Positions 1 to 64,000 of a stretch of 64,000 bases of DNA are shown here, piece after piece. The DNA is from Sphingopyxis sp. (GTDB lineage Bacteria; Pseudomonadota; Alphaproteobacteria; Sphingomonadales; Sphingomonadaceae): NCBI RefSeq assembly GCF_036675685.1, contig NZ_JAKFEM010000042.1, positions 55,880 through 119,879 on the forward strand, written 5' to 3'. Below the pieces are notes generated by a model. It saw nothing but the letters and a program-made list of their open reading frames with translations, was not told the origin of the DNA and searched no databases. The position numbers and the translations under genes are program-made. How positions within the stretch are numbered: the stretch's first letter is position 1; each line of letters starts with the position of its first letter.

Positions 1-709
1 TGCCGATCCCCGCGCCGACCAGCGCCGCCGCGACATAATAGGTGCGCGCCGAAACCACCTCGTCCAGCACGACCTCCAGGCGATTGAGCTCGCTTGACAG
101 CATCCGTCCGATCGGGCCGCCCTGGACCGGGCTGATGAACTTGTGCCCGCATAGCTCGTCGAGGCGCAGGCGCGGCGGCGCGCCGGGCATATCCTCTTCG
201 CGATAGATGACCACCAACTCGCCCTCGCCGATCACCTGGTGGGCGACAGGGGCCGACAGCGGAACTTCGAAACTGATCGCGATGTCGGTTTCCTGCTCGT
301 AGAGTTTGCGCACCATTTCATCATGATGCAGCGTCTGGAGATCGAACATGATGTCCGCATGGTCGCCCAGAAACCGGGCCACGGCCTCGGGGATCGCGCC
401 CAGGCCCAGCGAGGGAAGCGCGGAAATGCGGAGCAGACCGCCGCGCCCGTGACGCATATTCTGGCAGGCCTGGCGCAGCGACCGCACCCGGTCCTGAATG
501 TCGGACACTTCGGCGAACAGCGTGTGCGCGTCCTGCGTCGGGATCAGCCGCCCCTTCGACCGTTCGAACAATGTCAGGCCGATCGAGCGTTCGGCATGGC
601 GCAGCACCTTGGTCACCGACGGCTGCGACACGTTGAGCGACCGCGCGGCGGCGCTGACCGTGCCATGCAGGAAGACCGCGTGGAATATCTCGATCTGGCG
701 CAGGTTCAT
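1..709 (-). CDS. LysR-family transcriptional regulator (C-terminal end runs off the window)
   Basis: My own translation of the minus strand from ATG 709-707 gives MNLRQIEIFHAVFLHGTVSAAARSLNVSQPSVTKVLRHAERSIGLTLFERSKGRL... This is a canonical LysR wHTH followed by a co-inducer domain. It is absent from the ORF track because it is open at the window edge. It is divergent from the D-aminoacylase gene. Confidence 0.85.
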   Translation of the reverse strand, partial: MNLRQIEIFHAVFLHGTVSAAARSLNVSQPSVTKVLRHAERSIGLTLFERSKGRLIPTQDAHTLFAEVSDIQDRVRSLRQACQNMRHGRGGLLRISALPSLGLGAIPEAVARFLGDHADIMFDLQTLHHDEMVRKLYEQETDIAISFEVPLSAPVAHQVIGEGELVVIYREEDMPGAPPRLRLDELCGHKFISPVQGGPIGRMLSSELNRLEVVLDEVVSARTYYVAAALVGAGIG

Positions 710-935
710 CCGTTGCGATCCCAAAGCTGCGGTCAGGGGGAGTATATTCACCCCTTGTTTTGGCCGCATATTTGCTGCGGCTTTGACCTCTATGCCATCG
801 GGTTATAGGGGGTGCAACAACACTCTCTGGACGCGGAGCGCGTATTCGGGACATCCTGATCCCCGGAAAAAACTGACCGGCGGCATGCGTCGAATGCCGT
901 TCGCCATCACGCCCTCCCACGGAAGGATAACGCCG

Positions 936-2585
936 ATGTCGCCGCCTGCCTCGCTTTCGGTTCGCCGGACGATCGGTTCGCTTTCGGCGGCTGCGGCGCT
1001 GATCTGTGTGGCGGGAGCGGCGGCGCAGCCGGACGAGGCGGTCGATGTGATCATCCGGGGCGGGACGATCTATGACGGCGGCGAGGGCAAGCCCTTTGTC
1101 GGCGATGTCGCGATCCGCGGCGACCGGATCGTCCATGTCGGCCGCCCGGGCCGCTATTCGGCGGCCAGGGTCATCGACGCGAAGGGGATGATCGTCGCGC
1201 CCGGCTTCATCGATCCGCACACCCATGCCGACAGCTTCATTCGCTCGCCCGACAAGGCGGTGCGCGTCAACGCGGCCTGGCTGGATCAGGGGGTCAGCAC
1301 CGTGATGATCGGGGTCGACGGTTCGGGCACGCCCGATGTCGCGGCGGATGCCGGCAAGCTGGCGGGGTCGGGGATCGGCACCAATATCGTATCGTTCGTC
1401 GGGTTCGGACCGGTTCGCCGGCGGGTGCTCGGTCAGGATGCCCGGGCGCCGGACGCGGCGGAACTGGGCCGGATGAAGGCACTGGTCGCCAAGGGCATGT
1501 GCGAAGGCGCGGTGGGCCTTTCGACCGGACTTTTCTATGCGCCGCAAAGCTTTGCCACCACCGGAGAGGTCGTGGCCGTGGCGCGCGAGGCGGCGATTCG
1601 CGGCGGCATCTACGACACCCACCAGCGCGACGAATCGAGCTACAGCATCGGCCTGCTCGGATCGGTGCAGGAAGCCATCGACATCGGCCGGCAGGCGGGA
1701 ATGCCGGTCCATTTCGCCCATCTGAAAGCACTCGGCGTCGATGTCCATGGACAGGCCGGCGCGGTGATCGCGGCGATCGATGCGGCGCGCAAGGCGGGTG
1801 TGGATGTGACCGCCGACCAATATCCCTGGCTGGCGTCGGGATCGAGCCTCGATGCGTCGCTGTTGCCGCGCTGGGCGGTCGATGGCGGCGGCGCGGCGTT
1901 GCTGAAGCGGCTCGACGATCCCGCCACGCTGGCGCGGATCCGCGAAGAGATGCAGGACAATCTTCGCCGCCGCGGCGGGGCAGGTGCGCTGCTCCTGATC
2001 GCGCAAGGTTTTCCCTGGGCCGGAAAGACGCTCGCAGAGGTCGCGGGCGAGTGGAAGATGGACAGCCGCGATGCGGCGCTGCGGATCATCCGGTGGAGCA
2101 TCGAGGCGAAAGATCCGGAACGCGGCGGCGGCACCGCGGTCGCGTCGTTCAACATGGCGCAGGCGGACGTCGACCTGCTGATGAAACAGCCGTGGATGGT
2201 GACATCGTCCGACGGATCGGACGGCCACCCCCGCATGTTCGCGACCTTCCCCGAAAAATATGTGCGCTATGTCCGCGAGCGGAAGGTCATCGGCCTGCCG
2301 ACCTTCATCCGCCAATCGACGGGGCGCACCGCCGACATCTACAAGCTCGACCGGCGCGGCTATCTGCGTCCGGGCTATTTCGCCGACGTGGTCGTGCTTG
2401 ACCCCGTCCAATATGCGCCGCGCGCCGACTATGTGCGCCCGCGCGAACTGAGCGTCGGCGTCCGGAAACTGTTCGTCAACGGCGCATTGGCTGTCGATGA
2501 CGGCCGAACAACGGGCGTAACCGCCGGTCGCGCCCTGCTGCGGCCTCCTCCGCCTGGCTGCACCGAGCAGCTTTCCGGGCCCTAG
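936..2585 (+). CDS. N-acyl-D-amino-acid deacylase (D-aminoacylase) family amidohydrolase, secreted
   Basis: Uses the frame of track ORF 498..2585. The 5' part of that ORF overlaps the LysR gene, so I moved the start to ATG 936, preceded by GGAAGGA (921-927). The protein has a signal-peptide-like N-terminus, then DVIIRGGTIYDG..GDVAIRGDRI..APGFIDPHTHAD, typical of D-aminoacylases. ATG 885 is an alternative start. Confidence 0.85.
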   Translation: MSPPASLSVRRTIGSLSAAAALICVAGAAAQPDEAVDVIIRGGTIYDGGEGKPFVGDVAIRGDRIVHVGRPGRYSAARVIDAKGMIVAPGFIDPHTHADSFIRSPDKAVRVNAAWLDQGVSTVMIGVDGSGTPDVAADAGKLAGSGIGTNIVSFVGFGPVRRRVLGQDARAPDAAELGRMKALVAKGMCEGAVGLSTGLFYAPQSFATTGEVVAVAREAAIRGGIYDTHQRDESSYSIGLLGSVQEAIDIGRQAGMPVHFAHLKALGVDVHGQAGAVIAAIDAARKAGVDVTADQYPWLASGSSLDASLLPRWAVDGGGAALLKRLDDPATLARIREEMQDNLRRRGGAGALLLIAQGFPWAGKTLAEVAGEWKMDSRDAALRIIRWSIEAKDPERGGGTAVASFNMAQADVDLLMKQPWMVTSSDGSDGHPRMFATFPEKYVRYVRERKVIGLPTFIRQSTGRTADIYKLDRRGYLRPGYFADVVVLDPVQYAPRADYVRPRELSVGVRKLFVNGALAVDDGRTTGVTAGRALLRPPPPGCTEQLSGP

Positions 2586-2733
2586 AAAGCTGCTTCGCTC
2601 ATCATTGACACGAGGCCTCCACTCCGCTTTATCAAAAATCGAATTATTAAAGCGCTCATATTTATGAGATTCTGTCCGTTCGGCGTCTTGCGCCGGTACC
2701 GGGCATTCGGAGAGGCCGGAGAATAGTCCAGCG

Positions 2734-3975
2734 ATGACCCCCCATCTTCCAGGTCTTGATCGGCGGCAAACGACAAAGAGCGGGGCCGAGGCGCGCGATG
2801 CGCGGTTGACCCTCAGTCTGTCGGGCACGAATCTCGAGCGTGCGGGCGACTATAACCAGCGGATCGTGCTCCAGGCCATTCGCCTGACCGACGAGACGAC
2901 GCGGAGCGAACTGGCGCGCGTGACCGGGCTCACGCCGCCAACCATCGTCAACATCACGAAACGGCTGATCGATCTGGGCCTCGTCAAGCCGGCGGGGCGG
3001 CTGCAGGGGAAGCGTGGCCAGCCAGCGATGCGGATCGTCATCAATCCCGACGGTGCCTTTGCGATCGGGCTCAACATCGACCGCGATCACATCACGCTGG
3101 TCACGCTCGACCTCGCCGGCACGATACGCAGCCGCCACACACGCGAAATTGCCTTCGCGCTTCCCGAAATGGTCGTCGATCATGTCCGCGAGGCGCTGCC
3201 CAAACTACTCGAAGAAGGCGGGGTTGATCGGGGGCGCATCCTTGGCGTCGGGGTGGCCCTCCCCGACGATCTCGGGCGTATCTCGTTGCCGCATCGGCCC
3301 AAAGAGTATGACGCGTGGGACGACATCGACGTTGGCGAGCTGCTGCGCGATGTGCTCCCTTGGCCACTGCATGCCGATAATGACGCCGCATCGGCGGCGC
3401 TCGGCGAAGTGCATCTTGGCAACGGCATCGCGCATCCAAGCTTCTTTTACCTGCTGATCAGTGCGGGACTGGGCGGTGGCCTGGTTATCGATCGAAGCTA
3501 TGTTCGGGGCGCGAATTCGCGATCGGGAGAGATTTGGGCGATGCCCGATCCCGAGCGAGGGGAAGGCGCGATCGTGCAGGATACGGTTTCGCTGTCGGCG
3601 CTGTACGCCCGGCTGGAGGCGGAAGGGCACAATGTGGACCGGCCCGAGGCGCTGATCGATGGCTCGGCCGATCAGGACGCCATTATCCTCAAATGGCTCG
3701 ACGATGCAGCGGACGCGCTCGTTCAGCCCCTGATTGCGGTCAATTGCCTGATCAATCCTGCCGCCATCCTCATCGGTGGACGGCTTCCGGGAAAATTGGC
3801 GGATGCGCTCGTCGAGCGGCTCAATGCCCGGATGGCCGGGCGCAAGCTTCCCACGGTTGCGCCGGTGCGAAGGGCGGGGGCGGCCGATGATGCGTCGGCG
3901 ATCGGTGCCGCCATCATCCCTTTCCTCGACAATGTCCTGCCGTCGGAATCGATCCTGATGCAGGCGGGGCGCTGA
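2734..3975 (+). CDS. ROK-family transcriptional regulator (NagC/Mlc/XylR-like)
   Basis: 413 aa. It has an N-terminal wHTH (NQRIVLQAIRLTDETTRSELARVTGLTPPTIVNITKRLIDLGLV) fused to a ROK sugar-kinase-like domain. It sits at the head of the glycoside hydrolase locus. Confidence 0.85.
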   Translation: MTPHLPGLDRRQTTKSGAEARDARLTLSLSGTNLERAGDYNQRIVLQAIRLTDETTRSELARVTGLTPPTIVNITKRLIDLGLVKPAGRLQGKRGQPAMRIVINPDGAFAIGLNIDRDHITLVTLDLAGTIRSRHTREIAFALPEMVVDHVREALPKLLEEGGVDRGRILGVGVALPDDLGRISLPHRPKEYDAWDDIDVGELLRDVLPWPLHADNDAASAALGEVHLGNGIAHPSFFYLLISAGLGGGLVIDRSYVRGANSRSGEIWAMPDPERGEGAIVQDTVSLSALYARLEAEGHNVDRPEALIDGSADQDAIILKWLDDAADALVQPLIAVNCLINPAAILIGGRLPGKLADALVERLNARMAGRKLPTVAPVRRAGAADDASAIGAAIIPFLDNVLPSESILMQAGR

Positions 3976-3998
3976 CGCGCCCGACTCTACTCGGAGCC

Positions 3999-5369
3999 CT
4001 ACTCGATCCGCTGCGCCATCTCGTCGAGATCGACGCCCCGGGTTTCGGGGAAGATGGCCGCGACGACGATGAACTGAACGACCATCGCGGCGGCGAAGAT
4101 TGCGAACGGCGCTCCCGGCGACCAGGCTATCAATATGGGAAAGAGGCCGGCGATCAGTGCGTTCATCAGCCAATGCGTGCTGGCGCCGAGCGCGCTTCCC
4201 CGCGCGCGTACCGGCGTGGGGAAGATTTCCGAGATATAGACCCAGATGACCGCGCCCTGGCTGGTCGCGAAGAAGGCGATGAAGCCGATCAGCGCCGGCA
4301 GCATCAGGCCGGTGCCGAGCGTGCCGAACAGAACCCCGGCCGCGACGGCGAGGCACAGGGCCATGCCGGCGGCGCCGATCAACAGCAACGTCTTGCGTCC
4401 CAGCCGGTCGATCAGCGCCATGCCGACCAGCGTGAAGATCAGGTTGGCGATCCCGATCAGCACGGCCTGGCGGTCGGGCGACAGCGACCCGGCGCGGACG
4501 AAGATGTCGTTCAGATAATAGAGCACCGCGTTGATCCCGGCGAGCTGGTTGAACATCGCGACAAGGACCGCGAGCATCATCGGCCGGCGATGGCGGCGCC
4601 ACGAGAGTTTCTCGCCGGGTGGGTCGCGCTCGAGTGCTTGCTCGACGCGGCGGAGTTCGGCTTCGGCCGCATCGGGGGACGTGCCGATCCGCGCCAGTGC
4701 CACGCGCGCTTCGTCGCGGCGTCCCTTCGCGACGAGCCAGCGCGGGCTGTTGGGAATCGCGAACAGCAGCACGAAGAACAGCAGGGCAGGGGCGGCGGTG
4801 ACCCCCAGCTTCCACCGCCAGGCCGCGTCTCCGCCGACCAGCCCCGCGATCGTCGCATTGCTGAGATAGGCGACCAGAATGCCGGTCACGATCATCAGCT
4901 GGAACAGGCCGACCAGCAATCCGCGATGTCGCGGCGGCGCGATTTCGGCGATATAGATGGGCGCGAGGACCGAAGAGCCGCCGATCGCAAGCCCGCACAG
5001 GAAGCGGAAGATGAGGAACATCGGCCAGCTCGATGCAAGCGCGCAGCCAATTCCCGCGATGAAATAGAAGGCAGCGAGCACGCGCAAACTGTCGCGACTG
5101 CCGAACGCGTCACCGGGCTTGCCGGCGAACAGCGCGCCGACGAGGGTTCCCCATAACGCCGCCGAAACGGTAATCCCGAGCGTTTCGGGGGTGAGGGCGA
5201 ACAGATTGGTCAGGTCGCCTGTGACGCCGGCGATCACCGCGGTATCGAACCCGAAGAGGAGGCCGGCCAATGCCGCTGTCCCGATCGCGGCGGCCAAGGT
5301 GCGGCTACCGCCGACGCGCTGCGGTGCGTCGGGACCGGAAAACGCGTCGCGGTCGTGCTTGCCTGTCAT
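3999..5369 (-). CDS. MFS sugar porter (XylE/GalP/AraE family)
   Basis: Uses the frame of ORF 3999..5564, with the start set at ATG 5369 behind GGAGAGAG. Sugar-porter signatures are present: GLLFGFDTAVIAG, IPNSPRWLVAKGR and a C-terminal FPETRG. The protein has about 12 hydrophobic segments. Confidence 0.85.
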   Translation of the reverse strand: MTGKHDRDAFSGPDAPQRVGGSRTLAAAIGTAALAGLLFGFDTAVIAGVTGDLTNLFALTPETLGITVSAALWGTLVGALFAGKPGDAFGSRDSLRVLAAFYFIAGIGCALASSWPMFLIFRFLCGLAIGGSSVLAPIYIAEIAPPRHRGLLVGLFQLMIVTGILVAYLSNATIAGLVGGDAAWRWKLGVTAAPALLFFVLLFAIPNSPRWLVAKGRRDEARVALARIGTSPDAAEAELRRVEQALERDPPGEKLSWRRHRRPMMLAVLVAMFNQLAGINAVLYYLNDIFVRAGSLSPDRQAVLIGIANLIFTLVGMALIDRLGRKTLLLIGAAGMALCLAVAAGVLFGTLGTGLMLPALIGFIAFFATSQGAVIWVYISEIFPTPVRARGSALGASTHWLMNALIAGLFPILIAWSPGAPFAIFAAAMVVQFIVVAAIFPETRGVDLDEMAQRIE

Positions 5370-5551
5370 CCACTCTCTCCAACGGATCGAGCGCCGGCGC
5401 CCGTCCTGATTGTCGATCAACATGCCACAAAGCCGATTCCGATCAAATAAATTAATTTTCATTATTATCTTGACGAGGAGCGCCCGGCCAGGGCAGTTTT
5501 CTAAAAACCAGATCCGAACCGGAAGGGCGGGCGGGAAACAGGGAGAGGCTC

Positions 5552-6382
5552 GTGCCGGCGACATTGCTTGCGACCCACCGCGTGGAAAAGCCCTGGGGGC
5601 GCCACCGACTATGGGGTCCGTTTCGCGATCCGCCCGCGGGCGGCGAGCCGGTCGGCGAGGTCTGGTTTCAGGCGCCCGGCGACAGTCAGCCCGACCTCCT
5701 GATCAAATATCTCTTCACCAGCGAGAAGCTGTCGGTGCAGGTGCACCCCGACGACGAGCAGGCGCATGCCCGTGGATTGCCGCGCGGCAAGGACGAATGC
5801 TGGCTGATCCTCGATGCCGCGCCCGATGCCACCATCGCGCTGGGGACGAAGGAACCGGTCGACAAGGTCGCGCTGCGCCAGGCGGCACTCGACGGCAGCA
5901 TCGAGCAATTGCTCGACTGGAAGCCGGTCAAGGCGGGTGACTTTTTCTATGTCCCGTCGGGCACGGTGCATGCGATCGGCGCAGGGCTGACGCTGATCGA
6001 GGTGCAGCAGAATAGCGAAACGACCTATCGTCTCTATGATTATGGCCGGCCGCGCGAGCTGTATCTGGACGACGGCGTCGCGGTCGCCGACGCCTCTCCC
6101 TATGTGCCCTATGCTTCGCCCGGCCGCGTTGCCGACGACCGCACGATCTTGGTCGAGGGGCCGAAATTCATACTCGAGCGGCTTGGTGGTGGCGCGCGTA
6201 CGCTGTCGCTGCCCGAGGACACGACCGCTTGGCTGATCCCGGTAAGCGGAGGCGGTGTGATCGACAATATTCCCTTTCGCGCCGGCGAATGCCTGACGCT
6301 CGCTGGCACGACGCGCATCGATGCCAACGCCACCGCCGACCTGTTGCTGGCCTATCCGGGCGACCGGCGCCTGCACGGCTGA
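5552..6382 (+). CDS. manA: Type I phosphomannose isomerase (mannose-6-phosphate isomerase, cupin)
   Basis: GTG 5552 follows GGGAGAGG. Motifs seen: EKPWG, KLSVQVHPDD, DECWLIL, VPSGTVHAIG and YRLYDYGRPR. Confidence 0.8.
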   Translation: MPATLLATHRVEKPWGRHRLWGPFRDPPAGGEPVGEVWFQAPGDSQPDLLIKYLFTSEKLSVQVHPDDEQAHARGLPRGKDECWLILDAAPDATIALGTKEPVDKVALRQAALDGSIEQLLDWKPVKAGDFFYVPSGTVHAIGAGLTLIEVQQNSETTYRLYDYGRPRELYLDDGVAVADASPYVPYASPGRVADDRTILVEGPKFILERLGGGARTLSLPEDTTAWLIPVSGGGVIDNIPFRAGECLTLAGTTRIDANATADLLLAYPGDRRLHG

Positions 6383-6414
6383 CGCACAAGATGATGATCG
6401 GGAGGAGGATCCAG

Positions 6415-8784
6415 ATGAGAGATGAGACCGTCCGATGGCAGGGCAAGCGCAGATCGCGAAAGATGGCGATCATCGCATCGTCCTTGGCGATGCTGCCGCT
6501 CATACTGGCCTTCCCAACCGCGACGGCGCAGCAGGCACAATCGCCCGTCGATCTCGCCGATCCGCTGGTCGGGACCGCGCCGCTCGACGATCCGAAACTG
6601 ATCGGCAATGCGCCGCCGCCGGGGGAGCCGGTCTATTCGGGGCAGACCTCGCCGGGCGCGCGCCTTCCGCACGGATCGGTCGAGGCGGCGCCGGTGAACA
6701 ATAATATCGAGCTTCTCTATCCGAACGGCGTCCCCGTTCCCTATTATTACACCAACCCGACGATGATCGGCTTCACCGGCGGCGGCGGCTCGACCTATGG
6801 CGGCGGCGCCGAGCCTTTCATCATGCCGGTGGTCGGCGACTGGTCGCCGCCGCCCGCCTACAGCCAGTCATACTATGACAAGTCGCGCGAGAAGGCGTCG
6901 CCGGGCTATTATTCGGTCTATCTCGACAGCTTCCGCACGCAGGCCGAACTCACCGCGACGCGCTGGGCGAGCGTGATGCGCTTCACCTTTCCTGCGAGCG
7001 AGCGGTCGAACATCATCGTCAACCTGCCGCGCCACGGCGGCTCGGTCGAGGTCGTCGGCGACCGCATCATACGCGGCATATCGAACGACAAGGACAGCGC
7101 CGACGGCGGCTATTTCGTCGCCGAATTTTCGAAGCCCTTCGCCGCGCTCGGCACCTTCCGCAAGGCGCCCGGCGACAATGCGGGCTGGGGCATCGGCACC
7201 AGCGACGTGAAACCCGGCGGGCGCGAGATGTCGGGCAGCTATGCCGGCAGCTATGTGACCTTCAAGACGAAAGCCGGCGAGCAGGTGCTGGTGAAGATGG
7301 CGCATGGCACCAGCTATGAGCAGGCCGCACAGCGGCTCGCCGCCGAAGTGCCGGGATGGGATTTCGAAGGCGTCCATGCGGCGGCGCGCGATACTTGGGC
7401 GCAGCTCCTGAACCGCGTCCGCGTGACCGGCGGCACCGATAAGCAGCGCAAGCTCTTCTACTCGACGCTGTTCCAGTCCTTCGCTTCGCCGCGCCTGATC
7501 GCGCAGAAGGGCGAGAAATTCGCCGACACCAATGGCAAGGTCCAGACGGCGACGCACGACCGTTACGGTCCGGTTCCCTTCTGGGATACGGGGCGCAACC
7601 AGATCGTGCTGCTCGAACTGATGGAGCCCGATGCGGTCCAGAACATCATGGCGTCCGAACTCGCGATGGCGCGCGAGAAGGGCTATATGAACACCTCCTT
7701 CCACGGCGACAACGCGGTGTTCCTGTTCCTCGGCGCGTGGGAGCGCGGTATCGAATTCGATTATGAAGCCGCCTATGAATATCTGCGCAAGAACGCGACC
7801 GACCCGAAGGGGCCGCGCGGCTATCTCGCCGAATATATGAAGCAGGGCTGGATATCGGACATCGTGCCCGACCATAATCCCAGCCCGCCCTATGCCGGCG
7901 GCAAGGCGGGGGCGGACAAGACGCTCGAATATGCGTGGGACGATTATGCGCTCGCGCTCTACGCGAAAAAGCTCGGCAAGGATGCCGACCACAAGATGTT
8001 CCTGAAGCGCGCGGGCAATTATGCCAACGTCTTCGACAAATCGATCGGCTTCATCCGCGGGCGCACCGCCGACGGCAAGTGGATCGCGCCCTTCGACCCG
8101 CAGGAACCCTATTATAATTTCATGATGAAGGAGGCGTCGGGCTGGTCGACCTTGTGGCTCGTGCCGCACGACGTGCAGGGGCTGATCGGCCTCATCGGGG
8201 GGCGCGATGCGTTCAATGCCAAGCTCGACGAGTTTTTCACCAAGCCGTATAACCCCACCGGCATCTGCCGCGATTGCACCGGCGTGATCGGGCAATATGT
8301 CCACGGCAACCAGCCCGACCAGCAGGCGCCCTATTATTACAACTGGAGCGGCCAGCCTTGGAAGACACAGGCGCTGGTGCGCCAGATCCTGGGCACAACC
8401 TATGGCAGCGATGCGTCGGGTTACGGCTATCCGGGGATGGACGATCAGGGCGCGACCTCTTCGTGGTACGCGCTCTCGGCGCTCGGCTTCTACCCGGTCG
8501 ATCCGTCGAGCCAGGACTATATCATTGGCAGCCCGGTGTTCGACGACGCCAGCCTCGACATGGGCAATGGCAAGACGCTGCGGATCGTCGCGAATAATAA
8601 TTCGGCGACCAATGTCTACATCCAGTCGGCGACCCTGAACGGCAAGCCGTGGAACAAGCCATGGTTCCGTCACGACGATGTCAAGGACGGCGCGACCTTC
8701 GTCTTCACCATGGGGCCGAAGCCTAACAAGGCGTGGGGCGCCGCGCCCGACGCCGCGCCGCCGTCGATGTCGCGAAAGCGCTAA
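6415..8784 (+). CDS. GH92-family alpha-mannosidase, secreted (paralog 1)
   Basis: ATG 6415 follows GGAGGAGGA; ATG 6463 is an alternative start. The hydrophobic stretch ends ...AFPTATAQQ. GH92-type motifs are present: VDLADPLVGT, GQYVHGNQPDQQAPYYYNW and PGMDDQGATSSWYALSALGFYPVDP. Confidence 0.85.
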   Translation: MRDETVRWQGKRRSRKMAIIASSLAMLPLILAFPTATAQQAQSPVDLADPLVGTAPLDDPKLIGNAPPPGEPVYSGQTSPGARLPHGSVEAAPVNNNIELLYPNGVPVPYYYTNPTMIGFTGGGGSTYGGGAEPFIMPVVGDWSPPPAYSQSYYDKSREKASPGYYSVYLDSFRTQAELTATRWASVMRFTFPASERSNIIVNLPRHGGSVEVVGDRIIRGISNDKDSADGGYFVAEFSKPFAALGTFRKAPGDNAGWGIGTSDVKPGGREMSGSYAGSYVTFKTKAGEQVLVKMAHGTSYEQAAQRLAAEVPGWDFEGVHAAARDTWAQLLNRVRVTGGTDKQRKLFYSTLFQSFASPRLIAQKGEKFADTNGKVQTATHDRYGPVPFWDTGRNQIVLLELMEPDAVQNIMASELAMAREKGYMNTSFHGDNAVFLFLGAWERGIEFDYEAAYEYLRKNATDPKGPRGYLAEYMKQGWISDIVPDHNPSPPYAGGKAGADKTLEYAWDDYALALYAKKLGKDADHKMFLKRAGNYANVFDKSIGFIRGRTADGKWIAPFDPQEPYYNFMMKEASGWSTLWLVPHDVQGLIGLIGGRDAFNAKLDEFFTKPYNPTGICRDCTGVIGQYVHGNQPDQQAPYYYNWSGQPWKTQALVRQILGTTYGSDASGYGYPGMDDQGATSSWYALSALGFYPVDPSSQDYIIGSPVFDDASLDMGNGKTLRIVANNNSATNVYIQSATLNGKPWNKPWFRHDDVKDGATFVFTMGPKPNKAWGAAPDAAPPSMSRKR

Positions 8785-8819
8785 CCAGCCCATCGCCCCC
8801 GCAGCCCCCGCGGGGGCGC

Positions 8820-8861
8820 GAGCCCAGGACCCGCCTCATCCCCCTTAAGGGTCCTGGGCTC
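8820..8861. other. Perfect 13-bp stem hairpin (GAGCCCAGGACCC / GGGTCCTGGGCTC, 16-nt loop) between GH92-1 and GH2
   Basis: Read directly from the sequence. It is preceded by the GC palindrome GCCCCCGCGGGGGC (8804-8817). There is no U-tract, so this is not a canonical intrinsic terminator. Confidence 0.6.
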
Positions 8862-8887
8862 TCCCCAATTCCAACAGGATCGTTTCC

Positions 8888-10837
8888 ATGCGCAGCCTTT
8901 TGATCATCGCATCTTTTCTCGCTCTCGCGCCGGTCGCGGCGCAGGCCCAGACTGCCGCACCGCCCGCTGGTGACGCCGTCTACACCAGCGATCTGATGAC
9001 GCGGTGGGGCAAGGAAGTGACACCCGAAAACGCCTGGCGTCTCTATCCGCGCCCGCAGATGGTGCGCGATCGCTGGGTCAACCTCAACGGCCTCTGGGAT
9101 TATGCCATCGCGCCCACGGCGGCCGAGCGTCCGGCGACGATGGACGGGAAAATCCTCGTGCCATTCCCGGTCGAGTCCAGGCTGTCGCGCGTCGCACGCA
9201 AGGTGACGCCCGACGACCGTGTCTGGTATCGCCGCAGCTTCACCGTCCCCGCCGAATGGCAGGGCGAGCATGTCATGCTCAACTTCGGCGCGGTCGATTA
9301 TGAGGCCACGGTGCGCGTCAACGGATCGGTCGTCGGCTCGCACAAGGGCGGTTTCGACGCTTTCGGTTTCGACATCACACCGTATATGAAATCGGGCGCG
9401 AACGAATTGATCGTCGAGGTCACCGATCCGACCAGCGTGGGCACGCAGCCGCGCGGCAAGCAGATCCTCGATCCCGCGGGCATCTGGTACACCGCGGTCA
9501 GCGGCATCTGGCAGACGGTGTGGATCGAGCCGGTCCCGAAGCTCCATATCGCAGAAGTGCGCGCAACCCCCGACATCGACCGCGGCACCGTCGATGTCGC
9601 CGTGGCGCTCTCCGGCTGGGCGAACGACAATGACGCGGTGCGGCTGACCGCGAGCGCGGGCGGCAAGACGGTCGCCTCGACGATCATTCGCGCCAACCGG
9701 CAGGCGTCGCTTGCCATTCCGAACGCGCATCTCTGGTCGCCGGACGACCCTCATCTCTATGATCTCAAGGTCGAGCTGGTGACGATCGCCGATCCCTATG
9801 CGGGCGAAGCCGAGCGCGACCGCAAGGCCTATGACTCGCGCTTCACCGATCATGAGCGGCGCGTCTATGCGAAGGCGCGGGTGCAGGGCGCGCCGCGCGA
9901 TAGCGTCGCGGCCTATTTCGCGATGCGTAAGATCTCGATCGGGCCCGGCCGGGTGGCGGGGCAGCCCGCGATCCTGCTCAACAACAAGCCGCTGTTCCAG
10001 CACGGCACGCTCGATCAGGGCTGGTGGCCCGACGGGCTTTATACGCCGCCGTCGGAGGAGGCGATGAAGAGCGACATCGTCTTCCTGAAGAAGGCGGGGT
10101 TCAACATGCTGCGCAAGCATATCAAGGTCGAACCCGCGCGCTATTATCACGACGCCGACCGGCTCGGCATGCTGATCTGGCAGGACATGCCCTCGGGCGG
10201 CGGCGAGGACCAGTATCTCGCCGGCACCAGTCAGTATCAGGCGATCTTCCCGTCGGAGACGATGGCCGAGCAGCAAAAGCAATTGTCCGAGATGATCGGC
10301 GAGCTGCGCGCCTTCCCCTCGATCGTGACGTGGGTCGTCAACAATGAGGGGTGGGGCCAATATGATTCGGCGACCCTGTCGCGTTTCGTGAAGGGGATCG
10401 ATCCGACGCGGCTGGTCGATGCCAATTCGGGCTGGCTCGACGTCGCGCCGAACGACTCCGATATGCTCGACATCCACACCTATGAGGATGTGCCGAAAAC
10501 GCCACTGCTGCAGGCCGACCGCGCGATCGTGCTCGGCGAATATGGCGGGGTCGGTTTCCCGGTGCCGGGGCATATCTGGAAGCCGGGCAAGGGCAATTGG
10601 AGCTATCAGGTCGCGCAGGACGAGAAGGAATATCTCGTCCGCTTCCGCCGCAAGATGGAAGGCGTGATCCGGCAGGCGAAGGAGGCCGGACTCAGCGCCT
10701 CGGTCTACACCCAGACGACCGACGTCGAGGACGAGATCAACGGCCTTTTGACCTATGACCGCGCGGTGCCGAAGGCGTCGGCGGAGGCGTTGGCTGAGAT
10801 CTCCGCGCCGCTGTGGAACACCCCGACTCCGGACTGA
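8888..10837 (+). CDS. GH2-family glycoside hydrolase, secreted (beta-mannosidase/beta-galactosidase-like)
   Basis: The signal peptide is MRSLLIIASFLALAPVAAQAQ. The GH2 sugar-binding pattern is WYRRSFTVPAEWQGEHVMLNFGAVDYEATVRVNG..GGFDAFGFDIT. The TIM-barrel part has FNMLRKHIKVEP and VVNNEGWGQ. Confidence 0.75.
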   Translation: MRSLLIIASFLALAPVAAQAQTAAPPAGDAVYTSDLMTRWGKEVTPENAWRLYPRPQMVRDRWVNLNGLWDYAIAPTAAERPATMDGKILVPFPVESRLSRVARKVTPDDRVWYRRSFTVPAEWQGEHVMLNFGAVDYEATVRVNGSVVGSHKGGFDAFGFDITPYMKSGANELIVEVTDPTSVGTQPRGKQILDPAGIWYTAVSGIWQTVWIEPVPKLHIAEVRATPDIDRGTVDVAVALSGWANDNDAVRLTASAGGKTVASTIIRANRQASLAIPNAHLWSPDDPHLYDLKVELVTIADPYAGEAERDRKAYDSRFTDHERRVYAKARVQGAPRDSVAAYFAMRKISIGPGRVAGQPAILLNNKPLFQHGTLDQGWWPDGLYTPPSEEAMKSDIVFLKKAGFNMLRKHIKVEPARYYHDADRLGMLIWQDMPSGGGEDQYLAGTSQYQAIFPSETMAEQQKQLSEMIGELRAFPSIVTWVVNNEGWGQYDSATLSRFVKGIDPTRLVDANSGWLDVAPNDSDMLDIHTYEDVPKTPLLQADRAIVLGEYGGVGFPVPGHIWKPGKGNWSYQVAQDEKEYLVRFRRKMEGVIRQAKEAGLSASVYTQTTDVEDEINGLLTYDRAVPKASAEALAEISAPLWNTPTPD

Positions 10838-11130
10838 CCGGCGGCGGGCGAGAGCGTGACGGCACCTGCTGTCCCCGGAGTCGGGGATGGCGGGCGCGAT
10901 GGTCTGCGGCCGTGAGCCGATTTCCACGCAAAACTACGAAAAACTGCGCGTTTTGACGGTTCCGTAACGATTCATCGCGTCCCGCCACCGGCTTGAAAAA
11001 TTTATTTTGACAAATTGTTTTTTATATTCTGATAGAGGCTCAACGGGTCGGATGATCCGCTGCCCGGTGACTCGATGGCACCGGATAACGAGTGGGGGCG
11101 AACAGCCCCTCGAACAGGGAGGTCGATGTG

Positions 11131-14127
11131 ATGAAGGCAGGACAAATCCATTCAGCGAAAGCGGCGCGGCGCGAGCGGCTGGTGCGCGAACTGATGCTGA
11201 GCGCGGGCACGCTCGCCGCGCTGTGCAGCGCCGGGCAGGCCCATGCGCAGGCAGCGCCGGCGACGCAGCCGCCGGCAGACGAGACGGCAGAGGCGCCGGG
11301 CGACGCGATCGTCGTCACCGGCTATCGCAAATCGATCGAGCAGAGCCTCGAACAGAAGCGCGAAGCCAATTCGCTGATCGAGGTCATCACCGCCGAGGAC
11401 ATTGGCAAATTCCCCGACAAGAACGTCGCCGACGCGCTGCAGCGCGTGCCGGGTGTGATCATCACCCGCGACGGCGGCGAGGGCAGCCGCGTCAGCATCC
11501 GCGGTCTTCAGTCGGACCTGACGCTGACCCTGCTCAACGGAAATTTCATCGCCGGCGCCGACAGCGGCGATCCGTCGCGTTCGTTCAACTATGTCCTGCT
11601 GCCGTCGAACTTCATCGCCAGCACCGAAGTCTACAAGTCCGCCGAGGCGCGGCTCGAAGAGGGCGGCGTCGGCGGCACGGTGATCCTCAACACCCGCCGT
11701 CCGTTCGACCTGCCGGCCTGGTCGGGCTTCGTCTCGGCCGAGGGCACCTATTCGGATACGACGAAGAAATTCGATCCGCAAATCGCCGGCCAGATTTCGT
11801 GGAAAGACCCCGAAGAGCGCCTCGGCTTCCTGATCGGCGCGACCTATCAGGAACGCGCGAATCGCGAATTGCGCGGTTCGACCGAGACCTGGCGCTGGTG
11901 GAGCGACCGCGACGCGAACGGCGACATCATAACGCCCGCGACCGACGTCAACGGCAATCCGTTCGAGAATGACGACGCGATTTCCTATTGGCCGGGCACC
12001 GGCGTGACGGGTCAGGACGGCAAGCATTACTCGGGCTATTGGGCGCCGCAGTCGGTCAATGCCGAAGTCTTTTCGCAGCAGCGCAAGCGCCTGGGCATCC
12101 AGGCGACCGCGCAGATGCGCCCGATCGAAAATCTGACCGTCACTGCCAATTATTTCCGCTTCGATTATAAGAGCAACTGGCAGAGCAACGTGCTCAAGAT
12201 CCCCGAATGGGGTTATGGCAATTTCTTCACCGCGCCGACCTTCGACGAGAGCGGCACGATCTTCCAGTCGGCGAATTTCCAGGTGCCCGCAGTTGGAACC
12301 GGATGCCTCGTCAACACGCCGCCGTGCACGATGGAAACGCCGCAGCTCGCGGGCTCGTACAGCCGCGAAAAGCAGGTTTCGAACACGTTCGAGACCGAGG
12401 TTGCCTGGAATCAGGACAATTTCGACGCGGTGCTGAAATTCGGCAAGACGCGGGCCACCGGCGGTCCGTCGATGCGCTTCGGCGTCGCTGTAAAGCCGCG
12501 CCTGACGGTGACCGGGCAGGAGCAGAACGGCAACTTCCTGAGCATGTGGGATTTCACCGGCGGAAATCTCAACATGGAATTCTCGCCCGAACTGCAGGAG
12601 AATATCAAGAACGGCATCGCCCAGATCGACGTCGGCTCGACCGGATCGGGCTTCACCAACAGCGCGATCACGCAGCGCTATGCGCAGCTCGATCTCGTCC
12701 GCCGCTTCGACAGCTTCCTCAGCGCGTTCCGTGTCGGCGGCAAGTGGCGCGAGATGAGCATCCACCGCGAAACCGGCCGCAACGAATGGTACGCCGATCC
12801 GGCGACCAAGCTGCGCTATCAGGACACGCCCGCGGGCGCCGTTGCTCGCCCCGAATATTTCTATGACAAGCCGATCGGCAACATCGCCGGCGGGTTCAAT
12901 GCGAGTTCGTTCCCCGGCATCAACTTCAGCAATTATCTCGACTATATCAACGAAACCTATGGCCCGTCGGTGCGCGTCCCCGAGCCGAACAACACCTATG
13001 ACCTGAAGGAGAAGGTGTTCGCCGGCTATGTCCAGGCCGATTTCGCAACCGGCCCGCTGCGCGGCAACATCGGCGTCCGCGTTGCGCACACGAAGCAGTC
13101 GGGCTTGACCTCGGATCGCCTGCAATTCCTCAACGACTATTGCGTCAACGGCCCGGGCGGCCCGTTCGATCCGAACGTGCCGATCGGCCCCGACGGCAAT
13201 TGCCAGGTGCTGCCGCTTTCGCAGCGCGAGGTGATCGTCAACACCCAGGTCGACCAGTCGAAAAGCTACACCGACTGGCTGCCGAGCCTGAACGTCGTCT
13301 ATGAGGTCACACCGGATATCGTCGTACGCGGCGCGGTCGCCAAGGTGATTGCGCGCCCGTCGTTCAACGATCTGGGGTCGCAGCGTTCGCTCACCTATCG
13401 TTCGGAGGCCTATGCCTTTGACCGCGGCCAGTTCGGCGAATTCGAAGGCTGGTCGGGCAGCGGCGGCAACGCCGATCTCCAGCCCTTCTCTGCCTGGCAG
13501 TACGACCTTGGCGTCGAATGGTATTTCAAGCGCGGCTCGGTGCTCGGCGTCGGCCTATTCCGCAAGGACGTGTCCGACTTCGTCGTTCCGCTCGTGCTCG
13601 ACGTGACACGCGAAGTGAATGGCGAACAGGTGCTGATCCAGCCCTATTCGACCGTCGCCAACGGCTCGAACGCCAAGTCGCAGGGCGTCGAAGTCTACGC
13701 CCAGCACACGTTCGATTTCGGCCTCGGTGCGCAGGTGAACTTCACCTATAACGACACCTCGGTCGCCGACATCACACTCGACGGCGAGACAGTGGGCAAA
13801 TCGGCACTCGTCGGCAGCGCGAAGACGCAGGTCAACGCGTCGGTCTTCTACGAAACCGACAAATTCCTCGTCCGCGCTTCGTACAACCGCCGCGGCGAAG
13901 TTGTCGAAGGGCTCTCTTCGGGTCTCAACATCTACACCGACCCCTATGAACAGGTCGACATCAACGCGTCGTACGAGCTGATGGACGGGCTGATGCTCAC
14001 CGCTTCGGTCATCAACCTGACCAAATCGGAAGAGCGCCAGCACCTTGGTAACGACACCAAGGATCGCTTTGTCCGCAGCAACTACTTCGGTCGCCGCGCC
14101 TATGTTGGTGTGTCATACAAGTTCTGA
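11131..14127 (+). CDS. TonB-dependent receptor (glycan uptake candidate)
   Basis: ATG 11131 follows GGGAGG. The signal peptide ends AHAQA. The plug region is IVVTGYRKSIEQSLEQKREANSLIEVITAEDIGKFPDKNVADALQRVPGV. A long beta-barrel ends ...YVGVSYKF with a terminal Phe. Confidence 0.9.
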   Translation: MKAGQIHSAKAARRERLVRELMLSAGTLAALCSAGQAHAQAAPATQPPADETAEAPGDAIVVTGYRKSIEQSLEQKREANSLIEVITAEDIGKFPDKNVADALQRVPGVIITRDGGEGSRVSIRGLQSDLTLTLLNGNFIAGADSGDPSRSFNYVLLPSNFIASTEVYKSAEARLEEGGVGGTVILNTRRPFDLPAWSGFVSAEGTYSDTTKKFDPQIAGQISWKDPEERLGFLIGATYQERANRELRGSTETWRWWSDRDANGDIITPATDVNGNPFENDDAISYWPGTGVTGQDGKHYSGYWAPQSVNAEVFSQQRKRLGIQATAQMRPIENLTVTANYFRFDYKSNWQSNVLKIPEWGYGNFFTAPTFDESGTIFQSANFQVPAVGTGCLVNTPPCTMETPQLAGSYSREKQVSNTFETEVAWNQDNFDAVLKFGKTRATGGPSMRFGVAVKPRLTVTGQEQNGNFLSMWDFTGGNLNMEFSPELQENIKNGIAQIDVGSTGSGFTNSAITQRYAQLDLVRRFDSFLSAFRVGGKWREMSIHRETGRNEWYADPATKLRYQDTPAGAVARPEYFYDKPIGNIAGGFNASSFPGINFSNYLDYINETYGPSVRVPEPNNTYDLKEKVFAGYVQADFATGPLRGNIGVRVAHTKQSGLTSDRLQFLNDYCVNGPGGPFDPNVPIGPDGNCQVLPLSQREVIVNTQVDQSKSYTDWLPSLNVVYEVTPDIVVRGAVAKVIARPSFNDLGSQRSLTYRSEAYAFDRGQFGEFEGWSGSGGNADLQPFSAWQYDLGVEWYFKRGSVLGVGLFRKDVSDFVVPLVLDVTREVNGEQVLIQPYSTVANGSNAKSQGVEVYAQHTFDFGLGAQVNFTYNDTSVADITLDGETVGKSALVGSAKTQVNASVFYETDKFLVRASYNRRGEVVEGLSSGLNIYTDPYEQVDINASYELMDGLMLTASVINLTKSEERQHLGNDTKDRFVRSNYFGRRAYVGVSYKF

Positions 14128-14155
14128 TGGGGCCCATACCCCAGCTCTCCCACTT

Positions 14156-14179
14156 GGGTGGCTCCGCAAGGAGCCACCC
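14156..14179 (+). terminator. Hairpin downstream of the TBDR gene (GGGTGGCTCC-GCAA-GGAGCCACCC)
   Basis: A perfect 10-bp stem with a GNRA-like loop lies 29 nt after the stop codon. It is followed by ACCTCTTTCC, which is only a weak T-tract. Confidence 0.55.
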
Positions 14180-14253
14180 ACCTCTTTCCGGGCGCGCGGG
14201 TTCATGCTTCGGTACGGCAAATTTATAACGGATAGATGGGGAGGGACGCAGGC

Positions 14254-15327
14254 GTGCGTGTCGGGTTGAAATCGCTGATCCTGGGTGCAACGCTGTTGGC
14301 CAGCGGCACCGCTTCGGCGCAGAATCCGATCGTCCCCGGCTGGTACGCCGACCCCGAAATGCGTGTCTTCGGCGATCGCTACTGGATCTATCCCACTTAT
14401 TCGGACCATGGCGAGACGCCGGACGTCTCAAAGCATTTCAGCGAAAAGCAGAAGGAATTGCGCGAGCAAAAGACGGTCAGGCCTTCCTATCATTTCCAGA
14501 CCTTCTTTAACGCCTTTTCATCGCCCGACCTCGTCCACTGGACGAAGCACGACCATGCTCTCGATGTCGAGAATGTCGCCTGGGCCGCCTATGCCGTGTG
14601 GGCGCCCTCGGCGATCGAGAAGGACGGCAAATATTATCTCTTCTTCGGCGCGAACGATATTCAGTCGGACGACCAGCTTGGCGGCATCGGCGTTGCGGTC
14701 AGCAATCGCCCCGAGGGGCCGTTCAAGGATGCGATCGGCAAGCCGCTGATCGACGCCTTCCATAATGGCGCGCAGCCGATCGACCAGTTCGTCTTTCGCG
14801 ACGACGATGGGCAGCATTATCTCTATTATGGCGGCTGGAAGCATTGCAACGTCGTGCGGCTGGGCGGCGACCTGACCTCGATCGAGCCTTTTGCCGACGG
14901 CACGACCTATAAGGAAATCACGCCCCCCGGCTATGTCGAGGGTTCGTTCATGGTGAAGCGCAAGGGCGTCTATTATCTGATGTGGTCGGAGGGCGGCTGG
15001 ACTGGCCCCGACTATTCGGTCGCCTATGCGATGGGGCCGTCGCCCACCGGGCCGTTCAAGCTGATGGGCAAGATATTGAGCCAGGATTTCAAGATCGCGC
15101 GCGGCGCGGGGCATCATTCGGTGGTCAATGTGCCGGGTACCGACGACTGGTATATCGCGTACCATCGCCGTCCGCTCGATGAAACAAGCGGTGAGCGGCG
15201 CCAGCTCGCGATCGACCGTATGACCTTCAACGCCGACGGCACGATCGCGCCGGTGATAATGACGAACGAGGGCGTCGCAGCGCGCCCGCTGCCGGGATCG
15301 CCGGCAAACAGGGGAGAGACGAAGTGA
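14254..15327 (+). CDS. GH43-family glycoside hydrolase, secreted
   Basis: Uses the frame of ORF 14236..15327. GTG 14254 lies 8 nt after GGGGAGGG; ATG 14236 is the alternative. After the signal peptide come NPIVPGWYADPEMRVFGDRYWIYPT, the GH43 N-terminal catalytic Asp motif, and WAPS..YYLFF. Confidence 0.8.
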   Translation: MRVGLKSLILGATLLASGTASAQNPIVPGWYADPEMRVFGDRYWIYPTYSDHGETPDVSKHFSEKQKELREQKTVRPSYHFQTFFNAFSSPDLVHWTKHDHALDVENVAWAAYAVWAPSAIEKDGKYYLFFGANDIQSDDQLGGIGVAVSNRPEGPFKDAIGKPLIDAFHNGAQPIDQFVFRDDDGQHYLYYGGWKHCNVVRLGGDLTSIEPFADGTTYKEITPPGYVEGSFMVKRKGVYYLMWSEGGWTGPDYSVAYAMGPSPTGPFKLMGKILSQDFKIARGAGHHSVVNVPGTDDWYIAYHRRPLDETSGERRQLAIDRMTFNADGTIAPVIMTNEGVAARPLPGSPANRGETK

Positions 15328-17666
15328 AGACGATCCGCAAGATGATGCTGAGCGCCGCCGCAAGCGCGCTTGTGCTCACCAGCGTCGGGACGCCCGCGGC
15401 GCTCGCGCAGTCGGGCACGCAGCAGACCGCGCTCGTCGATTTCGTCAACCCGCTGATGGGCACCGATTCGAGCTACCGCCTGTCGTACGGCAACACCTAT
15501 CCCGCGGTCGCGGTGCCCTTTGGCATGAACAGCTGGACCCCGGTGACCGGTGAACCGGGAAACGGCTGGGGCTATACCTATGACGGCGAAAAGATCAGCG
15601 GCATCAAGCAGACGCACCAGCCGAGCCCGTGGATGAACGACTATGCCGCTTTCGCGCTGATGGCCGAAACCGGCCCGGTGAAGGTCAAGCAGCAGGACCG
15701 CGGCAGCTGGTTCAGCCACAAGGCTGAGGTCGCGCGCCCCTATTCGTACAAAGTCTATCTCGCAGATTATGACGTGACCGCGGAGGTCGCGCCGACCGAG
15801 CGCGCCGCGCAGTTCCGCTTCACCTTCCCCGAGAGCGATGACGCGCACATCCTGCTCGACGGTCTCGCTGGCGGCTCGATGGTCAAGGTTGACGTCAAGA
15901 ACCGCCGCATCACCGGCTATGTCCGCAACAACAGCGGCGGCGTGCCCGACAATTTCCACAATTATTTCGTCGCCGAATTCGACCGCGACTTCACGCTCGC
16001 GCGCACCTGGGCGGGCGAGAACGCGCCGACGAACGAACTCGCGCGCGAGGGCGATCATGTCGGCGCGGTGCTGAGCTTCAAGACCAAGAAGGGCGACAAG
16101 GTCCATGTCCGCGTCGCGTCGTCGTTCATCAGCCCCGAACAGGCGTTGCTGAACTTGCGCAGCGAAATCGGCAGTGACAGCTTCGATGCGACGCAAGCAA
16201 AGGCGAAGGCGGCGTGGGAAAAGGAACTCTCGCGCATCCGTGTGACCGATCCCGACCCCGAAAAGGTCCGCACCTTCTATTCGTCGCTGTACCGGATGCT
16301 GCAATTCCCGCGCATGTTCCACGAAAAGGACGCGACCGGAAAGATCGTCCACTACAGCCCGTACGACGGCAAGGTGCATGACGGTTACATGTTCACCGAC
16401 AACGGCTTCTGGGACACCTGGCGCGCGGTCTTCCCCTTCTTCGCGCTGATGTATCCCGACCTCGACAGCCAGATCATGCAGGGGCTGGTCAACACCTATA
16501 AGGAGGGCGGCTGGCTGCCCGAATGGGCAAGCCCCGGCTATCGCAACGTGATGATCGGGTCGAACTCGGCGAACCTGATCGCCGACGCCTATTTCAACGG
16601 TGTGCGCGGTTTCGACGTCGAGACGCTCTATGAAGCGATGATCAAGAATGCGACGACAAGCGAGGGCCGGCCGAAGGACAAGGCGGGCAAGGTGATCGCC
16701 GCGGTCGGGCGCGAGGGCGCCGAATATTACAACCAGCTCGGCTATGTCCCCTATGACGTCGGCATCAACGAGAATGCCGCACGCACGCTCGAATATGCGA
16801 CCGCCGACTTTTCGATCGCGCAGCTCGCGAAAGCGCTCGGCAAGGATGCCGATGCGAAGAAATATCGCGAAAGGGCGCTGAACTATCAGAAGCTCTACGA
16901 CAATCAGAGCGGCTGGATCCGCGGCCGCAACCAGGACGGGTCGTGGTCGACGCCGTTCAACCCGTACAAATGGGGCGACGCCTTCACCGAGGGTAACGCG
17001 CTTCATTACAGCTGGGCGGTGATGCAGGACGTCCAGGGGCTGATGACGCTGATGGGTGGGCGCGAGAAATTCGTCGAGCGGCTCGATGCGATCTTCACCA
17101 CCCCGCCGATCTTCGACGAAAGCTATTACGGCCAGGTGATCCACGAGATCCGCGAGATGCAGATCGTCGACATGGGCCAATATGCCCACGGCAACCAGCC
17201 GATCCAGCACATGCCCTATCTCTACAACTGGGCGGGTGCGCCGTGGAAGACGCAGCATCGTGTGCGCGACATCATGGCGAAGCTCTATTCTTCGGCGCCT
17301 GACGGCTATCCGGGCGACGAGGATAATGGCCAGACCTCGGCCTGGTACGTCTTCTCGGCATTGGGCTTCTACCCGGTCGCCTCGGCGACGGGCGAATATG
17401 CGATCGGCAGCCCGCTGTTCCAAAAGGCGGTGCTGACGATGCCGAACGGCAAGACGCTGACGATCAACGCCGCGAATAATAGCGCGACGAACGTCTATCT
17501 TCAGTCGGTCGCGCTTGGCGGGAAGCCGCAGAGCAAGACCTATTTCACCCATCGCGCGCTGTCGCAGGGCGGCACGGTCGACTTCGTGATGGGCGCCAAG
17601 CCGAACAAGCAATGGGGCGCCGCCCCCGCCGATGCGCCCTTCTCGATCAGCGCGCGTGGAAAGTAG
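15324..17666 (+). CDS. GH92-family alpha-mannosidase, secreted (paralog 2)
   Basis: The GTG start overlaps the GH43 stop (GTGA). The protein has a Sec signal peptide. Motifs seen: VDFVNPLMGT, GQYAHGNQPIQHMPYLYNW and PGDEDNGQTSAWYVFSALGFYPV. Confidence 0.9.
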   Translation: MKTIRKMMLSAAASALVLTSVGTPAALAQSGTQQTALVDFVNPLMGTDSSYRLSYGNTYPAVAVPFGMNSWTPVTGEPGNGWGYTYDGEKISGIKQTHQPSPWMNDYAAFALMAETGPVKVKQQDRGSWFSHKAEVARPYSYKVYLADYDVTAEVAPTERAAQFRFTFPESDDAHILLDGLAGGSMVKVDVKNRRITGYVRNNSGGVPDNFHNYFVAEFDRDFTLARTWAGENAPTNELAREGDHVGAVLSFKTKKGDKVHVRVASSFISPEQALLNLRSEIGSDSFDATQAKAKAAWEKELSRIRVTDPDPEKVRTFYSSLYRMLQFPRMFHEKDATGKIVHYSPYDGKVHDGYMFTDNGFWDTWRAVFPFFALMYPDLDSQIMQGLVNTYKEGGWLPEWASPGYRNVMIGSNSANLIADAYFNGVRGFDVETLYEAMIKNATTSEGRPKDKAGKVIAAVGREGAEYYNQLGYVPYDVGINENAARTLEYATADFSIAQLAKALGKDADAKKYRERALNYQKLYDNQSGWIRGRNQDGSWSTPFNPYKWGDAFTEGNALHYSWAVMQDVQGLMTLMGGREKFVERLDAIFTTPPIFDESYYGQVIHEIREMQIVDMGQYAHGNQPIQHMPYLYNWAGAPWKTQHRVRDIMAKLYSSAPDGYPGDEDNGQTSAWYVFSALGFYPVASATGEYAIGSPLFQKAVLTMPNGKTLTINAANNSATNVYLQSVALGGKPQSKTYFTHRALSQGGTVDFVMGAKPNKQWGAAPADAPFSISARGK

Positions 17667-17667
17667 G

Positions 17668-19113
17668 ATGAGCATGACCCCCAATCGCCGCGAGATCATG
17701 GCCGGCGCCGGCGCGCTCGCGCTGGCGGCCGCGATGCCCGCCGCCGCACGCGCCGCTGCGGGCGGCTTCGCCAGCAAGCGTCCGGCGCCTGCGCAGCGCG
17801 CCTTCACCAGCCCCGCGATCGAGGCCGAGATCGCGCGGGTGAAGGCGAAGATCGCCGACCCCGAACTCGCCTGGTTGTTCGAAAATTGCTACCCGAACAC
17901 GCTCGACACGACGGTGCAGACGGGCACGCTTGATGGCCGCCCCGACACCTTCGTGATCACCGGCGATATCGAGGCGATGTGGCTGCGCGACAGCTCGGCG
18001 CAGGTGCAGCCCTATATCCACCTCGTCGCCAAGGACGCGAAGCTCAAGCGGCTGTTCCAGGGGCTGATCCAGCGGCAGGCGCGCTGCATCCTGATCGACC
18101 CCTATGCCAATGCGTTCGACAAGGATCCGACCGCGCCGTCGAAGCTCGAATGGTCGCAGACCGACAAGACCGAGATGAAGCCCGGTGTCGCCGAGCGGAA
18201 GTGGGAAATCGACTCGCTCTGCTATCCGATGCGGCTGTCCCACGAATATTGGACGCGCTCGCGCGACAAGACGCCGTTCGACGACATATGGTCGCGCGCG
18301 ATGAAACTCGCGGTGGAGACCTTCCGCGCCCAGCAGCGCAAGGATGGGCCGGGCCCCTACAGCTTCCAGCGCCCGGCGCTCCAGCCTACCGACAGCGTGA
18401 TGCTGAGCGGTTATGGTTCGCCGACGAAAAAAGTCGGCCTGATCCACTCGATGTTCCGCCCGTCGGACGATGCGTGCCTCTATCCCTTCCTGATCCCGTC
18501 GAACCTGTTCGCGGTGTCGGTGCTCCGCAAGATCGCCATCGTTCACCGCGAAGCGCGCGGAGACAGTGCCGCGGCGGCCGACGCCGAGGCGCTCGCCGCC
18601 GAGGTCGAGGCCGCGCTGAAAGCGCATGCGCTGATCGACGACGGCAAGGGCGGTCAGGTCTGGGCCTATGAAATCGACGGCTTCGGCAACTGGGTGTTCA
18701 TGGACGACGCCAATGTGCCGAGCCTGTCGGGCCTGCCGCTGATCGACGTCGTCGACAAGAACGATCCGATTTTCCTTCGCACCGCCGCGCTCGCCTGGTC
18801 CGACCGCAACCCCTATTTCTTCAAGGGCACGGCCGCAGAGGGGATCGGCGGGCCCCACATCGGCCTCGACATGATCTGGCCAATGTCGATCATCACCCGC
18901 GCGATGAACGCCGACGACGATGCGACGATCCTGCAATGCCTGCGCTGGCTGAAGACGACGCATGGCGGCACCGGCTTCATGCACGAAAGCTTCCACAAGG
19001 ACGATCCGAAGAATTTCACGCGCAGCTGGTTCGCCTGGGCCAACGCGCTGTTCGGCCAGCTGATCGTCGAGGTCGCCGACAAGCGCCCCGCGCTGCTGGC
19101 ACGGCCGCTGTGA
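17668..19113 (+). CDS. GH125-family exo-alpha-1,6-mannosidase (DUF1237), Tat signal
   Basis: ATG 17668 lies 1 nt after the GH92-2 stop. The leader has a twin-arginine motif, MSMTPNRREIMAGAGALALAAAMPAAARA. GDIEAMWLRDSSAQVQPY and FMHESF are typical of GH125. Confidence 0.8.
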   Translation: MSMTPNRREIMAGAGALALAAAMPAAARAAAGGFASKRPAPAQRAFTSPAIEAEIARVKAKIADPELAWLFENCYPNTLDTTVQTGTLDGRPDTFVITGDIEAMWLRDSSAQVQPYIHLVAKDAKLKRLFQGLIQRQARCILIDPYANAFDKDPTAPSKLEWSQTDKTEMKPGVAERKWEIDSLCYPMRLSHEYWTRSRDKTPFDDIWSRAMKLAVETFRAQQRKDGPGPYSFQRPALQPTDSVMLSGYGSPTKKVGLIHSMFRPSDDACLYPFLIPSNLFAVSVLRKIAIVHREARGDSAAAADAEALAAEVEAALKAHALIDDGKGGQVWAYEIDGFGNWVFMDDANVPSLSGLPLIDVVDKNDPIFLRTAALAWSDRNPYFFKGTAAEGIGGPHIGLDMIWPMSIITRAMNADDDATILQCLRWLKTTHGGTGFMHESFHKDDPKNFTRSWFAWANALFGQLIVEVADKRPALLARPL

Positions 19114-19127
19114 GCGGGGAGGGGACG

Positions 19128-21464
19128 ATGATCACCACCAGCCGCCGCCAGCTTCTCGCGACCACGGGCCTGCTCGCACTCGGCGGCGCAATCCCCGCCG
19201 GCTGCTCGCGTGTTGCGGGCGAGGGCAAGGCAGTCGCGATTGGCAAGCCGAACCTCTTCATCGGCACCGGCGGGCACGGCCACACCTTCCCCGGCGCGTC
19301 GCTGCCGTTCGGAATGGCGCAGCTCAGCCCCGATACGAACACCCACGGCTGGGATGCCTGCTCGGGCTATCATCAGAAAGATGGCTCGATCATGGGGTTC
19401 AGCCACACGCATTTGTCGGGCACCGGCATCGGCGACATGCTCGATATTCTCGTCGTGCCGACGCGGCGCGAGCTGAAGCTCGAACCCGGCACGATCGAGA
19501 AACCCGGCGAGGGCTATCGCCAGCGTTATTCGGACGAACATGCCGAGCCCGGCTATTATCGCGTGAAGCTCGAGACCGGCGTGCTCGCCGAGCTGACCGT
19601 CACCGAACGTTGCGGGCTGCACCGCTATCGCTTCGGCCAGGGGCCTGCGCATATCCTGATCGATTTCGCGCACGCGATCGAGGATGACTGGGACAAGGGT
19701 ATCGTCGTCGAGGACGCGTCGCTCGACCTCGGCGACGACGGCATGCTGACCGGCGGCCGGCAGGTCAATCGCTGGGCCAAGGGCCGGCGCATCCATTTCG
19801 CGATGCAGATGTCGCGGAGGCCCGATCGCGTGCAATTTTTCGGTGACGACGGCAAGCCCGCTCCCGAAGGCGCGAAGTCGATCAAGGGCAACAAGCTCAA
19901 GGTCGCCTTCTTCTTCGACGATGCCGGTGGCCAGCCGATTCTGATCAAGACAGGGCTTTCGGCGGTCGATGTAAAAGGCGCGCATGATGCACTGGCGCAG
20001 GAGGTCCCGGCTTGGGACTTCGACGGCGCGCTCAAGGCCGCGCGCGGCACCTGGGCGAAGGCGCTCGGCGGCATTCGCGTGTCGGGCGGCACCGAGGCGC
20101 AGCGGACGATCATGACGAGCGCGCTCTATCATGCGCAGCTCGCGCCGACGCTCTTCACCGATCGCGACGGGCGTTATGTCGGGCTCGACCGGCAGGTGCA
20201 TGAAGCGGCGAAGGGCGAGGAGGCGTTCAGCACCTATTCGCTGTGGGACACCTATCGCGCGCTCCATCCGCTGCTGACGCTGATCGATCCCGCGCGCGCC
20301 GCGCTGCTGACGCGCGACCTCTGCCGCCAGACCGCGCAAAGCCCAGCCGGCCCGCTCGTCTGGCCGCTGCAGGGGGTCGAGACCGCGTGCATGATCGGCT
20401 GGCACGCCGTCTCGGTGCTCGCCGAGGCGCATGCGAAGGGGATCAAGGCCGATTACGCCGCCGCCTGGCCGAACATCCGCCGCCGCGCCTTCGACCGCGA
20501 GTATAAGGATATCGACAGCACGCTCGGCCGCGATTTCTATTACGACCTCGGCTATATCCCGTGCGACGAGGTGTGGGAATCGGTCAGCCGGACGCAGGAA
20601 TATGCCTATGACGACTGGGCGATGGCGCATCTCGCCGACGCGGTCGGCGCCAAGGACGATGCGGCGGCGCTGCGCAAGCGCGCGCAAAATTATCGCGGCG
20701 TCATCGACCCCGAAACCCGCTTCGCCCGCCCGCGCTTCAAGGACGGCAGCTGGTGGAAGGATTATGATCCCGTCCAGATCGGTCATGACGTCAAAAAGTG
20801 GCGCGACTATACCGAAGCGAACGGCTGGCAGGCGACCTTCCTCAACCAGCACGACATCCATGGCCTGATCGACCATTTTGGCGGCGATGCCGAGTTCGAG
20901 AAGAAACTCGACGCGCTGTTCAACGCGCCCTCGACCTTGCCCGACAATGCGCCGCCCGACATCTCGGGGCTCGTCGGCCAATATGCGCACGGCAACGAAC
21001 CGAACCATCATGTCGCGTACATGTACGCCTATTGCGGCGCGCCCGCGAAGACGCAGGCGATGATCCGGCGCCTGCTCACCGAAATGTACAAGAACGACCC
21101 CGACGGGGTGATCGGCAACGACGATTGCGGCCAGATGAGCGCGTGGTTCATCCTCTCGGCGCTCGGCTTCTATCCGGTCGATCCTGTAAGTGCGATCTAT
21201 GTGTTCGGATCCCCGCTGTTCGATGTCGCCGAGGTGACGGTGGGCGAAGGCAAGACGCTGACCGTCCGCGCCGAGGGCAATGGTCCCGATCGGCCTTATG
21301 TCCAGTCGGTCAGCTGGAACGGCAAACCCTGGAGCAAGAACTGGATCGCGCATGCCGACCTGATCGGCGGCGGTGAGCTGGTTTTCGAGATGGGCGCCAA
21401 GCCGTCGCAGTTTGGCACTGCCAAGGGTGACCGACCGCCTTCCTTCGGTCCTGCTTCCGCATGA
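19128..21464 (+). CDS. GH92-family alpha-mannosidase, Tat signal plus lipobox (paralog 3)
   Basis: ATG 19128 follows GGGGAGGGGA. The leader is MITTSRRQLLATTGLLALGGAIPAGC. Motifs seen: GTGGHGHTFPGASLPFGMAQLSPDT, GQYAHGNEPNHHVAYMYAY and GNDDCGQMSAWFILSALGFYPVDP. Confidence 0.9.
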   Translation: MITTSRRQLLATTGLLALGGAIPAGCSRVAGEGKAVAIGKPNLFIGTGGHGHTFPGASLPFGMAQLSPDTNTHGWDACSGYHQKDGSIMGFSHTHLSGTGIGDMLDILVVPTRRELKLEPGTIEKPGEGYRQRYSDEHAEPGYYRVKLETGVLAELTVTERCGLHRYRFGQGPAHILIDFAHAIEDDWDKGIVVEDASLDLGDDGMLTGGRQVNRWAKGRRIHFAMQMSRRPDRVQFFGDDGKPAPEGAKSIKGNKLKVAFFFDDAGGQPILIKTGLSAVDVKGAHDALAQEVPAWDFDGALKAARGTWAKALGGIRVSGGTEAQRTIMTSALYHAQLAPTLFTDRDGRYVGLDRQVHEAAKGEEAFSTYSLWDTYRALHPLLTLIDPARAALLTRDLCRQTAQSPAGPLVWPLQGVETACMIGWHAVSVLAEAHAKGIKADYAAAWPNIRRRAFDREYKDIDSTLGRDFYYDLGYIPCDEVWESVSRTQEYAYDDWAMAHLADAVGAKDDAAALRKRAQNYRGVIDPETRFARPRFKDGSWWKDYDPVQIGHDVKKWRDYTEANGWQATFLNQHDIHGLIDHFGGDAEFEKKLDALFNAPSTLPDNAPPDISGLVGQYAHGNEPNHHVAYMYAYCGAPAKTQAMIRRLLTEMYKNDPDGVIGNDDCGQMSAWFILSALGFYPVDPVSAIYVFGSPLFDVAEVTVGEGKTLTVRAEGNGPDRPYVQSVSWNGKPWSKNWIAHADLIGGGELVFEMGAKPSQFGTAKGDRPPSFGPASA

Positions 21465-21650
21465 GCCAGATTAAAGACAAGTTTTTGGTAACGAAAAGAA
21501 AATGATAAGAACGGAATCTCTCGTGAAATCTCCCCAAATCCTGCCGCCCCACCCCGCCGGATCCGAAACGATGTTTCTGGCGGCCGGTCGGGCTTCGGCC
21601 TTGCGCTGCGGCCCGGCGCCCTTCAGAAGCCTCAGCGATTGGGCGAGGGG

Positions 21651-22595
21651 ATGGCGCTGATGGATGGTCCCGTAACAGACCGCGGCGAAGCGCGCCTGTT
21701 CGCCGGCGTCGAGCTCGGCGGCACCAAGTGCATCTGCACGCTTGCCGCGGGCCCGGACGACATCCGCGACCAACGAACGATCGCGACGACGGTGCCGTGG
21801 GAAACGCTGCCGGCGATCAAGGCCGTGCTCGATAGCTGGTCGCGATCGCACGGTTTTTGCGGTCTCGGTATCGCGTCCTTCGGCCCGATCAAGCTCGACC
21901 CCGGCAAGGCCGGCTACGGTCAGATCGGCGCGACGAACAAGTCCGATTGGGAAGGCGCCGACCTGCTCGGGCCGCTGCGATCGGCGTTCGACGTTCCGAT
22001 CGGGTTCGACACCGACGTCAACGGCGCGGCGCTCGCGGAAATCCGCTGGGGCAGCGGCCGCGGCCTCGACGATTTCGCCTATGTGACCGTGGGCACCGGG
22101 GTCGGGGTCGGGTTGATCGTCCACGGCCGCCCCACCCGCGGTTTCAGCCACAGCGAGATCGGCCATATCCTCGTTCCCCGCCTGAAGGGCGATGACATGG
22201 TCAGCGTTTGCCGCTTCCACGACGACTGCGTCGAGGGATTGGCATCGGGCACCGCATTGAACGCGCGGCTCGATGGGCGGCCACTGTCCGGCGTCGGGCC
22301 CGACGATCCGGTGTGGGAGCCGATCGTGCACAGTCTCGCCACGATGGTGCATGCGCTGGCCTGCACCACCGGGCCGATGCGCGTCGCGATGGGCGGCGGT
22401 GTGCTGTCGGGCCAGCCGCAATTGCTGCCCCGGATCAACGCCAAGGTAGCGGCCAGCCTTGCGGGCTATATGCAGATCCCCGGCGATGGGGCCTATGTGA
22501 CGTCGCCCGAACTCGGAACGATGGCGGGTCCGCTGGGCGCGATCGCGCTGGCGATGGAGGCGGTCGAAAGCGCGGGAACATATGCAGCGCCGTGA
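21651..22595 (+). CDS. ROK-family hexokinase (fructo/mannokinase-like)
   Basis: It has no DNA-binding domain. It has the ATP-binding GVELGGTKC, a DTDVNGAALAE segment, and Cys/His-containing ROK zinc-motif-like residues (HSEIGHILVP..CRFHDDCVEG). The start is uncertain among TTG 21639, ATG 21651 and ATG 21660. Confidence 0.75.
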   Translation: MALMDGPVTDRGEARLFAGVELGGTKCICTLAAGPDDIRDQRTIATTVPWETLPAIKAVLDSWSRSHGFCGLGIASFGPIKLDPGKAGYGQIGATNKSDWEGADLLGPLRSAFDVPIGFDTDVNGAALAEIRWGSGRGLDDFAYVTVGTGVGVGLIVHGRPTRGFSHSEIGHILVPRLKGDDMVSVCRFHDDCVEGLASGTALNARLDGRPLSGVGPDDPVWEPIVHSLATMVHALACTTGPMRVAMGGGVLSGQPQLLPRINAKVAASLAGYMQIPGDGAYVTSPELGTMAGPLGAIALAMEAVESAGTYAAP

Positions 22596-22653
22596 GGATT
22601 GCTCTTCCTGTTCGCCATTGGACAGCGCCGGCGCTTGGCGGCACAAGGGCGGA

Positions 22654-24984
22654 ATGAAACGCCTGTCCGTCGCCGCTGCGCTGCTCGCTCTGCTGCCGAT
22701 CCAGTCCGCCGCCGAGCAGCCGGCGCCCGATCCGCTCGGCTTCGTCGATCCGATGATCGGCACCGGCCCCGAAGGTCACACCTTCCCCGGCGCGACCGCG
22801 CCCTTCGGCATGGTCCAGCTGTCGCCCGACACCGACGCGACGTGCCAGATCCGCGAATGCTATGATCATGCCGCGGGCTACAGCTATCCCGACCCGACGA
22901 TCCAGGGGTTCAGCCACACCCATTTTTCCGGCGCCGGCCATTCGGATCTCGGCGACATCCTCGTCATGCCACAGGTTGGCGAGGTCAAGCTCGATCCGGG
23001 CAACCCGAAGCAGCCCGGCTCGGGCTACCGCCAGCGTTTCGACCATGCGACCGAAAAGGCGAGCCCCGGCTATTATGCCGTGACGCTCGCCGACAGCGGC
23101 ATCCGCGCCGAACTCACCGCGGGAACGCGCGTCGGCGTCCACCGCTACAGCTTCCCGGCGGGCAAGGACGCGCATCTGCTGCTCGACCTCCGCTCATCGC
23201 TCTACGATTATTCGGGCAAGATCCTCTGGTCGGGGCTGCATCTGCGCCCCGATGGCACGCTCACCGGTTTCCGCGAGACGCGCGGCTGGGCGCCGGGGCG
23301 CAAGCTCCATTTCGCGATGCGCTTCTCGGCGCCGGTCAAGACCCATGCTTTCCTCGATCGCGACGAGAAGATTCCCTACAAGGGTTTCCAGGCACCCGGG
23401 CGCGGCAGCGATGTGCTCGCCGAAAAGCTCGGCAAGGCGCTCGAAGCGCGGCTCGATTTCGGTGAGCTCGGCGGCCCGCTCGAAGTCCGCGTCGCCTTGT
23501 CGGGGGTCGACGAGGCGGGCGCTGTCGCCAATCTCGACGCCGAAAGCGCCGACTTCGATACCGTGCGGTCGCGCACCGAAGGCGAATGGCGCAAGGCGCT
23601 CGGCGCGCTCGAAATCGAAGCACCCGCGCCGATGCGCACCAATTTCTACACCGCGCTCTATCACAGCCTGCTCGCGCCGAGCGTGTGGAGCGACGTCGAC
23701 GGCCGCTATCGCGGCCCCGACGACCAGGTCCACGCCGCGAAGGATTATACCTTCCGCTCGACCTTTTCGCTGTGGGATACCTTCCGCGCTCAGCATCCGC
23801 TGCTGACGCTCGTCCAGCCTGAAGAGACGACCACCGACATCGTAAAATCGCTCGTCGCGAGCCGCAGGCACAGCCCGCACGGCATCCTCCCCGTGTGGCA
23901 GTTCCATGGGCGCGAGACATGGACGATGATCGGCTATCACGCTGTCCCCGTCATCGCCGACGCCTATATGAAGGGCGTGGGCGATTTCGACGCGAACGAG
24001 GCGCTCGACGCGATGGTCGCAAGCGCCGACTACGCGCCCTATGGCGGGCTCGGCGACTATATGAAGCTCGGCTATGTCGCGATCGACCGCGAGCCCGAGG
24101 CGGCGTCGAAGACGGTCGAATATGCCTATGACGACTGGACGATCGCGCGGATGGCCGAAAAGATGGGCCGCAAGGACATCGCCGACCGTTTCTACAAACG
24201 CGCGGGTTACTGGCGGAACAGCTTCGATGCCAAGACCGGCTGGCTCCGCGGGCGCAAAGCCGACGATAGCTTCCGCACCCCCTTCGACCCGACCGCGATC
24301 AACTATGGCTCGGACTATACCGAGGGAAATGCCTGGCAGTACAGCTGGTTCGTCCCGCAGGACCAGGCCGCGCTCTTCGGTATCCTCGGCGGCGATGCCA
24401 AGACGATCGCGAAGCTCGACGCGATGTTCGACTATGACAATAGCAAGCTCGACTACAGCCATGCCGAGGATATTGCCGGGCTGATCGGCCAATATATCCA
24501 TGGCAACGAGCCGAGCCACCACGTCGCCTATCTCTATGCCTATGCCGGCGCGCCGTGGCGGACGCAGGAGCGGCTGAAGCAGATCGTCGACAGCCAGTAT
24601 AAGCCGACCCCCGACGGGCTTTCGGGCAACGACGACCTTGGCCAGATGTCGGCATGGCTCGTCTTCACCGGGCTCGGCTTCTACCCCGTCGCGCCGGGGT
24701 CGAACCAATATGTGATCGGCCGGCCGTTCGTCGACCGCGCGGTGCTGAACCTGCCCGGCGGCAAGCGCTTCACCGTCGAGACAACGGGCCTCTCCGACGC
24801 CAACCGATACGTCGGCAAAGTCGAACTGAACGGCAAACCGCTGACGCGCAGCTGGATTTCGGATGCCGAAATCCGCGCCGGCGGCACGCTGCGCTTCACG
24901 ATGCAGGCACAGCCCGATGCGGCGTGGGGCAAGGCGCCCGAGGCGCGTCCCTATTCGCTCTCGACCGCGCGTCGCACCCCCTGA
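22654..24984 (+). CDS. GH92-family alpha-mannosidase, secreted (paralog 4)
   Basis: ATG 22654. The signal peptide is MKRLSVAAALLALLPIQSAAE. Motifs seen: GFVDPMIGTGPEGHTFPGATAPFGMVQLSPDTD, GQYIHGNEPSHHVAYLYAY and GNDDLGQMSAWLVFTGLGFYPV. Confidence 0.9.
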   Translation: MKRLSVAAALLALLPIQSAAEQPAPDPLGFVDPMIGTGPEGHTFPGATAPFGMVQLSPDTDATCQIRECYDHAAGYSYPDPTIQGFSHTHFSGAGHSDLGDILVMPQVGEVKLDPGNPKQPGSGYRQRFDHATEKASPGYYAVTLADSGIRAELTAGTRVGVHRYSFPAGKDAHLLLDLRSSLYDYSGKILWSGLHLRPDGTLTGFRETRGWAPGRKLHFAMRFSAPVKTHAFLDRDEKIPYKGFQAPGRGSDVLAEKLGKALEARLDFGELGGPLEVRVALSGVDEAGAVANLDAESADFDTVRSRTEGEWRKALGALEIEAPAPMRTNFYTALYHSLLAPSVWSDVDGRYRGPDDQVHAAKDYTFRSTFSLWDTFRAQHPLLTLVQPEETTTDIVKSLVASRRHSPHGILPVWQFHGRETWTMIGYHAVPVIADAYMKGVGDFDANEALDAMVASADYAPYGGLGDYMKLGYVAIDREPEAASKTVEYAYDDWTIARMAEKMGRKDIADRFYKRAGYWRNSFDAKTGWLRGRKADDSFRTPFDPTAINYGSDYTEGNAWQYSWFVPQDQAALFGILGGDAKTIAKLDAMFDYDNSKLDYSHAEDIAGLIGQYIHGNEPSHHVAYLYAYAGAPWRTQERLKQIVDSQYKPTPDGLSGNDDLGQMSAWLVFTGLGFYPVAPGSNQYVIGRPFVDRAVLNLPGGKRFTVETTGLSDANRYVGKVELNGKPLTRSWISDAEIRAGGTLRFTMQAQPDAAWGKAPEARPYSLSTARRTP

Positions 24985-25004
24985 CCGCCACGAAAGCCAA
25001 CGCC

Positions 25005-25466
25005 ATGTCCGACGACCTCATCATCCGCGCGCCCGTCGCCGCCGATTTCGATCGCTGGCTACCGCTCTGGGACGGCTACAACGCCTTTTACGGACGCAGC
25101 GGCGACACCGCGCTTCCCGCCGACATCACCGCCGAGACATGGGCGCGTTTCCTCGATCCGCGCCAGCCGGTCCACGCGCTCGTTGCCGAGACCGGCGGCG
25201 AACTCGTCGGCCTCGCCCACTTCCTCTATCATCGCAGCACCACCGCGATCGCCGACAGCTGCTACCTCCAGGACCTGTTCACATCGCAGGCCGCGCGCGG
25301 CCGCGGCGTTGCCGGCGCTCTCCTGGGTCGCGTCGGCGCCGCGGCGCGCGCCGCCGGCGCGAGCCGCGTCTACTGGCTGACGCACGAGGGCAATGGCGTC
25401 GCACGCCGATTGTACGACCGGCTCGCCGAACATGCGGGATTCATCGTTTATCGCATGGCGATCTGA
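25005..25466 (+). CDS. GNAT-family N-acetyltransferase
   Basis: The 3' portion of track ORF 24654..25466, with the start at ATG 25005 after the GH92 stop. The acetyl-CoA-binding pattern is LQDLFTSQAARGRGVAGALL. About 153 aa. Confidence 0.75.
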   Translation: MSDDLIIRAPVAADFDRWLPLWDGYNAFYGRSGDTALPADITAETWARFLDPRQPVHALVAETGGELVGLAHFLYHRSTTAIADSCYLQDLFTSQAARGRGVAGALLGRVGAAARAAGASRVYWLTHEGNGVARRLYDRLAEHAGFIVYRMAI

Positions 25467-25501
25467 TACCAACCGGCCGCTTTCGGCTCCCGCCCGCGCG
25501 A

Positions 25502-26746
25502 TCAATGCCGCCCGAGTTCGTCGCGGCCGACCACCATATAGTGAACCTCGTCGGGACCGTCGGCGAAACGCAGATGGCGTACGTCGGCGTACAGGTCGGC
25601 AAGCGGGGTCCACTGCGAAATGCCCGTCGCGCCGTGGATCTGGATCGCCTGGTCGATGATCTGGCAGGTCCGTTCGGGAACCATCGCCTTGGCCATGCTC
25701 ACCCAGACGCGCGCCTCGCGGTTGCCGAGCAGGTCCATCGCCTTGGCCGCCTTGAGCACGATCAGGCGCATCGCCTCGATCTCGATCCGCGCGCGCGCGA
25801 TCACTTCGAGATTCTTGCCGAGTTGCGACAGCTGGCGGCCGAAGGCCGTGCGCGAATTGCCGCGCTTCACCATCAGGTCGAGCGCGCGTTCGGCCTTGCC
25901 GATCGTGCGCATGCAATGATGGATACGACCCGGCCCGAGGCGCATCTGCGAAATCTCGAACCCGCGGCCCTCGCCGAGCAGCATATTGTCCTTCGGCACG
26001 CGGACATTGTCGAAGCGCATGTGCATATGCCCCTGCGGCGCATGGTCGGCGCCGAACACGTGCATTGGGCCGAGCACCTGCACCCCGGGCGTGTCCATCG
26101 GCACCAGGATCTGCGAATGCTGGGCTTTCCTCGCGGCCTCGGGGTTTGTGTTCACCATGCAGATCAATATCTTGCAGCGCGGATCGCCTGCGCCGCTGAT
26201 GAAATATTTCTCGCCGTTGATGACCCACTCATCGCCCTCGAGCCGCGCGCTCGTCTCTAAATTGCTCGCGTCCGACGAAGCGACACCCGGCTCGGTCATC
26301 ACATAGGCCGAGCGGATTTCGCCGTTCAGCAACGGCTTAAGCCACCGCTCTTTCTGCTCGGCGGTGCCGACCATTTCGAGCACTTCCATATTGCCAGTAT
26401 CGGGCGCCGAACAATTCAGCGATTCCGAAGCGAGCGGCGACTTGCCGAGCTCGGCGGCGATATAGGCATAGTCGAGGTTGCTGAGCGGCGTTCCCGTGTC
26501 GCCGTGCGGCAGGAAGAAGTTCCACAGGCCCGCTGCCTTCGCCTTGTTCTTCGCATCTTCGAGCAGTTCGAGCTGCCCCGGTGCCCAGCTCCAGCGATCG
26601 GCCCGGCCCTCGCCGAGCCGGAAAAATTCCTCGGTGATCGGGTCGACATTTTCGGCGATGTGGCGCTTCACGGCATCGAAGAGCGGCTGTGCTTCCTTCG
26701 ACATCCTGAGGTCGTTGAGTTCGGCTTCGAGTTCGATCGGCGACAT
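25502..26746 (-). CDS. Acyl-CoA dehydrogenase family protein
   Basis: 414 aa. It shows the ACAD fold pattern (..YVMTEPGVASSDASN.., ..GGMHCMRTIG-like.., C-terminal helical domain) and resembles the ACAD10/11-FadE type. Confidence 0.8.
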   Translation of the reverse strand: MSPIELEAELNDLRMSKEAQPLFDAVKRHIAENVDPITEEFFRLGEGRADRWSWAPGQLELLEDAKNKAKAAGLWNFFLPHGDTGTPLSNLDYAYIAAELGKSPLASESLNCSAPDTGNMEVLEMVGTAEQKERWLKPLLNGEIRSAYVMTEPGVASSDASNLETSARLEGDEWVINGEKYFISGAGDPRCKILICMVNTNPEAARKAQHSQILVPMDTPGVQVLGPMHVFGADHAPQGHMHMRFDNVRVPKDNMLLGEGRGFEISQMRLGPGRIHHCMRTIGKAERALDLMVKRGNSRTAFGRQLSQLGKNLEVIARARIEIEAMRLIVLKAAKAMDLLGNREARVWVSMAKAMVPERTCQIIDQAIQIHGATGISQWTPLADLYADVRHLRFADGPDEVHYMVVGRDELGRH

Positions 26747-26812
26747 GGCAGTTCTCCGCTGGATTTGCCCGGTAGGGTAGCGGCGTCATGTCATCCAAGA
26801 AAATGATAGGAT

Positions 26813-26839
26813 CGAATATTATATATTCGCTTTACGAAT
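26813..26839. promoter_or_regulatory. Two overlapping AT-rich palindromes sharing CGAAT/ATTCG half-sites upstream of the acyl-CoA dehydrogenase gene
   Basis: CGAATAT-TAT-ATATTCG lies at 26813-26829 and ATTCG-CTTTA-CGAAT at 26825-26839; the second fits a T-N11-A LysR-type box. Both sit between the LysR stop (26842) and the ACAD start (26746). Confidence 0.4.
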
Positions 26840-26841
26840 GA

Positions 26842-27753
26842 CTAGTCCGCTTTCGCCAGTTCGTCGATGATGATCGCGCGCAACCAGCCAAGGCCGGGAT
26901 CGGCCTGCGCCGCTTGATGCCAGTATAGATAGCTGCCGCTCTGTTCGACCGGCAGCGGCAGGTCGACGAGCTGCATCGGCCACATCGCGTCGAGCACCTC
27001 GGCATGCGATTGCGGGAGCGAAAAGAGCATGTCGGACGAGGCGACGATCTGCCAGGCGGTGATCGCATGCTGGCACCGGACGGCGACGCGCCGGACAAGA
27101 CCCATGCGTTCGAGCGCCATATCCTCGAGCCCGGGACCATAGGGTCGCGCGGTCGCGACAACATGCTCGAGCGCGAGATAGGCGTCGAGATCGATCGCGC
27201 CGTCGACGCGCGGATGCCCCTTACGCGCCACGACGACGATCGGTTCGGTCCCGAGATATTGGCTGCGGAGCCGATCGTCGGCGGGCAGGGCGACATCGAG
27301 CGCGAGGTCGAGGTCGCCATTGGCGAGCATCTTCACCAGATCGCGCCGGCGAAAGGTCACGCTCGCGAGCGCCACATGCGGCGCCTCGCTCCGCACGCGC
27401 GACACGAGCGACGAGAAGCGGGGCATCTCGCCCGACAGCCGCACCCCGATACGAAACTCGCGCGTCGCCTCGGCGGGATCGAACGACGTCGCGGCATCGA
27501 GCGCTGCATCGAGCCCGCTCAGCGCCTCACGTACCGGCCCCGCGATGGCGCGCGCCGCCGGGGTCGGCATCAGCCTGTTCCCCTGCCGCACGAAGAGCGG
27601 GTCGTCGAAGGTGTCGCGCAGCCTGGCGAGCGCGTGGCTGATCGCAGGCTGCGAAAGGTTCAGGTGCCGCGCCGCGGCCGACACCCCGCCCCTGGCGAAA
27701 ATCGCATCGAATATCCTGAGCAGGTTGAGATCGAACCGGGCAAGATGCCGCAA
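26842..27753 (-). CDS. LysR-family transcriptional regulator
   Basis: 303 aa. The N-terminus is MRHLARFDLNLLRIFDAIFARGGVSAAARHLNLSQPAISHALARLR, a LysR wHTH. Confidence 0.9.
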   Translation of the reverse strand: MRHLARFDLNLLRIFDAIFARGGVSAAARHLNLSQPAISHALARLRDTFDDPLFVRQGNRLMPTPAARAIAGPVREALSGLDAALDAATSFDPAEATREFRIGVRLSGEMPRFSSLVSRVRSEAPHVALASVTFRRRDLVKMLANGDLDLALDVALPADDRLRSQYLGTEPIVVVARKGHPRVDGAIDLDAYLALEHVVATARPYGPGLEDMALERMGLVRRVAVRCQHAITAWQIVASSDMLFSLPQSHAEVLDAMWPMQLVDLPLPVEQSGSYLYWHQAAQADPGLGWLRAIIIDELAKAD

Positions 27754-28045
27754 GGCTTTCTCCTAAGCGAAGTCGGCATGTGGAGTGTTGCCGACCCATA
27801 ACTGCCAAAGGCGGGGAAGTGAACTGACATCGCGGCGACGTTGTCCCGCGGAGGAAGTTGAGGGCGTGCCCAACATCCGGAACGCCGCTGTCGCTTCCGC
27901 TCACGATGCATCTGCGCGGTACGCCGGAGGGCTTCTGAGTCCATCCATTTACCCGAGCGAATGCACAGCCGGACAGAATCGCGTTGTTCGAATGTCGGCG
28001 CTCGGCTTGGGACGGCTGGGGGGCATTAACGATTAGGAGAATTCG

Positions 28046-28348
28046 ATGTCCCCGTCTCTCAAGAAACTAGCACCCGCAGTCATGATTTTGACTGGGTCCC
28101 TGGCTTTGGGTGGCTGTGCCACCAAGGGCTTTGTGCGCGAGCAGGTCGCCGTTGTAAGCCAGCGCGTCGATGCGCTCGAAACGCAATTGCAGGCGACCGA
28201 CGCCACCGCGAAATCCGCACAGGCAGAAGCCCAGTCGGCATCGGGGCAGGCGCAGAATAATGGTCAGCGCCTGGATCAACTCAATGCCCGGGTGGATGGT
28301 ATCGAGCAGCGAATGCAGCAAGCCCAGCAGAAGCGGCCGCGCAACTGA
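28046..28348 (+). CDS. Lpp/OprI-like alanine/glutamine-zipper lipoprotein
   Basis: TAGGAGA ribosome-binding site. The lipobox is LTGSLALGG-C. The remaining ~75 aa are a heptad-like A/Q-rich coiled coil (VDALETQLQATDATAKSAQAEAQSASGQAQNNGQRLDQLNARVDGIEQRMQQAQQ). Confidence 0.75.
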   Translation: MSPSLKKLAPAVMILTGSLALGGCATKGFVREQVAVVSQRVDALETQLQATDATAKSAQAEAQSASGQAQNNGQRLDQLNARVDGIEQRMQQAQQKRPRN

Positions 28349-28364
28349 CGCGGCAAGGCAATAA

Positions 28365-29060
28365 GTGCATCGAGCGATGATCCATGCCTTGCTGGCGCTT
28401 GCGCTGGTCGCCCCCCTGCCTGCACAAGCGGTGGAGAAGCCTCCAACCTCAGAGCAGACGGTGTCGCAGACGAGCGCTGCGGAAAATGACGAGGCGAGAC
28501 GATCGGAGGCCGCCACGCGCGTTGCCGATTGGATCGCCGCGTCGGGGGATAACGGCGCCCTGCCGTATATCATTATCGACAAGGCGGCCGCCTCCCTCCT
28601 TTTATTCGATGCAAAGGGGAAATTGCTTGGCGCAGCTCCGGTATTGATCGGTGTGGCCGTCGGAGACGAGGCTACTCCGGGCATTGGAACCAAGAATCTC
28701 GCCGAGATCGGCCCCGCGGAGCGGACAACGCCCGCGGGGCGCTTCCTCGCGAAATTCGGAATGGCGGCTGGCAGGCAGAAGGTGCTCTGGGTCGATTATG
28801 CCACGTCCGTGGCGCTCCACCCGATCCCGAAGGGCAACCAGAAGGAACGGCGCCGCCAGCGCATGTTGTCACCGGCGATAGACGACAATCGCATCACATT
28901 TGGCTGCATCAACGTGCCTATGGCGCTTTACAACAAGAGCGTCCGTCCACTTTTCCAGAAGAAAGGCGGATATGTCTATGTGTTGCCCGACACCAAGCCG
29001 CTTGACGTCGTTTTCCCGCGTTTACGCGCGCAGCCTTTCCCGAACGCTGCCGCTTCCTGA
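28365..29060 (+). CDS. L,D-transpeptidase-like (YkuD-fold) protein, secreted
   Basis: It has a signal peptide ending ...APLPAQA. The C-terminal region VALHPIP...NRITFGCINVP resembles the His...(S/T)xGC(I/V) catalytic motif of YkuD domains. The assignment is by motif only. Confidence 0.55.
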   Translation: MHRAMIHALLALALVAPLPAQAVEKPPTSEQTVSQTSAAENDEARRSEAATRVADWIAASGDNGALPYIIIDKAAASLLLFDAKGKLLGAAPVLIGVAVGDEATPGIGTKNLAEIGPAERTTPAGRFLAKFGMAAGRQKVLWVDYATSVALHPIPKGNQKERRRQRMLSPAIDDNRITFGCINVPMALYNKSVRPLFQKKGGYVYVLPDTKPLDVVFPRLRAQPFPNAAAS

Positions 29061-29158
29061 CAGGGCCGCCTGAGCCATGAAATGCCGTTCTCGAACCTGC
29101 GATATGGTTTCGGGCGAAAGAATTCCTATATCTCCGTGGCACATATGGGGAATGGAGC

Positions 29159-29725
29159 ATGGTCGGCAAAAACCATTATCAGCTTTTCGAAACCGCGGCT
29201 GGTGTTGCCGCGATCGGCTGGAACGGCACCGGCATCACAGGTCTGGGCCTGCCGGCGCCGACCGCGTATGAAGCAGAGCGCGCCATATCGCGCCGCCTGG
29301 CTGGCGCGGTGCGTGCGCAACCGCCGGCTGATGTTCAGGCGGTCATCGACGCGGCCATATGCTATTTCGCGGGAGAGCGCGTCGACTTCTCGGCGGTGTC
29401 GATCGATCTGGGCGAGCAGGATCCCTTCTTCGCACGGGTTTACGATCAGGTGCGCCAGCTCGGTTGGGGCGAGACAACCACCTACGGCGCGATCGCGCAC
29501 ATGCTCGGGGCCGGGCCTGAATCTGCGCGCGACGTCGGGCAGGCCATGGCGACGAATCCGATCCCGCTGATCATCCCTTGCCATCGCGTCACTGCCGCTG
29601 GCGGCAAGATTGGCGGCTTTTCTGCGCCGGGGGGTGCCGCGTCGAAGGCGCGGATGCTCGAGCTCGAAGGCGTGGCGGCCGGCGCGCCCGCCCGGAACCA
29701 GGCGCAGCAAGGGTTCGACTTCTAG
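29159..29725 (+). CDS. ogt: Methylated-DNA--protein-cysteine methyltransferase (Ogt/MGMT)
   Basis: GGAG ribosome-binding site. The active-site PCHRV motif is present (IPLIIPCHRVTAAGGKIGGF), along with TTYGAIA. Confidence 0.85.
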   Translation: MVGKNHYQLFETAAGVAAIGWNGTGITGLGLPAPTAYEAERAISRRLAGAVRAQPPADVQAVIDAAICYFAGERVDFSAVSIDLGEQDPFFARVYDQVRQLGWGETTTYGAIAHMLGAGPESARDVGQAMATNPIPLIIPCHRVTAAGGKIGGFSAPGGAASKARMLELEGVAAGAPARNQAQQGFDF

Positions 29726-29749
29726 GTAGTTCATCCGCCGACCTGCCTG

Positions 29750-30184
29750 TCAGTCGGCTTGCGCCTCGACGGGTTTGGCAATGCCGGCCGGGACTGCCGG
29801 ATCGGCTTTGACGGACGGCTTCGGTATCGGTCGGGAAATGATGGCCACAAATCACGCGGCTCAGTGCATATCCTCTGCCTCGGCATGATCGCGTACGCGA
29901 CGAGGAAAAAGGACAGCGGCGCCCGGGGTCCAGCCGGTCTTTAGCGGGTTCCATACGACGCCGCCATGTTCTGTGAAACTATAGGCATGAGCCTCTAGAT
30001 GCACGACCAGATGCGAGGGACACCAAAATATTCGGCTGCTTCCGGCGATGGCTTCGCCCCTCACCGAGCCGAACATTCGGGACCGCGTGAAATCCAGCGA
30101 AGGCAGCTCGAATTGAGCCGCAGGGCATCCAGACAGGCTTTCACGACGAACGGCTCGTCGCATGGCGGGCTTTGCGCGAAGCAT
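29750..30184 (-). pseudogene. Frameshifted remnant of a class A (PAP2/PhoN-type) acid phosphatase
   Basis: Minus-strand frame B reads RGYALSRVICGHHFPTDTEAV (29826-29861 encode SRVICGHHFPTD). This matches the PhoN-type C3 motif RGYxLGQSRVICGYHWQSDV. The preceding helix FLVAYAIMPRQR (cf. ALVLAEINPQRQ) is in a second frame. The region before it (SFTEHGG..GWTPGAAVLF) is in a third frame that ends at stop 29861. At least two frameshifts are needed. Confidence 0.5.
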
Positions 30185-30270
30185 TTGTTAACCGGGCTCA
30201 ATCAGGATCGTGAAGTTGCAAGAAGCGAGGGGGCACAATCGCGGCGTTGGCCGTGCGACTGGAGAGTCGA

Positions 30271-30558
30271 GTGCTTGAGAATCAGAAATTTCGCCGGGCA
30301 CCGGTAACGGGCCCCATGGGCGAGGATTTGACGCTGGGTAGCCTGCCACCGGCAGGCACGACGCGTTGGGTGAGCCGCCGCAAGGCGCAGGTCGTCGCGG
30401 CGGTCGACGGCGGTCTGCTGACCCCCGATGAAGCCTGCCGGCGATACCGTATGAGCCATGAGGAACTGGCGACCTGGCAGCGTCTGTTTGAACGGGTCGG
30501 GGTGCCGGGATTGCGGGTCACGCGCATCCAGCACTACCGTGAACGGTTCATGGACTGA
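30271..30558 (+). CDS. DUF1153 / SciP-like small HTH protein
   Basis: LTLGSLPPAGTTRWVSRRKAQVVAAVDGGLLTPDEACRRYRMSHEELATWQRLFERVGVPGLRVTRIQHYRE matches my recollection of alphaproteobacterial SciP/DUF1153 proteins. GTG 30271 follows GGAGAG; the alternatives are TTG 30247 and ATG 30316. Confidence 0.75.
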   Translation: MLENQKFRRAPVTGPMGEDLTLGSLPPAGTTRWVSRRKAQVVAAVDGGLLTPDEACRRYRMSHEELATWQRLFERVGVPGLRVTRIQHYRERFMD

Positions 30559-30752
30559 AATCGGCCCCGCGCCTCTTCACACTGAATAGCGGAATCGATT
30601 TTTGGATGACGCGAGCAGCTGGCTTCTGCTCGCGTCGCCCCCTTATGCCGTCCGGCGTATCCTCGTCACGGGTGGTCCGATCAGGACTCCTGAAGCCGCC
30701 TCAGTGCTTCTAACCGGTTAAACGGGGCGGCTGAGGATGCAGGAGTGCCAAT

Positions 30753-31292
30753 GTGAACGCCGTTTCGACGCCCGATGGCGGCCGCCCTATCGCCCACGAC
30801 TTCCCACGGAACGAGGTTGCGGTCACGCCGGGCGATGCGGCGCTGGGCCTTCAGCTTTGCCGCGCCAGCATCATGTCGCTGATGCGGCTGCAGCTTGCGT
30901 TCGAGCGCCGCGACCGAATGGGTGCCATGGAAGCGATCGACCGCCTTCATGCGCTCGATACCGAAGTCGAGCGGATCATGGCCGATCTGCCCGGCGGGGA
31001 GGATGATCCGCGGCGACATGTGGTCAATCGAATCCTTCGCGAGGAGAAGATGGCGGTAGCGTTCGAGAAACTTGCTCTTGCAAGCGGCACCGACGGGCCG
31101 GACTTGGCCTCGCCGCCGCCCTTTTCGGGGCAATGGGGTAATCCACCGGGTGACGTCGGCGGCCTCGATCTCAAGATCGGCCCGCCGACCGGCGCGCGGC
31201 TGTTTTCGGCAGCCCGCGCTTACGGCCCACGCGCGGCCTTGCTGCTGGTTATCGCAGCAGGAACGGTGGCCATTGCGATGATGGCATTATGA
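30753..31292 (+). CDS. Hypothetical protein with a C-terminal transmembrane anchor
   Basis: GTG 30753 lies 6 nt after AGGAGT. 179 aa. It has a helical central part, a Pro/Gly-rich linker and a terminal hydrophobic helix (AALLLVIAAGTVAIAMMAL). I recognise no family. Confidence 0.5.
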   Translation: MNAVSTPDGGRPIAHDFPRNEVAVTPGDAALGLQLCRASIMSLMRLQLAFERRDRMGAMEAIDRLHALDTEVERIMADLPGGEDDPRRHVVNRILREEKMAVAFEKLALASGTDGPDLASPPPFSGQWGNPPGDVGGLDLKIGPPTGARLFSAARAYGPRAALLLVIAAGTVAIAMMAL

Positions 31293-31365
31293 TCACGATA
31301 GGGCTCGCAAGTATATTTGCAGGCGGTGGCAGGGGGTGCGGGATAGACGCGTCTTCATTCGGGCC

Positions 31366-31396
31366 TTGACCCTGTACCTGCTACAGGGTGCAAAGC
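31366..31396 (+). promoter_or_regulatory. MerR-family (CadR/ZntR/PbrR-type) operator-promoter: TTGACC followed by the dyad ACCCTGTA-N5-TACAGGGT
   Basis: The sequence CTTGACCCTGTACCTGCTACAGGGTGCAAAGC has a -35 TTGACC at 31366-31371. A perfect 8-5-8 inverted repeat at 31369-31389 fills a 19-bp spacer. The -10 candidate CAAAGC (31391-31396) is weak. The architecture mirrors E. coli PcopA CTTGACCTTCCCCTTGCTGGAAGGTTTAACCT. Confidence 0.6.
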
Positions 31397-31429
31397 GTGG
31401 TCCGACCCGACTCGGTTCGGGAAGGAAAG

Positions 31430-31846
31430 ATGATGCGAGGCCTGCGGCGCGCGAGCGCGGTACGAGCGACAAGATTGCCGCCCAACGGGGTTCATGATAG
31501 GCGCCGCGCCATGTCGGCTTTTCTCGCCCGTCTCATTCTTGCCGTCTCGCTGCTGTTCGGCAGCGTGATGGTGCCGGCTATGGCGGGCGAAGAAGCCGGG
31601 CATTCGATGGAAATCGTCGATGCCGACTGCGACATTCTCGGCGCTTCGGGCGATGCGGATGAAAAATCGCCGGACGGCGCGCCGGCGCTGCATATCGATC
31701 ATCATCATTGCTCGGCGTGCGCCGAGCTGAACGGCCGCGTACAGGCGACCGGCATGCCCGGTTCAAACGGCTTGTTCTTCCGCGGACCTGCGACCGTCCT
31801 CGCTTCCCACGCAACGGCGCCGCCCACACAGCCTCCCGCCGCCTGA
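31430..31846 (+). CDS. Small secreted His/Cys-rich protein, first gene of the czc-type operon
   Basis: ATG 31430 follows GAAGGAAAG, about 35 nt downstream of the MerR-type promoter; ATG 31511 is the alternative. It has a hydrophobic signal-like segment (FLARLILAVSLLFGSVMVPAMAG), an acidic stretch and the motif HIDHHHCSAC. Confidence 0.6.
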   Translation: MMRGLRRASAVRATRLPPNGVHDRRRAMSAFLARLILAVSLLFGSVMVPAMAGEEAGHSMEIVDADCDILGASGDADEKSPDGAPALHIDHHHCSACAELNGRVQATGMPGSNGLFFRGPATVLASHATAPPTQPPAA

Positions 31847-31901
31847 TCACTGCTTCGCGCAGGCATTTGCCTGCGTCGTCACGCATTGATCAGGAGCATT
31901 T

Positions 31902-33110
31902 ATGTTGAAATCATTGGGCGCCCTGCTGCTTGCAGGGTTGCTGACCATGGCGGGTCGCCCGGCGTATGCCGAGCCCGTCACGCTGTCCGACGCGCTGGCG
32001 CGCGGGCAGGACTTATCGCCACGCATCGCCAAGGCGCGTGCGGATGTGAAGGCGGCCGAAGGCCGCGCGATCCAGGCGGGCGTCCGGCCCAACCCGGATG
32101 TGTCGGTGGAGATCGAAAACTTCAGCGGTACCGGGCCCTATCGGACCTTTCGCCGGACCGAGACCACGGTCGCGCTGTCGCAGCAGTTCGAGCTGGGCGG
32201 CAAGCGACAAGCGCGCAAGGCGGTGGCTTCCGCCGAGGTCGAATATGCGCGGCTCGCGCTGCGGTGCGCGCAGGCCGATCTCGCTTATGAAATTGCCGTC
32301 ACGCATGCCGACCTTCGCGTGGCCGAAGACCGGTCCGCGTTGGTGCGGGGCGTTGCTGCGCGGGCGAAAGAGCTGGCGCGGATCGCCGAAACGCTGGTCG
32401 ATGTGGGCCGCGATCCGCCGCTGACCAAATTGCGCGCCGATGCGCTGCTGGCCGAAGCCAATGCCGACGATTTGCTTGCGACAGGGCGGCTGCTGTCGGC
32501 GCGGCAACGGCTGGCCCTGCTGATCGGCAGCGAGGACCCCGAGCTGTCGTCGCTGGCGCAGGAGATGCCCATGCCCGCGCGCTTGGCGGCGGATGCGCAA
32601 GGCCTGGACGAGCAGCTCGCAGCTGCCGAGCGCGAGGCGGCCTCGGCCCGCGTCCGTCTCGCGCAGGCGGAGGGCGTGCCCGACGTGACCGCCTCTGGCG
32701 GCGTACGAAACTTCCGCGAGGGTGGCGAAACGGCCTTTGTCGTCGGCGTATCCATCCTGCTGCCGTTCCATAACCGCAACCGCGGGAATATCGCGGCGGC
32801 GCAGGCATCGGGCGAGGCGGCCGAAGCACAGCTGGCGCAGGCCCGCCTCGACACGCAGTTTACGCGCCGCGATGCCGAACTGATGCTGACGGCGGCCAAC
32901 GAGCGCCTCGCCATGCTGTCGGGAGCCGGCCTCGGGCAAGCCACCGAAGCCGCGCGCGTCGCCGAGGTCGGATACCAGCAGGGCAAGTTCACGCTCATCG
33001 AGCTGATCGATGCCCAGGCGGCGCTGACCAGTGCCCATCTCAAACGCATCGAAGCCGAGTTCGATCGCGCCCGCGCGCTTGCCGCGCTGGGCCGCGCGAA
33101 TGCGCAATAA
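31902..33110 (+). CDS. czcC: Outer-membrane efflux protein, CzcC/TolC family
   Basis: CAGGAGC ribosome-binding site and a signal peptide. 402 aa with the two-repeat OEP pattern. It sits immediately upstream of adaptor and RND pump genes. Confidence 0.85.
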   Translation: MLKSLGALLLAGLLTMAGRPAYAEPVTLSDALARGQDLSPRIAKARADVKAAEGRAIQAGVRPNPDVSVEIENFSGTGPYRTFRRTETTVALSQQFELGGKRQARKAVASAEVEYARLALRCAQADLAYEIAVTHADLRVAEDRSALVRGVAARAKELARIAETLVDVGRDPPLTKLRADALLAEANADDLLATGRLLSARQRLALLIGSEDPELSSLAQEMPMPARLAADAQGLDEQLAAAEREAASARVRLAQAEGVPDVTASGGVRNFREGGETAFVVGVSILLPFHNRNRGNIAAAQASGEAAEAQLAQARLDTQFTRRDAELMLTAANERLAMLSGAGLGQATEAARVAEVGYQQGKFTLIELIDAQAALTSAHLKRIEAEFDRARALAALGRANAQ

Positions 33111-33122
33111 GGGACTGACATC

Positions 33123-34292
33123 ATGCAAATATTCGAAAACAAAAACCGCCTGATGGCCGCCGTTGCCGTCGGAGCGATCCTTCTCGGCGGCGGCATATGG
33201 ATCGGTCGCGCGATGACCACGCCTTTGGCTGCCGCACCCGCGGCAGCACCCGCCGGGGAGGAAGAGGAAGGCCATGTCGAGGGCCTGATCCCGATGGACG
33301 AGGCACGTGCGAGCGGCGCCGGCATCGTCACCGAGACGGTCGGGGCCGGAGGCCTCGGATCCGAGATATTGGCGCAAGGGGTCGTGACGTCGACGCCCGA
33401 GGGTGAGGCCGTCCTGACGGCGCGCGCCGACGGTGCGATTATCCGCATCGACCGCCGCCTCGGCGACGCGGTTCGCGCGGGTGATGCCGTCGCGGTCATC
33501 GAAAGCCGCGACGCGACCGCCATCGCATCCGAGCGGAGTGCCGCGACGGCCCGGCTGGCGCTCGCGCGGTCGACCTATTCCCGCGAGAAGAAGCTGTTCG
33601 ACGCCCGTATCACGGCCCGGCAGGACCTCGAGGCTGCTGCGGCGGCGCTCGCCGAGGCCGAGGCCGAAGCGCGTCGGTCGCAGTCGGCTGCAGCGGCCGC
33701 CAAGGTGTCGCGTGATGGCCGCACCCTCGCTGTGACGAGCCTGATTTCTGGACGGGTCACCAAATCGGATGCCAAGCTCGGATCCTATGTGCTCGCCGGG
33801 ACCGAATTGTTCCGCGTCTCCGATCCCGGCCGTATCCAGATCAACGCGTCGGTGCTCGCCGCCGATGCGCGGCGGATAAACGCCGGCGATACGGCGATCA
33901 TCGAGCTGCCCGGCGGCGAAACCGCGAACGCGACAGTCCGTTCGGCAACTCCCGGCCTCGATCCCGAAAGCAAGGCGGCGACGATCATTCTCGTGCCCGG
34001 GGGCATTGGCGGGCTGACGCCGGGACAAGGCTTGCGAGTGCGGATCAAGCCGCGCGGCAGCGCCGGTTCCCGCTTGATCGCCTTGCCCGAAGAGGCGGTA
34101 CAGACCGTCGAGGGGCGCGACGTTGTGTTCGTCAAGACCACCAGGGGCTTTCAGGCGACCACGGTGGTCACCGGCAAGCGCGGTGGCGGCCGCATCGAGA
34201 TTGTCGATGGCGTGAAATCCGGCGCGGTGATCGCGACGCGGGGTGCCTTCCTGCTCAAAGCCGAAATCGGCAAGGGCGAGGCGGAGCATTGA
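33123..34292 (+). CDS. czcB: RND periplasmic adaptor (membrane fusion protein), CzcB family
   Basis: 389 aa with an N-terminal membrane anchor. It has an HlyD/MFP-type lipoyl and beta-barrel pattern, including a coiled-coil segment (FDARITARQDLEAAAAALAEAEAEARR). Confidence 0.85.
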   Translation: MQIFENKNRLMAAVAVGAILLGGGIWIGRAMTTPLAAAPAAAPAGEEEEGHVEGLIPMDEARASGAGIVTETVGAGGLGSEILAQGVVTSTPEGEAVLTARADGAIIRIDRRLGDAVRAGDAVAVIESRDATAIASERSAATARLALARSTYSREKKLFDARITARQDLEAAAAALAEAEAEARRSQSAAAAAKVSRDGRTLAVTSLISGRVTKSDAKLGSYVLAGTELFRVSDPGRIQINASVLAADARRINAGDTAIIELPGGETANATVRSATPGLDPESKAATIILVPGGIGGLTPGQGLRVRIKPRGSAGSRLIALPEEAVQTVEGRDVVFVKTTRGFQATTVVTGKRGGGRIEIVDGVKSGAVIATRGAFLLKAEIGKGEAEH

Positions 34293-34293
34293 G

Positions 34294-37200
34294 ATGATCG
34301 AAAAACTTCTCGATGCGTCGATACGCTTTCGCTGGGCCGTGGTCCTCATCACCCTCATCGTCTCGGCCTATGGCCTGACACAATTGCTCAAGCTGCCGAT
34401 CGATGCCGTCCCCGACATCACCAACAAGCAGGTGCAGATCAACACCGTCGAACCCAATCTGGGGCCACTCGACATCGAACGCCTCGTCACCTTTCCCATC
34501 GAAACCGCGATGGCGGGAATTCCGGGGCTGCAAAGCTCGCGCTCGATTTCGCGCAACGGGTTCAGCCAGGTCACGGTGATTTTCGAGGATCGCACCGATC
34601 TCTATTTCGCGCGCCAGCAGGTCGCCGAACGGCTGGGTCAGGCCAAGGGTACCCTACCCGAAGGCGCCGAACCGCAAATGGGGCCGGTGTCGACCGGGCT
34701 TGGCGAAGTGCTGATGTACACCGTCGATTTCGATCGCAGCGCGAACAAGGCGAGTGTTGCGGGCAAGCAGGGGTTTCAGCCCGACGGCTCGTATAGGACC
34801 CCATCGGGCGAAATCCTGACCGATGACGTCGCCAAGCTCGGCTATCTGCGCTCCGTCCAGGACTGGGTGATCCGCCCGCAACTGCGGTCGGTACCGGGCG
34901 TGGCGGGCATCGATTCGATCGGCGGTTATGAAAAGCAGTTCGTCGTCCAGCCCGACGCGACCAAATTGGCGAGTTACGGCATTAGCTTTTCCGAACTCGC
35001 CGAAGCGCTGGAGCGCGCCAATATCTCGGTCGGCGCCAATTTTGTCGAACGCGGCGGCGAGGCGTTCCTCGTGCGCGCCGACGGCCGCATTCGCACGCTC
35101 GACGAGATCGGCCGCGCGGCAGTGGCGCGCCGCGGCGGTGTGCCCGTGCCGGTGCGCGATGTCGCGACGGTGCAGATCGGGGGCGAACTCAGAACCGGAT
35201 CGGCATCCGAAAATGGCAGGGAGCTCGTCGTCGGCACGGTGCTCATGCTGGCCGACGGCAACAGCCGCCTTGTCGCCTCGGCCGCGGCCGAGCGGTTGAA
35301 AGAGGTCGCGAAGTCGATGCCCCCGGGCATTGTCGTCAAGCCGGTGCTCGACCGCTCGCAGCTGGTCGACGCCACGATCGGCACGGTCGAGAAGAATCTG
35401 GCCGAGGGCGCGCTGCTCGTCGCGGCGGTGCTGTTCTGGCTGCTCGGCAATTTCCGGGCCGCGGTCATCGCCACGCTGGTGATCCCGATCTCGTTCCTGA
35501 TCATGGGGACGGGGATGAATATCACCGGCACATCGGGCAATTTGATGAGCCTCGGTGCGCTCGATTTCGGGCTGATCGTCGACGGCTCGATCATCATCAT
35601 CGAAAATTGCCTGCGAAGGCTGGCCGAACGGCAACATCGTGAAGGGCGATTGCTGACGCTGACCGAGCGATTGCACGAGGTGTTCGAGGCGTCGCGTGAA
35701 ATGGTCAAGCCGACGATCTATGGACAGGCGATCATCTTCCTCGTCTTCGTGCCGCTGCTGACCTTCACGGGGGTCGAAGGCAAGACCTTCTCGCCGATGG
35801 CGATCACCGTGTTGCTGGCGCTGGGCGGCGCGTTCATCGCATCGCTGACCTTCGTACCCGCGATGGTGGCTTTGCTGATCCGCGGCGAAGTGGCCGAAAA
35901 GGAAGTGAAGGCGGTGGCGTGGATCAAGCAGCGCTACGCGCCCGTCCTCGATCGCGTCATTGCGCGGCCGTGGCCATGGATCGGCGCGGGGGGCGGTACA
36001 TTTGCGGCCGCCGCTCTGGTCTTTACCATGCTCGGCAGCGAGTTCATTCCGGTGCTGGGGGAAGGCAATCTCGCTATGCAGGCGCTGCGCATCCCCTCGA
36101 CCTCGCTTGCGACGTCGCAGGCGATGCAGCTCAAGGTCGAGAAGGCGGTGTCTTCGCTGCCCGAGGTCGCCTTCATCTATTCGAAGACGGGCACGGCCGA
36201 GGTCGCGAGCGATCCGATGCCGCCGAACGCATCGGACACCTTCATCATCCTGAAACCGCGCGACGCGTGGCCGGAGGGTGTCCGGACCAAGGATGATGTG
36301 ATCGCGCGGGTCGAGCAAAAACTCGCGCCACTGGTCGGCAATGCGTTCGAGATCAGCCAGCCGATTCAGTTGCGTTTCAACGAGCTGATCGCCGGGGTGC
36401 GCGGCGATATTGCGATCAAGCTCTATGGCGACGATCTCGATGAAATGGGCCGGGCAGCGCAAGAAGTCGCCGCGATCCTTGGGACGGTTCCGGGGGCGGC
36501 GGACGTCAAGGTCGAGCAGACGGCGGGATTTCCTGTCCTCGACGTCCAGTTCGACCGCGATGCCATCGCGCGTTATGGCCTGACGCTTCGGGATGTCAGC
36601 GATACCGTCGCGGCGGCGCTCGGCGGGCGTGAAGCGGGCGCCGTATTCGAAGGCGACCGACGATACGACATCGTCGTCAGGCTCGACGGCCGGGCGCGCG
36701 ACGATCTCGATGCCGTGGGCGCGCTGCCGGTGCTTCTACCCGGCGAGGGCGGCGCGCGCGCATCGGTGCCGCTCAGTGAGCTTGCCAGATTCAGCTTCTC
36801 GGAAGGGCTGAACCAGGTCAGCCGCGAGAACGGCAAGCGCCGTGTCGTCGTCCAGGCCAATGTTCGCGGCAACGACCTCGGCTCGTTCGTCGCCGAAGCG
36901 CAGGAGAAGGTCAAAGCGCAGGTGGAATTGCCCCCCGGCAGCTTCATCGAATGGGGCGGGCAGTTCGAGAATTTGCAAGCCGCCTCGGCCAGGTTGTCGA
37001 TTGTGATCCCGATCATCTTCGCGGCGATCTTTGGCATCCTCTTCCTGGCGCTCGGCGGCGTGCGGCAAGCGGTCGCGGTCTATTCGGCGATTCCACTGGC
37101 GCTGGCGGGCGGCGTGTTCGCGCTTCTGCTCACTGGCCTGCCTTTCTCGGTATCGGCGGCGGTCGGCTTCATCGTGTTGTCGGGCGTCACCGTGCTCAAC

Positions 37201-37578
37201 GGGCTGGTGGTGATGTCGAGCATCAACCAGCGCATCGAGGAAGGGAAACCCGTCGATGTCGCGATCGGCGAGGGGACGATGGAACGCGTCCGCGCGGTGC
37301 TGATGACCGGCATCGTTCCCGCGATCGGCTTCGTGCCGATGGCGCTCGCCACCGGAACCGGCGCCGAGGTGCAAAAGCCGCTCGCCATCGTCGTGATCGG
37401 CGGGTTGATCACCTCCACCTTGCTGACGCTGTTCGTCCTGCCCGCGATCAGCCATTTGCTGCTGCGCGGTCGGCATGAAAAGCATGTGGCGGGGGACTAT
37501 ACCGACGTCACGACGCTGGGCGAGCGGGTGTTCGTCAGGGATGGCGGCGGAAAACCGGCGGACGAAGCGATGTCCTAG
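34294..37578 (+). CDS. czcA: Heavy-metal efflux RND transporter, CusA/CzcA family
   Basis: ATG 34294 lies 1 nt after the czcB stop. The N-terminus MIEKLLDASIRFRWAVVLITL is typical of HME-RND pumps. It has 12 hydrophobic segments and two large periplasmic loops. Confidence 0.9.
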   Translation: MIEKLLDASIRFRWAVVLITLIVSAYGLTQLLKLPIDAVPDITNKQVQINTVEPNLGPLDIERLVTFPIETAMAGIPGLQSSRSISRNGFSQVTVIFEDRTDLYFARQQVAERLGQAKGTLPEGAEPQMGPVSTGLGEVLMYTVDFDRSANKASVAGKQGFQPDGSYRTPSGEILTDDVAKLGYLRSVQDWVIRPQLRSVPGVAGIDSIGGYEKQFVVQPDATKLASYGISFSELAEALERANISVGANFVERGGEAFLVRADGRIRTLDEIGRAAVARRGGVPVPVRDVATVQIGGELRTGSASENGRELVVGTVLMLADGNSRLVASAAAERLKEVAKSMPPGIVVKPVLDRSQLVDATIGTVEKNLAEGALLVAAVLFWLLGNFRAAVIATLVIPISFLIMGTGMNITGTSGNLMSLGALDFGLIVDGSIIIIENCLRRLAERQHREGRLLTLTERLHEVFEASREMVKPTIYGQAIIFLVFVPLLTFTGVEGKTFSPMAITVLLALGGAFIASLTFVPAMVALLIRGEVAEKEVKAVAWIKQRYAPVLDRVIARPWPWIGAGGGTFAAAALVFTMLGSEFIPVLGEGNLAMQALRIPSTSLATSQAMQLKVEKAVSSLPEVAFIYSKTGTAEVASDPMPPNASDTFIILKPRDAWPEGVRTKDDVIARVEQKLAPLVGNAFEISQPIQLRFNELIAGVRGDIAIKLYGDDLDEMGRAAQEVAAILGTVPGAADVKVEQTAGFPVLDVQFDRDAIARYGLTLRDVSDTVAAALGGREAGAVFEGDRRYDIVVRLDGRARDDLDAVGALPVLLPGEGGARASVPLSELARFSFSEGLNQVSRENGKRRVVVQANVRGNDLGSFVAEAQEKVKAQVELPPGSFIEWGGQFENLQAASARLSIVIPIIFAAIFGILFLALGGVRQAVAVYSAIPLALAGGVFALLLTGLPFSVSAAVGFIVLSGVTVLNGLVVMSSINQRIEEGKPVDVAIGEGTMERVRAVLMTGIVPAIGFVPMALATGTGAEVQKPLAIVVIGGLITSTLLTLFVLPAISHLLLRGRHEKHVAGDYTDVTTLGERVFVRDGGGKPADEAMS

Positions 37579-37909
37579 CCGTAACCGCAGAGGCTGCGAG
37601 CGTGGGCGAGTTCATGCTCGCGGCTTCCGCGGTTGGCGGAACCGGCGACATCCTCGCGGTCCGCCACCGCTCGCTGACTTCGACGCTGTCGAAGATATGG
37701 CGCCCTTGGGTGATGAGCACCGCACCCAGGCTTGCGCACAGAAAGCCGGCGGCAGCCAGAAGCAGAGCCCCGGCCCCGGGGTCGGCGTGGATCCTCGAGA
37801 GGTGGAGCGCGGCGAGTTCGCGGAAGGCAAGCCAGGCGAGGCCGCATAGCGCCGCGCCGCCCAGCCGCAATCCGATGTCGGTCCTTCTGTCGTGATACCA
37901 GTCGCGCAT
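37535..37909 (-). CDS. Hypothetical small membrane protein (two predicted TM helices)
   Basis: Uses the frame of ORF 37535..37936 with an internal ATG at 37909. GC3 is high. The predicted helices are GGAALCGLAWLAF and ALLLAAAGFLCASLGAVLI. Its 3' end overlaps the czcA 3' end by 44 nt. There is no recognisable family and no clear ribosome-binding site. Confidence 0.3.
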   Translation of the reverse strand: MRDWYHDRRTDIGLRLGGAALCGLAWLAFRELAALHLSRIHADPGAGALLLAAAGFLCASLGAVLITQGRHIFDSVEVSERWRTARMSPVPPTAEAASMNSPTLAASAVTARTSLRPPVFRRHP

Positions 37910-38030
37910 GCCACATTCCTTGATGTAGCAATCCATCTATAGGCGGCCGCATAGGGTTTCGAGATCGAATCCGGCGATCGGCATAGTCTTGGCATAATGT
38001 CCCGGCCGTCCGTCCTGTTTGTCCGTCGGT

Positions 38031-38717
38031 TCAGCTGTCGCCGAGCAGCCGGTAACCGACGCCAAGTTCGTTCGCGATCACGCTGCCCACCGCGCCGGGC
38101 TCTTCGACCTTTTGCCGCAGGTTGCGGATGACGATGCGGAGATATTCGACCGGCGCGTCTTCGCTGCCATGCCAGGCGGCGGCGAGGATGCGCTGGTGCG
38201 TCACCACGCGCCCGACATTGGCGGCGAGCAGCGCGAGCACATCATGTTCCTTGCGTGTCAGATGCGCCTCGACGCCGCCCCGCCGCGCGATACGCTGGTC
38301 GAGGTCGACCTCAAGATCGCCCTTGCGGAAAATCTTGGGCGCGGTTTCGGATACGCCATGATGGCGCAGGGCGACGCGCAGGCGCGCCAGCAATTCCTCG
38401 CCATCGAACGGCTTGGTCACATAGTCCGCGGCGCCAAGATCGAGCGCCGCGACCTTCTGGTCGGTCGCATCGCGCGCCGAAACGACGAGGATGACGGTGT
38501 CGCCTTCCTTCTTGAGCAGCGGAACGAGTTCGAGCCCGTCGCGGTCGGGAAGGCCGAGATCGAGCAGCACCGCGTTGGGCTTTTCTATCGCCGCCATGGC
38601 GAGCGCACTTCGTCCATCCACCGCCTCGACGACCTGGTGGCCGGCGCGTTCGAGCGTGTTGCGCAGCAGCCGCCGGATCGACTGTTCATCGTCGACGACA
38701 AGAATTTTGGCGGACAT
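38031..38717 (-). CDS. kdpE: Response regulator KdpE (OmpR family)
   Basis: It has a receiver domain (ILVVDDEQSIRRLL...LLDLGLPDRDG) and a winged-helix C-terminus. TGATG overlap with kdpD. Confidence 0.9.
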   Translation of the reverse strand: MSAKILVVDDEQSIRRLLRNTLERAGHQVVEAVDGRSALAMAAIEKPNAVLLDLGLPDRDGLELVPLLKKEGDTVILVVSARDATDQKVAALDLGAADYVTKPFDGEELLARLRVALRHHGVSETAPKIFRKGDLEVDLDQRIARRGGVEAHLTRKEHDVLALLAANVGRVVTHQRILAAAWHGSEDAPVEYLRIVIRNLRQKVEEPGAVGSVIANELGVGYRLLGDS

Positions 38718-41392
38718 CAGAGTTCACTTTCTGGGGAGCTGTTGCGCACGATGAGCGGCGAAGGAAAGCAAAGGCTGAAGCGCGCGCCGGTCCGGTCGGT
38801 CCGGTTTGCGGCTTCGACCGTCATTCCCATGGCTTCCGAAAAGGCCTTCACGATGGCGAGGCCCAATCCGGTGCCGCCGACGGCCCGATCGGAGCCCTCG
38901 AAGCGGCGGAAGGTCTCGAACACCTCGGCCTCGCGGCCCGGCGGCAGGCCGGGCCCTTCGTCGATGACCGAGAGTTTGAGCATGCCGAAGCTGTGCGCCG
39001 CTTCGATGATGATCGGCGAGCCCGGATCGGCATAGCGGCCGGCATTGTCGAGCAGGTTCAAAAGGCAGTGATGCAGAAGCTGCTGGTCGACCTTGACCAG
39101 CGGCATAGCCGGCGGGACGGCGAGCTGGATGGCATGGCCTTCGAGCGAACGCCGGGCGTCGTGCGCCGCGCCCGCGACGGCATCGGTGAGGTCGACCGCC
39201 TCGACCTTCAGGTTAAGCGCTCCGGCTTCGACGCGCGCCATGTCGAGCAGGTTGGCGACAAAGCGGTTCAGCCGCGCCGCCTCGGCCTCGATCGTCGCGA
39301 TGAGGTCGGGGGTTACCCCGTGATGCAGCTCGGCCGCCGCCGCCATCACCGCGGTCAGCGGCGTCCGAAGGTCATGGCTGACCGAAGAGAGGAGGGCGGC
39401 GCGCAACCGGTCGCGCGTGCGCACGACATCGACATCGCGCATTTCCTCTTCGAGCCGTAGCCGCTCGAGCGCAAGCGCGGCTTGGTCGACGAGGCTGGTC
39501 AGCAGCGGCAGCTGGTCGGGGCGTAGCGGATCCTCGCCATTTTCCTTCGCCAGCCCAAGCACGCCCTGGACGTTCTCGCCGGCGCGCAGCGGCTGGAAAT
39601 ACCAGTCGGACGCGGCGAGCGTGCCCGATCCTTTTCCGGTCGGCGTCCCGTTGTCATAGGCCCATTGCGCCGCGGCGAGCTCCATCGTTTCGAGGCGGAA
39701 TTGCAGATCGCTGGCGGCCTGGATCACCAGACCCGTCCCGCCGCTCGGCACCAACAGGACAGTCCGCAAATCGAACAGGCGCGCGACATCCTCGCAAATC
39801 GCCCGGGCGAGCTCGACCGGATCGCCAAGCGGGGTCAGACGGCGAAGGAAACCGGCGAGCGCCGCGTTGGCGCGGGCGCTCGCGGCCGCCATATCGGCTT
39901 GCGCGCGCACCCGCGACGTGAGCTGGCTGGTGACGATCGCGACCCCCAGCAGGACGAGGATCGAGATGACATTTTCGGGATTGTTGACGGTCAGCGTACC
40001 CGTCGGGGGCAAGAAGAAGAAATTATAGGCGAGGCTCGAGGCGAGGCCGGCAAACAGCCCGGTGCGCAGCCCGAACAGCGTCGCCGCCACCATGACCGGC
40101 AACAGGTAGAGCAGCGCGACATTGCCCAGATCGAGAATATGAAACAGCGCGCTCGCGGCCGCTGTGACACCGGCGACCATCGCGGTCGTCCACAGATAGC
40201 CGCGCCGCGATCCCCACGGCCCGCGGGGGATGCGAAAACCGCGGGGCTGGGCAGGGGAGGCGTCGAGCGGAAGGACATGCACGGCAACGTCGGGCGTCTC
40301 GCGCACAAGCCGATCGACGACCGAGCCATGACGCAATTCGAACATGCGCGAGCGATGCGATTTACCGACGATGAGCTGGGTTGCGCGCGCATCCTTCAGA
40401 TAGGCCTTGATCCCGTCGACGATCGATATGGCGGGGACGGTCGCGACGCTGCCGCCGAGCCGGGTCGTGAGGTTCATGACCGCGGCAAGCTGCCGATGTT
40501 CGGCTTCGCCAAACGACTGGGCGCGCTGGGTCTCGATATAAACGGCGGTCCAGGGCGCGTGCAGCGCATCGGCGCTCCGTTTGGCGGCGCGTACCAGCCC
40601 GTCGGCGCCGGGCAGCTCGTTGATCGCGACGACAATCCGTTCGCCGCCCGCCCAGGTGCCGCCGACGCCGAGCGCGCGGACATGATCGAGCATCTGGGCA
40701 TCGACCGCCTGCGCCGCGCGGCGCAGCGCCAGTTCGCGGAGCGCCGACAGGTTCGATTTCGAGAAGAAGTGCGACAGCGCGCGCGTCGCTTCCTGTGGCA
40801 GATAGACCTTGCCGGCCTTCAGCCGCTCGATCAGCTCGTCGGGCGGGATGTCGACGACCTCGATCTCGGCGGTTTCGAGGATGCTGTCGGGCACGGTCTC
40901 ACGGACACGCACCCGCGTGAAGGACGCGACGACGTCGTTCAGGCTCTCGATATGCTGGATGTTGAGCGTCGAATAGACATCGATACCGGCACCGAGCAGT
41001 TCCTCGACATCCTGATAGCGTTTGGGATGCCGGCTTCCCGGCGCATTGGTGTGGGCGAGTTCGTCGACCAGCACGAGGCGCGGCGCGCGTTCGAGGATCG
41101 CGTCGAGATCCATTTCGCTGAGCGTGCGGCCCTCATAGGGAATGGCGCGGCGCGGCATCACCTCATGGCCGCGAACGAGCGCCTCGGTTTCGGCGCGGCC
41201 GTGGGTTTCGACGACGCCGATCACCACGTCCACCCCGTCGCGTGCCCGCGCCGCGCCGTCGGTCAGCATCTCATAGGTCTTGCCGACACCCGGCGCCGCA
41301 CCCAGAAAAATCTTGAGACGTCCCCGGCTCTCCTGCGACGCTTGCCGCAGGAGAGCGTCTGGATCGGGGCGATCTGGCTCGCCCGCCCTCAC
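38717..41392 (-). CDS. kdpD: Sensor histidine kinase KdpD
   Basis: 891 aa. Domains seen: N-terminal KdpD domain with P-loop GAAPGVGKTY, a Usp-like region, 4 TM helices, HisKA SVSHDLRTPL and the HATPase motif GTGLGLAIV. Confidence 0.95.
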   Translation of the reverse strand: MRAGEPDRPDPDALLRQASQESRGRLKIFLGAAPGVGKTYEMLTDGAARARDGVDVVIGVVETHGRAETEALVRGHEVMPRRAIPYEGRTLSEMDLDAILERAPRLVLVDELAHTNAPGSRHPKRYQDVEELLGAGIDVYSTLNIQHIESLNDVVASFTRVRVRETVPDSILETAEIEVVDIPPDELIERLKAGKVYLPQEATRALSHFFSKSNLSALRELALRRAAQAVDAQMLDHVRALGVGGTWAGGERIVVAINELPGADGLVRAAKRSADALHAPWTAVYIETQRAQSFGEAEHRQLAAVMNLTTRLGGSVATVPAISIVDGIKAYLKDARATQLIVGKSHRSRMFELRHGSVVDRLVRETPDVAVHVLPLDASPAQPRGFRIPRGPWGSRRGYLWTTAMVAGVTAAASALFHILDLGNVALLYLLPVMVAATLFGLRTGLFAGLASSLAYNFFFLPPTGTLTVNNPENVISILVLLGVAIVTSQLTSRVRAQADMAAASARANAALAGFLRRLTPLGDPVELARAICEDVARLFDLRTVLLVPSGGTGLVIQAASDLQFRLETMELAAAQWAYDNGTPTGKGSGTLAASDWYFQPLRAGENVQGVLGLAKENGEDPLRPDQLPLLTSLVDQAALALERLRLEEEMRDVDVVRTRDRLRAALLSSVSHDLRTPLTAVMAAAAELHHGVTPDLIATIEAEAARLNRFVANLLDMARVEAGALNLKVEAVDLTDAVAGAAHDARRSLEGHAIQLAVPPAMPLVKVDQQLLHHCLLNLLDNAGRYADPGSPIIIEAAHSFGMLKLSVIDEGPGLPPGREAEVFETFRRFEGSDRAVGGTGLGLAIVKAFSEAMGMTVEAANRTDRTGARFSLCFPSPLIVRNSSPESEL

Positions 41393-41982
41393 CGATCCCG
41401 GCCGGCCCCGAGGCGATCGAGCGCCTGGTTGATGGCGAGGACGTTGACGCGTTCCTCACCCAGGATGCCGAGCAGAGGATGCTTGGTCTGCTCGGCCACG
41501 AGCGCGCGCACGCGGTTTTCGGGCAGTCCGCGCACCTTGGCAATGCGCGGGGCCTGCGCCAGCGCCGCTGCGGGCGAGAGGTCCGGATCGAGCCCCGAAC
41601 CGCTGGCGGTCACCAGATCGGCAGGCACTGCGCCGGTCAGGCCTTCGGCCTGCCGCTTTTCGACGTCGGCTTTGACGCGATCGGTCAGCGCCTGCGCCGT
41701 CGGGCCGAGGTTGGAACCCGAGGAAGCGAGCCCGTCATAGCCGTCGCCGGCGGCCGACGGCCGGGTCTGGAAATAACCGTCGGAGGTAAAGGCTTGGCCG
41801 ACGACGGCCGAGCCGATGACCTTGCCGGCCTGGTCGCGGATCAGGCTGCCATTGGCCTGGCTGGGGAATATCGCCTGTCCGATGCCGGTCATCGCCAGAG
41901 GATAGCCGATGCCGAGCAGGATGGCGAACAGGATCGTCATGACGATCGCGGGTCGCAGCGCGGATGTGAAGTCGTTGCCCAT
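41389..41982 (-). CDS. kdpC: K+-transporting ATPase subunit C
   Basis: 197 aa with a single N-terminal TM helix. It has the KdpC-type GSNLGP motif. 4-nt overlap with kdpD. Confidence 0.9.
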   Translation of the reverse strand: MGNDFTSALRPAIVMTILFAILLGIGYPLAMTGIGQAIFPSQANGSLIRDQAGKVIGSAVVGQAFTSDGYFQTRPSAAGDGYDGLASSGSNLGPTAQALTDRVKADVEKRQAEGLTGAVPADLVTASGSGLDPDLSPAAALAQAPRIAKVRGLPENRVRALVAEQTKHPLLGILGEERVNVLAINQALDRLGAGRDR

Positions 41983-41993
41983 GCTATGCTCCC

Positions 41994-44033
41994 TTAGGCC
42001 AGACCGAGGCCGCCAACGGCCAGGTCGATGAGTTTGATGCCGACGAACGGCGCGACGAGGCCGCCAAGCCCATAGACGGCAAGGTTGCGGGCGAGCAGCG
42101 GGCCGGCCCCCATCGGCTTGTAGGCGACGCCCCTAAGCGCGAGCGGCACCAGCAGCGGGATGATCAGCGCGTTGAAGATGATCGCCGACAGGATCGCGCT
42201 TTCGGGGCTCCCCAGCCCCATGACGTTGAGCACGCCCAGTCCTGGATAGAGCACGACAAACATCGCGGGAATGATCGCGAAATATTTGGCGACGTCGTTC
42301 GCGACCGAGAAGGTGGTGAGCGCGCCGCGGGTCATCAGCAATTGCTTGCCGAGGCCGACGACCTCGATCAGCTTGGTCGGATCGCTGTCGAGATCGACCA
42401 TATTGCCCGCCTCGCGCGCCGCCTGCGTGCCCGTGTTCATCGCGACGCCGACGTCGGCTTGCGCAAGGGCAGGGGCGTCGTTGGTGCCGTCGCCGCACAT
42501 CGCGACAAGACGCCCGCCTTGCTGTTCCTTGCGGATCAGCTCGAGCTTGTCCTCGGGCGTCGCCTGCGCGAGGAAATCGTCGACGCCTGCTTCTGCAGCA
42601 ATCGCGGCGGCGGTCAGCGGGTTGTCGCCGGTGATCATCACCGTGCGGATGCCCATCTGGCGCAGCTCGCCGAAACGCTCGCGAATGCCCGCCTTGACGA
42701 TGTCCTTGAGGAAGATCGCGCCGAGCAGCTTGCCGTCGACGGCGACCGCGAGCGGGGTGCCGCCCCCGCGCGCGATCTCGTCGGTGATACGGCGGAGTTC
42801 GGTGGCGGTCGCGGTCTCTTCGGCGCCCGGATTGGCCTTGAAGACCGAATCGACGGCGCCCTTCTGGATGACCGACGTGCCGATCTGGACCCCCGAGATG
42901 CGCGTCTGCGCGGTAAAGGGGATGACTTCGGCACCCGCTGGCAGTGCCTGTGTGGAGATTTGGAAGCGTTCGCGCGCGAGGGCCACGATCGAGCGACCCT
43001 CGGGCGTTTCGTCGGCGAGGCTGGCGAGCAGCGCCGCCTCGGCAAGTTCGCCGACCTGCACGCCGCCGACGGGGCGGAATTCGCTGGCCTGCCGATCGCC
43101 GATCGTGATCGTGCCCGTCTTGTCGAGCAGCAGCACATCGACGTCGCCCGCCGCTTCGACCGCGCGGCCCGATTTGGCGAGGACGTTGAAGCGCACCAGC
43201 CGGTCCATGCCCGCGATGCCGATCGCCGAGAGCAGCGCCGCGATCGTCGTCGGGATCAGCGTGATGAGAAGCGCGGCGAGGATGCTCACCGGGATCGCGC
43301 CGCCCGCATAGGTGGCAAAGCCCGGAATCGTGCCGACCGCGATCAGGAAGATGATCGTCAGGCCGACGAGCAGGAGGGTGAGGGCGATCTCGTTCGGCGT
43401 TTTCTGCCGCTCGGCGCCTTCGACCAGCGCGATCATCCGGTCGAGGAAGCCCTGACCCGGACCCACCGTCACCCGCACGCGGATTTCGTCGGAGATGACG
43501 CGCGTGCCCGCGGTGACGGCGGAGCGGTCGCCGCCCGCCTCGCGGATCACCGGCGCGCTTTCGCCGGTGATCGCCGCCTCGTTGACCGACGCCACGCCCA
43601 GGACGACTTCGCCGTCAGAGGGAATGAGGTCGCCGGTTTCGACGAGGACGATGTCCCCGACCTTGAGCGCGCTCGCCGGGACATTTTCGACCTGGCGCCC
43701 GTCGCCGCCCTTGAGGCGCTTGGCGGTCAGTTCGGCCTTGGTGGCGCGTAGCGAGGCCGCCTGCGCCTTGCCGCGGCCTTCGGCGAGTGCCTCGGCAAAG
43801 GTGCCGAACAGCACCGTCAGCCAGAGCCAGATCACCAGCTGGAGCTTGAAGCCGGTCGCAAGCCCGTCCTGCCCGACGACGAGCAGCACGGTGAGCAGCG
43901 TGGCCACGACCGCGGTCGTGAACATCACCGGGTTGCGGATCAGCTCCTTGGGATTGAGTTTGCGAAAGGCGTCGCCGATCGCCGGAACGATCAGGTCGGC
44001 CGTGAACAGAGATTTTGTGTTTGCGCGTGCCAT
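41994..44033 (-). CDS. kdpB: K+-transporting P-type ATPase subunit B
   Basis: P-type ATPase motifs [19 protein letters not shown] and [17 protein letters not shown] are present. Confidence 0.95.
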
Positions 44034-44046
44034 GTCGGCTCCCCGC

Positions 44047-45750
44047 TTAGAAGGTTTGGCCGCGGATCATCGCGAGATGATCGGCGATGGGACCGAGCGC
44101 GAGGCTCGGCAGGAACGTAAGGCCGCCGAGGATCAGGATGATCCCGACCAACAGGCCGACCCACAGGCCGCCGGTGGTCGGAAAGGATCCGGTGCTCTCG
44201 GGGGTGTATTTCTTCGCCGCTAGGCTGCCGGCGATCGCCAGCATGGGCACGATGATGAAGAAGCGGCCGAGCCACATCGCCACACCGAGCAAGCCATTAT
44301 ACCAGGGTGTGTTGGCCGTAAGACCGGCAAAGGCCGACCCATTGTTCGCAACCGCCGAGGTGAAGGCGTAGAGGATTTCCGAGAAGCCGTGCGGTCCCTT
44401 GTTGAGCGGCCCGGCCAGTCCCGCTTCGGCCACCGACGAGAGTGCGGTGAGGCCGAGGATGGTGAGCGGCAGGATGGCGATCGCCAGCACCGCGAGCTTC
44501 ACTTCCCGCGCCTCGATCTTCTTGCCGACATATTCGGGGGTCCGACCGACCATCAGCCCGGCGACGAACACCGCGAGGATGGCGAACAGCAGGAAACCAT
44601 AAATGCCCGCGCCGACGCCGCCGATGACGACCTCACCCAACTGCATGTTGAACAGCGGGATCATGCCGCCGAGCGCCGTGAAGCTGTCGTGCATCGCATT
44701 GACCGCGCCGCACGATGCCGCGGTGGTAACGACCGAGAAGAGCGCCGATGCGGCGATGCCGAAGCGGACCTCCTTGCCCTCCATATTGCCGCCCGCGACA
44801 CCGAGTTGATGCAGGATCGGGTTGCCCGCGGCTTCCTGCCAATAGGTGATGCTGACCCCGGCGACGAACAGGATGATCATCGCCGACAGGATCGCCCAGC
44901 CTTGCCGCGTATTGCCGACCGCCTTGCCGAAGGTCCAGGTCAGGCCGAAGCCGATGACGAAGATCGACAGCATCTGCACAAGGTTGGTCAACGCATTGGG
45001 GTTTTCGAACGGGTGTGCGCTGTTGGCGTTGAAGAAGCCGCCACCGTTGGTGCCGAGCATCTTGATTGCTTCCTGGCTGGCCACCGGGCCGAGCAGGAGC
45101 GACTGTTTGGCGCCTTCGAGCGTCGAGACGTCGACCACACCCGCGAGCGTCTGCGGCACGCCGTTGGCGATATAGAAAATCGTCAGCAGGACGCAGAGCG
45201 GCAGCAGCAGGTAGAGCGTCACCCGTGTCGCATCGGCCCAGAAATTGCCGATCGTCGCCGCCGAGCGCCGGGCAAAGCCGCGGAACAGTGCAAAGGCGAG
45301 CGCGATGCCCGTCGCCGCCGACAGGAAGTTGTGGATCGTCAGCCCCAGCATCTGGCTGAGGTTCGACATCGTCGATTCGCCGCCATAGCTTTGCCAGTTG
45401 GTGTTGGTCGTAAAGCTGACCGCGGTGTTGAATGACAGATGCTCGCCGACCCCGGCAAGTCCTTGCGGGTTGCCGGGAAGCACACCCTGGAGGCGCAGGA
45501 CGGCATAGGTGAACAGCAGGAGCATGAAGTTGAAGATCAGCATGTGCACCGCATAACGGCGCCAGCTTTGCTCGGCATTGGGCTCGATGCCCGCGAGCTT
45601 GTAGAAGCCGGTCTCGACGGGACCGAGCACCGTATGAAGCGGTGTTCGGCGCCCTTCGTACAGCGCGAAAAGCCACATGCCGACCGGTTTGGTCAGCGCG
45701 AGCAGGATGCCGATGAAGGCGAGGATGAGGATCCATCCCTGGATGGTCAT
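44047..45750 (-). CDS. kdpA: K+-transporting ATPase subunit A
   Basis: 567-aa polytopic protein beginning [26 protein letters not shown]. It has KdpA-type selectivity-filter-like repeats ([17 protein letters not shown]). Confidence 0.95.
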
Positions 45751-45764
45751 GACGACGCTCCTTT

Positions 45765-45854
45765 CTAGAAGCGTTCGGGGCGGATCAGAACCGCCACGAG
45801 ATAGAGGAGAAGACCGAGCGCGGTGAGCGCGGCGAGCCAGAGGTCGATGGTCAT
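45765..45854 (-). CDS. kdpF: K+-transporting ATPase subunit F (29 aa)
   Basis: Below the ORF-track size cut-off. My own translation is [29 protein letters not shown]. It has a GAGGTG ribosome-binding site, lies 14 nt upstream of kdpA, and has the KdpF-like YLV..L..PE.F ending. Confidence 0.8.
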
Positions 45855-45863
45855 CGCGTCACC

Positions 45864-45947
45864 TCACGCATTGTCGCACAGGCGGACATAGGCGAGCGTT
45901 GCCGCCAGCAGTCCGGCCAGTATCGCGATCCAGAGCAGATCCTGCAT
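45864..45947 (-). CDS. Unannotated 27-codon hydrophobic ORF between the porin gene and kdpF (possible second KdpF-like micropeptide)
   Basis: My own translation is MQDLLWIAILAGLLAATLAYVRLCDNA. An AAAGGAAC ribosome-binding site lies 12 nt after the porin stop. Its stop overlaps the kdpF ribosome-binding site (TGAGGTG). It shares a DL(L)W(L/I)A start and a Tyr-containing helix with KdpF. Confidence 0.5.
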   Translation of the reverse strand: MQDLLWIAILAGLLAATLAYVRLCDNA

Positions 45948-45959
45948 CTTCGTTCCTTT

Positions 45960-46820
45960 CTAGAAGGCTGCGGCGAGTGACACGACGACCGCCTCGTCGG
46001 CAATCGATCCGGTGCCGTCCTGGCCCTTGCTGAAGCCGGGTTGGAGATAGGCCGAGTCGCTGGCGGAAATGTCGGTGTCGACATAGCTGAGGTTCAGCGT
46101 CAGATTGCGCCACGTCGCGTCGGCGCCGAGCGACCAGTCCCAATAGCTGCCCGTGGGCGTGACGCTCGTGGCATTGGGGCCAAGGCCATCGTTGCCCGCG
46201 CTATGCCCGATATGCGCCTTCGCCGTGATCGGTGTTCCCGCGATAGCCACAGCCGCATCTCCCCAAAGGTAGAGATTGTCTTCCTTGTCGCCGGGATCGT
46301 TGTAGACGCCCGCCACCGCATCGGCACCCGTATAATACCAGCGGCCGAGCGCCTGCTGTTTCGGGGCATAGGCGGCGCCCGCGGTCAGCGTCGCGGGGCC
46401 GGTCGTGCCGGTGAGCTTGACATAGGGTTCGGCAAAATCGCTTTTGTCGGCACCGCCCGGATACATGTACCAGGTCAGCCCGGTATCGAGCGTGACGTTG
46501 TCCGAAAGCTGCGCCTTGTAACCCGCGATCAAGTCGAGTTCCATGTTCGCGCCGCCGAAGGTGCCCCAGGCGGAGAGGTTCGCCGCCCAGGCGCCGGCAT
46601 AGAAACCGCTCTCGTGCGAGATCGTAATGCCGCCCTGGACGGCCATATTCTCGTCGGTCTGTGAAACGCCGCGGAAGCGGTAGTCGGAAGTCAGGGTCGC
46701 CGAACCGTTGACGACGACCGCGGGCTTTGCCTCGGGTGCGTCGGTCTCGGATTGGGCATAGGCTGGCACCGCGGCGAAACCCGTGAGGCCGATGATCGGG
46801 AAGAGTATCGATTTGTGCAT
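45960..46820 (-). CDS. TorF-family putative outer-membrane porin
   Basis: It has a signal peptide ending ...AVPAYAQ. GSATLTSDYRFRGVSQTDENMAVQGGITISHESGFYAGAWAANL is the characteristic TorF/TIGR02001-type N-terminal block. It has alternating beta-strand patterns and a C-terminal Phe. Confidence 0.8.
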   Translation of the reverse strand: MHKSILFPIIGLTGFAAVPAYAQSETDAPEAKPAVVVNGSATLTSDYRFRGVSQTDENMAVQGGITISHESGFYAGAWAANLSAWGTFGGANMELDLIAGYKAQLSDNVTLDTGLTWYMYPGGADKSDFAEPYVKLTGTTGPATLTAGAAYAPKQQALGRWYYTGADAVAGVYNDPGDKEDNLYLWGDAAVAIAGTPITAKAHIGHSAGNDGLGPNATSVTPTGSYWDWSLGADATWRNLTLNLSYVDTDISASDSAYLQPGFSKGQDGTGSIADEAVVVSLAAAF

Positions 46821-46930
46821 AGGTCCCCCATTCGCGATTCCGCCACCGCCAATCGGTGGGGAATGCGAATCATGAGGACGCCCAATTAGGTGGGCTCAGC
46901 GTATCAATTCGAGAGCGAATTCGGCATTCG

Positions 46931-46949
46931 GCATATGTTTTTCATATGC
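46931..46949. promoter_or_regulatory. GCATATG-TTTTT-CATATGC element (two CATATG units 11 bp apart) upstream of the porin-kdp gene string
   Basis: Read directly from the sequence. It lies about 110 nt upstream of the porin start and is the only strongly AT-rich element in this intergenic region. The 11-bp spacing fits binding sites of an OmpR-family regulator such as KdpE. Confidence 0.35.
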
Positions 46950-46979
46950 AGGCACGATTTCGCGCCAACCCGGAAAGCC

Positions 46980-47327
46980 TCAGCGCAGCGCGGCGGTGAC
47001 GATGACCTCGACCTTGTAAGCAGGGGTCGCGAGCCGCACTTCGCCGGTCGCGCGCGTCGGGGCATTGACGCCGCCGATCCATTCTTCCCACACCATATTC
47101 ATCGCCGCGAAATCGGCCATGTCGGCGAGCCAGACGGTGGCGGTGAGTAACCGCGACCGGTCGGTGCCGGCTTCGGCCAGCAGCGTGTCGATCGAGGCGA
47201 GTACGGCGCGGGTCTGCGCGGTCGCATCTTCGTCGGGCGCGCCGACCTGCCCCGCAAGATACACGATCCCGCCATGGATCACCGCCTGGCTCATGCGTGG
47301 GCCCGAATGCAGGCGTTCGATGCTCAT
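46980..47327 (-). CDS. RidA/YjgF family reactive-intermediate deaminase
   Basis: 115 aa. IVYLAGQVG...ATVWLADMADFAAMNMVWEEW...RATGEVRLA..YKVEV is the typical RidA pattern. Confidence 0.85.
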   Translation of the reverse strand: MSIERLHSGPRMSQAVIHGGIVYLAGQVGAPDEDATAQTRAVLASIDTLLAEAGTDRSRLLTATVWLADMADFAAMNMVWEEWIGGVNAPTRATGEVRLATPAYKVEVIVTAALR

Positions 47328-47525
47328 ATCTGTCTCCTTCTTGTGTTTGTCCCGGGAGAGGGGCTGCCCGCTTTCGCGCGCGATGCCCGATTAGGCAAAC
47401 CCATATAGGAAAAAAGTGGCGGCCATATTTTGCGGTCGCAATATCGCGGGCGATATGGTCATGGAGGCGATGCGTTTGGCGCGCGCCGATGGCGCGTATC
47501 GACCGGATCGAAAGGTATTGATCGG

Positions 47526-48569
47526 ATGACTTCCCTGCCCGAACAGGCGCGGCTGCGCGTTGTCGACATGCACACCGCGGGCGAACCCGTCCGGATCATC
47601 GAAGAGGGCTATCCCGAACTCGAAGGCGCCACGATCCTCGCGCGGCGGCGCGATGCCCTGGCGCGGTTCGACCATCTGCGGCGCATGGCGATGCTCGAAC
47701 CGCGCGGCCATGCGGGCATGTACGGCGTCATCCCGACCACACCGAGCGATCCCGCCGCCGACCTCGCGGTGCTGTTCACGCATCAGGAAGGCTATAGCAC
47801 CATGTGCGGTCATGCGACGATCGCCATCGGGCGCTGGGCGGTCGACAGCGGGCGGGTGGCGATGACGGATGGGCGCGCGACCTTCGGGCTTGAGGCGCCG
47901 TGCGGCGTGGTGCAGGTCGAGGTCGAAGCGGACGGCGGCACGTCGCCACTGGTCTCGTTCATCAGCGTCGAATCCTTTGCGAGCCACCGCGACCGGCATA
48001 TCGACGTGCCGGGGTGGGGCCCGATCGCCTATGACATCGCCTTTGGCGGCGCCTATTATGTCATCCTGCCCGCGTCGCGGTTCGGGCTGTCGCTCGCCGA
48101 CACGCCGGTCGCCGAGCTGGTCGCGGCGGGCGTCGCGATCACCGACGCCGTTCGCGCCGCGGTGCCGATCGCGCATCCGACCGAACCCGACCTCGGCTTT
48201 TTATACGGCGCCATCCTGACCGACGACGTCGCGCTCGGGATGGGCGTCAGTTCGAACCTCTGCATCTTTGCCGAAGGGCAGATCGACCGCTCGCCCACCG
48301 GCAGCGGAGTCACCGCGCGCATCGCGCTTGCCGCCGCGCGCGGCGAGGTCGAGGTCGGGCAATCGTGCGAGGTACGCGGGATTTCGGGCGAAGCCTTCAC
48401 CGGCACGCTGTGGAGCGTGCACGGTGCGGGCGGCCAGCTCGTGTCGCGCGTCAAGGTCGCGGGGCGCGCCTATTATGCCGGGCGTGCGGAGTTTGTCGCC
48501 GAACCGGGCGATCCCTTCGCGCACGGTTTTGAACTGCCCACGCGTTTCGGCGATGTCGCCGCACGGTAA
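47526..48569 (+). CDS. Proline-racemase-superfamily enzyme with a Cys/Thr catalytic pair (trans-3-hydroxy-L-proline dehydratase-like)
   Basis: Starts at ATG 47526. The N-terminus is RVVDMHTAGEPVRII. The first catalytic motif is STMCGHATIA. The second is DRSPTGSGVTA, with Thr where racemases and epimerases have Cys. Confidence 0.8.
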   Translation: MTSLPEQARLRVVDMHTAGEPVRIIEEGYPELEGATILARRRDALARFDHLRRMAMLEPRGHAGMYGVIPTTPSDPAADLAVLFTHQEGYSTMCGHATIAIGRWAVDSGRVAMTDGRATFGLEAPCGVVQVEVEADGGTSPLVSFISVESFASHRDRHIDVPGWGPIAYDIAFGGAYYVILPASRFGLSLADTPVAELVAAGVAITDAVRAAVPIAHPTEPDLGFLYGAILTDDVALGMGVSSNLCIFAEGQIDRSPTGSGVTARIALAAARGEVEVGQSCEVRGISGEAFTGTLWSVHGAGGQLVSRVKVAGRAYYAGRAEFVAEPGDPFAHGFELPTRFGDVAAR

Positions 48570-48586
48570 AAATTGCCCGCGAGTTT

Positions 48587-48793
48587 TCAGCCGCGCGGCT
48601 TGACGGTCACCCAAACATGCACCGTCGCCGCGAATTTACCCGGTGCCGGCTTGCCGACGTCGATCCGCTCGGCGGTGACCAGTTCGCCGGTCGCGAGGTT
48701 GAAGCTGGCCCAGGGCTTCGGCATGCGGCCGAAGCTCATCGTCTGGATCGGCTGGCCGGTGGCGGTGTTCATGATCGTTGCGTTGATACCCAT
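48587..48793 (-). CDS. Hypothetical 68-aa protein
   Basis: Track ORF with a strongly GC3-biased codon pattern, 48 nt downstream of the D-aminoacylase stop on the same strand. There is no obvious ribosome-binding site and I recognise no family. Confidence 0.35.
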   Translation of the reverse strand: MGINATIMNTATGQPIQTMSFGRMPKPWASFNLATGELVTAERIDVGKPAPGKFAATVHVWVTVKPRG

Positions 48794-48841
48794 CGCGCGC
48801 CGGTAGCGGCGGCCCGCCGATTCTGTCCAGCGCGAAGACGG

Positions 48842-50545
48842 CTATCCGCATCGCTTCCAGCCGGCACCGCGCACCGCGCGCCCCGGTGTGGTGCCGCGAT
48901 GTTCGCCGTCCTGCAGCACCGCGACGCCGTTGACGAAGACGTCGCGCATGCCGACCGAATATTGGTGCGGCTTCTCGAAGGTCGACCGGTCGCCGATCGT
49001 CGCGGGATCGAAGACGACGACATCGGCGTAATAGCCGGGCTTCAGCGCGCCGCGATCCGCGATGCCCAGATTGGTCGCGGGAAGGGTGGTGAGCCGGTAC
49101 ACCGCCTGCTCGAGCGAGATCAGCTTCTCGTCGCGGACATAGCGGCCGAGCAGGCGCGCGAAATTGCCATAGCTGCGCGGGTGGGCGCCCGATTTCAGGA
49201 AGACGCCCTCGGTTGCTTGCGATGCGGCGTCGGATCCGAAGCTCATCCACGGCAGCTTGACCTGCGCGCGGACATTATCCTCCGACATCAGGAAATAGAC
49301 GGTGCCGACGCGCGAGCCATCCTCGACGACGAGGTCCATCGCGGTTTCCTCGGCGCTCTTGCCGCGCAGCTTGGCGACTTCGGCGAGGGTCTTGCCGGTC
49401 AGCGGCTTCAGCTTCTCATTCTTGAACCCGACGAGGATCATCTTGTCGGCGCCCGCGCCGAGGTAAAGATTTTCCCAGTCGCTGCCGGGCTTCTGCATTT
49501 CGGCGGCGACGCGCGCGCGGGTCGCGGGGTCCTTCAGCCGCTTGATCCATTCCTCCAGCCCGCCGGCCTGCACCCAGGTCGGCATCGCGGCGTCGAGCCC
49601 GGTCGCCCCGGCGGTATAGGTGTACATGTCGGTCGTGATCCGCTGGCCCGCGGCGCGCGCGGCCTCGATCTTGCCGACGACGGCGGGGAGTTTGCCCCAA
49701 TTGCTCCGCCCCGCCATCTTGAGATGATAGATTTCGGCTGGCGCGCCCGAGCGCCGCGATATTTCGATCAACTCGTCGACCGCTTGCTCGATCCGGTCGC
49801 CCTCGGAACGCATGTGGCTGATATACATGCCGCCGCATTTCGCGGCCTCGCTGGTCAACGCGACGAGCTCGTCGGTCTCGGCATAGGAGCCGGGCGCATA
49901 GATGAGCGAGCTGCCGACGCCGAGCGCGCCCTCGTTCATCGCCTGCCGGACGAGCGCGCGCATCCGCATGAGCTGTTCGGCGTCGGGATCGACATCGCCT
50001 TCGCCCAGTTCATGCACGCGCACCGTCGCCGCGCCGACAAAGCTTGCAACATTGGTCGAAATCCCGCGTTTCTCCAGATACGCCAGATAGTTGCCGAGGC
50101 TCGTCCATTCGACCGGATATTTGATATCGCCCTGGCGCTCGACCTCCTGCGCCTTCATCGTGGCATTGAGCGGCCCCATCGACCAGCCTTCGCCCATCAC
50201 CTCGAGCGTGACACCCTGCCTTATGTCGCTCTGGCTCCTCGGGTCGGCGATCAGCGATTCGGTCGCCCAGCTCAGCATGTTGATGAAGCCCGGGGCGACC
50301 GCCATCCCGCGCGCCGACATTTCGGTGCGCCCCTTGCCGTCGACTTTGCCCACCGCGACGATGCGGTCGCCCTTGATCGCGATATCGCCGGTGACCGGCG
50401 GCTTGCCCGACCCGTCGTATAGCGTGCCGCCGCGGATCACGATGTCATAGCCGGGCGCGGCGGGCTTTGCGGCGACGGAGGCCGAAAGCAGCACCGAGCT
50501 GCACAGCAGCATCACGGAAGGGGCGAAGGGCCGGTGCGCTGTCAT
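48842..50545 (-). CDS. N-acyl-D-amino-acid deacylase (D-aminoacylase) family amidohydrolase, secreted (paralog 2)
   Basis: 567 aa with a signal peptide. YDIVIRGGTLYDGSGKPPVTGDIAIKGDRIVAVG..APGFINMLSW parallels the 936-2585 protein. Confidence 0.85.
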   Translation of the reverse strand: MTAHRPFAPSVMLLCSSVLLSASVAAKPAAPGYDIVIRGGTLYDGSGKPPVTGDIAIKGDRIVAVGKVDGKGRTEMSARGMAVAPGFINMLSWATESLIADPRSQSDIRQGVTLEVMGEGWSMGPLNATMKAQEVERQGDIKYPVEWTSLGNYLAYLEKRGISTNVASFVGAATVRVHELGEGDVDPDAEQLMRMRALVRQAMNEGALGVGSSLIYAPGSYAETDELVALTSEAAKCGGMYISHMRSEGDRIEQAVDELIEISRRSGAPAEIYHLKMAGRSNWGKLPAVVGKIEAARAAGQRITTDMYTYTAGATGLDAAMPTWVQAGGLEEWIKRLKDPATRARVAAEMQKPGSDWENLYLGAGADKMILVGFKNEKLKPLTGKTLAEVAKLRGKSAEETAMDLVVEDGSRVGTVYFLMSEDNVRAQVKLPWMSFGSDAASQATEGVFLKSGAHPRSYGNFARLLGRYVRDEKLISLEQAVYRLTTLPATNLGIADRGALKPGYYADVVVFDPATIGDRSTFEKPHQYSVGMRDVFVNGVAVLQDGEHRGTTPGRAVRGAGWKRCG

Positions 50546-50568
50546 CCAAATTCTCCGGGAAAAGGCGG

Positions 50569-51204
50569 TTAGCCGTGCAGGCTCATGAGTGAGTCCATCA
50601 GCCCGTCGTCGGCGCTTGAGCAGACGCCGAGCACCAGCGCCTCCTCAAATCCCGCGGCGACGACATAGGCGTGGCCCATCGACGAATCGAGATAGATGCC
50701 CTGTCCGGTCTTGAGTGACACCGGGTCGTAGAATTCGGTGTGGATCTCGATCGCGCCCTCGAGGACATAGATGAATTCCTCGCCCTGGTGCCGCACCAGC
50801 TCGCCGAATTCGCTCGCGCTGTGGGCGCGAATCCGGGTGATGATCGGGATCATCCGCTTTTGCCGCAGGTCGGTGCAGAGATAATGATAGTCGTAATTGT
50901 CGGTCGTGACGCGCACCGCCTGATCGATGGTCCCGATGCTCCGCCGCCCCGTCACGCGCGGCGCACCATTCTCCTCATCCTCGGCGAACAGGTCCGACAT
51001 GCGGATGCTGAGACGCTGGCTGAGCTGTTGCAATTTGTCATAACTCAGCGTCAGGCGGTCGTGCTCGACCTTCGACAGCGTCGAAACCGGGATGCCCGAT
51101 TTCGCGCTCATCTCCTTGAGTGTCCAGCCGTTTCGCGAGCGAATGCCCTTCATCACGGTGCCGAGCGTGGGCGGGGTTGAACGATCCGCCATCAGTTTTT
51201 CCAT
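50569..51204 (-). CDS. XRE-family HTH plus cupin transcriptional regulator
   Basis: It has an HTH_3 domain (IRSRNGWTLKEMSAKSGIPVSTLSKVEHDR) and a C-terminal cupin_2 domain (HQGEEFIYVLEGAIEIH...GQGIYLDSSMGH). It lies 23 nt upstream of the D-aminoacylase gene. ATG 51192 is an alternative start. Confidence 0.85.
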   Translation of the reverse strand: MEKLMADRSTPPTLGTVMKGIRSRNGWTLKEMSAKSGIPVSTLSKVEHDRLTLSYDKLQQLSQRLSIRMSDLFAEDEENGAPRVTGRRSIGTIDQAVRVTTDNYDYHYLCTDLRQKRMIPIITRIRAHSASEFGELVRHQGEEFIYVLEGAIEIHTEFYDPVSLKTGQGIYLDSSMGHAYVVAAGFEEALVLGVCSSADDGLMDSLMSLHG

Positions 51205-51211
51205 TCCATAT

Positions 51212-51236
51212 TTGACAATTTTCCAATCAGGATCAT
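51212..51236 (+). promoter_or_regulatory. Promoter/operator motif copy 1: TTGACAATTTTCCAATCAGGATCAT
   Basis: 21 of 25 positions are identical to 54437-54461. It starts with a consensus -35 TTGACA. It lies in the divergent region between the XRE-cupin regulator and the S12 hydrolase gene. Confidence 0.6.
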
Positions 51237-51332
51237 TATGTCCCTATCGGGCTAATAGTTATCAGCCCTTGGTAAGGGGTCGCGCGACTTGCCGCAAGGC
51301 TTGACCGTCGCGCCAGAGAAAAGGGGAAAGCG

Positions 51333-53312
51333 ATGCGTTTCATCCGTAAGGCGATGATCGGGCTGGCGGCTCTTGCCGCGCTGCCGCTGGCGGCGCAGGG
51401 GCCGGTGCCGGCTCCGGCCGCGAAAAAGGTCGAAGCTGCTGCAATGCCGGCGGCAAAGGCGCCCGCAGCGCCCGTCGCGCTCGATGCCAAGGATCTCGAA
51501 GCATGGCTCGACGGTTACCTGCCTTATGCGCTCGAACGCGCGCGTATCCCGGGCGCGGTCGTCGTTGTCGTTCGCGGCAATCAGGTCGTGCTCGAAAAGG
51601 GTTATGGCTTTTCCGACGTCGCGAAGCGCGCGCCCGTCCTGCCCGAGACCACGCTTTTCCGTCCGGGATCGGTGTCGAAACTCCTCACCTGGACCGCGGT
51701 GATGCAGCAGGTCGAAGCGGGCAAGATCGACCTCGACAAGGACATCAACGCCTATCTCGATTTCAAGATTCCGCCCTTTGAAGGCAAGCCGGTCACGATG
51801 CGTAACATCATGACGCACACCGCCGGTTTCCAGGAATCGATACGTCACCTGATCAGCAGCGATCCCAAGGCCGTCATGACGCTCAAGAAGCAGATGCCGC
51901 TGGCGCTGCCCGACCGCGTGTTCGCGCCCGGGACGACCCCCGCCTATTCCAACTATGCGACCGCGCTCGCGGGTTATATCGTCGAGCGGGTCAGCGGCGA
52001 GCCGTTCGACAATTATATCGAAAATCATATCTTCACGCCGCTCGGCATGACGCATTCGACGTTCCGCCAGCCGCTTCCGGCGCGGCTCGCGCCGCACATG
52101 TCGAAGGGCTATCCCGACGTCACGCAGAAACCCAAGCCGTTCGAGATTATCGTTCCCGCGCCCGCAGGCAGCCTGTCGGCGAGCGGTTCCGACATGGGCA
52201 AGTTCATGATCGCGCACCTGGGTGACGGTGCGGGGCTGATGAAGCCCGAAACCGCGAAACAGATGCACGACTTCAAAGCCCCCGGCGTCGGTCCGCTCAA
52301 CAGCATGGCGCTTGGTTTTTACGAACAATGGGTCAACGGCCACCGCGCGATCGCGCATGGCGGCGACACCGTGTGGTTCCACTCCTATCTTTGGTTGTTC
52401 CCCGATGCCGACATCGGCGTCTACATCTCGATGAACAGCGCCGGCAAAGCGGGCGACGCGGGCGCGGTGCGTAGCGCCTTGTTCCACAAATTCGCCGACC
52501 GCTACCTGCCCGGCGCCGAAAAGCCTGGCACCGTTGATGCCAAGACCGCCGCCGCGCATGCGCAGATGATGGCCGGCAATTATGTCAGCAGCCGCGGCAG
52601 CTTCACCAATTTCGCGAGCCTGTTCGGCCTGCTCGGACAGGCGACGATCTCGCTGACCGAGGATGGCAAGATCACGCTGCCGGCGCTCGACGGCCTTGGC
52701 GCCGGCGCGCGCGACTGGGTCGAGGTCGAGCCCTTTGTGTGGCGCGACACGGGCACGGGCGAACGGCTTGCCGCCGAAGTGAAGGACGGCCGGGTCGTTC
52801 GCTGGAGCATCGATGCCGGTTCGCCTTTCATGGTGTTCGAGCCTGCCCCGGCGAGCGTCAATGCCGCGTGGCTCAATCCGGCGCTGATCTTCGCCTTCGC
52901 GATCATCCTGCTCGCGGCGCTGGCGTGGCCGGTGCGCGCGCTGGTGCGGCGCAGCTTCAAGGCCGAATTCGCGCTCGAGGGCAAGGCGCGGCGTGCCTAC
53001 CGCCTGTCGCGCATCTTCGCCTGGGCAGCGATTGCGGCGCTGGCCGGCTGGATCGGCCTGATCGCCGCCTTCTCGGCCGATATTGGCAGCCTCGGCGGTC
53101 CGCTCGACTGGTTGATCCAGCTGCTGCGCATCCTGACCCCGGTCGCGGCCTTCGGCCTGCTCGCCACGGCTGGCTGGCACCTGTGGCTCAGCATCAAGGG
53201 CAAGCGCCGCTGGACGATGAAGCTCGGCGCGGTGCTGCTGATCCTTGCCGCTGCGGTGCTCGTCTGGGTGACGCTCGCCTTCCATCTCTACGGCTTCGGG
53301 ATGGTCTATTGA
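51333..53312 (+). CDS. S12 (beta-lactamase/D-aminopeptidase family) serine hydrolase with a C-terminal 4-TM domain
   Basis: It has a signal peptide. The SxxK motif is GSVSKLLT and the YxN motif is AYSNY. The last ~170 aa contain four hydrophobic helices (LIFAFAIILLAALAW, IFAWAAIAALAGWIGLIAAF, ILTPVAAFGLLATAGW, LGAVLLILAAAVLVWVTLAF). Confidence 0.85.
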   Translation: MRFIRKAMIGLAALAALPLAAQGPVPAPAAKKVEAAAMPAAKAPAAPVALDAKDLEAWLDGYLPYALERARIPGAVVVVVRGNQVVLEKGYGFSDVAKRAPVLPETTLFRPGSVSKLLTWTAVMQQVEAGKIDLDKDINAYLDFKIPPFEGKPVTMRNIMTHTAGFQESIRHLISSDPKAVMTLKKQMPLALPDRVFAPGTTPAYSNYATALAGYIVERVSGEPFDNYIENHIFTPLGMTHSTFRQPLPARLAPHMSKGYPDVTQKPKPFEIIVPAPAGSLSASGSDMGKFMIAHLGDGAGLMKPETAKQMHDFKAPGVGPLNSMALGFYEQWVNGHRAIAHGGDTVWFHSYLWLFPDADIGVYISMNSAGKAGDAGAVRSALFHKFADRYLPGAEKPGTVDAKTAAAHAQMMAGNYVSSRGSFTNFASLFGLLGQATISLTEDGKITLPALDGLGAGARDWVEVEPFVWRDTGTGERLAAEVKDGRVVRWSIDAGSPFMVFEPAPASVNAAWLNPALIFAFAIILLAALAWPVRALVRRSFKAEFALEGKARRAYRLSRIFAWAAIAALAGWIGLIAAFSADIGSLGGPLDWLIQLLRILTPVAAFGLLATAGWHLWLSIKGKRRWTMKLGAVLLILAAAVLVWVTLAFHLYGFGMVY

Positions 53313-54319
53313 TGGCGACGCAGCGCATGCGGGAATTGACGCTCGACCTTCGGGTCGAGCGCTTTCCCTATCACCAGCCTTTTCGCATTTCGGGGCATGT
53401 CTTCACCGAAACCGCGCTGCTTGTCGCCGAACTGTCGGACGGCGAGCATGTCGGGCGCGGCGAGGGCGCGGGGGTCTATTATCTCGGCGACGACATCGAC
53501 CATATGCTGGCCGAGGCGACGCGCGTCCGCGGCGACATCGAAGCCGGCGCGACGCGCGAGGAATTGCAACATCTTTTGCCGCCGGGCGGGGCGCGGAACG
53601 CGCTCGACTGCGCCTTCTGGGAGCTGGAGGCCAAACAGGCGGGGCGCCCGGTTTGGGAACTCGCCGGGCTGAAGCCGCCCAAGGCGCTGCGCTCGACGCT
53701 GACGCTCGGTGCGGACAGCGCCGGGAATATGGCGAAGGCCGCGCTGGCGATCGATCCCGAGGCGCCGATCAAGGTCAAGTTGACCGGCGATTTGAGCGAC
53801 GACATCGCACGCATCGTCGCGATCCGCACCGCGCGTCCGCATGCGTGGATCGGGGTCGACGCGAATCAGGGCTATGACGTGGCGACGCTCGTCGAGCTGC
53901 TCCCCGTGCTGGTGTCGACGCGCGTCGCGCAGCTTGAACAGCCGCTCAAACGCGGGCGCGAGGACGATCTCGACGGGCTCAAGCGGCCCTTGCCCTTCGT
54001 CGCCGACGAAAGCGCGGTGTCGCTCGCCGACACCGCTTCGCTCGTCGGGCGGTTCGATGTCGTCAATATCAAGCTCGATAAATGCGGCGGGTTGACCGAG
54101 GGGCTGGCGATCGCGCAGCAGGCGAAGCTTCTGGGGCTCGATGTGATGGTCGGCAACATGATGGGCTCCAGCCTGTCGATGGCGCCATCCTTCGTGCTCG
54201 GCCAGCTTTGCGACATCGTCGACCTCGACGGCCCGACCTTTCTCGCGCGCGATCGTGTGCCGGGTGTCGAATATCGCGGCGGGATGATTCACTGCCCCGC
54301 GGAAATTTGGGGAGGGTAA
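53312..54319 (+). CDS. dgcA: Enolase-superfamily dipeptide-epimerase-like enzyme (N-acetyl-D-Glu racemase DgcA-like / L-Ala-D/L-Glu epimerase-like)
   Basis: TGATG overlap with the upstream gene. KxK motif IKVKLTG, second catalytic Lys in VNIKLDKCGG, and metal ligands in VDANQG / LEQP / ADES. About 335 aa. Confidence 0.7.
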   Translation: MATQRMRELTLDLRVERFPYHQPFRISGHVFTETALLVAELSDGEHVGRGEGAGVYYLGDDIDHMLAEATRVRGDIEAGATREELQHLLPPGGARNALDCAFWELEAKQAGRPVWELAGLKPPKALRSTLTLGADSAGNMAKAALAIDPEAPIKVKLTGDLSDDIARIVAIRTARPHAWIGVDANQGYDVATLVELLPVLVSTRVAQLEQPLKRGREDDLDGLKRPLPFVADESAVSLADTASLVGRFDVVNIKLDKCGGLTEGLAIAQQAKLLGLDVMVGNMMGSSLSMAPSFVLGQLCDIVDLDGPTFLARDRVPGVEYRGGMIHCPAEIWGG

Positions 54320-54328
54320 AGTCCTCAC

Positions 54329-54406
54329 CGTCATCCCGGCGAAGGCCGGGATCTCGCCCTTCCGTTCTGACGCGCCGTCGAGATCCCGGCCTTCGCCGGG
54401 ATGACG
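54329..54406. repeat. REP-like element: perfect 28-bp inverted repeat CGTCATCCCGGCGAAGGCCGGGATCTCG, 22-bp spacer
   Basis: The arms are at 54329-54356 and 54379-54406. Each arm also contains the internal hairpin CCCGGC-GAAG-GCCGGG. It lies 10 nt after the dgcA-like stop. This sequence type is the common alphaproteobacterial intergenic palindrome. Confidence 0.8.
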
Positions 54407-54420
54407 AAATAAATGGTTCA

Positions 54421-54462
54421 TATTGTCCTAAATGGGTTGACAATTTTCTAATTAGGACAATA
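54421..54462 (+). promoter_or_regulatory. Promoter/operator motif copy 2 (TTGACAATTTTCTAATTAGGACAAT, 54437-54461) inside an 11-bp perfect inverted repeat TATTGTCCTAA-N20-TTAGGACAATA
   Basis: Read directly from the sequence. The -35 TTGACA is at 54437-54442. The inverted-repeat arms are at 54421-54431 and 54452-54462. It lies about 40 nt upstream of the M19 dipeptidase start. Confidence 0.6.
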
Positions 54463-54500
54463 GTCTTGAAATTGAAATCAACATAAGAGGGGAGGCTGGA

Positions 54501-55643
54501 ATGGCAGCGTCATTCCCAATAACGCGCCGTGCGGTCATCGCGGGCGCGGTCGGGGTCGCTTTGTCCGCGCCGATGGTGAACCGGGGAGCCTATGCGTTTG
54601 CCGCGGCGCCGGGGCGCAGCTATTCGCGCCGCGCGGTCGATCTCGTCGCTTCGTCGCTGGTGATCGACATGCTCGCGCCGCTCAAGATCACGATGTCGGA
54701 GGACTATGTCGCGCATCGGCTGACCGACGCCGAAGCGGCCGAGTTCCAAGCGTCGGGCATCACCGGCTTTCACAACGCCTATGGCCTCGGCGGACCCGAT
54801 GCGAAGAGCCAAGCGCTCGCCTTCCTCGCCGGCTGGCAGGGCTTTGCCGGGCGCAACAGCCATGTCTTCACGCTCGTCGACACCGTCGCCGATCTCGATC
54901 GCGCCAAGGCCGACAAGAAATGCGCGGTCATCATGGGCATCCAGAATGCCGAGCATTTCGAGAAGATCGAGGATGTCGCGCTGTTCCGCCGCCTCGGCCT
55001 CCGCTGCGCGCAGCTCACCTATAACAGCCAGAATATGATCGGGTCGGGTAGCACCGAACGCGTCGATGGCGGGGTTAGCGATTATGGCGCTGCGATCATC
55101 GCCGAGATGGAAAAGCAGCGCATGCTCGTCGACGTCTCGCACTGCGGCGACAAGACGACGCTCGACGCCATCGCCATCGCCAAGGGACCGATCGCGATCA
55201 CCCACAGCAACGCGCGCGCGCTGGTCGACCATCCGCGCGTCAAGACCGACGCGGCGATCAAGGTGCTCGCGGCGAAGGGCGGCGTCATGGGTATAACCGG
55301 GGTGCGCATGTTCGTCCGCCTGACCGATCCGACCAACGTCGGGCATATGGCCGACCATATCGACCATGTCGCAAAGCTTGTCGGGATCGACCATGTCGGC
55401 ATCGGCTCCGACGCCGATCTCCATGGCTATGACGACATGATCCCGGCCGAATATGCGGCGCTCAAGGGGCTCTACAAGGGCAGCTACGCCTTTCGCGACA
55501 AGATCGACATCGACGGCTTTGACCACCCCCTCAAGGTCTTTGACCTGACCGAGGAGCTGATCCGCCGCGGCTATTCCAACGAAAACATCCGGGCCGTGCT
55601 CGGTGGCAATTTCCGCCGCCTGCTCGCCCAAGTCTGGGGGTAA
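54501..55643 (+). CDS. M19 membrane dipeptidase family protein, Tat signal
   Basis: GAGGGGAGG ribosome-binding site. The twin-arginine leader is MAASFPITRRAVIAGAVGVAL. Renal-dipeptidase-family motifs are present: VIDMLAP, DVSHCGDKT, THSNARAL and GIGSDAD. Confidence 0.85.
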   Translation: MAASFPITRRAVIAGAVGVALSAPMVNRGAYAFAAAPGRSYSRRAVDLVASSLVIDMLAPLKITMSEDYVAHRLTDAEAAEFQASGITGFHNAYGLGGPDAKSQALAFLAGWQGFAGRNSHVFTLVDTVADLDRAKADKKCAVIMGIQNAEHFEKIEDVALFRRLGLRCAQLTYNSQNMIGSGSTERVDGGVSDYGAAIIAEMEKQRMLVDVSHCGDKTTLDAIAIAKGPIAITHSNARALVDHPRVKTDAAIKVLAAKGGVMGITGVRMFVRLTDPTNVGHMADHIDHVAKLVGIDHVGIGSDADLHGYDDMIPAEYAALKGLYKGSYAFRDKIDIDGFDHPLKVFDLTEELIRRGYSNENIRAVLGGNFRRLLAQVWG

Positions 55644-55647
55644 GGCA

Positions 55648-57834
55648 ATGAAACAGGGACTCTTTATCACGGGAAGCATCGCCGCATTGATGGCCGCTAT
55701 GCCGGCGCAGGCGCAGGAACCGGTCGCCGTCGAGGCGACGGGCGAAATCGTCGTCACCGCGCAAAAGCGCGTGCAGAATGTGCAGGACGTGCCGATCTCG
55801 ATCGCCGTCGTCAGCGGTGAGGAGCTGCAGGAACAGGGTTCGGCCTCGCTTGTCGACTATGCGGGTTACGTTCCTGGCATGAACGTCAGCAACAGCGGCA
55901 CGCCGGGGCAGACGACGATCACGCTGCGCGGCGTCGCGCCGCTCAACAACAGCCAGACCGTCGGCATCTATCTCGACGACGCGCCCGTGGGCTCAAGCGC
56001 GATCTACAACCGCGCCGGGGCGTTCACAATCGACCTCATGCCCTATGATCTTCAACGGATCGAGGTGCTGAAGGGGCCGCAGGGCACGCTCTATGGCGCG
56101 AGCTCGATCGGCGGTCTGGTGAAATATGTCACCGTCCAGCCCGACACCCGCGAATTCAAGGTGCGCGCCGGGGTCGAAGGCTTTGCGATCAAGGGCGGCG
56201 ACGGGCTCGGCTGGGGGGCGCAGGCGATGGTCAATGTGCCGATCGTCGAGGACAGGCTGGCGGTCAGCGGCAGTTTCGCGTGGCGCAGCACGCCGGGCTG
56301 GGTCGACAGCGTCAACAATGCTGCGCTGAAAGACCAGAACGACTATGAGCAGCGCGGCGGCCGCGTCGCGCTGTTGTGGACGCCGACGCCCGAACTCAGC
56401 GTGAAGCTTGCCGCGATCTGGCAGTCGCTCGATTCCGAAGGCAATGGTCTTTATGCCGCCGACCTCACCGGCAAGCGGCTCGGCGATGGGCGCTCGTACA
56501 ATAATTATGTCCCCGAATCTTTCGACGTCGATCTCGACTATTATTCGGCGACGATCGACTATGATTTCGGCGCCGCGACGCTGACCTCGGCGACGACCTA
56601 CAGCAAGACGCAGAGCGCGCAGGTGCAGGACGCGAGCTATGCCTTTGGCGTGCTCTTCCCGCTGCTCACCGGCGGCGCGATTCCGCCGGGCATCACGCCT
56701 TTCGCGCTCGATCTCGGCCTCAAGAAATGGACGCAGGAGGTGCGTCTCGCCTCGCCGAGCGGCGGGCGTTTCGAATGGCTGATCGGCGGCTTCTTCACCG
56801 ATGAGAAGACGAGCAATTCGCAGCTTGTCCGCTCGTTCGATATGGCGGGCAATCCGATCGCACCGCTCGATCCGCTCGCGACCGTCGGCCTGCCCGCGAC
56901 CTACAAGGAATATGCGGTCTTCGGTAACGCGACCTTCAAATTGAGCGAGCAGTTCGAAATCACCGGCGGGCTGCGCTGGGCACGCAACGACCAGACCTTC
57001 CGCCAGATCAGCTCGGGCGCGATCGTGCCGCAGGCCGATGATCCCGGCAAATCGTCGGAGGATGTCTTCACCTATTCGATCAGTCCGCAGTTCCACATCA
57101 ATGAGGATGCGATGCTCTATGCGCGTCTCGCCACCGGCTATCGGCCCGGCGGCCCGAACGTCATCGTTCCCAATGTGCCGCCGACGGTCGATGCCGACCG
57201 GATGAAAAACTATGAGGTCGGGCTGAAGGCCGATTTCGCTGATCGCATGGTCTCGGTCGATGTCGCGCTCTTCTTGATGGACTGGACCGACATTCAGGTC
57301 GTGCGTTCCTTTGGCGGCGTGTCGGGCGGGGCGAACGGCGGCAAGGCGAGGAGCAAGGGCATCGAGGGCAGCTTCGCGCTGCGCCCGGCGCCCGGCCTGA
57401 CGATCAGCGCGACGGGCAGCTACACCGACGCGGTGCTCAGCGAGGATGTGCCAGACATCAGCGGCGTCGACGGCGACCGCCTGCCCGCGGTGCCGAAGTT
57501 CAGCGGCGCGCTGCGCGCCGATTATGAGTTCGAACTCGGCAGCAGCAACAAGGGCAGCTTCGGCGCCGGCGTCCGTCACGCCAGCAGCCGGCTTTCGCTG
57601 GTCGAGAGCGACCCGCTCGTCGCACGCGCCAAACCCTACACGTCGGTTGACCTCAACGCCTCGATCACGTTCAACGATCACTGGACAGTGCGCGCCTATG
57701 CCCGCAACCTGTTCGACAACAAGGGCGAGATGGCGCGGTCGACGATGGCCGACGGACTCAACCGCCCGAGCTTCCTTGCGATTTCGCCGTTGCAGCCACG
57801 GACTATCGGCGTCGCGCTCGACATGGCCTTTTGA
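55648..57834 (+). CDS. TonB-dependent receptor
   Basis: ATG 55648 lies 4 nt after the dipeptidase stop. The signal peptide ends AMPAQAQE. The plug is IVVTAQKRVQNVQDVPISIAVVSGEELQ..ITLRGV. The barrel ends ...IGVALDMAF. Confidence 0.9.
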   Translation: MKQGLFITGSIAALMAAMPAQAQEPVAVEATGEIVVTAQKRVQNVQDVPISIAVVSGEELQEQGSASLVDYAGYVPGMNVSNSGTPGQTTITLRGVAPLNNSQTVGIYLDDAPVGSSAIYNRAGAFTIDLMPYDLQRIEVLKGPQGTLYGASSIGGLVKYVTVQPDTREFKVRAGVEGFAIKGGDGLGWGAQAMVNVPIVEDRLAVSGSFAWRSTPGWVDSVNNAALKDQNDYEQRGGRVALLWTPTPELSVKLAAIWQSLDSEGNGLYAADLTGKRLGDGRSYNNYVPESFDVDLDYYSATIDYDFGAATLTSATTYSKTQSAQVQDASYAFGVLFPLLTGGAIPPGITPFALDLGLKKWTQEVRLASPSGGRFEWLIGGFFTDEKTSNSQLVRSFDMAGNPIAPLDPLATVGLPATYKEYAVFGNATFKLSEQFEITGGLRWARNDQTFRQISSGAIVPQADDPGKSSEDVFTYSISPQFHINEDAMLYARLATGYRPGGPNVIVPNVPPTVDADRMKNYEVGLKADFADRMVSVDVALFLMDWTDIQVVRSFGGVSGGANGGKARSKGIEGSFALRPAPGLTISATGSYTDAVLSEDVPDISGVDGDRLPAVPKFSGALRADYEFELGSSNKGSFGAGVRHASSRLSLVESDPLVARAKPYTSVDLNASITFNDHWTVRAYARNLFDNKGEMARSTMADGLNRPSFLAISPLQPRTIGVALDMAF

Positions 57835-57854
57835 GCGGATTGGAGTTGGAAACG

Positions 57855-58895
57855 ATGAACGCGCCCATCGGCAGGCTGGCTGACAGCCTGACCCTGCCGC
57901 AACCCTATCTGCTGTTCCTCGGCGACACGACCGAGGCGGGCTATGCCAAGACCGCCTTCGGTCTCGCCGACTGGGCGGCCGACCGCTGCGTCGGCGAGCT
58001 CGCGATCACGGGCTGCACCGTCACCACCGGCCTGCCGCGCCTGTCGCCCGCCGAAGCGCGGGCGGCTGGGGCACGGTCGCTGGTGATCGGGGTCGCGAAC
58101 CAGGGCGGGGTGATCGGCGACAGCTGGATCGCCGCGCTGGTCGAGGCGATGGAGGCCGGGCTCGACATCGTCAGCGGGCTCCACGTCCGGCTGGCGAGCC
58201 TGCCCGTGCTGGCCGAGGCGGCGAAGCGTACCGGGCAGCGGCTGATCGACGTGCGCACCCCGCCGCCGTCGATCCCGATCGGCAATGGCCGCAAGCGCAG
58301 CGGCAAACGGCTGCTCACCGTCGGGACCGATTGCGCGCTCGGCAAGAAATATACCGCGCTCGCGCTGCATCGCGCGTTCGTCGAACGCGGCATCGACGCC
58401 GATTTTCGCGCGACCGGCCAGACGGGCATCATGATCGCGGGGGGCGGCATGCCGATGGACGCGGTGGTTTCGGATTTCGAGGCGGGGGCCGCGGAGATAT
58501 TGAGCCCCGACGCGCCCGATCATCATTGGGATCTGATCGAAGGGCAGGGGTCGATCTTCAACCCCGCCTATGCCGCGGTGTCGCTGGGGCTGCTTCATGG
58601 CAGCCAGCCCGATGTCTTCGTCGTCTGCCACGACCCGACGCGCAAGGTGATCCTCGGCATGGAAAGTTTCGCTCTGCCTTCGATCGAGGAGGTCATCGAC
58701 CTGACGATCCGCCTCGGCAGCCGCACCAATCCGGCGATCCGCTGCGGCGGCGTCAGCCTCAACACGTCGGCCTACGATGCCGACGCGGCCGAAGCCTTGA
58801 TGGCCGCCGAACGGCAGCGGCTTGGCCTTCCCGTCGCCGATCCGATCCGCGGCGGCGCGGCGTTCGACGCGCTCGTCGAAAATATTCTCGCGTGA
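57855..58895 (+). CDS. dgcN: DUF1611-family protein (N-acetyltransferase DgcN-like)
   Basis: ATG 57855 follows GGAG. The sequence PYLLFLGD...AKTAFGLADW...LVIGVANQGG...LLTVGTDCALGKKYTAL...GQGSIFNPAY matches my recollection of DUF1611/DgcN proteins. Confidence 0.7.
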   Translation: MNAPIGRLADSLTLPQPYLLFLGDTTEAGYAKTAFGLADWAADRCVGELAITGCTVTTGLPRLSPAEARAAGARSLVIGVANQGGVIGDSWIAALVEAMEAGLDIVSGLHVRLASLPVLAEAAKRTGQRLIDVRTPPPSIPIGNGRKRSGKRLLTVGTDCALGKKYTALALHRAFVERGIDADFRATGQTGIMIAGGGMPMDAVVSDFEAGAAEILSPDAPDHHWDLIEGQGSIFNPAYAAVSLGLLHGSQPDVFVVCHDPTRKVILGMESFALPSIEEVIDLTIRLGSRTNPAIRCGGVSLNTSAYDADAAEALMAAERQRLGLPVADPIRGGAAFDALVENILA

Positions 58896-60031
58896 GTGTG
58901 GGCGAGACGGGCGGCAGGTCGAGCTGGTTCCAGCGCTTCCTGCTGCCCGGGTTTGCGCTGAAGGCCGTCATTATCGGCGGCGGATATGCGACGGGGCGCG
59001 AGCTCGCCGAATATTTTGTTCCCGCGGGGCCGTGGGGCGGGCTCGCCGCGATGCTGCTCGCGACGCTTGTCTGGAGCGTCGTAGCGGCGCTGACCTTCGC
59101 GCTCGCGCGCTCGCTTGGAGCCTATGATTATCGCGGCTTTTTCAAGGGGCTTCTCGGCCCTGCCTGGGTCGCGTTCGAGGTCGCGTACATCATCTTTGTC
59201 ATTCTGATCCTTGCGGTGTTTGGCGCCGCAGCAGGCGCGATCGGTGCCGCGACCTTCGGCTGGCCTGAGGCGCTTGGGTCGGTGTTGCTCGCGGTCGCGA
59301 TTGTCGCGGTGATTGCATGGGGCACGGGCGCGGTCGAGCGGATGTTCAAATACGTCTCGATCCTGCTCTATGCCGTTTACGGGCTTTTCCTTGTCCTCGC
59401 GCTCGCGAGCTTCGGCGGGCTGATCGGGCGGGGCTTTGCCGATGCGCCGCCGCCGTCGGGCAACTGGATGGCGGGCGGGCTGACCTATGCGAGTTACAAT
59501 ATCGTTGGTGCCGTGGTGATCCTGCCGGTGCTGCGCCATCTGACCAGCCAGCGCGACGCGGTGGTCGCCGGGCTGATCGCGGGGCCGCTGTCGATGCTGC
59601 CCGCGATCCTCTTCTTCGTCGCGATGATGGCCTTCTACCCCGCGATCGGCGCCGAGACGCTGCCGTCGGACTTCCTGCTGCGTCAGATGACGGTGCCGGG
59701 CTTCCATGTCCTCTTTCAGGTGATGATCTTCGCCGCGCTCCTCGAAAGCGGCGCCGGGTCGGTGCATGCGATCAACGAGCGGATTTCGGGCGCGATCGAA
59801 AGCCGCGGCCGGCCGGCGCTGACGCCCGGCGGGCGCGCCATCATCGGCGCGGTGATCCTGACGGGCTGCATGTTCGTCGCGGCGCGCATCGGCCTCGTCG
59901 ACCTGATCGCCAGCGGATACCGCTTCCTCGCCTGGCTGTTCCTGATCGTCTTCGTCGCGCCGCTGCTGACCATCGGTGTCTGGCACCTGCTTCGCCGTCC
60001 CTCGCTTCCGCAAATGGAGTCCGTGCCATGA
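58892..60031 (+). CDS. Polytopic inner-membrane protein, YkvI-like putative transporter
   Basis: Uses the frame of ORF 58331..60031. The GTG 58892 start overlaps the dgcN-like stop (GTGA); GTG 58898 is an alternative. FQRFLLPGFALKAVIIGGGYATGRELAEYF and ~10 hydrophobic segments are present. The family assignment is tentative. Confidence 0.65.
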   Translation: MSVGETGGRSSWFQRFLLPGFALKAVIIGGGYATGRELAEYFVPAGPWGGLAAMLLATLVWSVVAALTFALARSLGAYDYRGFFKGLLGPAWVAFEVAYIIFVILILAVFGAAAGAIGAATFGWPEALGSVLLAVAIVAVIAWGTGAVERMFKYVSILLYAVYGLFLVLALASFGGLIGRGFADAPPPSGNWMAGGLTYASYNIVGAVVILPVLRHLTSQRDAVVAGLIAGPLSMLPAILFFVAMMAFYPAIGAETLPSDFLLRQMTVPGFHVLFQVMIFAALLESGAGSVHAINERISGAIESRGRPALTPGGRAIIGAVILTGCMFVAARIGLVDLIASGYRFLAWLFLIVFVAPLLTIGVWHLLRRPSLPQMESVP

Positions 60032-61605
60032 AAGCCGCTCGTCTGATCGCCCTGTCGTTGATGCTTTCGGTGGCCGCGCCTGCCTGGGCCGAACCGCCTG
60101 CCAATATCGGCGAAAGCGTCGAGGCGCTGCGCAAGAAGGTCGGCGCCGCCGGCGTATCGATCGCGATCGTCGAGGATGGCAAGACGACACTCTCGCGCGG
60201 CTGGGGTGTACGCAAGATCGGCGAGCGTGCGCCGGTCGACGCGCAAACGATCTTCCAGACCGGATCGACCGGCAAGGCGATGACCGCGGCGGCGCTCGCG
60301 ATCCTCGTCGACGAGGGCAAGATCGCGTGGGACGATCCGGTGATCAAGCATATGCCGTGGTTCCGCATGTATGACGCGTGGGTGACGCGCGAGATCACGA
60401 TCCGCGACCTGCTCGTGCATCGCAGCGGACTCGGGCTGGGGCAGGGCGATTTGATGTTCGTGCCGCGCACACATTTGACCCGCAAACAGACCGTCGAGCG
60501 CGTCGCCTACCTCAAGCCGAAGACGAGTTTCCGCTCGGCCTATGCCTATGACAATATCCTCTATGCGGTCGCCGGCCAGCTGATCGAGGAAGTCACCGGG
60601 CAGACATGGGAAGCCTTCATGCGGACGCGCGTACTGCGCGCCGGCGGGATGAAAAACGCCACCAGCGACAGCGAAGACCGCTTCCGCATTCCCAATCGCT
60701 CATGGCCGCATGCGCGCCTGTCGGGATCGCTGCGCGGCCTCGGCCCGCAGGCGGCGCTCGACGAACGCGACGAGCTTGGCCGCAACGGCGCGCCCGCGGG
60801 CGGGCTCGCGCTCAGCGCCGACGACATGGCGGCGTGGCTCAAGATCCAGCTCGCGCACGGCGCGCTCCCGAACGGGAAGCGGTTGTTCAGTGAGGCGCAG
60901 GCGACCGAAATGTGGGCGCCGGTCACGCCGATGCCGATCACCCCGCTGCCCGACAGCCTCAAACCCGCACAGCCGATGCAGCAGGCCTATGCGCTCGGCT
61001 GGCAGGTGCAGGATTATCGCGGCCACCGCATCGTCCAGCACAGCGGCGGCGTCTTCGGCTCGATCACCCGCGTCGTGATGATCCCCGACAAAAATGTCGG
61101 TTTTGCGATCATGATGAACAGCGAGGACAGCGGGATGATCCTCGGTCTGACTTTCGACCTGCTCGATCATTATCTGGACCAGCCCGATTACGGCTGGACG
61201 ACCAAATGGCAGAGCTGGTTCGAGGAGCGGCTCGCGGGCGGCGAGGCGTTCTTGAAACAATCGAAAGCGTCGCCGGTGAAATCGGGACCGTCGCTCGCGC
61301 TCGCGGGCTATACCGGGCGCTACCGCGATCCCTGGTATGGCGACGTCGTGATCGGATCGGCGGCGAAGGGGCTGACGATCGATTTCACCTCGACCCCGCG
61401 GATGGCGGGACGGCTCAAGCATTGGCAATATGACAGCTTCGTCACCGACTTCGACGATCCGGCGATCGAACCCGCCTATGTGACCTTCGCGCTCGACGCC
61501 GACGGCAAGGTGACGGGCGTAACGATGAAGGCGGTGAGCCAGATCGCCGACTTCAGCTGGGATTATCACGACCTCGACCTGAAGCCGGTGGAGGACAAGA
61601 AGTGA
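60028..61605 (+). CDS. S12 (beta-lactamase family) serine hydrolase, secreted
   Basis: ATGA overlap with the upstream gene. The signal peptide is MKAARLIALSLMLSVAAPAWA. The SxxK motif is GSTGKAMT and the YxN motif is AYDNILY. It has a C-terminal lipocalin-like extension. Confidence 0.85.
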   Translation: MKAARLIALSLMLSVAAPAWAEPPANIGESVEALRKKVGAAGVSIAIVEDGKTTLSRGWGVRKIGERAPVDAQTIFQTGSTGKAMTAAALAILVDEGKIAWDDPVIKHMPWFRMYDAWVTREITIRDLLVHRSGLGLGQGDLMFVPRTHLTRKQTVERVAYLKPKTSFRSAYAYDNILYAVAGQLIEEVTGQTWEAFMRTRVLRAGGMKNATSDSEDRFRIPNRSWPHARLSGSLRGLGPQAALDERDELGRNGAPAGGLALSADDMAAWLKIQLAHGALPNGKRLFSEAQATEMWAPVTPMPITPLPDSLKPAQPMQQAYALGWQVQDYRGHRIVQHSGGVFGSITRVVMIPDKNVGFAIMMNSEDSGMILGLTFDLLDHYLDQPDYGWTTKWQSWFEERLAGGEAFLKQSKASPVKSGPSLALAGYTGRYRDPWYGDVVIGSAAKGLTIDFTSTPRMAGRLKHWQYDSFVTDFDDPAIEPAYVTFALDADGKVTGVTMKAVSQIADFSWDYHDLDLKPVEDKK

Positions 61606-62792
61606 AGCGCATCGCCGCCCTGCTGGCCGCGACGGCGCTATCCGCCTGTTCGGCGGGCGGTGATAAGCCGAAGGAACCCGAAGCGCCGCTCCACAGCCGG
61701 ATGCTCGTCCTCGACACGCATCTCGACACGCCGCTGCATTTCGAGCGGCAGGGGTGGAGTTTCGCCGACCGCCACGCGCTCGCCGATGACCTGTCGCAGC
61801 TCGACATCCCGCGGATGAAGGACGGCAATCTCGATGGCGGCTTCTTCGCCATCTATACCGACCAGGGGCCGCTCACGCCGCAGGGCTATGCCGCGGCGCT
61901 GGCGCATGCGCGGAAGCGGTCGGACCTGATCGACCGGACGATGGCGGCGCACGCTGATGCGATCGGTCCCGCGCTGACCGCCGACGATGCGCGGCGGCTG
62001 GACAAGGCGGGCAAGCTGATTGCGTTCAAGTCGATGGAGAACAGCTATCCGCTCGGCGAGGATCTGTCGCTGCTCGGCGAATTCTACAAAAAGGGCCTGC
62101 GGCTCGCGGGGCCGGTGCATTCGAAGAACAACCAGTTCGCCGACAGCGCGACCGACAAACCGCGCTGGAACGGGCTGAGCCCGCTCGGCAAGCAATGGGT
62201 CGCCGAAATGAACCGGCTCGGCATCGTGATCGACGCGAGCCACTCCTCGGACGCGACTTTCGACCAGCTGCTTGCGCTGTCGAAATATCCGATCCTGCTC
62301 TCGCACTCGAGTCTGCGCTCGGCGCACGACCATCCGCGCAACCTCGACGAAGGACGGCTGAAAACACTGGCGGCGAAGGGCGGCGCGATGTGCATCTCGA
62401 CCATCTTCATGTCCGAAATGAATATGTCGCCCGAACGCGCCGAACTGTTCGGGAAATATGAACATGCCGGCGAGCTGACGCCGGCCGAACAGGCCGATCT
62501 CACCCGCAAGTGGCGCGAACTCGACAAGCGCGAGCCGATGTGGGCGGCCGATTTCGAGGCCTATATAAAAATGGTGCTGCGCGCGATCGAGATCGGCGGG
62601 GTCGATCATATCTGCTTCGGCGCCGATTGGGACGGCGGCGGCGGCCTTGCCGGGATCGAGGATATTTCGGCGCTGCCCAAGGTCACCGAACGGCTGAAGG
62701 CCGCGGGTTATTCGGACGCCGATATCGAGAAGATGTGGAGCGGCAATATCTTGCGCGTCGTCGCGGCGCAGGGGAAGGACGGCGGCCGCTAG
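61602..62792 (+). CDS. M19 membrane dipeptidase family lipoprotein
   Basis: The GTG start overlaps the upstream stop (GTGA). The lipobox is LAATALSAC. Motifs seen: VLDTHLDTP, DASHSSDAT, LSHSSLRS and FGADWDGGGG. Confidence 0.85.
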   Translation: MKRIAALLAATALSACSAGGDKPKEPEAPLHSRMLVLDTHLDTPLHFERQGWSFADRHALADDLSQLDIPRMKDGNLDGGFFAIYTDQGPLTPQGYAAALAHARKRSDLIDRTMAAHADAIGPALTADDARRLDKAGKLIAFKSMENSYPLGEDLSLLGEFYKKGLRLAGPVHSKNNQFADSATDKPRWNGLSPLGKQWVAEMNRLGIVIDASHSSDATFDQLLALSKYPILLSHSSLRSAHDHPRNLDEGRLKTLAAKGGAMCISTIFMSEMNMSPERAELFGKYEHAGELTPAEQADLTRKWRELDKREPMWAADFEAYIKMVLRAIEIGGVDHICFGADWDGGGGLAGIEDISALPKVTERLKAAGYSDADIEKMWSGNILRVVAAQGKDGGR

Positions 62793-62861
62793 GCCGGGCG
62801 GAGCGGACCCGAACAAGGCATTTGCTTATGCTGTGTTGCGGTTGTAATACGGCCGCTGAGC

Positions 62862-64000
62862 ATGAACTGGTTCCGTAAACCCGACACACCCGATCCCGCA
62901 CTCGCCGCGATGCCGGGCGAATCCTTTGCCGATGCGCCGGCGCCTGTCGTTCCCGAAACGCGCCGGCGCAAATGGCTGCGCCGGGTTTCGCGCGGCCTCA
63001 CTATCTTTTTCCTGACCTTCGTCCTGATCGTCGGCTGGCTGGCGATCACCGCGCCGCTGTCGAAATCGCTCGAACCGATTGCACCGCCGCAGATCACCCT
63101 GCTCGCGTCCGACGGCACGCCGATCGCGCGGATCGGCGCGATCGTCGATACGCCGGTGAAGGCGAAGGAGCTGCCGAAGCATGTGACCGGCGCCTTCCTC
63201 GCGATCGAGGACCGGCGTTTCTACAGCCACTGGGGCGTCGATCCGCGCAGCGTCGCGCGTGCGGTGTGGAGCAATTTGACCGGTGGGCGCACGCAAGGCG
63301 GCAGCACGATCACCCAGCAGCTCGCTAAATTCACCTTCCTCACCCCCAAACGCACGCTCGGGCGCAAGGCGCGCGAGGCGCTGATCGCCTTCTGGCTCGA
63401 GGCGTGGCTGACCAAGGACGAGATCCTCGAACGCTATCTCTCGAACGCCTATTTCGGCGACAATACCTATGGCCTGCGCGCCGCGTCGCTACACTATTTC
63501 TACCGCCAGCCCGAGAAGCTGACTCCGGCGCAGGCGGCGATGCTCGCCGGGCTGGTGCAGGCGCCCTCGCGCCTCGCGCCGACGCGCAATCCCGACCTTG
63601 CCGAAAAGCGGATGCGGCTGGTGGTCAATGCGATGGTCGACACGGGGTATCTGACCGAGCGTGAGGCCAAGACCATCCGCACCCCGCGCATCGACGTCCG
63701 CACACGCAACACGCTGCCTACCGGCACCTATTTTGCCGACTGGGCGCTGCCCGAGGCGCGAAAATTGAGCGACGTCGGCTATTCGCGCCAGACGATCACC
63801 ACGACGCTCGACGCGCGATTACAGGCGGTGGCGCGGCGCGTCACCGGTCGCGCCGGGCTCGGCAAGGCGCAGGTCGCGCTCGTCGCGATGCGCCCCGACG
63901 GCGAAGTCGTCGCGATGATCGGGGGCAAGGACTATGCGGCCTCGCCCTTCAACCGCGCGACGCAGGCGCGGCGGCAACCGGGTTCGACCTTCAAGCTGTT
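62862..64000 (+). CDS. Class A penicillin-binding protein (PBP1A-type), N-terminal part; runs off the window
   Basis: My own translation from ATG 62862. It has a TM anchor (GLTIFFLTFVLIVGWLAI) and GT51 glycosyltransferase motifs (AFLAIEDRRFYSHWGVD, GGSTITQQLAK, RKAREALIAFWLE). The transpeptidase domain begins with ...RQPGSTFK. It is open at the window edge, so it is not in the ORF track. Confidence 0.9.
   Translation, partial: MNWFRKPDTPDPALAAMPGESFADAPAPVVPETRRRKWLRRVSRGLTIFFLTFVLIVGWLAITAPLSKSLEPIAPPQITLLASDGTPIARIGAIVDTPVKAKELPKHVTGAFLAIEDRRFYSHWGVDPRSVARAVWSNLTGGRTQGGSTITQQLAKFTFLTPKRTLGRKAREALIAFWLEAWLTKDEILERYLSNAYFGDNTYGLRAASLHYFYRQPEKLTPAQAAMLAGLVQAPSRLAPTRNPDLAEKRMRLVVNAMVDTGYLTEREAKTIRTPRIDVRTRNTLPTGTYFADWALPEARKLSDVGYSRQTITTTLDARLQAVARRVTGRAGLGKAQVALVAMRPDGEVVAMIGGKDYAASPFNRATQARRQPGSTFKL

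Follow-up and report, generated by a model that had tools for sequence, protein, structure and literature searches.

The gene cluster at positions 48842-62792 of the window, the whole 64,000-nucleotide stretch of Sphingopyxis sp. DNA analysed, is a real functional unit, and it appears on balance to be a regulated, envelope-spanning nutrient-acquisition system for small D-amino-acid peptides. Ten gene models with a coding-type GC3 of about 0.8 are present at the coordinates given here. Two genes lie on the minus strand, one for a periplasmic amidohydrolase of the D-aminoacylase family (48842..50545; Pfam Amidohydro_3, 69.5 bits) and one for an XRE-cupin regulator (50569..51204; Pfam HTH_3 and Cupin_2), the latter transcribed divergently from the gene for a serine hydrolase, S12A. 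The other eight lie on the plus strand in the order first described, but the supposed single co-directional string is two transcription units, separated by a 181-nt gap (54320-54500) that contains a 28-bp perfect inverted repeat and a second promoter. The first unit encodes S12A (51333..53312; Pfam Beta-lactamase/S12, 210 bits) and a cytoplasmic racemase/epimerase of the enolase superfamily (MR/MLE; 53312..54319; Pfam MR_MLE_N/C). The second encodes M19A, a divergent, Tat-exported M19 family member (54501..55643; Pfam Peptidase_M19, 246 bits), a TonB-dependent receptor (TBDR) of the outer membrane (55648..57834; Pfam Plug and TonB barrel), a cytoplasmic DUF1611 protein (57855..58895; Pfam DUF1611_N and DUF1611), a YkvI-family permease of the inner membrane (58892..60031; assigned by hydropathy and orthologue annotation), a second serine hydrolase, S12B (60028..61605; Pfam Beta-lactamase, 216 bits, and DUF3471, 93 bits), and a lipoprotein dipeptidase, M19B (61602..62792; Pfam Peptidase_M19, 291 bits). 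On re-reading of the sequence, the ten genes, the export signals, the 4-TM tail of S12A and the four junction overlaps (TGATG at 53310-53314, GTGA at 58892, ATGA at 60028 and GTGA at 61602) stand where the preliminary description had placed them, and HMM search bore out each of its family calls.

The same combination of genes turns up in different families and classes, beyond what chance would give. The comparison set comprised 82 loci with a DgcN/DUF1611 homologue, 58 of which have a DUF1611 protein at least 62% identical to that of the window and 24 a more distant one. A TBDR of one dedicated family is found in 44 of the 58 related loci, directly upstream of DUF1611 in 31, and in none of the 24 distant loci (Fisher p = 3e-11); the remaining 14 related loci show no TBDR within 10 kb. 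The enolase-type racemase is present in 43 of the related loci, S12A in 41, S12B in 38, an orthologue of the regulator with at least 55% identity in 37, its divergent position usually being kept, and the YkvI-like permease in 35. Nearly every gene of the related loci comes from nine families, S9/S15 peptidases being occasionally added. An extra gene for a POT di/tripeptide transporter in 22 of them provides independent support for a peptide substrate. In the 24 distant loci, the TBDR, S12, window-type racemase, regulator and YkvI permease are all absent, leaving a plain dgcN-dgcA pair only. The related loci occur in Sphingomonadales, Rudaea/Rhodanobacteraceae, Steroidobacteraceae, Woeseiaceae, Povalibacter and Pseudoxanthomonas, so that synteny, which the preliminary description had singled out for checking, is strongly conserved both within Sphingomonadales and in several families of gammaproteobacteria. 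The cluster is found in many bacteria of soil and water. The downstream gene at 62862, with a transglycosylase domain and an STFK motif, encodes a class A PBP; it adjoins the locus here as described, but the adjacency is kept solely in close Sphingopyxis relatives.

Each of the two transcription units has a conserved promoter/operator motif in front of it. Predicted promoter 1 (51212..51239, plus strand; TTGACAATTTTCCAATCAGGATCAT), which would serve S12A and the enolase-type gene, consists of TTGACA and CATTAT separated by 16 nt, is 8 nt away from the point where translation of the divergent regulator starts and is among the two best local sigma-70-type matches (10/12). Predicted promoter 2 (54437..54464, plus strand; TTGACAATTTTCTAATTAGGACAAT), which contains the second operator copy, would serve the second unit, M19A to M19B with the TBDR in between. 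The 64-kb window has precisely two copies of the motif, where chance alone would give 0. It is found at the position of promoter 1 in Sphingomonas and Novosphingobium and also in gammaproteobacterial loci, and the counterpart of the promoter 2 site lies upstream of an M19 or TBDR gene in other genera. In the other genera and the gammaproteobacteria, the motif stands upstream of S12, M19, TBDR, racemase or DUF1611 genes, suggesting a putative operator common to alpha- and gammaproteobacteria. The right arm of an 11-nt inverted repeat (TATTGTCCTAA/TTAGGACAATA, 54421-54431 and 54452-54462) falls within the promoter 2 motif. The 28-bp inverted repeat (54329..54406, unstranded), situated between both transcription units, has a 22-nt spacer and arms that each form a small hairpin; it matched no Rfam family, its arm has no further copy within the 64-kb window, and it may be a terminator, an insulator or a REP-like element. 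The regulator matches the PuuR model weakly (49 bits; cut-off 211), and we propose that it is a ligand-released repressor of both promoters.

Sec-type signal peptides are present on the amidohydrolase, S12A, S12B and the TBDR, and absent from the enolase-type and DUF1611 proteins. The export signals and the S12A topology are conserved among orthologues, and the envelope topology predicted earlier was right. Since Sec, Tat or lipoprotein signals mark at least five proteins but neither of the two D-to-L enzymes, the logic of compartments favours a D-peptide pathway. S12A has the catalytic motifs SVSK, YSN and HGG and four C-terminal hydrophobic segments (TM at about 507-659), a tail conserved in nearly all S12A-type orthologues, suggesting that it is a periplasmic enzyme held in the inner membrane by four TM helices. 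S12B, with the motifs STGK, YDN and HSG and a C-terminal DUF3471 domain, is predicted to be soluble and periplasmic. Among solved structures, S12A is closest to Pab87 (105 bits), and next come IS11, Flp, alkaline D-peptidase and R61; S12B matches IS11, Flp, Pab87, ClbP, alkaline D-peptidase, FmtA and D-amino acid amidase. These S12 structure matches are distant (about 100 bits), and the S12 family also holds esterases and beta-lactamases. Pab87 acts on muropeptides as a D-aminopeptidase and DD-carboxypeptidase, and its authors proposed that it scavenges D-peptides from the environment, beside a D-aminoacylase and a peptide transporter (PMC2651629). M19B has a complete set of zinc ligands (HLD, E, H, H, D) and the lipobox LSAC, both conserved in orthologues, and is nearest to the Caulobacter dipeptidase 2rag (430 bits), with Sco3058 at 133 bits. 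By sequence comparison, the closest characterised or solved relatives of the four enzyme families are all D-specific (Pab87, alkaline D-peptidase, R61, ClbP, D-aminoacylase, Bb3285 and Sco3058-type M19), in support of the preliminary description.

The other two metallo-hydrolases are atypical. M19A carries the twin-arginine motif TRRAVIAG, and the twin arginine is conserved in all M19A-type orthologues, as are the motifs VIDMLAP and GIQNA. Its nearest PDB entries are 2i5g (145 bits) and Sco3058 (93 bits), and it lacks the HxD motif and has Gln148 in place of the metal-bridging Glu (Glu123 of Sco3058). Its M19 family and Tat signal are as described, but dipeptidase activity is not assured, since these alpha-site metal ligands are absent. 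The amidohydrolase is nearest to the A. faecalis D-aminoacylase (262 bits) and the N-acyl-D-Glu deacylase Bb3285 (230 bits), and its best NCBIfam match lies below that family's cut-off. It reads GFINMLSW where relatives show DxHxH, and has neither the HxH motif nor the Cys ligand. Its gene lies 23 nt downstream of the regulator gene, with which it is probably co-transcribed. A homologue with at least 50% identity is found in 12 of the 58 related loci, and in Sphingomonas DG1-23 a gene of the penicillin-amidase (Ntn acylase) family takes its divergent slot. Hence the secreted D-aminoacylase of the preliminary description keeps its family and Sec signal but lacks alpha-site metal ligands and is an accessory, non-core part of the system. 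Both M19A and the amidohydrolase may be something other than hydrolases of the assumed kind.

The TBDR has a TonB-box-like GEIVVTA and a C-terminal Phe. It reaches the cut-off of no NCBIfam family, and with FyuA as its nearest solved structure, at only 122 bits, it has no informative characterised relative. Its family comprises about five subclades, 35-45% identical, and has no long match to outgroup TBDRs. The permease has about 11 TM helices in its hydropathy profile and no Pfam, NCBIfam or PDB match; its YkvI assignment is the annotation of other databases (JGI, UniRef and NCBI name orthologues of 87-93% identity 'YkvI family membrane protein'), and its predicted structure has a pLDDT of 44. 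In Pyrococcus horikoshii, D-allo-Ile co-induces a YkvI-family gene and a racemase (PMC13628549), which ties a member of the family to the use of D-amino acids. The TBDR is proposed to import the peptide substrate and the permease the released D-amino acid(s).

The DUF1611 protein scores 451 bits against NCBIfam DgcN (cut-off 480), and the enolase-type protein 357 bits against DgcA (cut-off 400) and 223 bits against YcjG (cut-off 343), whereas true dgcN-dgcA pairs clear the equivalog cut-offs (519-536 for DgcN, 473-480 for DgcA). Likewise, the DUF1611 clade of the window falls below the DgcN cut-off and the pair-only clade above it. The nearest PDB entry of the DUF1611 protein is 7xrj (341 bits), and the enolase-type protein matches 4gfi (211 bits) and YcjG (188 bits). 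The latter protein keeps the catalytic KxK, Asp/Glu/Asp, second Lys and DxD motifs, but its specificity (20s) loop is FRISGHVFTE compared with F[TV]ISRGx[KR]TE in canonical DgcA. By these comparisons, the DUF1611 protein falls in a sister subfamily of the D-glutamate N-acetyltransferase DgcN and is not a proven DgcN, and the enolase-type protein falls in one that is sister to both DgcA and L-Ala-D/L-Glu epimerase and is not a proven DgcA. The DgcN/DgcA-like assignment thus holds for the families but not for equivalog identity. Since the pair is below the equivalog cut-offs and the 20s loop differs, D-Glu conversion is extrapolated from the sister clade, and the substrate of the pair may be other than D-Glu. 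Because DUF1611 homologues are 346 aa long, the most likely start is ATG 57855, and there is therefore no overlap with the TBDR stop; TTG 57831 is an alternative start.

Gene content, topology signals, synteny across classes, the common cis-element and the subfamily placements are established here; we infer substrates, flux direction and repression as follows, with all enzyme specificities extrapolated from the family level. The TBDR would draw scarce oligopeptides through the outer membrane on TonB energy, and tethered S12A, soluble S12B and M19B, together with the atypical M19A and amidohydrolase, would trim them in the periplasm to free D- and L-amino acids and dipeptides. The permease, and in 22 related loci the POT symporter as well, would carry these products to the cytoplasm, where the DUF1611 acetyltransferase and the enolase-type racemase would turn a D-acidic amino acid, D-Glu being the likeliest, into its L counterpart via its N-acetyl derivative. 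The XRE-cupin protein would repress both promoters through the common operator, which overlaps the region from -35 to -10, until its cupin domain binds a pathway metabolite. The cluster would probably feed on peptide debris from bacterial cell walls or on other D-peptides. Among natural sources of D-amino-acid peptides, the stem peptides of bacterial cell walls are the most plentiful, and they are the leading candidate substrate. The locus has no gene for the glycan part of peptidoglycan, and about 50 loci surveyed contain no MurNAc-L-Ala amidase, LD-carboxypeptidase, gamma-D-Glu-DAP peptidase, NagZ or AmpG. Nor do they encode an enzyme that would obviously cut the gamma-D-Glu-DAP isopeptide bond, or one that processes muropeptides. 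A peptidoglycan origin is plausible but unproven: with nothing peptidoglycan-specific in these loci, the cell wall is just one possible source of the 'peptidoglycan-type' peptides of the preliminary description. Of the envelope-spanning D-peptide pathway first put forward, the families, topology and synteny stand, equivalence to DgcN/DgcA and dedication to peptidoglycan are unsupported, and the PBP adjacency is not generally conserved.

The absence of peptidoglycan-specific enzymes from all loci surveyed also suits the reading that the same machinery serves other D-amino-acid compounds, whose acyl caps would be removed by the deacylase-type enzymes: non-ribosomal (lipo)peptides, N-acyl-D-Asn/D-Gln 'prodrug' fragments that antibiotic producers release, cyanobacterial peptides (microcystin fragments, for example) or N-acyl-D-amino acids. 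Acyl-amide hydrolases of two kinds fill the divergent slot, a D-aminoacylase-family one here and a penicillin-amidase-family one in Sphingomonas DG1-23. S12A resembles the N-acyl-D-Asn peptidase ClbP in layout, with C-terminal TM helices after the periplasmic S12 domain, and a genome-context survey of 2012 used TBDT-D-aminoacylase adjacency to suggest that TBDTs take up N-acyl-D-amino-acid derivatives (PMC3400609). However, ClbP is a weak match, far below the best S12 match, the deacylase is atypical and accessory (12/58 loci), and a broad soil/sediment distribution suits a ubiquitous substrate more than particular natural products, so that we consider this reading unlikely. It is rather improbable that the locus handles all-L oligopeptides in general, with ordinary S12 and M19 peptidases and a DUF1611/racemase pair devoted to unrelated housekeeping or to dipeptide epimerization. 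TonB-dependent oligopeptide import is established for RagAB of Porphyromonas (bioRxiv 10.1101/755678), and related loci include genes for POT transporters and S9/S15 peptidases. The racemase also retains the DxD motif, and its best solved relative is 4gfi. In dipeptide epimerases, DxD binds the N-terminal ammonium group of the dipeptide, and 4gfi was reportedly deposited with L-Ala-L-Glu bound. However, DxD does not discriminate, since canonical DgcA has it too, a general oligopeptide function leaves unexplained the tight cross-class linkage of the DgcN-like/DgcA-like genes to the TBDR, and the closest characterised relatives of the four enzyme families are all D-specific.

Detoxification or catabolism of beta-lactams or other D-Ala-D-Ala mimics, in which S12 and M19 enzymes open the ring, amidases remove side chains and the remainder is catabolised, is very improbable. 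The M19 family includes the mammalian carbapenem-hydrolysing enzyme of the renal-dipeptidase type, a penicillin-amidase-family gene is present at the Sphingomonas DG1-23 locus, and the S12 proteins weakly match class C beta-lactamase and AmpH models (61-86 bits), but all beta-lactamase model scores are far under their cut-offs (74 against 415 bits and similar). Moreover, resistance would be undermined by a TBDR that brings the toxic compound in, the scheme gives no role to the POT, YkvI and DgcN/DgcA-like genes, and the regulator is of the catabolic XRE-cupin type, not AmpR or BlaR. The slightest chance is given to import of an iron-loaded peptide siderophore by the TBDR, with periplasmic hydrolases freeing the iron or recycling the D-amino-acid-rich backbone. 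Many peptide siderophores carry D-residues, the TBDR matches siderophore receptors best in both NCBIfam (TIGR01783, 174 bits) and the PDB (FyuA, 122 bits), and its orthologues are publicly annotated as 'Fe transport' receptors. However, the siderophore-model scores are all under their cut-offs, the locus lacks a reductase, control of the FecIR or Fur type and an ABC importer with its periplasmic binding protein, its promoters share an operator with a catabolic-type XRE-cupin regulator, and the loci encode amino-acid and peptide transporters.

A regulated system for acquiring small D-amino-acid peptides therefore remains the favoured reading. Our literature search found no paper on this combination of a TBDR with peptidases from D-peptide-cutting families and a DgcN/DgcA-like pair. 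In overall build, the locus is like polysaccharide-utilisation and CUT loci, but it would be aimed at D-amino-acid peptides instead.

Frame-specific GC3, in a window of about 65% GC, backs all ten gene models of the locus at 48842–62792, and Pfam and NCBIfam searches bear out the family calls of the preliminary description. The minus strand carries genes for an amidohydrolase (Amidohydro_3, 48842–50545) and an XRE-cupin regulator (HTH_3 and Cupin_2, 50569–51204). The plus strand carries genes for the serine hydrolase S12A (S12/Beta-lactamase, 51333–53312), a racemase (MR_MLE, 53312–54319), the M19-family protein M19A (54501–55643), the TonB-dependent receptor (TBDR; Plug and TonB barrel, 55648–57834), a DUF1611 protein (DUF1611_N and DUF1611, ending at 58895), a polytopic membrane protein without a Pfam match, called the permease here (58892–60031), the second serine hydrolase S12B (S12 and DUF3471, 60028–61605) and the second M19 protein M19B (61602–62792). 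The four start/stop overlaps described earlier are present, and so are the export signals: Sec signals on the amidohydrolase, S12A, S12B and the TBDR, a Tat signal (TRRAVIAG) on M19A and a lipobox (LSAC) on M19B. The racemase and the DUF1611 protein have no export signal. The 4-TM tail attributed to S12A is seen as four hydrophobic helices at the C-terminus. Nearly all S12A-type orthologues retain this tail, and the M19A-type and M19B-type orthologues keep the twin arginine and the lipobox, respectively.

A class A PBP gene does lie directly 3′ of the locus. Since this arrangement is confined to two or three close relatives, a functional meaning of the PBP1A adjacency was rejected. Immediately left of the locus, at 46980–48569, a RidA/L-PSP gene (minus strand) and a proline-racemase-family gene (plus strand, 317 bits) match the D-amino-acid theme. 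They were rejected as locus members because they are non-syntenic, other Sphingopyxis having a different gene beside the amidohydrolase gene. Elsewhere in the window are a kdp cluster on the minus strand (38717–45858; kdpD, a KdpB-like P-type ATPase gene and kdpA) followed by a Gcw_chp outer-membrane beta-barrel gene (45960–46895), and genes for components of RND efflux, an AcrB-family pump and an OEP outer-membrane factor (31890–37578). At 3999–24984 lies another TBDR-centred locus, which is directed at glycans, apparently alpha-mannosides or N-glycans; it is an example of a classical utilisation locus and contains an MFS sugar transporter, three GH92 enzymes, GH125, GH2 and GH43 enzymes, a 1012-residue TBDR (11089–14127) and a ROK kinase.

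Both serine hydrolases have the S12 fold, with PF00144 scores of 210 bits (S12A) and 216 bits (S12B), and intact S12 motifs (SVSK, YSN and HGG in S12A; STGK, YDN and HSG in S12B). Their nearest solved relatives, at about 50–105 bits, are Pab87, IS11, Flp, alkaline D-peptidase, R61 and ClbP, which are mixed in function, Pab87 being a D-peptidase and IS11 an esterase. Two M19 dipeptidases had been proposed, and PF01244 places both proteins in the family (M19A, 246 bits; M19B, 291 bits; cut-off 26). M19B is canonical, scoring 430 bits against the Caulobacter dipeptidase 2rag and having all ligands of the binuclear zinc site (THLD, MENS, SHSS, SHSS and GADWD). M19 enzymes of the Sco3058 type prefer L-Xaa-D-Xaa dipeptides. 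M19A, however, does not have the complete zinc site: VIDMLAP contains no HxD, and Gln148 replaces the bridging Glu. This ligand loss (VIDMLAP, GIQNA) is kept in all M19A-type orthologues, which occur in loci L001–L039 of the compared set, and the nearest structure is the uncharacterised 2i5g. M19A is possibly mononuclear, or no dipeptidase at all.

The call of a secreted D-aminoacylase holds for homology and signal peptide but not for the metal site. The amidohydrolase scores 69.5 bits with PF07969, 262 bits against the A. faecalis D-aminoacylase and 230 bits against the N-acyl-D-Glu deacylase Bb3285. It lacks HxH, the stretch that reads IDPHTH or IDLHSH in paralogues being GFINMLSW here, and it has GEGWS in place of GNCG and thus no Cys ligand; the ligands are placed by reference to the A. 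faecalis enzyme, and the Cys is not seen in the aligned paralogues. Two downstream His and an Asp are retained. HxH (IDPHTH) is kept in the product of another Amidohydro_3 gene, which lies at the opposite end of the window (498–2585). The two metal-site-deficient hydrolase subfamilies are worth enzymology.

The DUF1611 protein has the architecture of a Rossmann-like DUF1611_N domain (PF17396, 86.5 bits) and a P-loop DUF1611 domain (PF07755, 245 bits), and scores 341 bits against PDB 7xrj. The racemase has the MR/MLE fold (Pfam MR_MLE_N/C), with KxK, the Asp/Glu/Asp metal ligands and the second catalytic Lys in the conserved columns KVKLTG, VDANQG, LEQPL, VADES and NIKLDKCGG. The models for the D-glutamate N-acetyltransferase DgcN and the N-acetyl-D-Glu racemase DgcA are the top-scoring ones of NCBIfam for the two proteins. 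The DgcN-like and DgcA-like assignments therefore stand as to domains and catalytic motifs, but both proteins fall below the equivalog cut-offs: the DUF1611 protein scores 451 bits with DgcN (NF041892, cut-off 480), and the racemase 357 bits with DgcA (NF042940, cut-off 400) and 223 bits with the L-Ala-D/L-Glu epimerase YcjG (NF011708, cut-off 343). Controls from plain pairs (Bosea, Myxococcus and Amorphus) score 519–536 bits for DUF1611 and 473–480 bits for the racemase, and within the TBDR-linked clade a member from Rudaea reaches 444 (DgcN) and 381 (DgcA) bits. The 20s loop of the racemase also differs. It reads FRISG[HYF]VF[TE] in the window racemase and in all members of the TBDR-locus clade, whereas F[TV]ISRGx[KR]TE is common to canonical DgcA, YcjG and 4gfi. 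The DxD motif, the site for the ammonium group of a dipeptide, is present (VDLDGP), and it was rejected as a discriminator between dipeptide epimerase and DgcA because both clades have it. The sub-cut-off scores and the differing 20s loop argue that the two proteins form a co-diverged sister subfamily of DgcN/DgcA, whose substrate could be D-Glu or something related. The NCBI DgcN and DgcA models thus divide into two groups, one of them the free-standing pair and the other a sister clade linked to a transporter.

The TBDR scores 83.6 bits for Plug and 145 bits for the barrel and has the features of a 22-strand-barrel receptor, with the TonB-box-like GEIVVTA after the signal peptide and a terminal aromatic residue in the closing LDMAF. 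An exact look-up returned no record of it, and it is 95–96% identical to proteins of Sphingopyxis sp. isolates. The siderophore-receptor model TIGR01783 gives 174 bits, below its cut-off of 223.5, and the top PDB match is FyuA (122 bits); no characterised relative is informative. The TBDRs of related loci form one family of about five subclades that are mutually 35–45% identical, and no long match between this family and unrelated TBDRs was found. The subclade varies among close relatives: the receptor of Sphingopyxis KK2 occupies the same slot and is only 40% identical. In three loci of close Sphingopyxis and Sphingomonas (L006, L008 and L009), receptors of other subclades, with identities of 59%, 40% and 39%, sit in the slot between the M19A and DUF1611 genes, and the flanking genes are 83–93% identical. 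Because the subclades differ while the flanking genes stay this similar, the comparison suggests that the TBDR is swapped like a cassette among close relatives.

Orthologues of the permease, at 87–93% identity, are named YkvI family (COG3949) at JGI, UniRef and NCBI. The permease itself gave no match in Pfam (E ≤ 10), in NCBIfam or in a PDB sequence search. All homologues found are at least 83% identical, which prevented a deeper alignment, and the AlphaFold model built from 22 near-identical sequences (pLDDT 44, pTM 0.38) is unusable. In Pyrococcus horikoshii, D-allo-Ile induces a YkvI-family gene together with one for an amino-acid racemase (PMC13628549).

A scan of one genome per GTDB species with a 10-sequence DUF1611 alignment yielded 80 loci out of more than 589 DUF1611 matches, and 13 window proteins were compared by tblastn with 82 loci. 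These 82 loci are bimodal, with 58 having a DUF1611 protein at least 62% identical to that of the window and 24 having one at 51–61%. The neighbourhood check of DgcN-like genes against TBDRs, which the preliminary description had called for, separates the two groups: a TBDR homologue is found in 44 of the 58 loci, 31 of them with it directly upstream of DUF1611, and in 0 of the 24 (Fisher p = 3e-11). Likewise found in none of the 24 distant loci are S12A (41/58), a racemase at least 50% identical (43/58), the XRE-cupin regulator (37/58), S12B (38/58), the M19A-type (18/58) and M19B-type (10/58) proteins and an amidohydrolase at least 50% identical (12/58); the permease occurs in 35/58 and 1/24. 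Most of the 24 have a racemase gene, 29–49% identical and usually immediately 3′, which is the classic dgcN–dgcA pair.

Carriers of the locus include Sphingomonadales, Rudaea/Rhodanobacteraceae, Steroidobacteraceae, Woeseiaceae, Povalibacter and Pseudoxanthomonas. Neighbourhoods of TBDR orthologues reproduce the whole string in Sphingomonas (TBDR 72% identical) and the string minus M19A in Novosphingobium (TBDR 62% identical). The divergent amidohydrolase slot holds a penicillin-amidase-family gene in Sphingomonas and DAO and FMN_red genes in Novosphingobium. Unsupervised clustering of all ORFs in related loci returned the families of the window as its top eight clusters. The ninth cluster, found in 22 loci, is that of a POT/PTR2 di/tripeptide transporter, whose gene usually follows the racemase gene directly (among L010–L057, for example, L017:6460–7827 and L019:5909–7285). 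The window locus has no POT gene, and an inverted repeat, promoter 2 and M19A take that position. S9 and S15 peptidases are occasional in related loci. Near-complete copies with DUF1611 proteins 66–70% identical lie on MAG contigs of Chthoniobacterales (L029) and Acetobacteraceae (L060 and L071), reflecting either horizontal transfer or mis-binning, the latter being possible. Among L013, L014, L016 and L022, some loci of Sphingobium, Sphingopyxis and Sandaracinobacteroides have two DUF1611 genes, and others are of a TBDR-less variant with a D-aminoacylase-like gene, a further amidohydrolase gene and a racemase gene. Both locus types appear to be present in Sphingopyxis LC81.

All genes of the co-directional string on the plus strand are present, but the string is broken after the racemase gene by a 181-nt gap that holds a second promoter together with a 28-bp perfect inverted repeat (54329–54406). 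The repeat, situated between the racemase gene and promoter 2, has a 22-nt spacer and arms that are GC-rich hairpins in their own right (ATCCCGGC GAAG GCCGGGAT). It occurs once in the window, has no Rfam match and may be a terminator, insulator or REP-like element. Promoter 1 (51212–51239) and promoter 2 (54437–54464) are the top two sigma-70-like sites of the region, and they have in common a 25-nt motif, TTGACAATTTTCYAATYAGGAYMAT, of which 64 kb contain exactly two copies, with 0 expected by chance. The motif also occupies both corresponding intergenic sites in Sphingomonas sp. DG1-23 and in Novosphingobium sp. PC22D. A strict pattern search of related loci, gammaproteobacterial ones included, found 28 copies, all on the coding strand, 24 of them just 5′ of a gene called as S12, M19, TBDR, racemase or DUF1611. 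The motif covers the interval from −35 to −10, and 8 nt separate it from the beginning of the divergently transcribed XRE-cupin gene. This placement points to repression by the XRE-cupin regulator, which may act through this putative operator on both units and on its own operon containing the amidohydrolase gene. Dyad analysis of the putative operator showed partial symmetry (best 53%) and defined no half-sites. The sequence ATCATTAT of promoter 1 was considered as a Fur box and rejected, because it is absent from promoter 2 and because it is the 25-nt motif as a whole that follows the XRE-cupin gene from taxon to taxon. An Rfam scan of 46900–63000 gave only a sub-threshold, meaningless IRES match, and a riboswitch or known leader is therefore absent from this interval.

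The reading best supported by the architectural and comparative evidence is that of a predicted TonB-dependent locus for the use of D-amino-acid peptides. The TBDR would import the peptide substrate, the S12 enzymes and the M19 dipeptidase would trim it in the periplasm, and the YkvI permease, joined in other genomes by POT, would take up the products. The DgcN/DgcA-like pair would then convert D- to L-forms in the cytoplasm, and the XRE-cupin repressor would provide control. Three rival explanations each account for only part of the gene set: general use of L-peptides, catabolism of beta-lactams and uptake of peptide siderophores.

Peptidoglycan stem peptides, as originally suggested, are the obvious abundant candidate and are plausible, but the locus encodes no gamma-D-Glu-DAP peptidase, LD-carboxypeptidase or amidase, which counts against this source. 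Genes that act on the glycan part of peptidoglycan or on muropeptides were not found in the related loci. Other D-peptides or N-acyl-D-amino acids are a live alternative as substrate.

A large part of bacterial necromass, of soil organic nitrogen and of marine dissolved organic matter consists of D-amino acids and peptidoglycan fragments, and this part breaks down slowly. Little is known about the bacteria that take up these compounds or about the route of the compounds through the outer membrane of Gram-negative cells. The locus of D-amino-acid-peptide use predicted here offers a concrete, genetically tractable candidate, comprising a TBDR family, periplasmic enzymes, two inner-membrane carriers and a regulator with a recognisable putative operator, in the culturable carriers Sphingopyxis, Sphingomonas, Novosphingobium and Rudaea. 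With it, TBDR-centred utilisation loci would reach a new substrate class. At its fullest, this reading would join an unrecognised, widespread TonB-dependent transporter family dedicated to D-amino-acid peptides with three new coupled enzyme subfamilies, a conjunction that we put forward only tentatively and judge somewhat improbable as a whole. The peptides would be peptidoglycan stem peptides and similar bacterial necromass, and the subfamilies would be the DgcN/DgcA sister pair with altered specificity, Tat-exported M19 proteins without the alpha metal site and HxH-less D-aminoacylase-like amidohydrolases. If this were true, Sphingomonadales and several soil and sediment gammaproteobacteria would own a dedicated pathway by which the organic nitrogen present as D-amino acids is mineralised.

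Among known systems, the DgcN–DgcA(–DgcH) pathway of D-glutamate catabolism, reportedly described by Yu et al. in 2023, has two folds like those found here (DUF1611_N with DUF1611, and an MR/MLE racemase), both cytoplasmic. The racemase keeps all its catalytic residues, and the differences lie in the scores and the 20s loop. In the window, moreover, the two genes are non-adjacent, 3.5 kb apart and in separate transcription units, no DgcH-like cytoplasmic deacetylase is encoded, and the surroundings are those of a TBDR/peptidase locus, a setting seen for 0 of 24 canonical pairs. E. coli ycjG–mpaA and B. subtilis ykfABCD, which are murein-peptide recycling or utilisation genes for D-Glu-containing peptides, likewise link an enolase-superfamily enzyme with peptidases and a peptide transporter, and the racemase is related to YcjG (188 bits). 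No homologue of MpaA (M14), YkfC (NlpC/P60), LdcA/YkfA (S66), Mpl or Opp/Mpp was found in the window or related loci, and the TBDR implies that the substrate is captured from outside and does not stem from recycling of the wall of the cell itself.

The architecture is that of the CUT loci of Xanthomonas and Caulobacter, the SusCD PULs and RagAB of Porphyromonas gingivalis, in which a TonB-dependent outer-membrane importer and an inner-membrane transporter are combined with hydrolases of the periplasm or the cell surface, cytoplasmic enzymes of catabolism and a regulator of their own. In agreement with this, the association of the TBDR with hydrolases, transporter, enzymes and regulator is conserved across taxa, with a shared putative operator. 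Unlike in CUT loci and PULs, the hydrolases are not glycoside hydrolases but peptidases whose families are linked to D-stereospecificity. Unlike SusCD and RagAB, the locus has no SusD/RagB-type lipoprotein partner, and its TBDR is a classical proteobacterial receptor of 22-strand size (728 residues). RagAB shows that TonB-dependent oligopeptide import exists (bioRxiv 10.1101/755678).

The S12 ('CubicO') D-stereospecific peptidase Pab87 of Pyrococcus abyssi is the top solved-structure match to S12A, at only about 100 bits. It is a D-aminopeptidase and DD-carboxypeptidase active on muropeptides, its gene adjoins D-aminoacylase and peptide transporter genes, and its authors proposed scavenging of D-amino-acid peptides from bacterial cell debris (PMC2651629). 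Pab87 has a C-terminal lipocalin domain, to which the C-terminal DUF3471 of S12B may correspond. Pab87 is, however, an archaeal, cytoplasmic, self-compartmentalising octamer that works with an ABC importer, whereas the S12 enzymes here are periplasmic or membrane-anchored and uptake would proceed via a TBDR and then YkvI or POT; the Pyrococcus context also lacks a DgcN/DgcA-like pair. Genomic context led in 2012 to the guess that some TonB-dependent transporters take N-acyl-D-amino-acid derivatives (PMC3400609). A full-text literature search agrees with the preliminary description that the gene combination is undescribed, returning no paper that joins DUF1611/DgcN or these peptidases with a TBDR and nothing relevant linking dipeptide epimerases with TonB receptors. 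The component ideas, namely DgcN–DgcA, TBDR loci, RagAB import, Pab87 scavenging and the guess on N-acyl-D-amino acids, are already known, and the novelty therefore lies in their conserved, cross-class and experimentally tractable combination, with three subfamilies that deserve enzymology.
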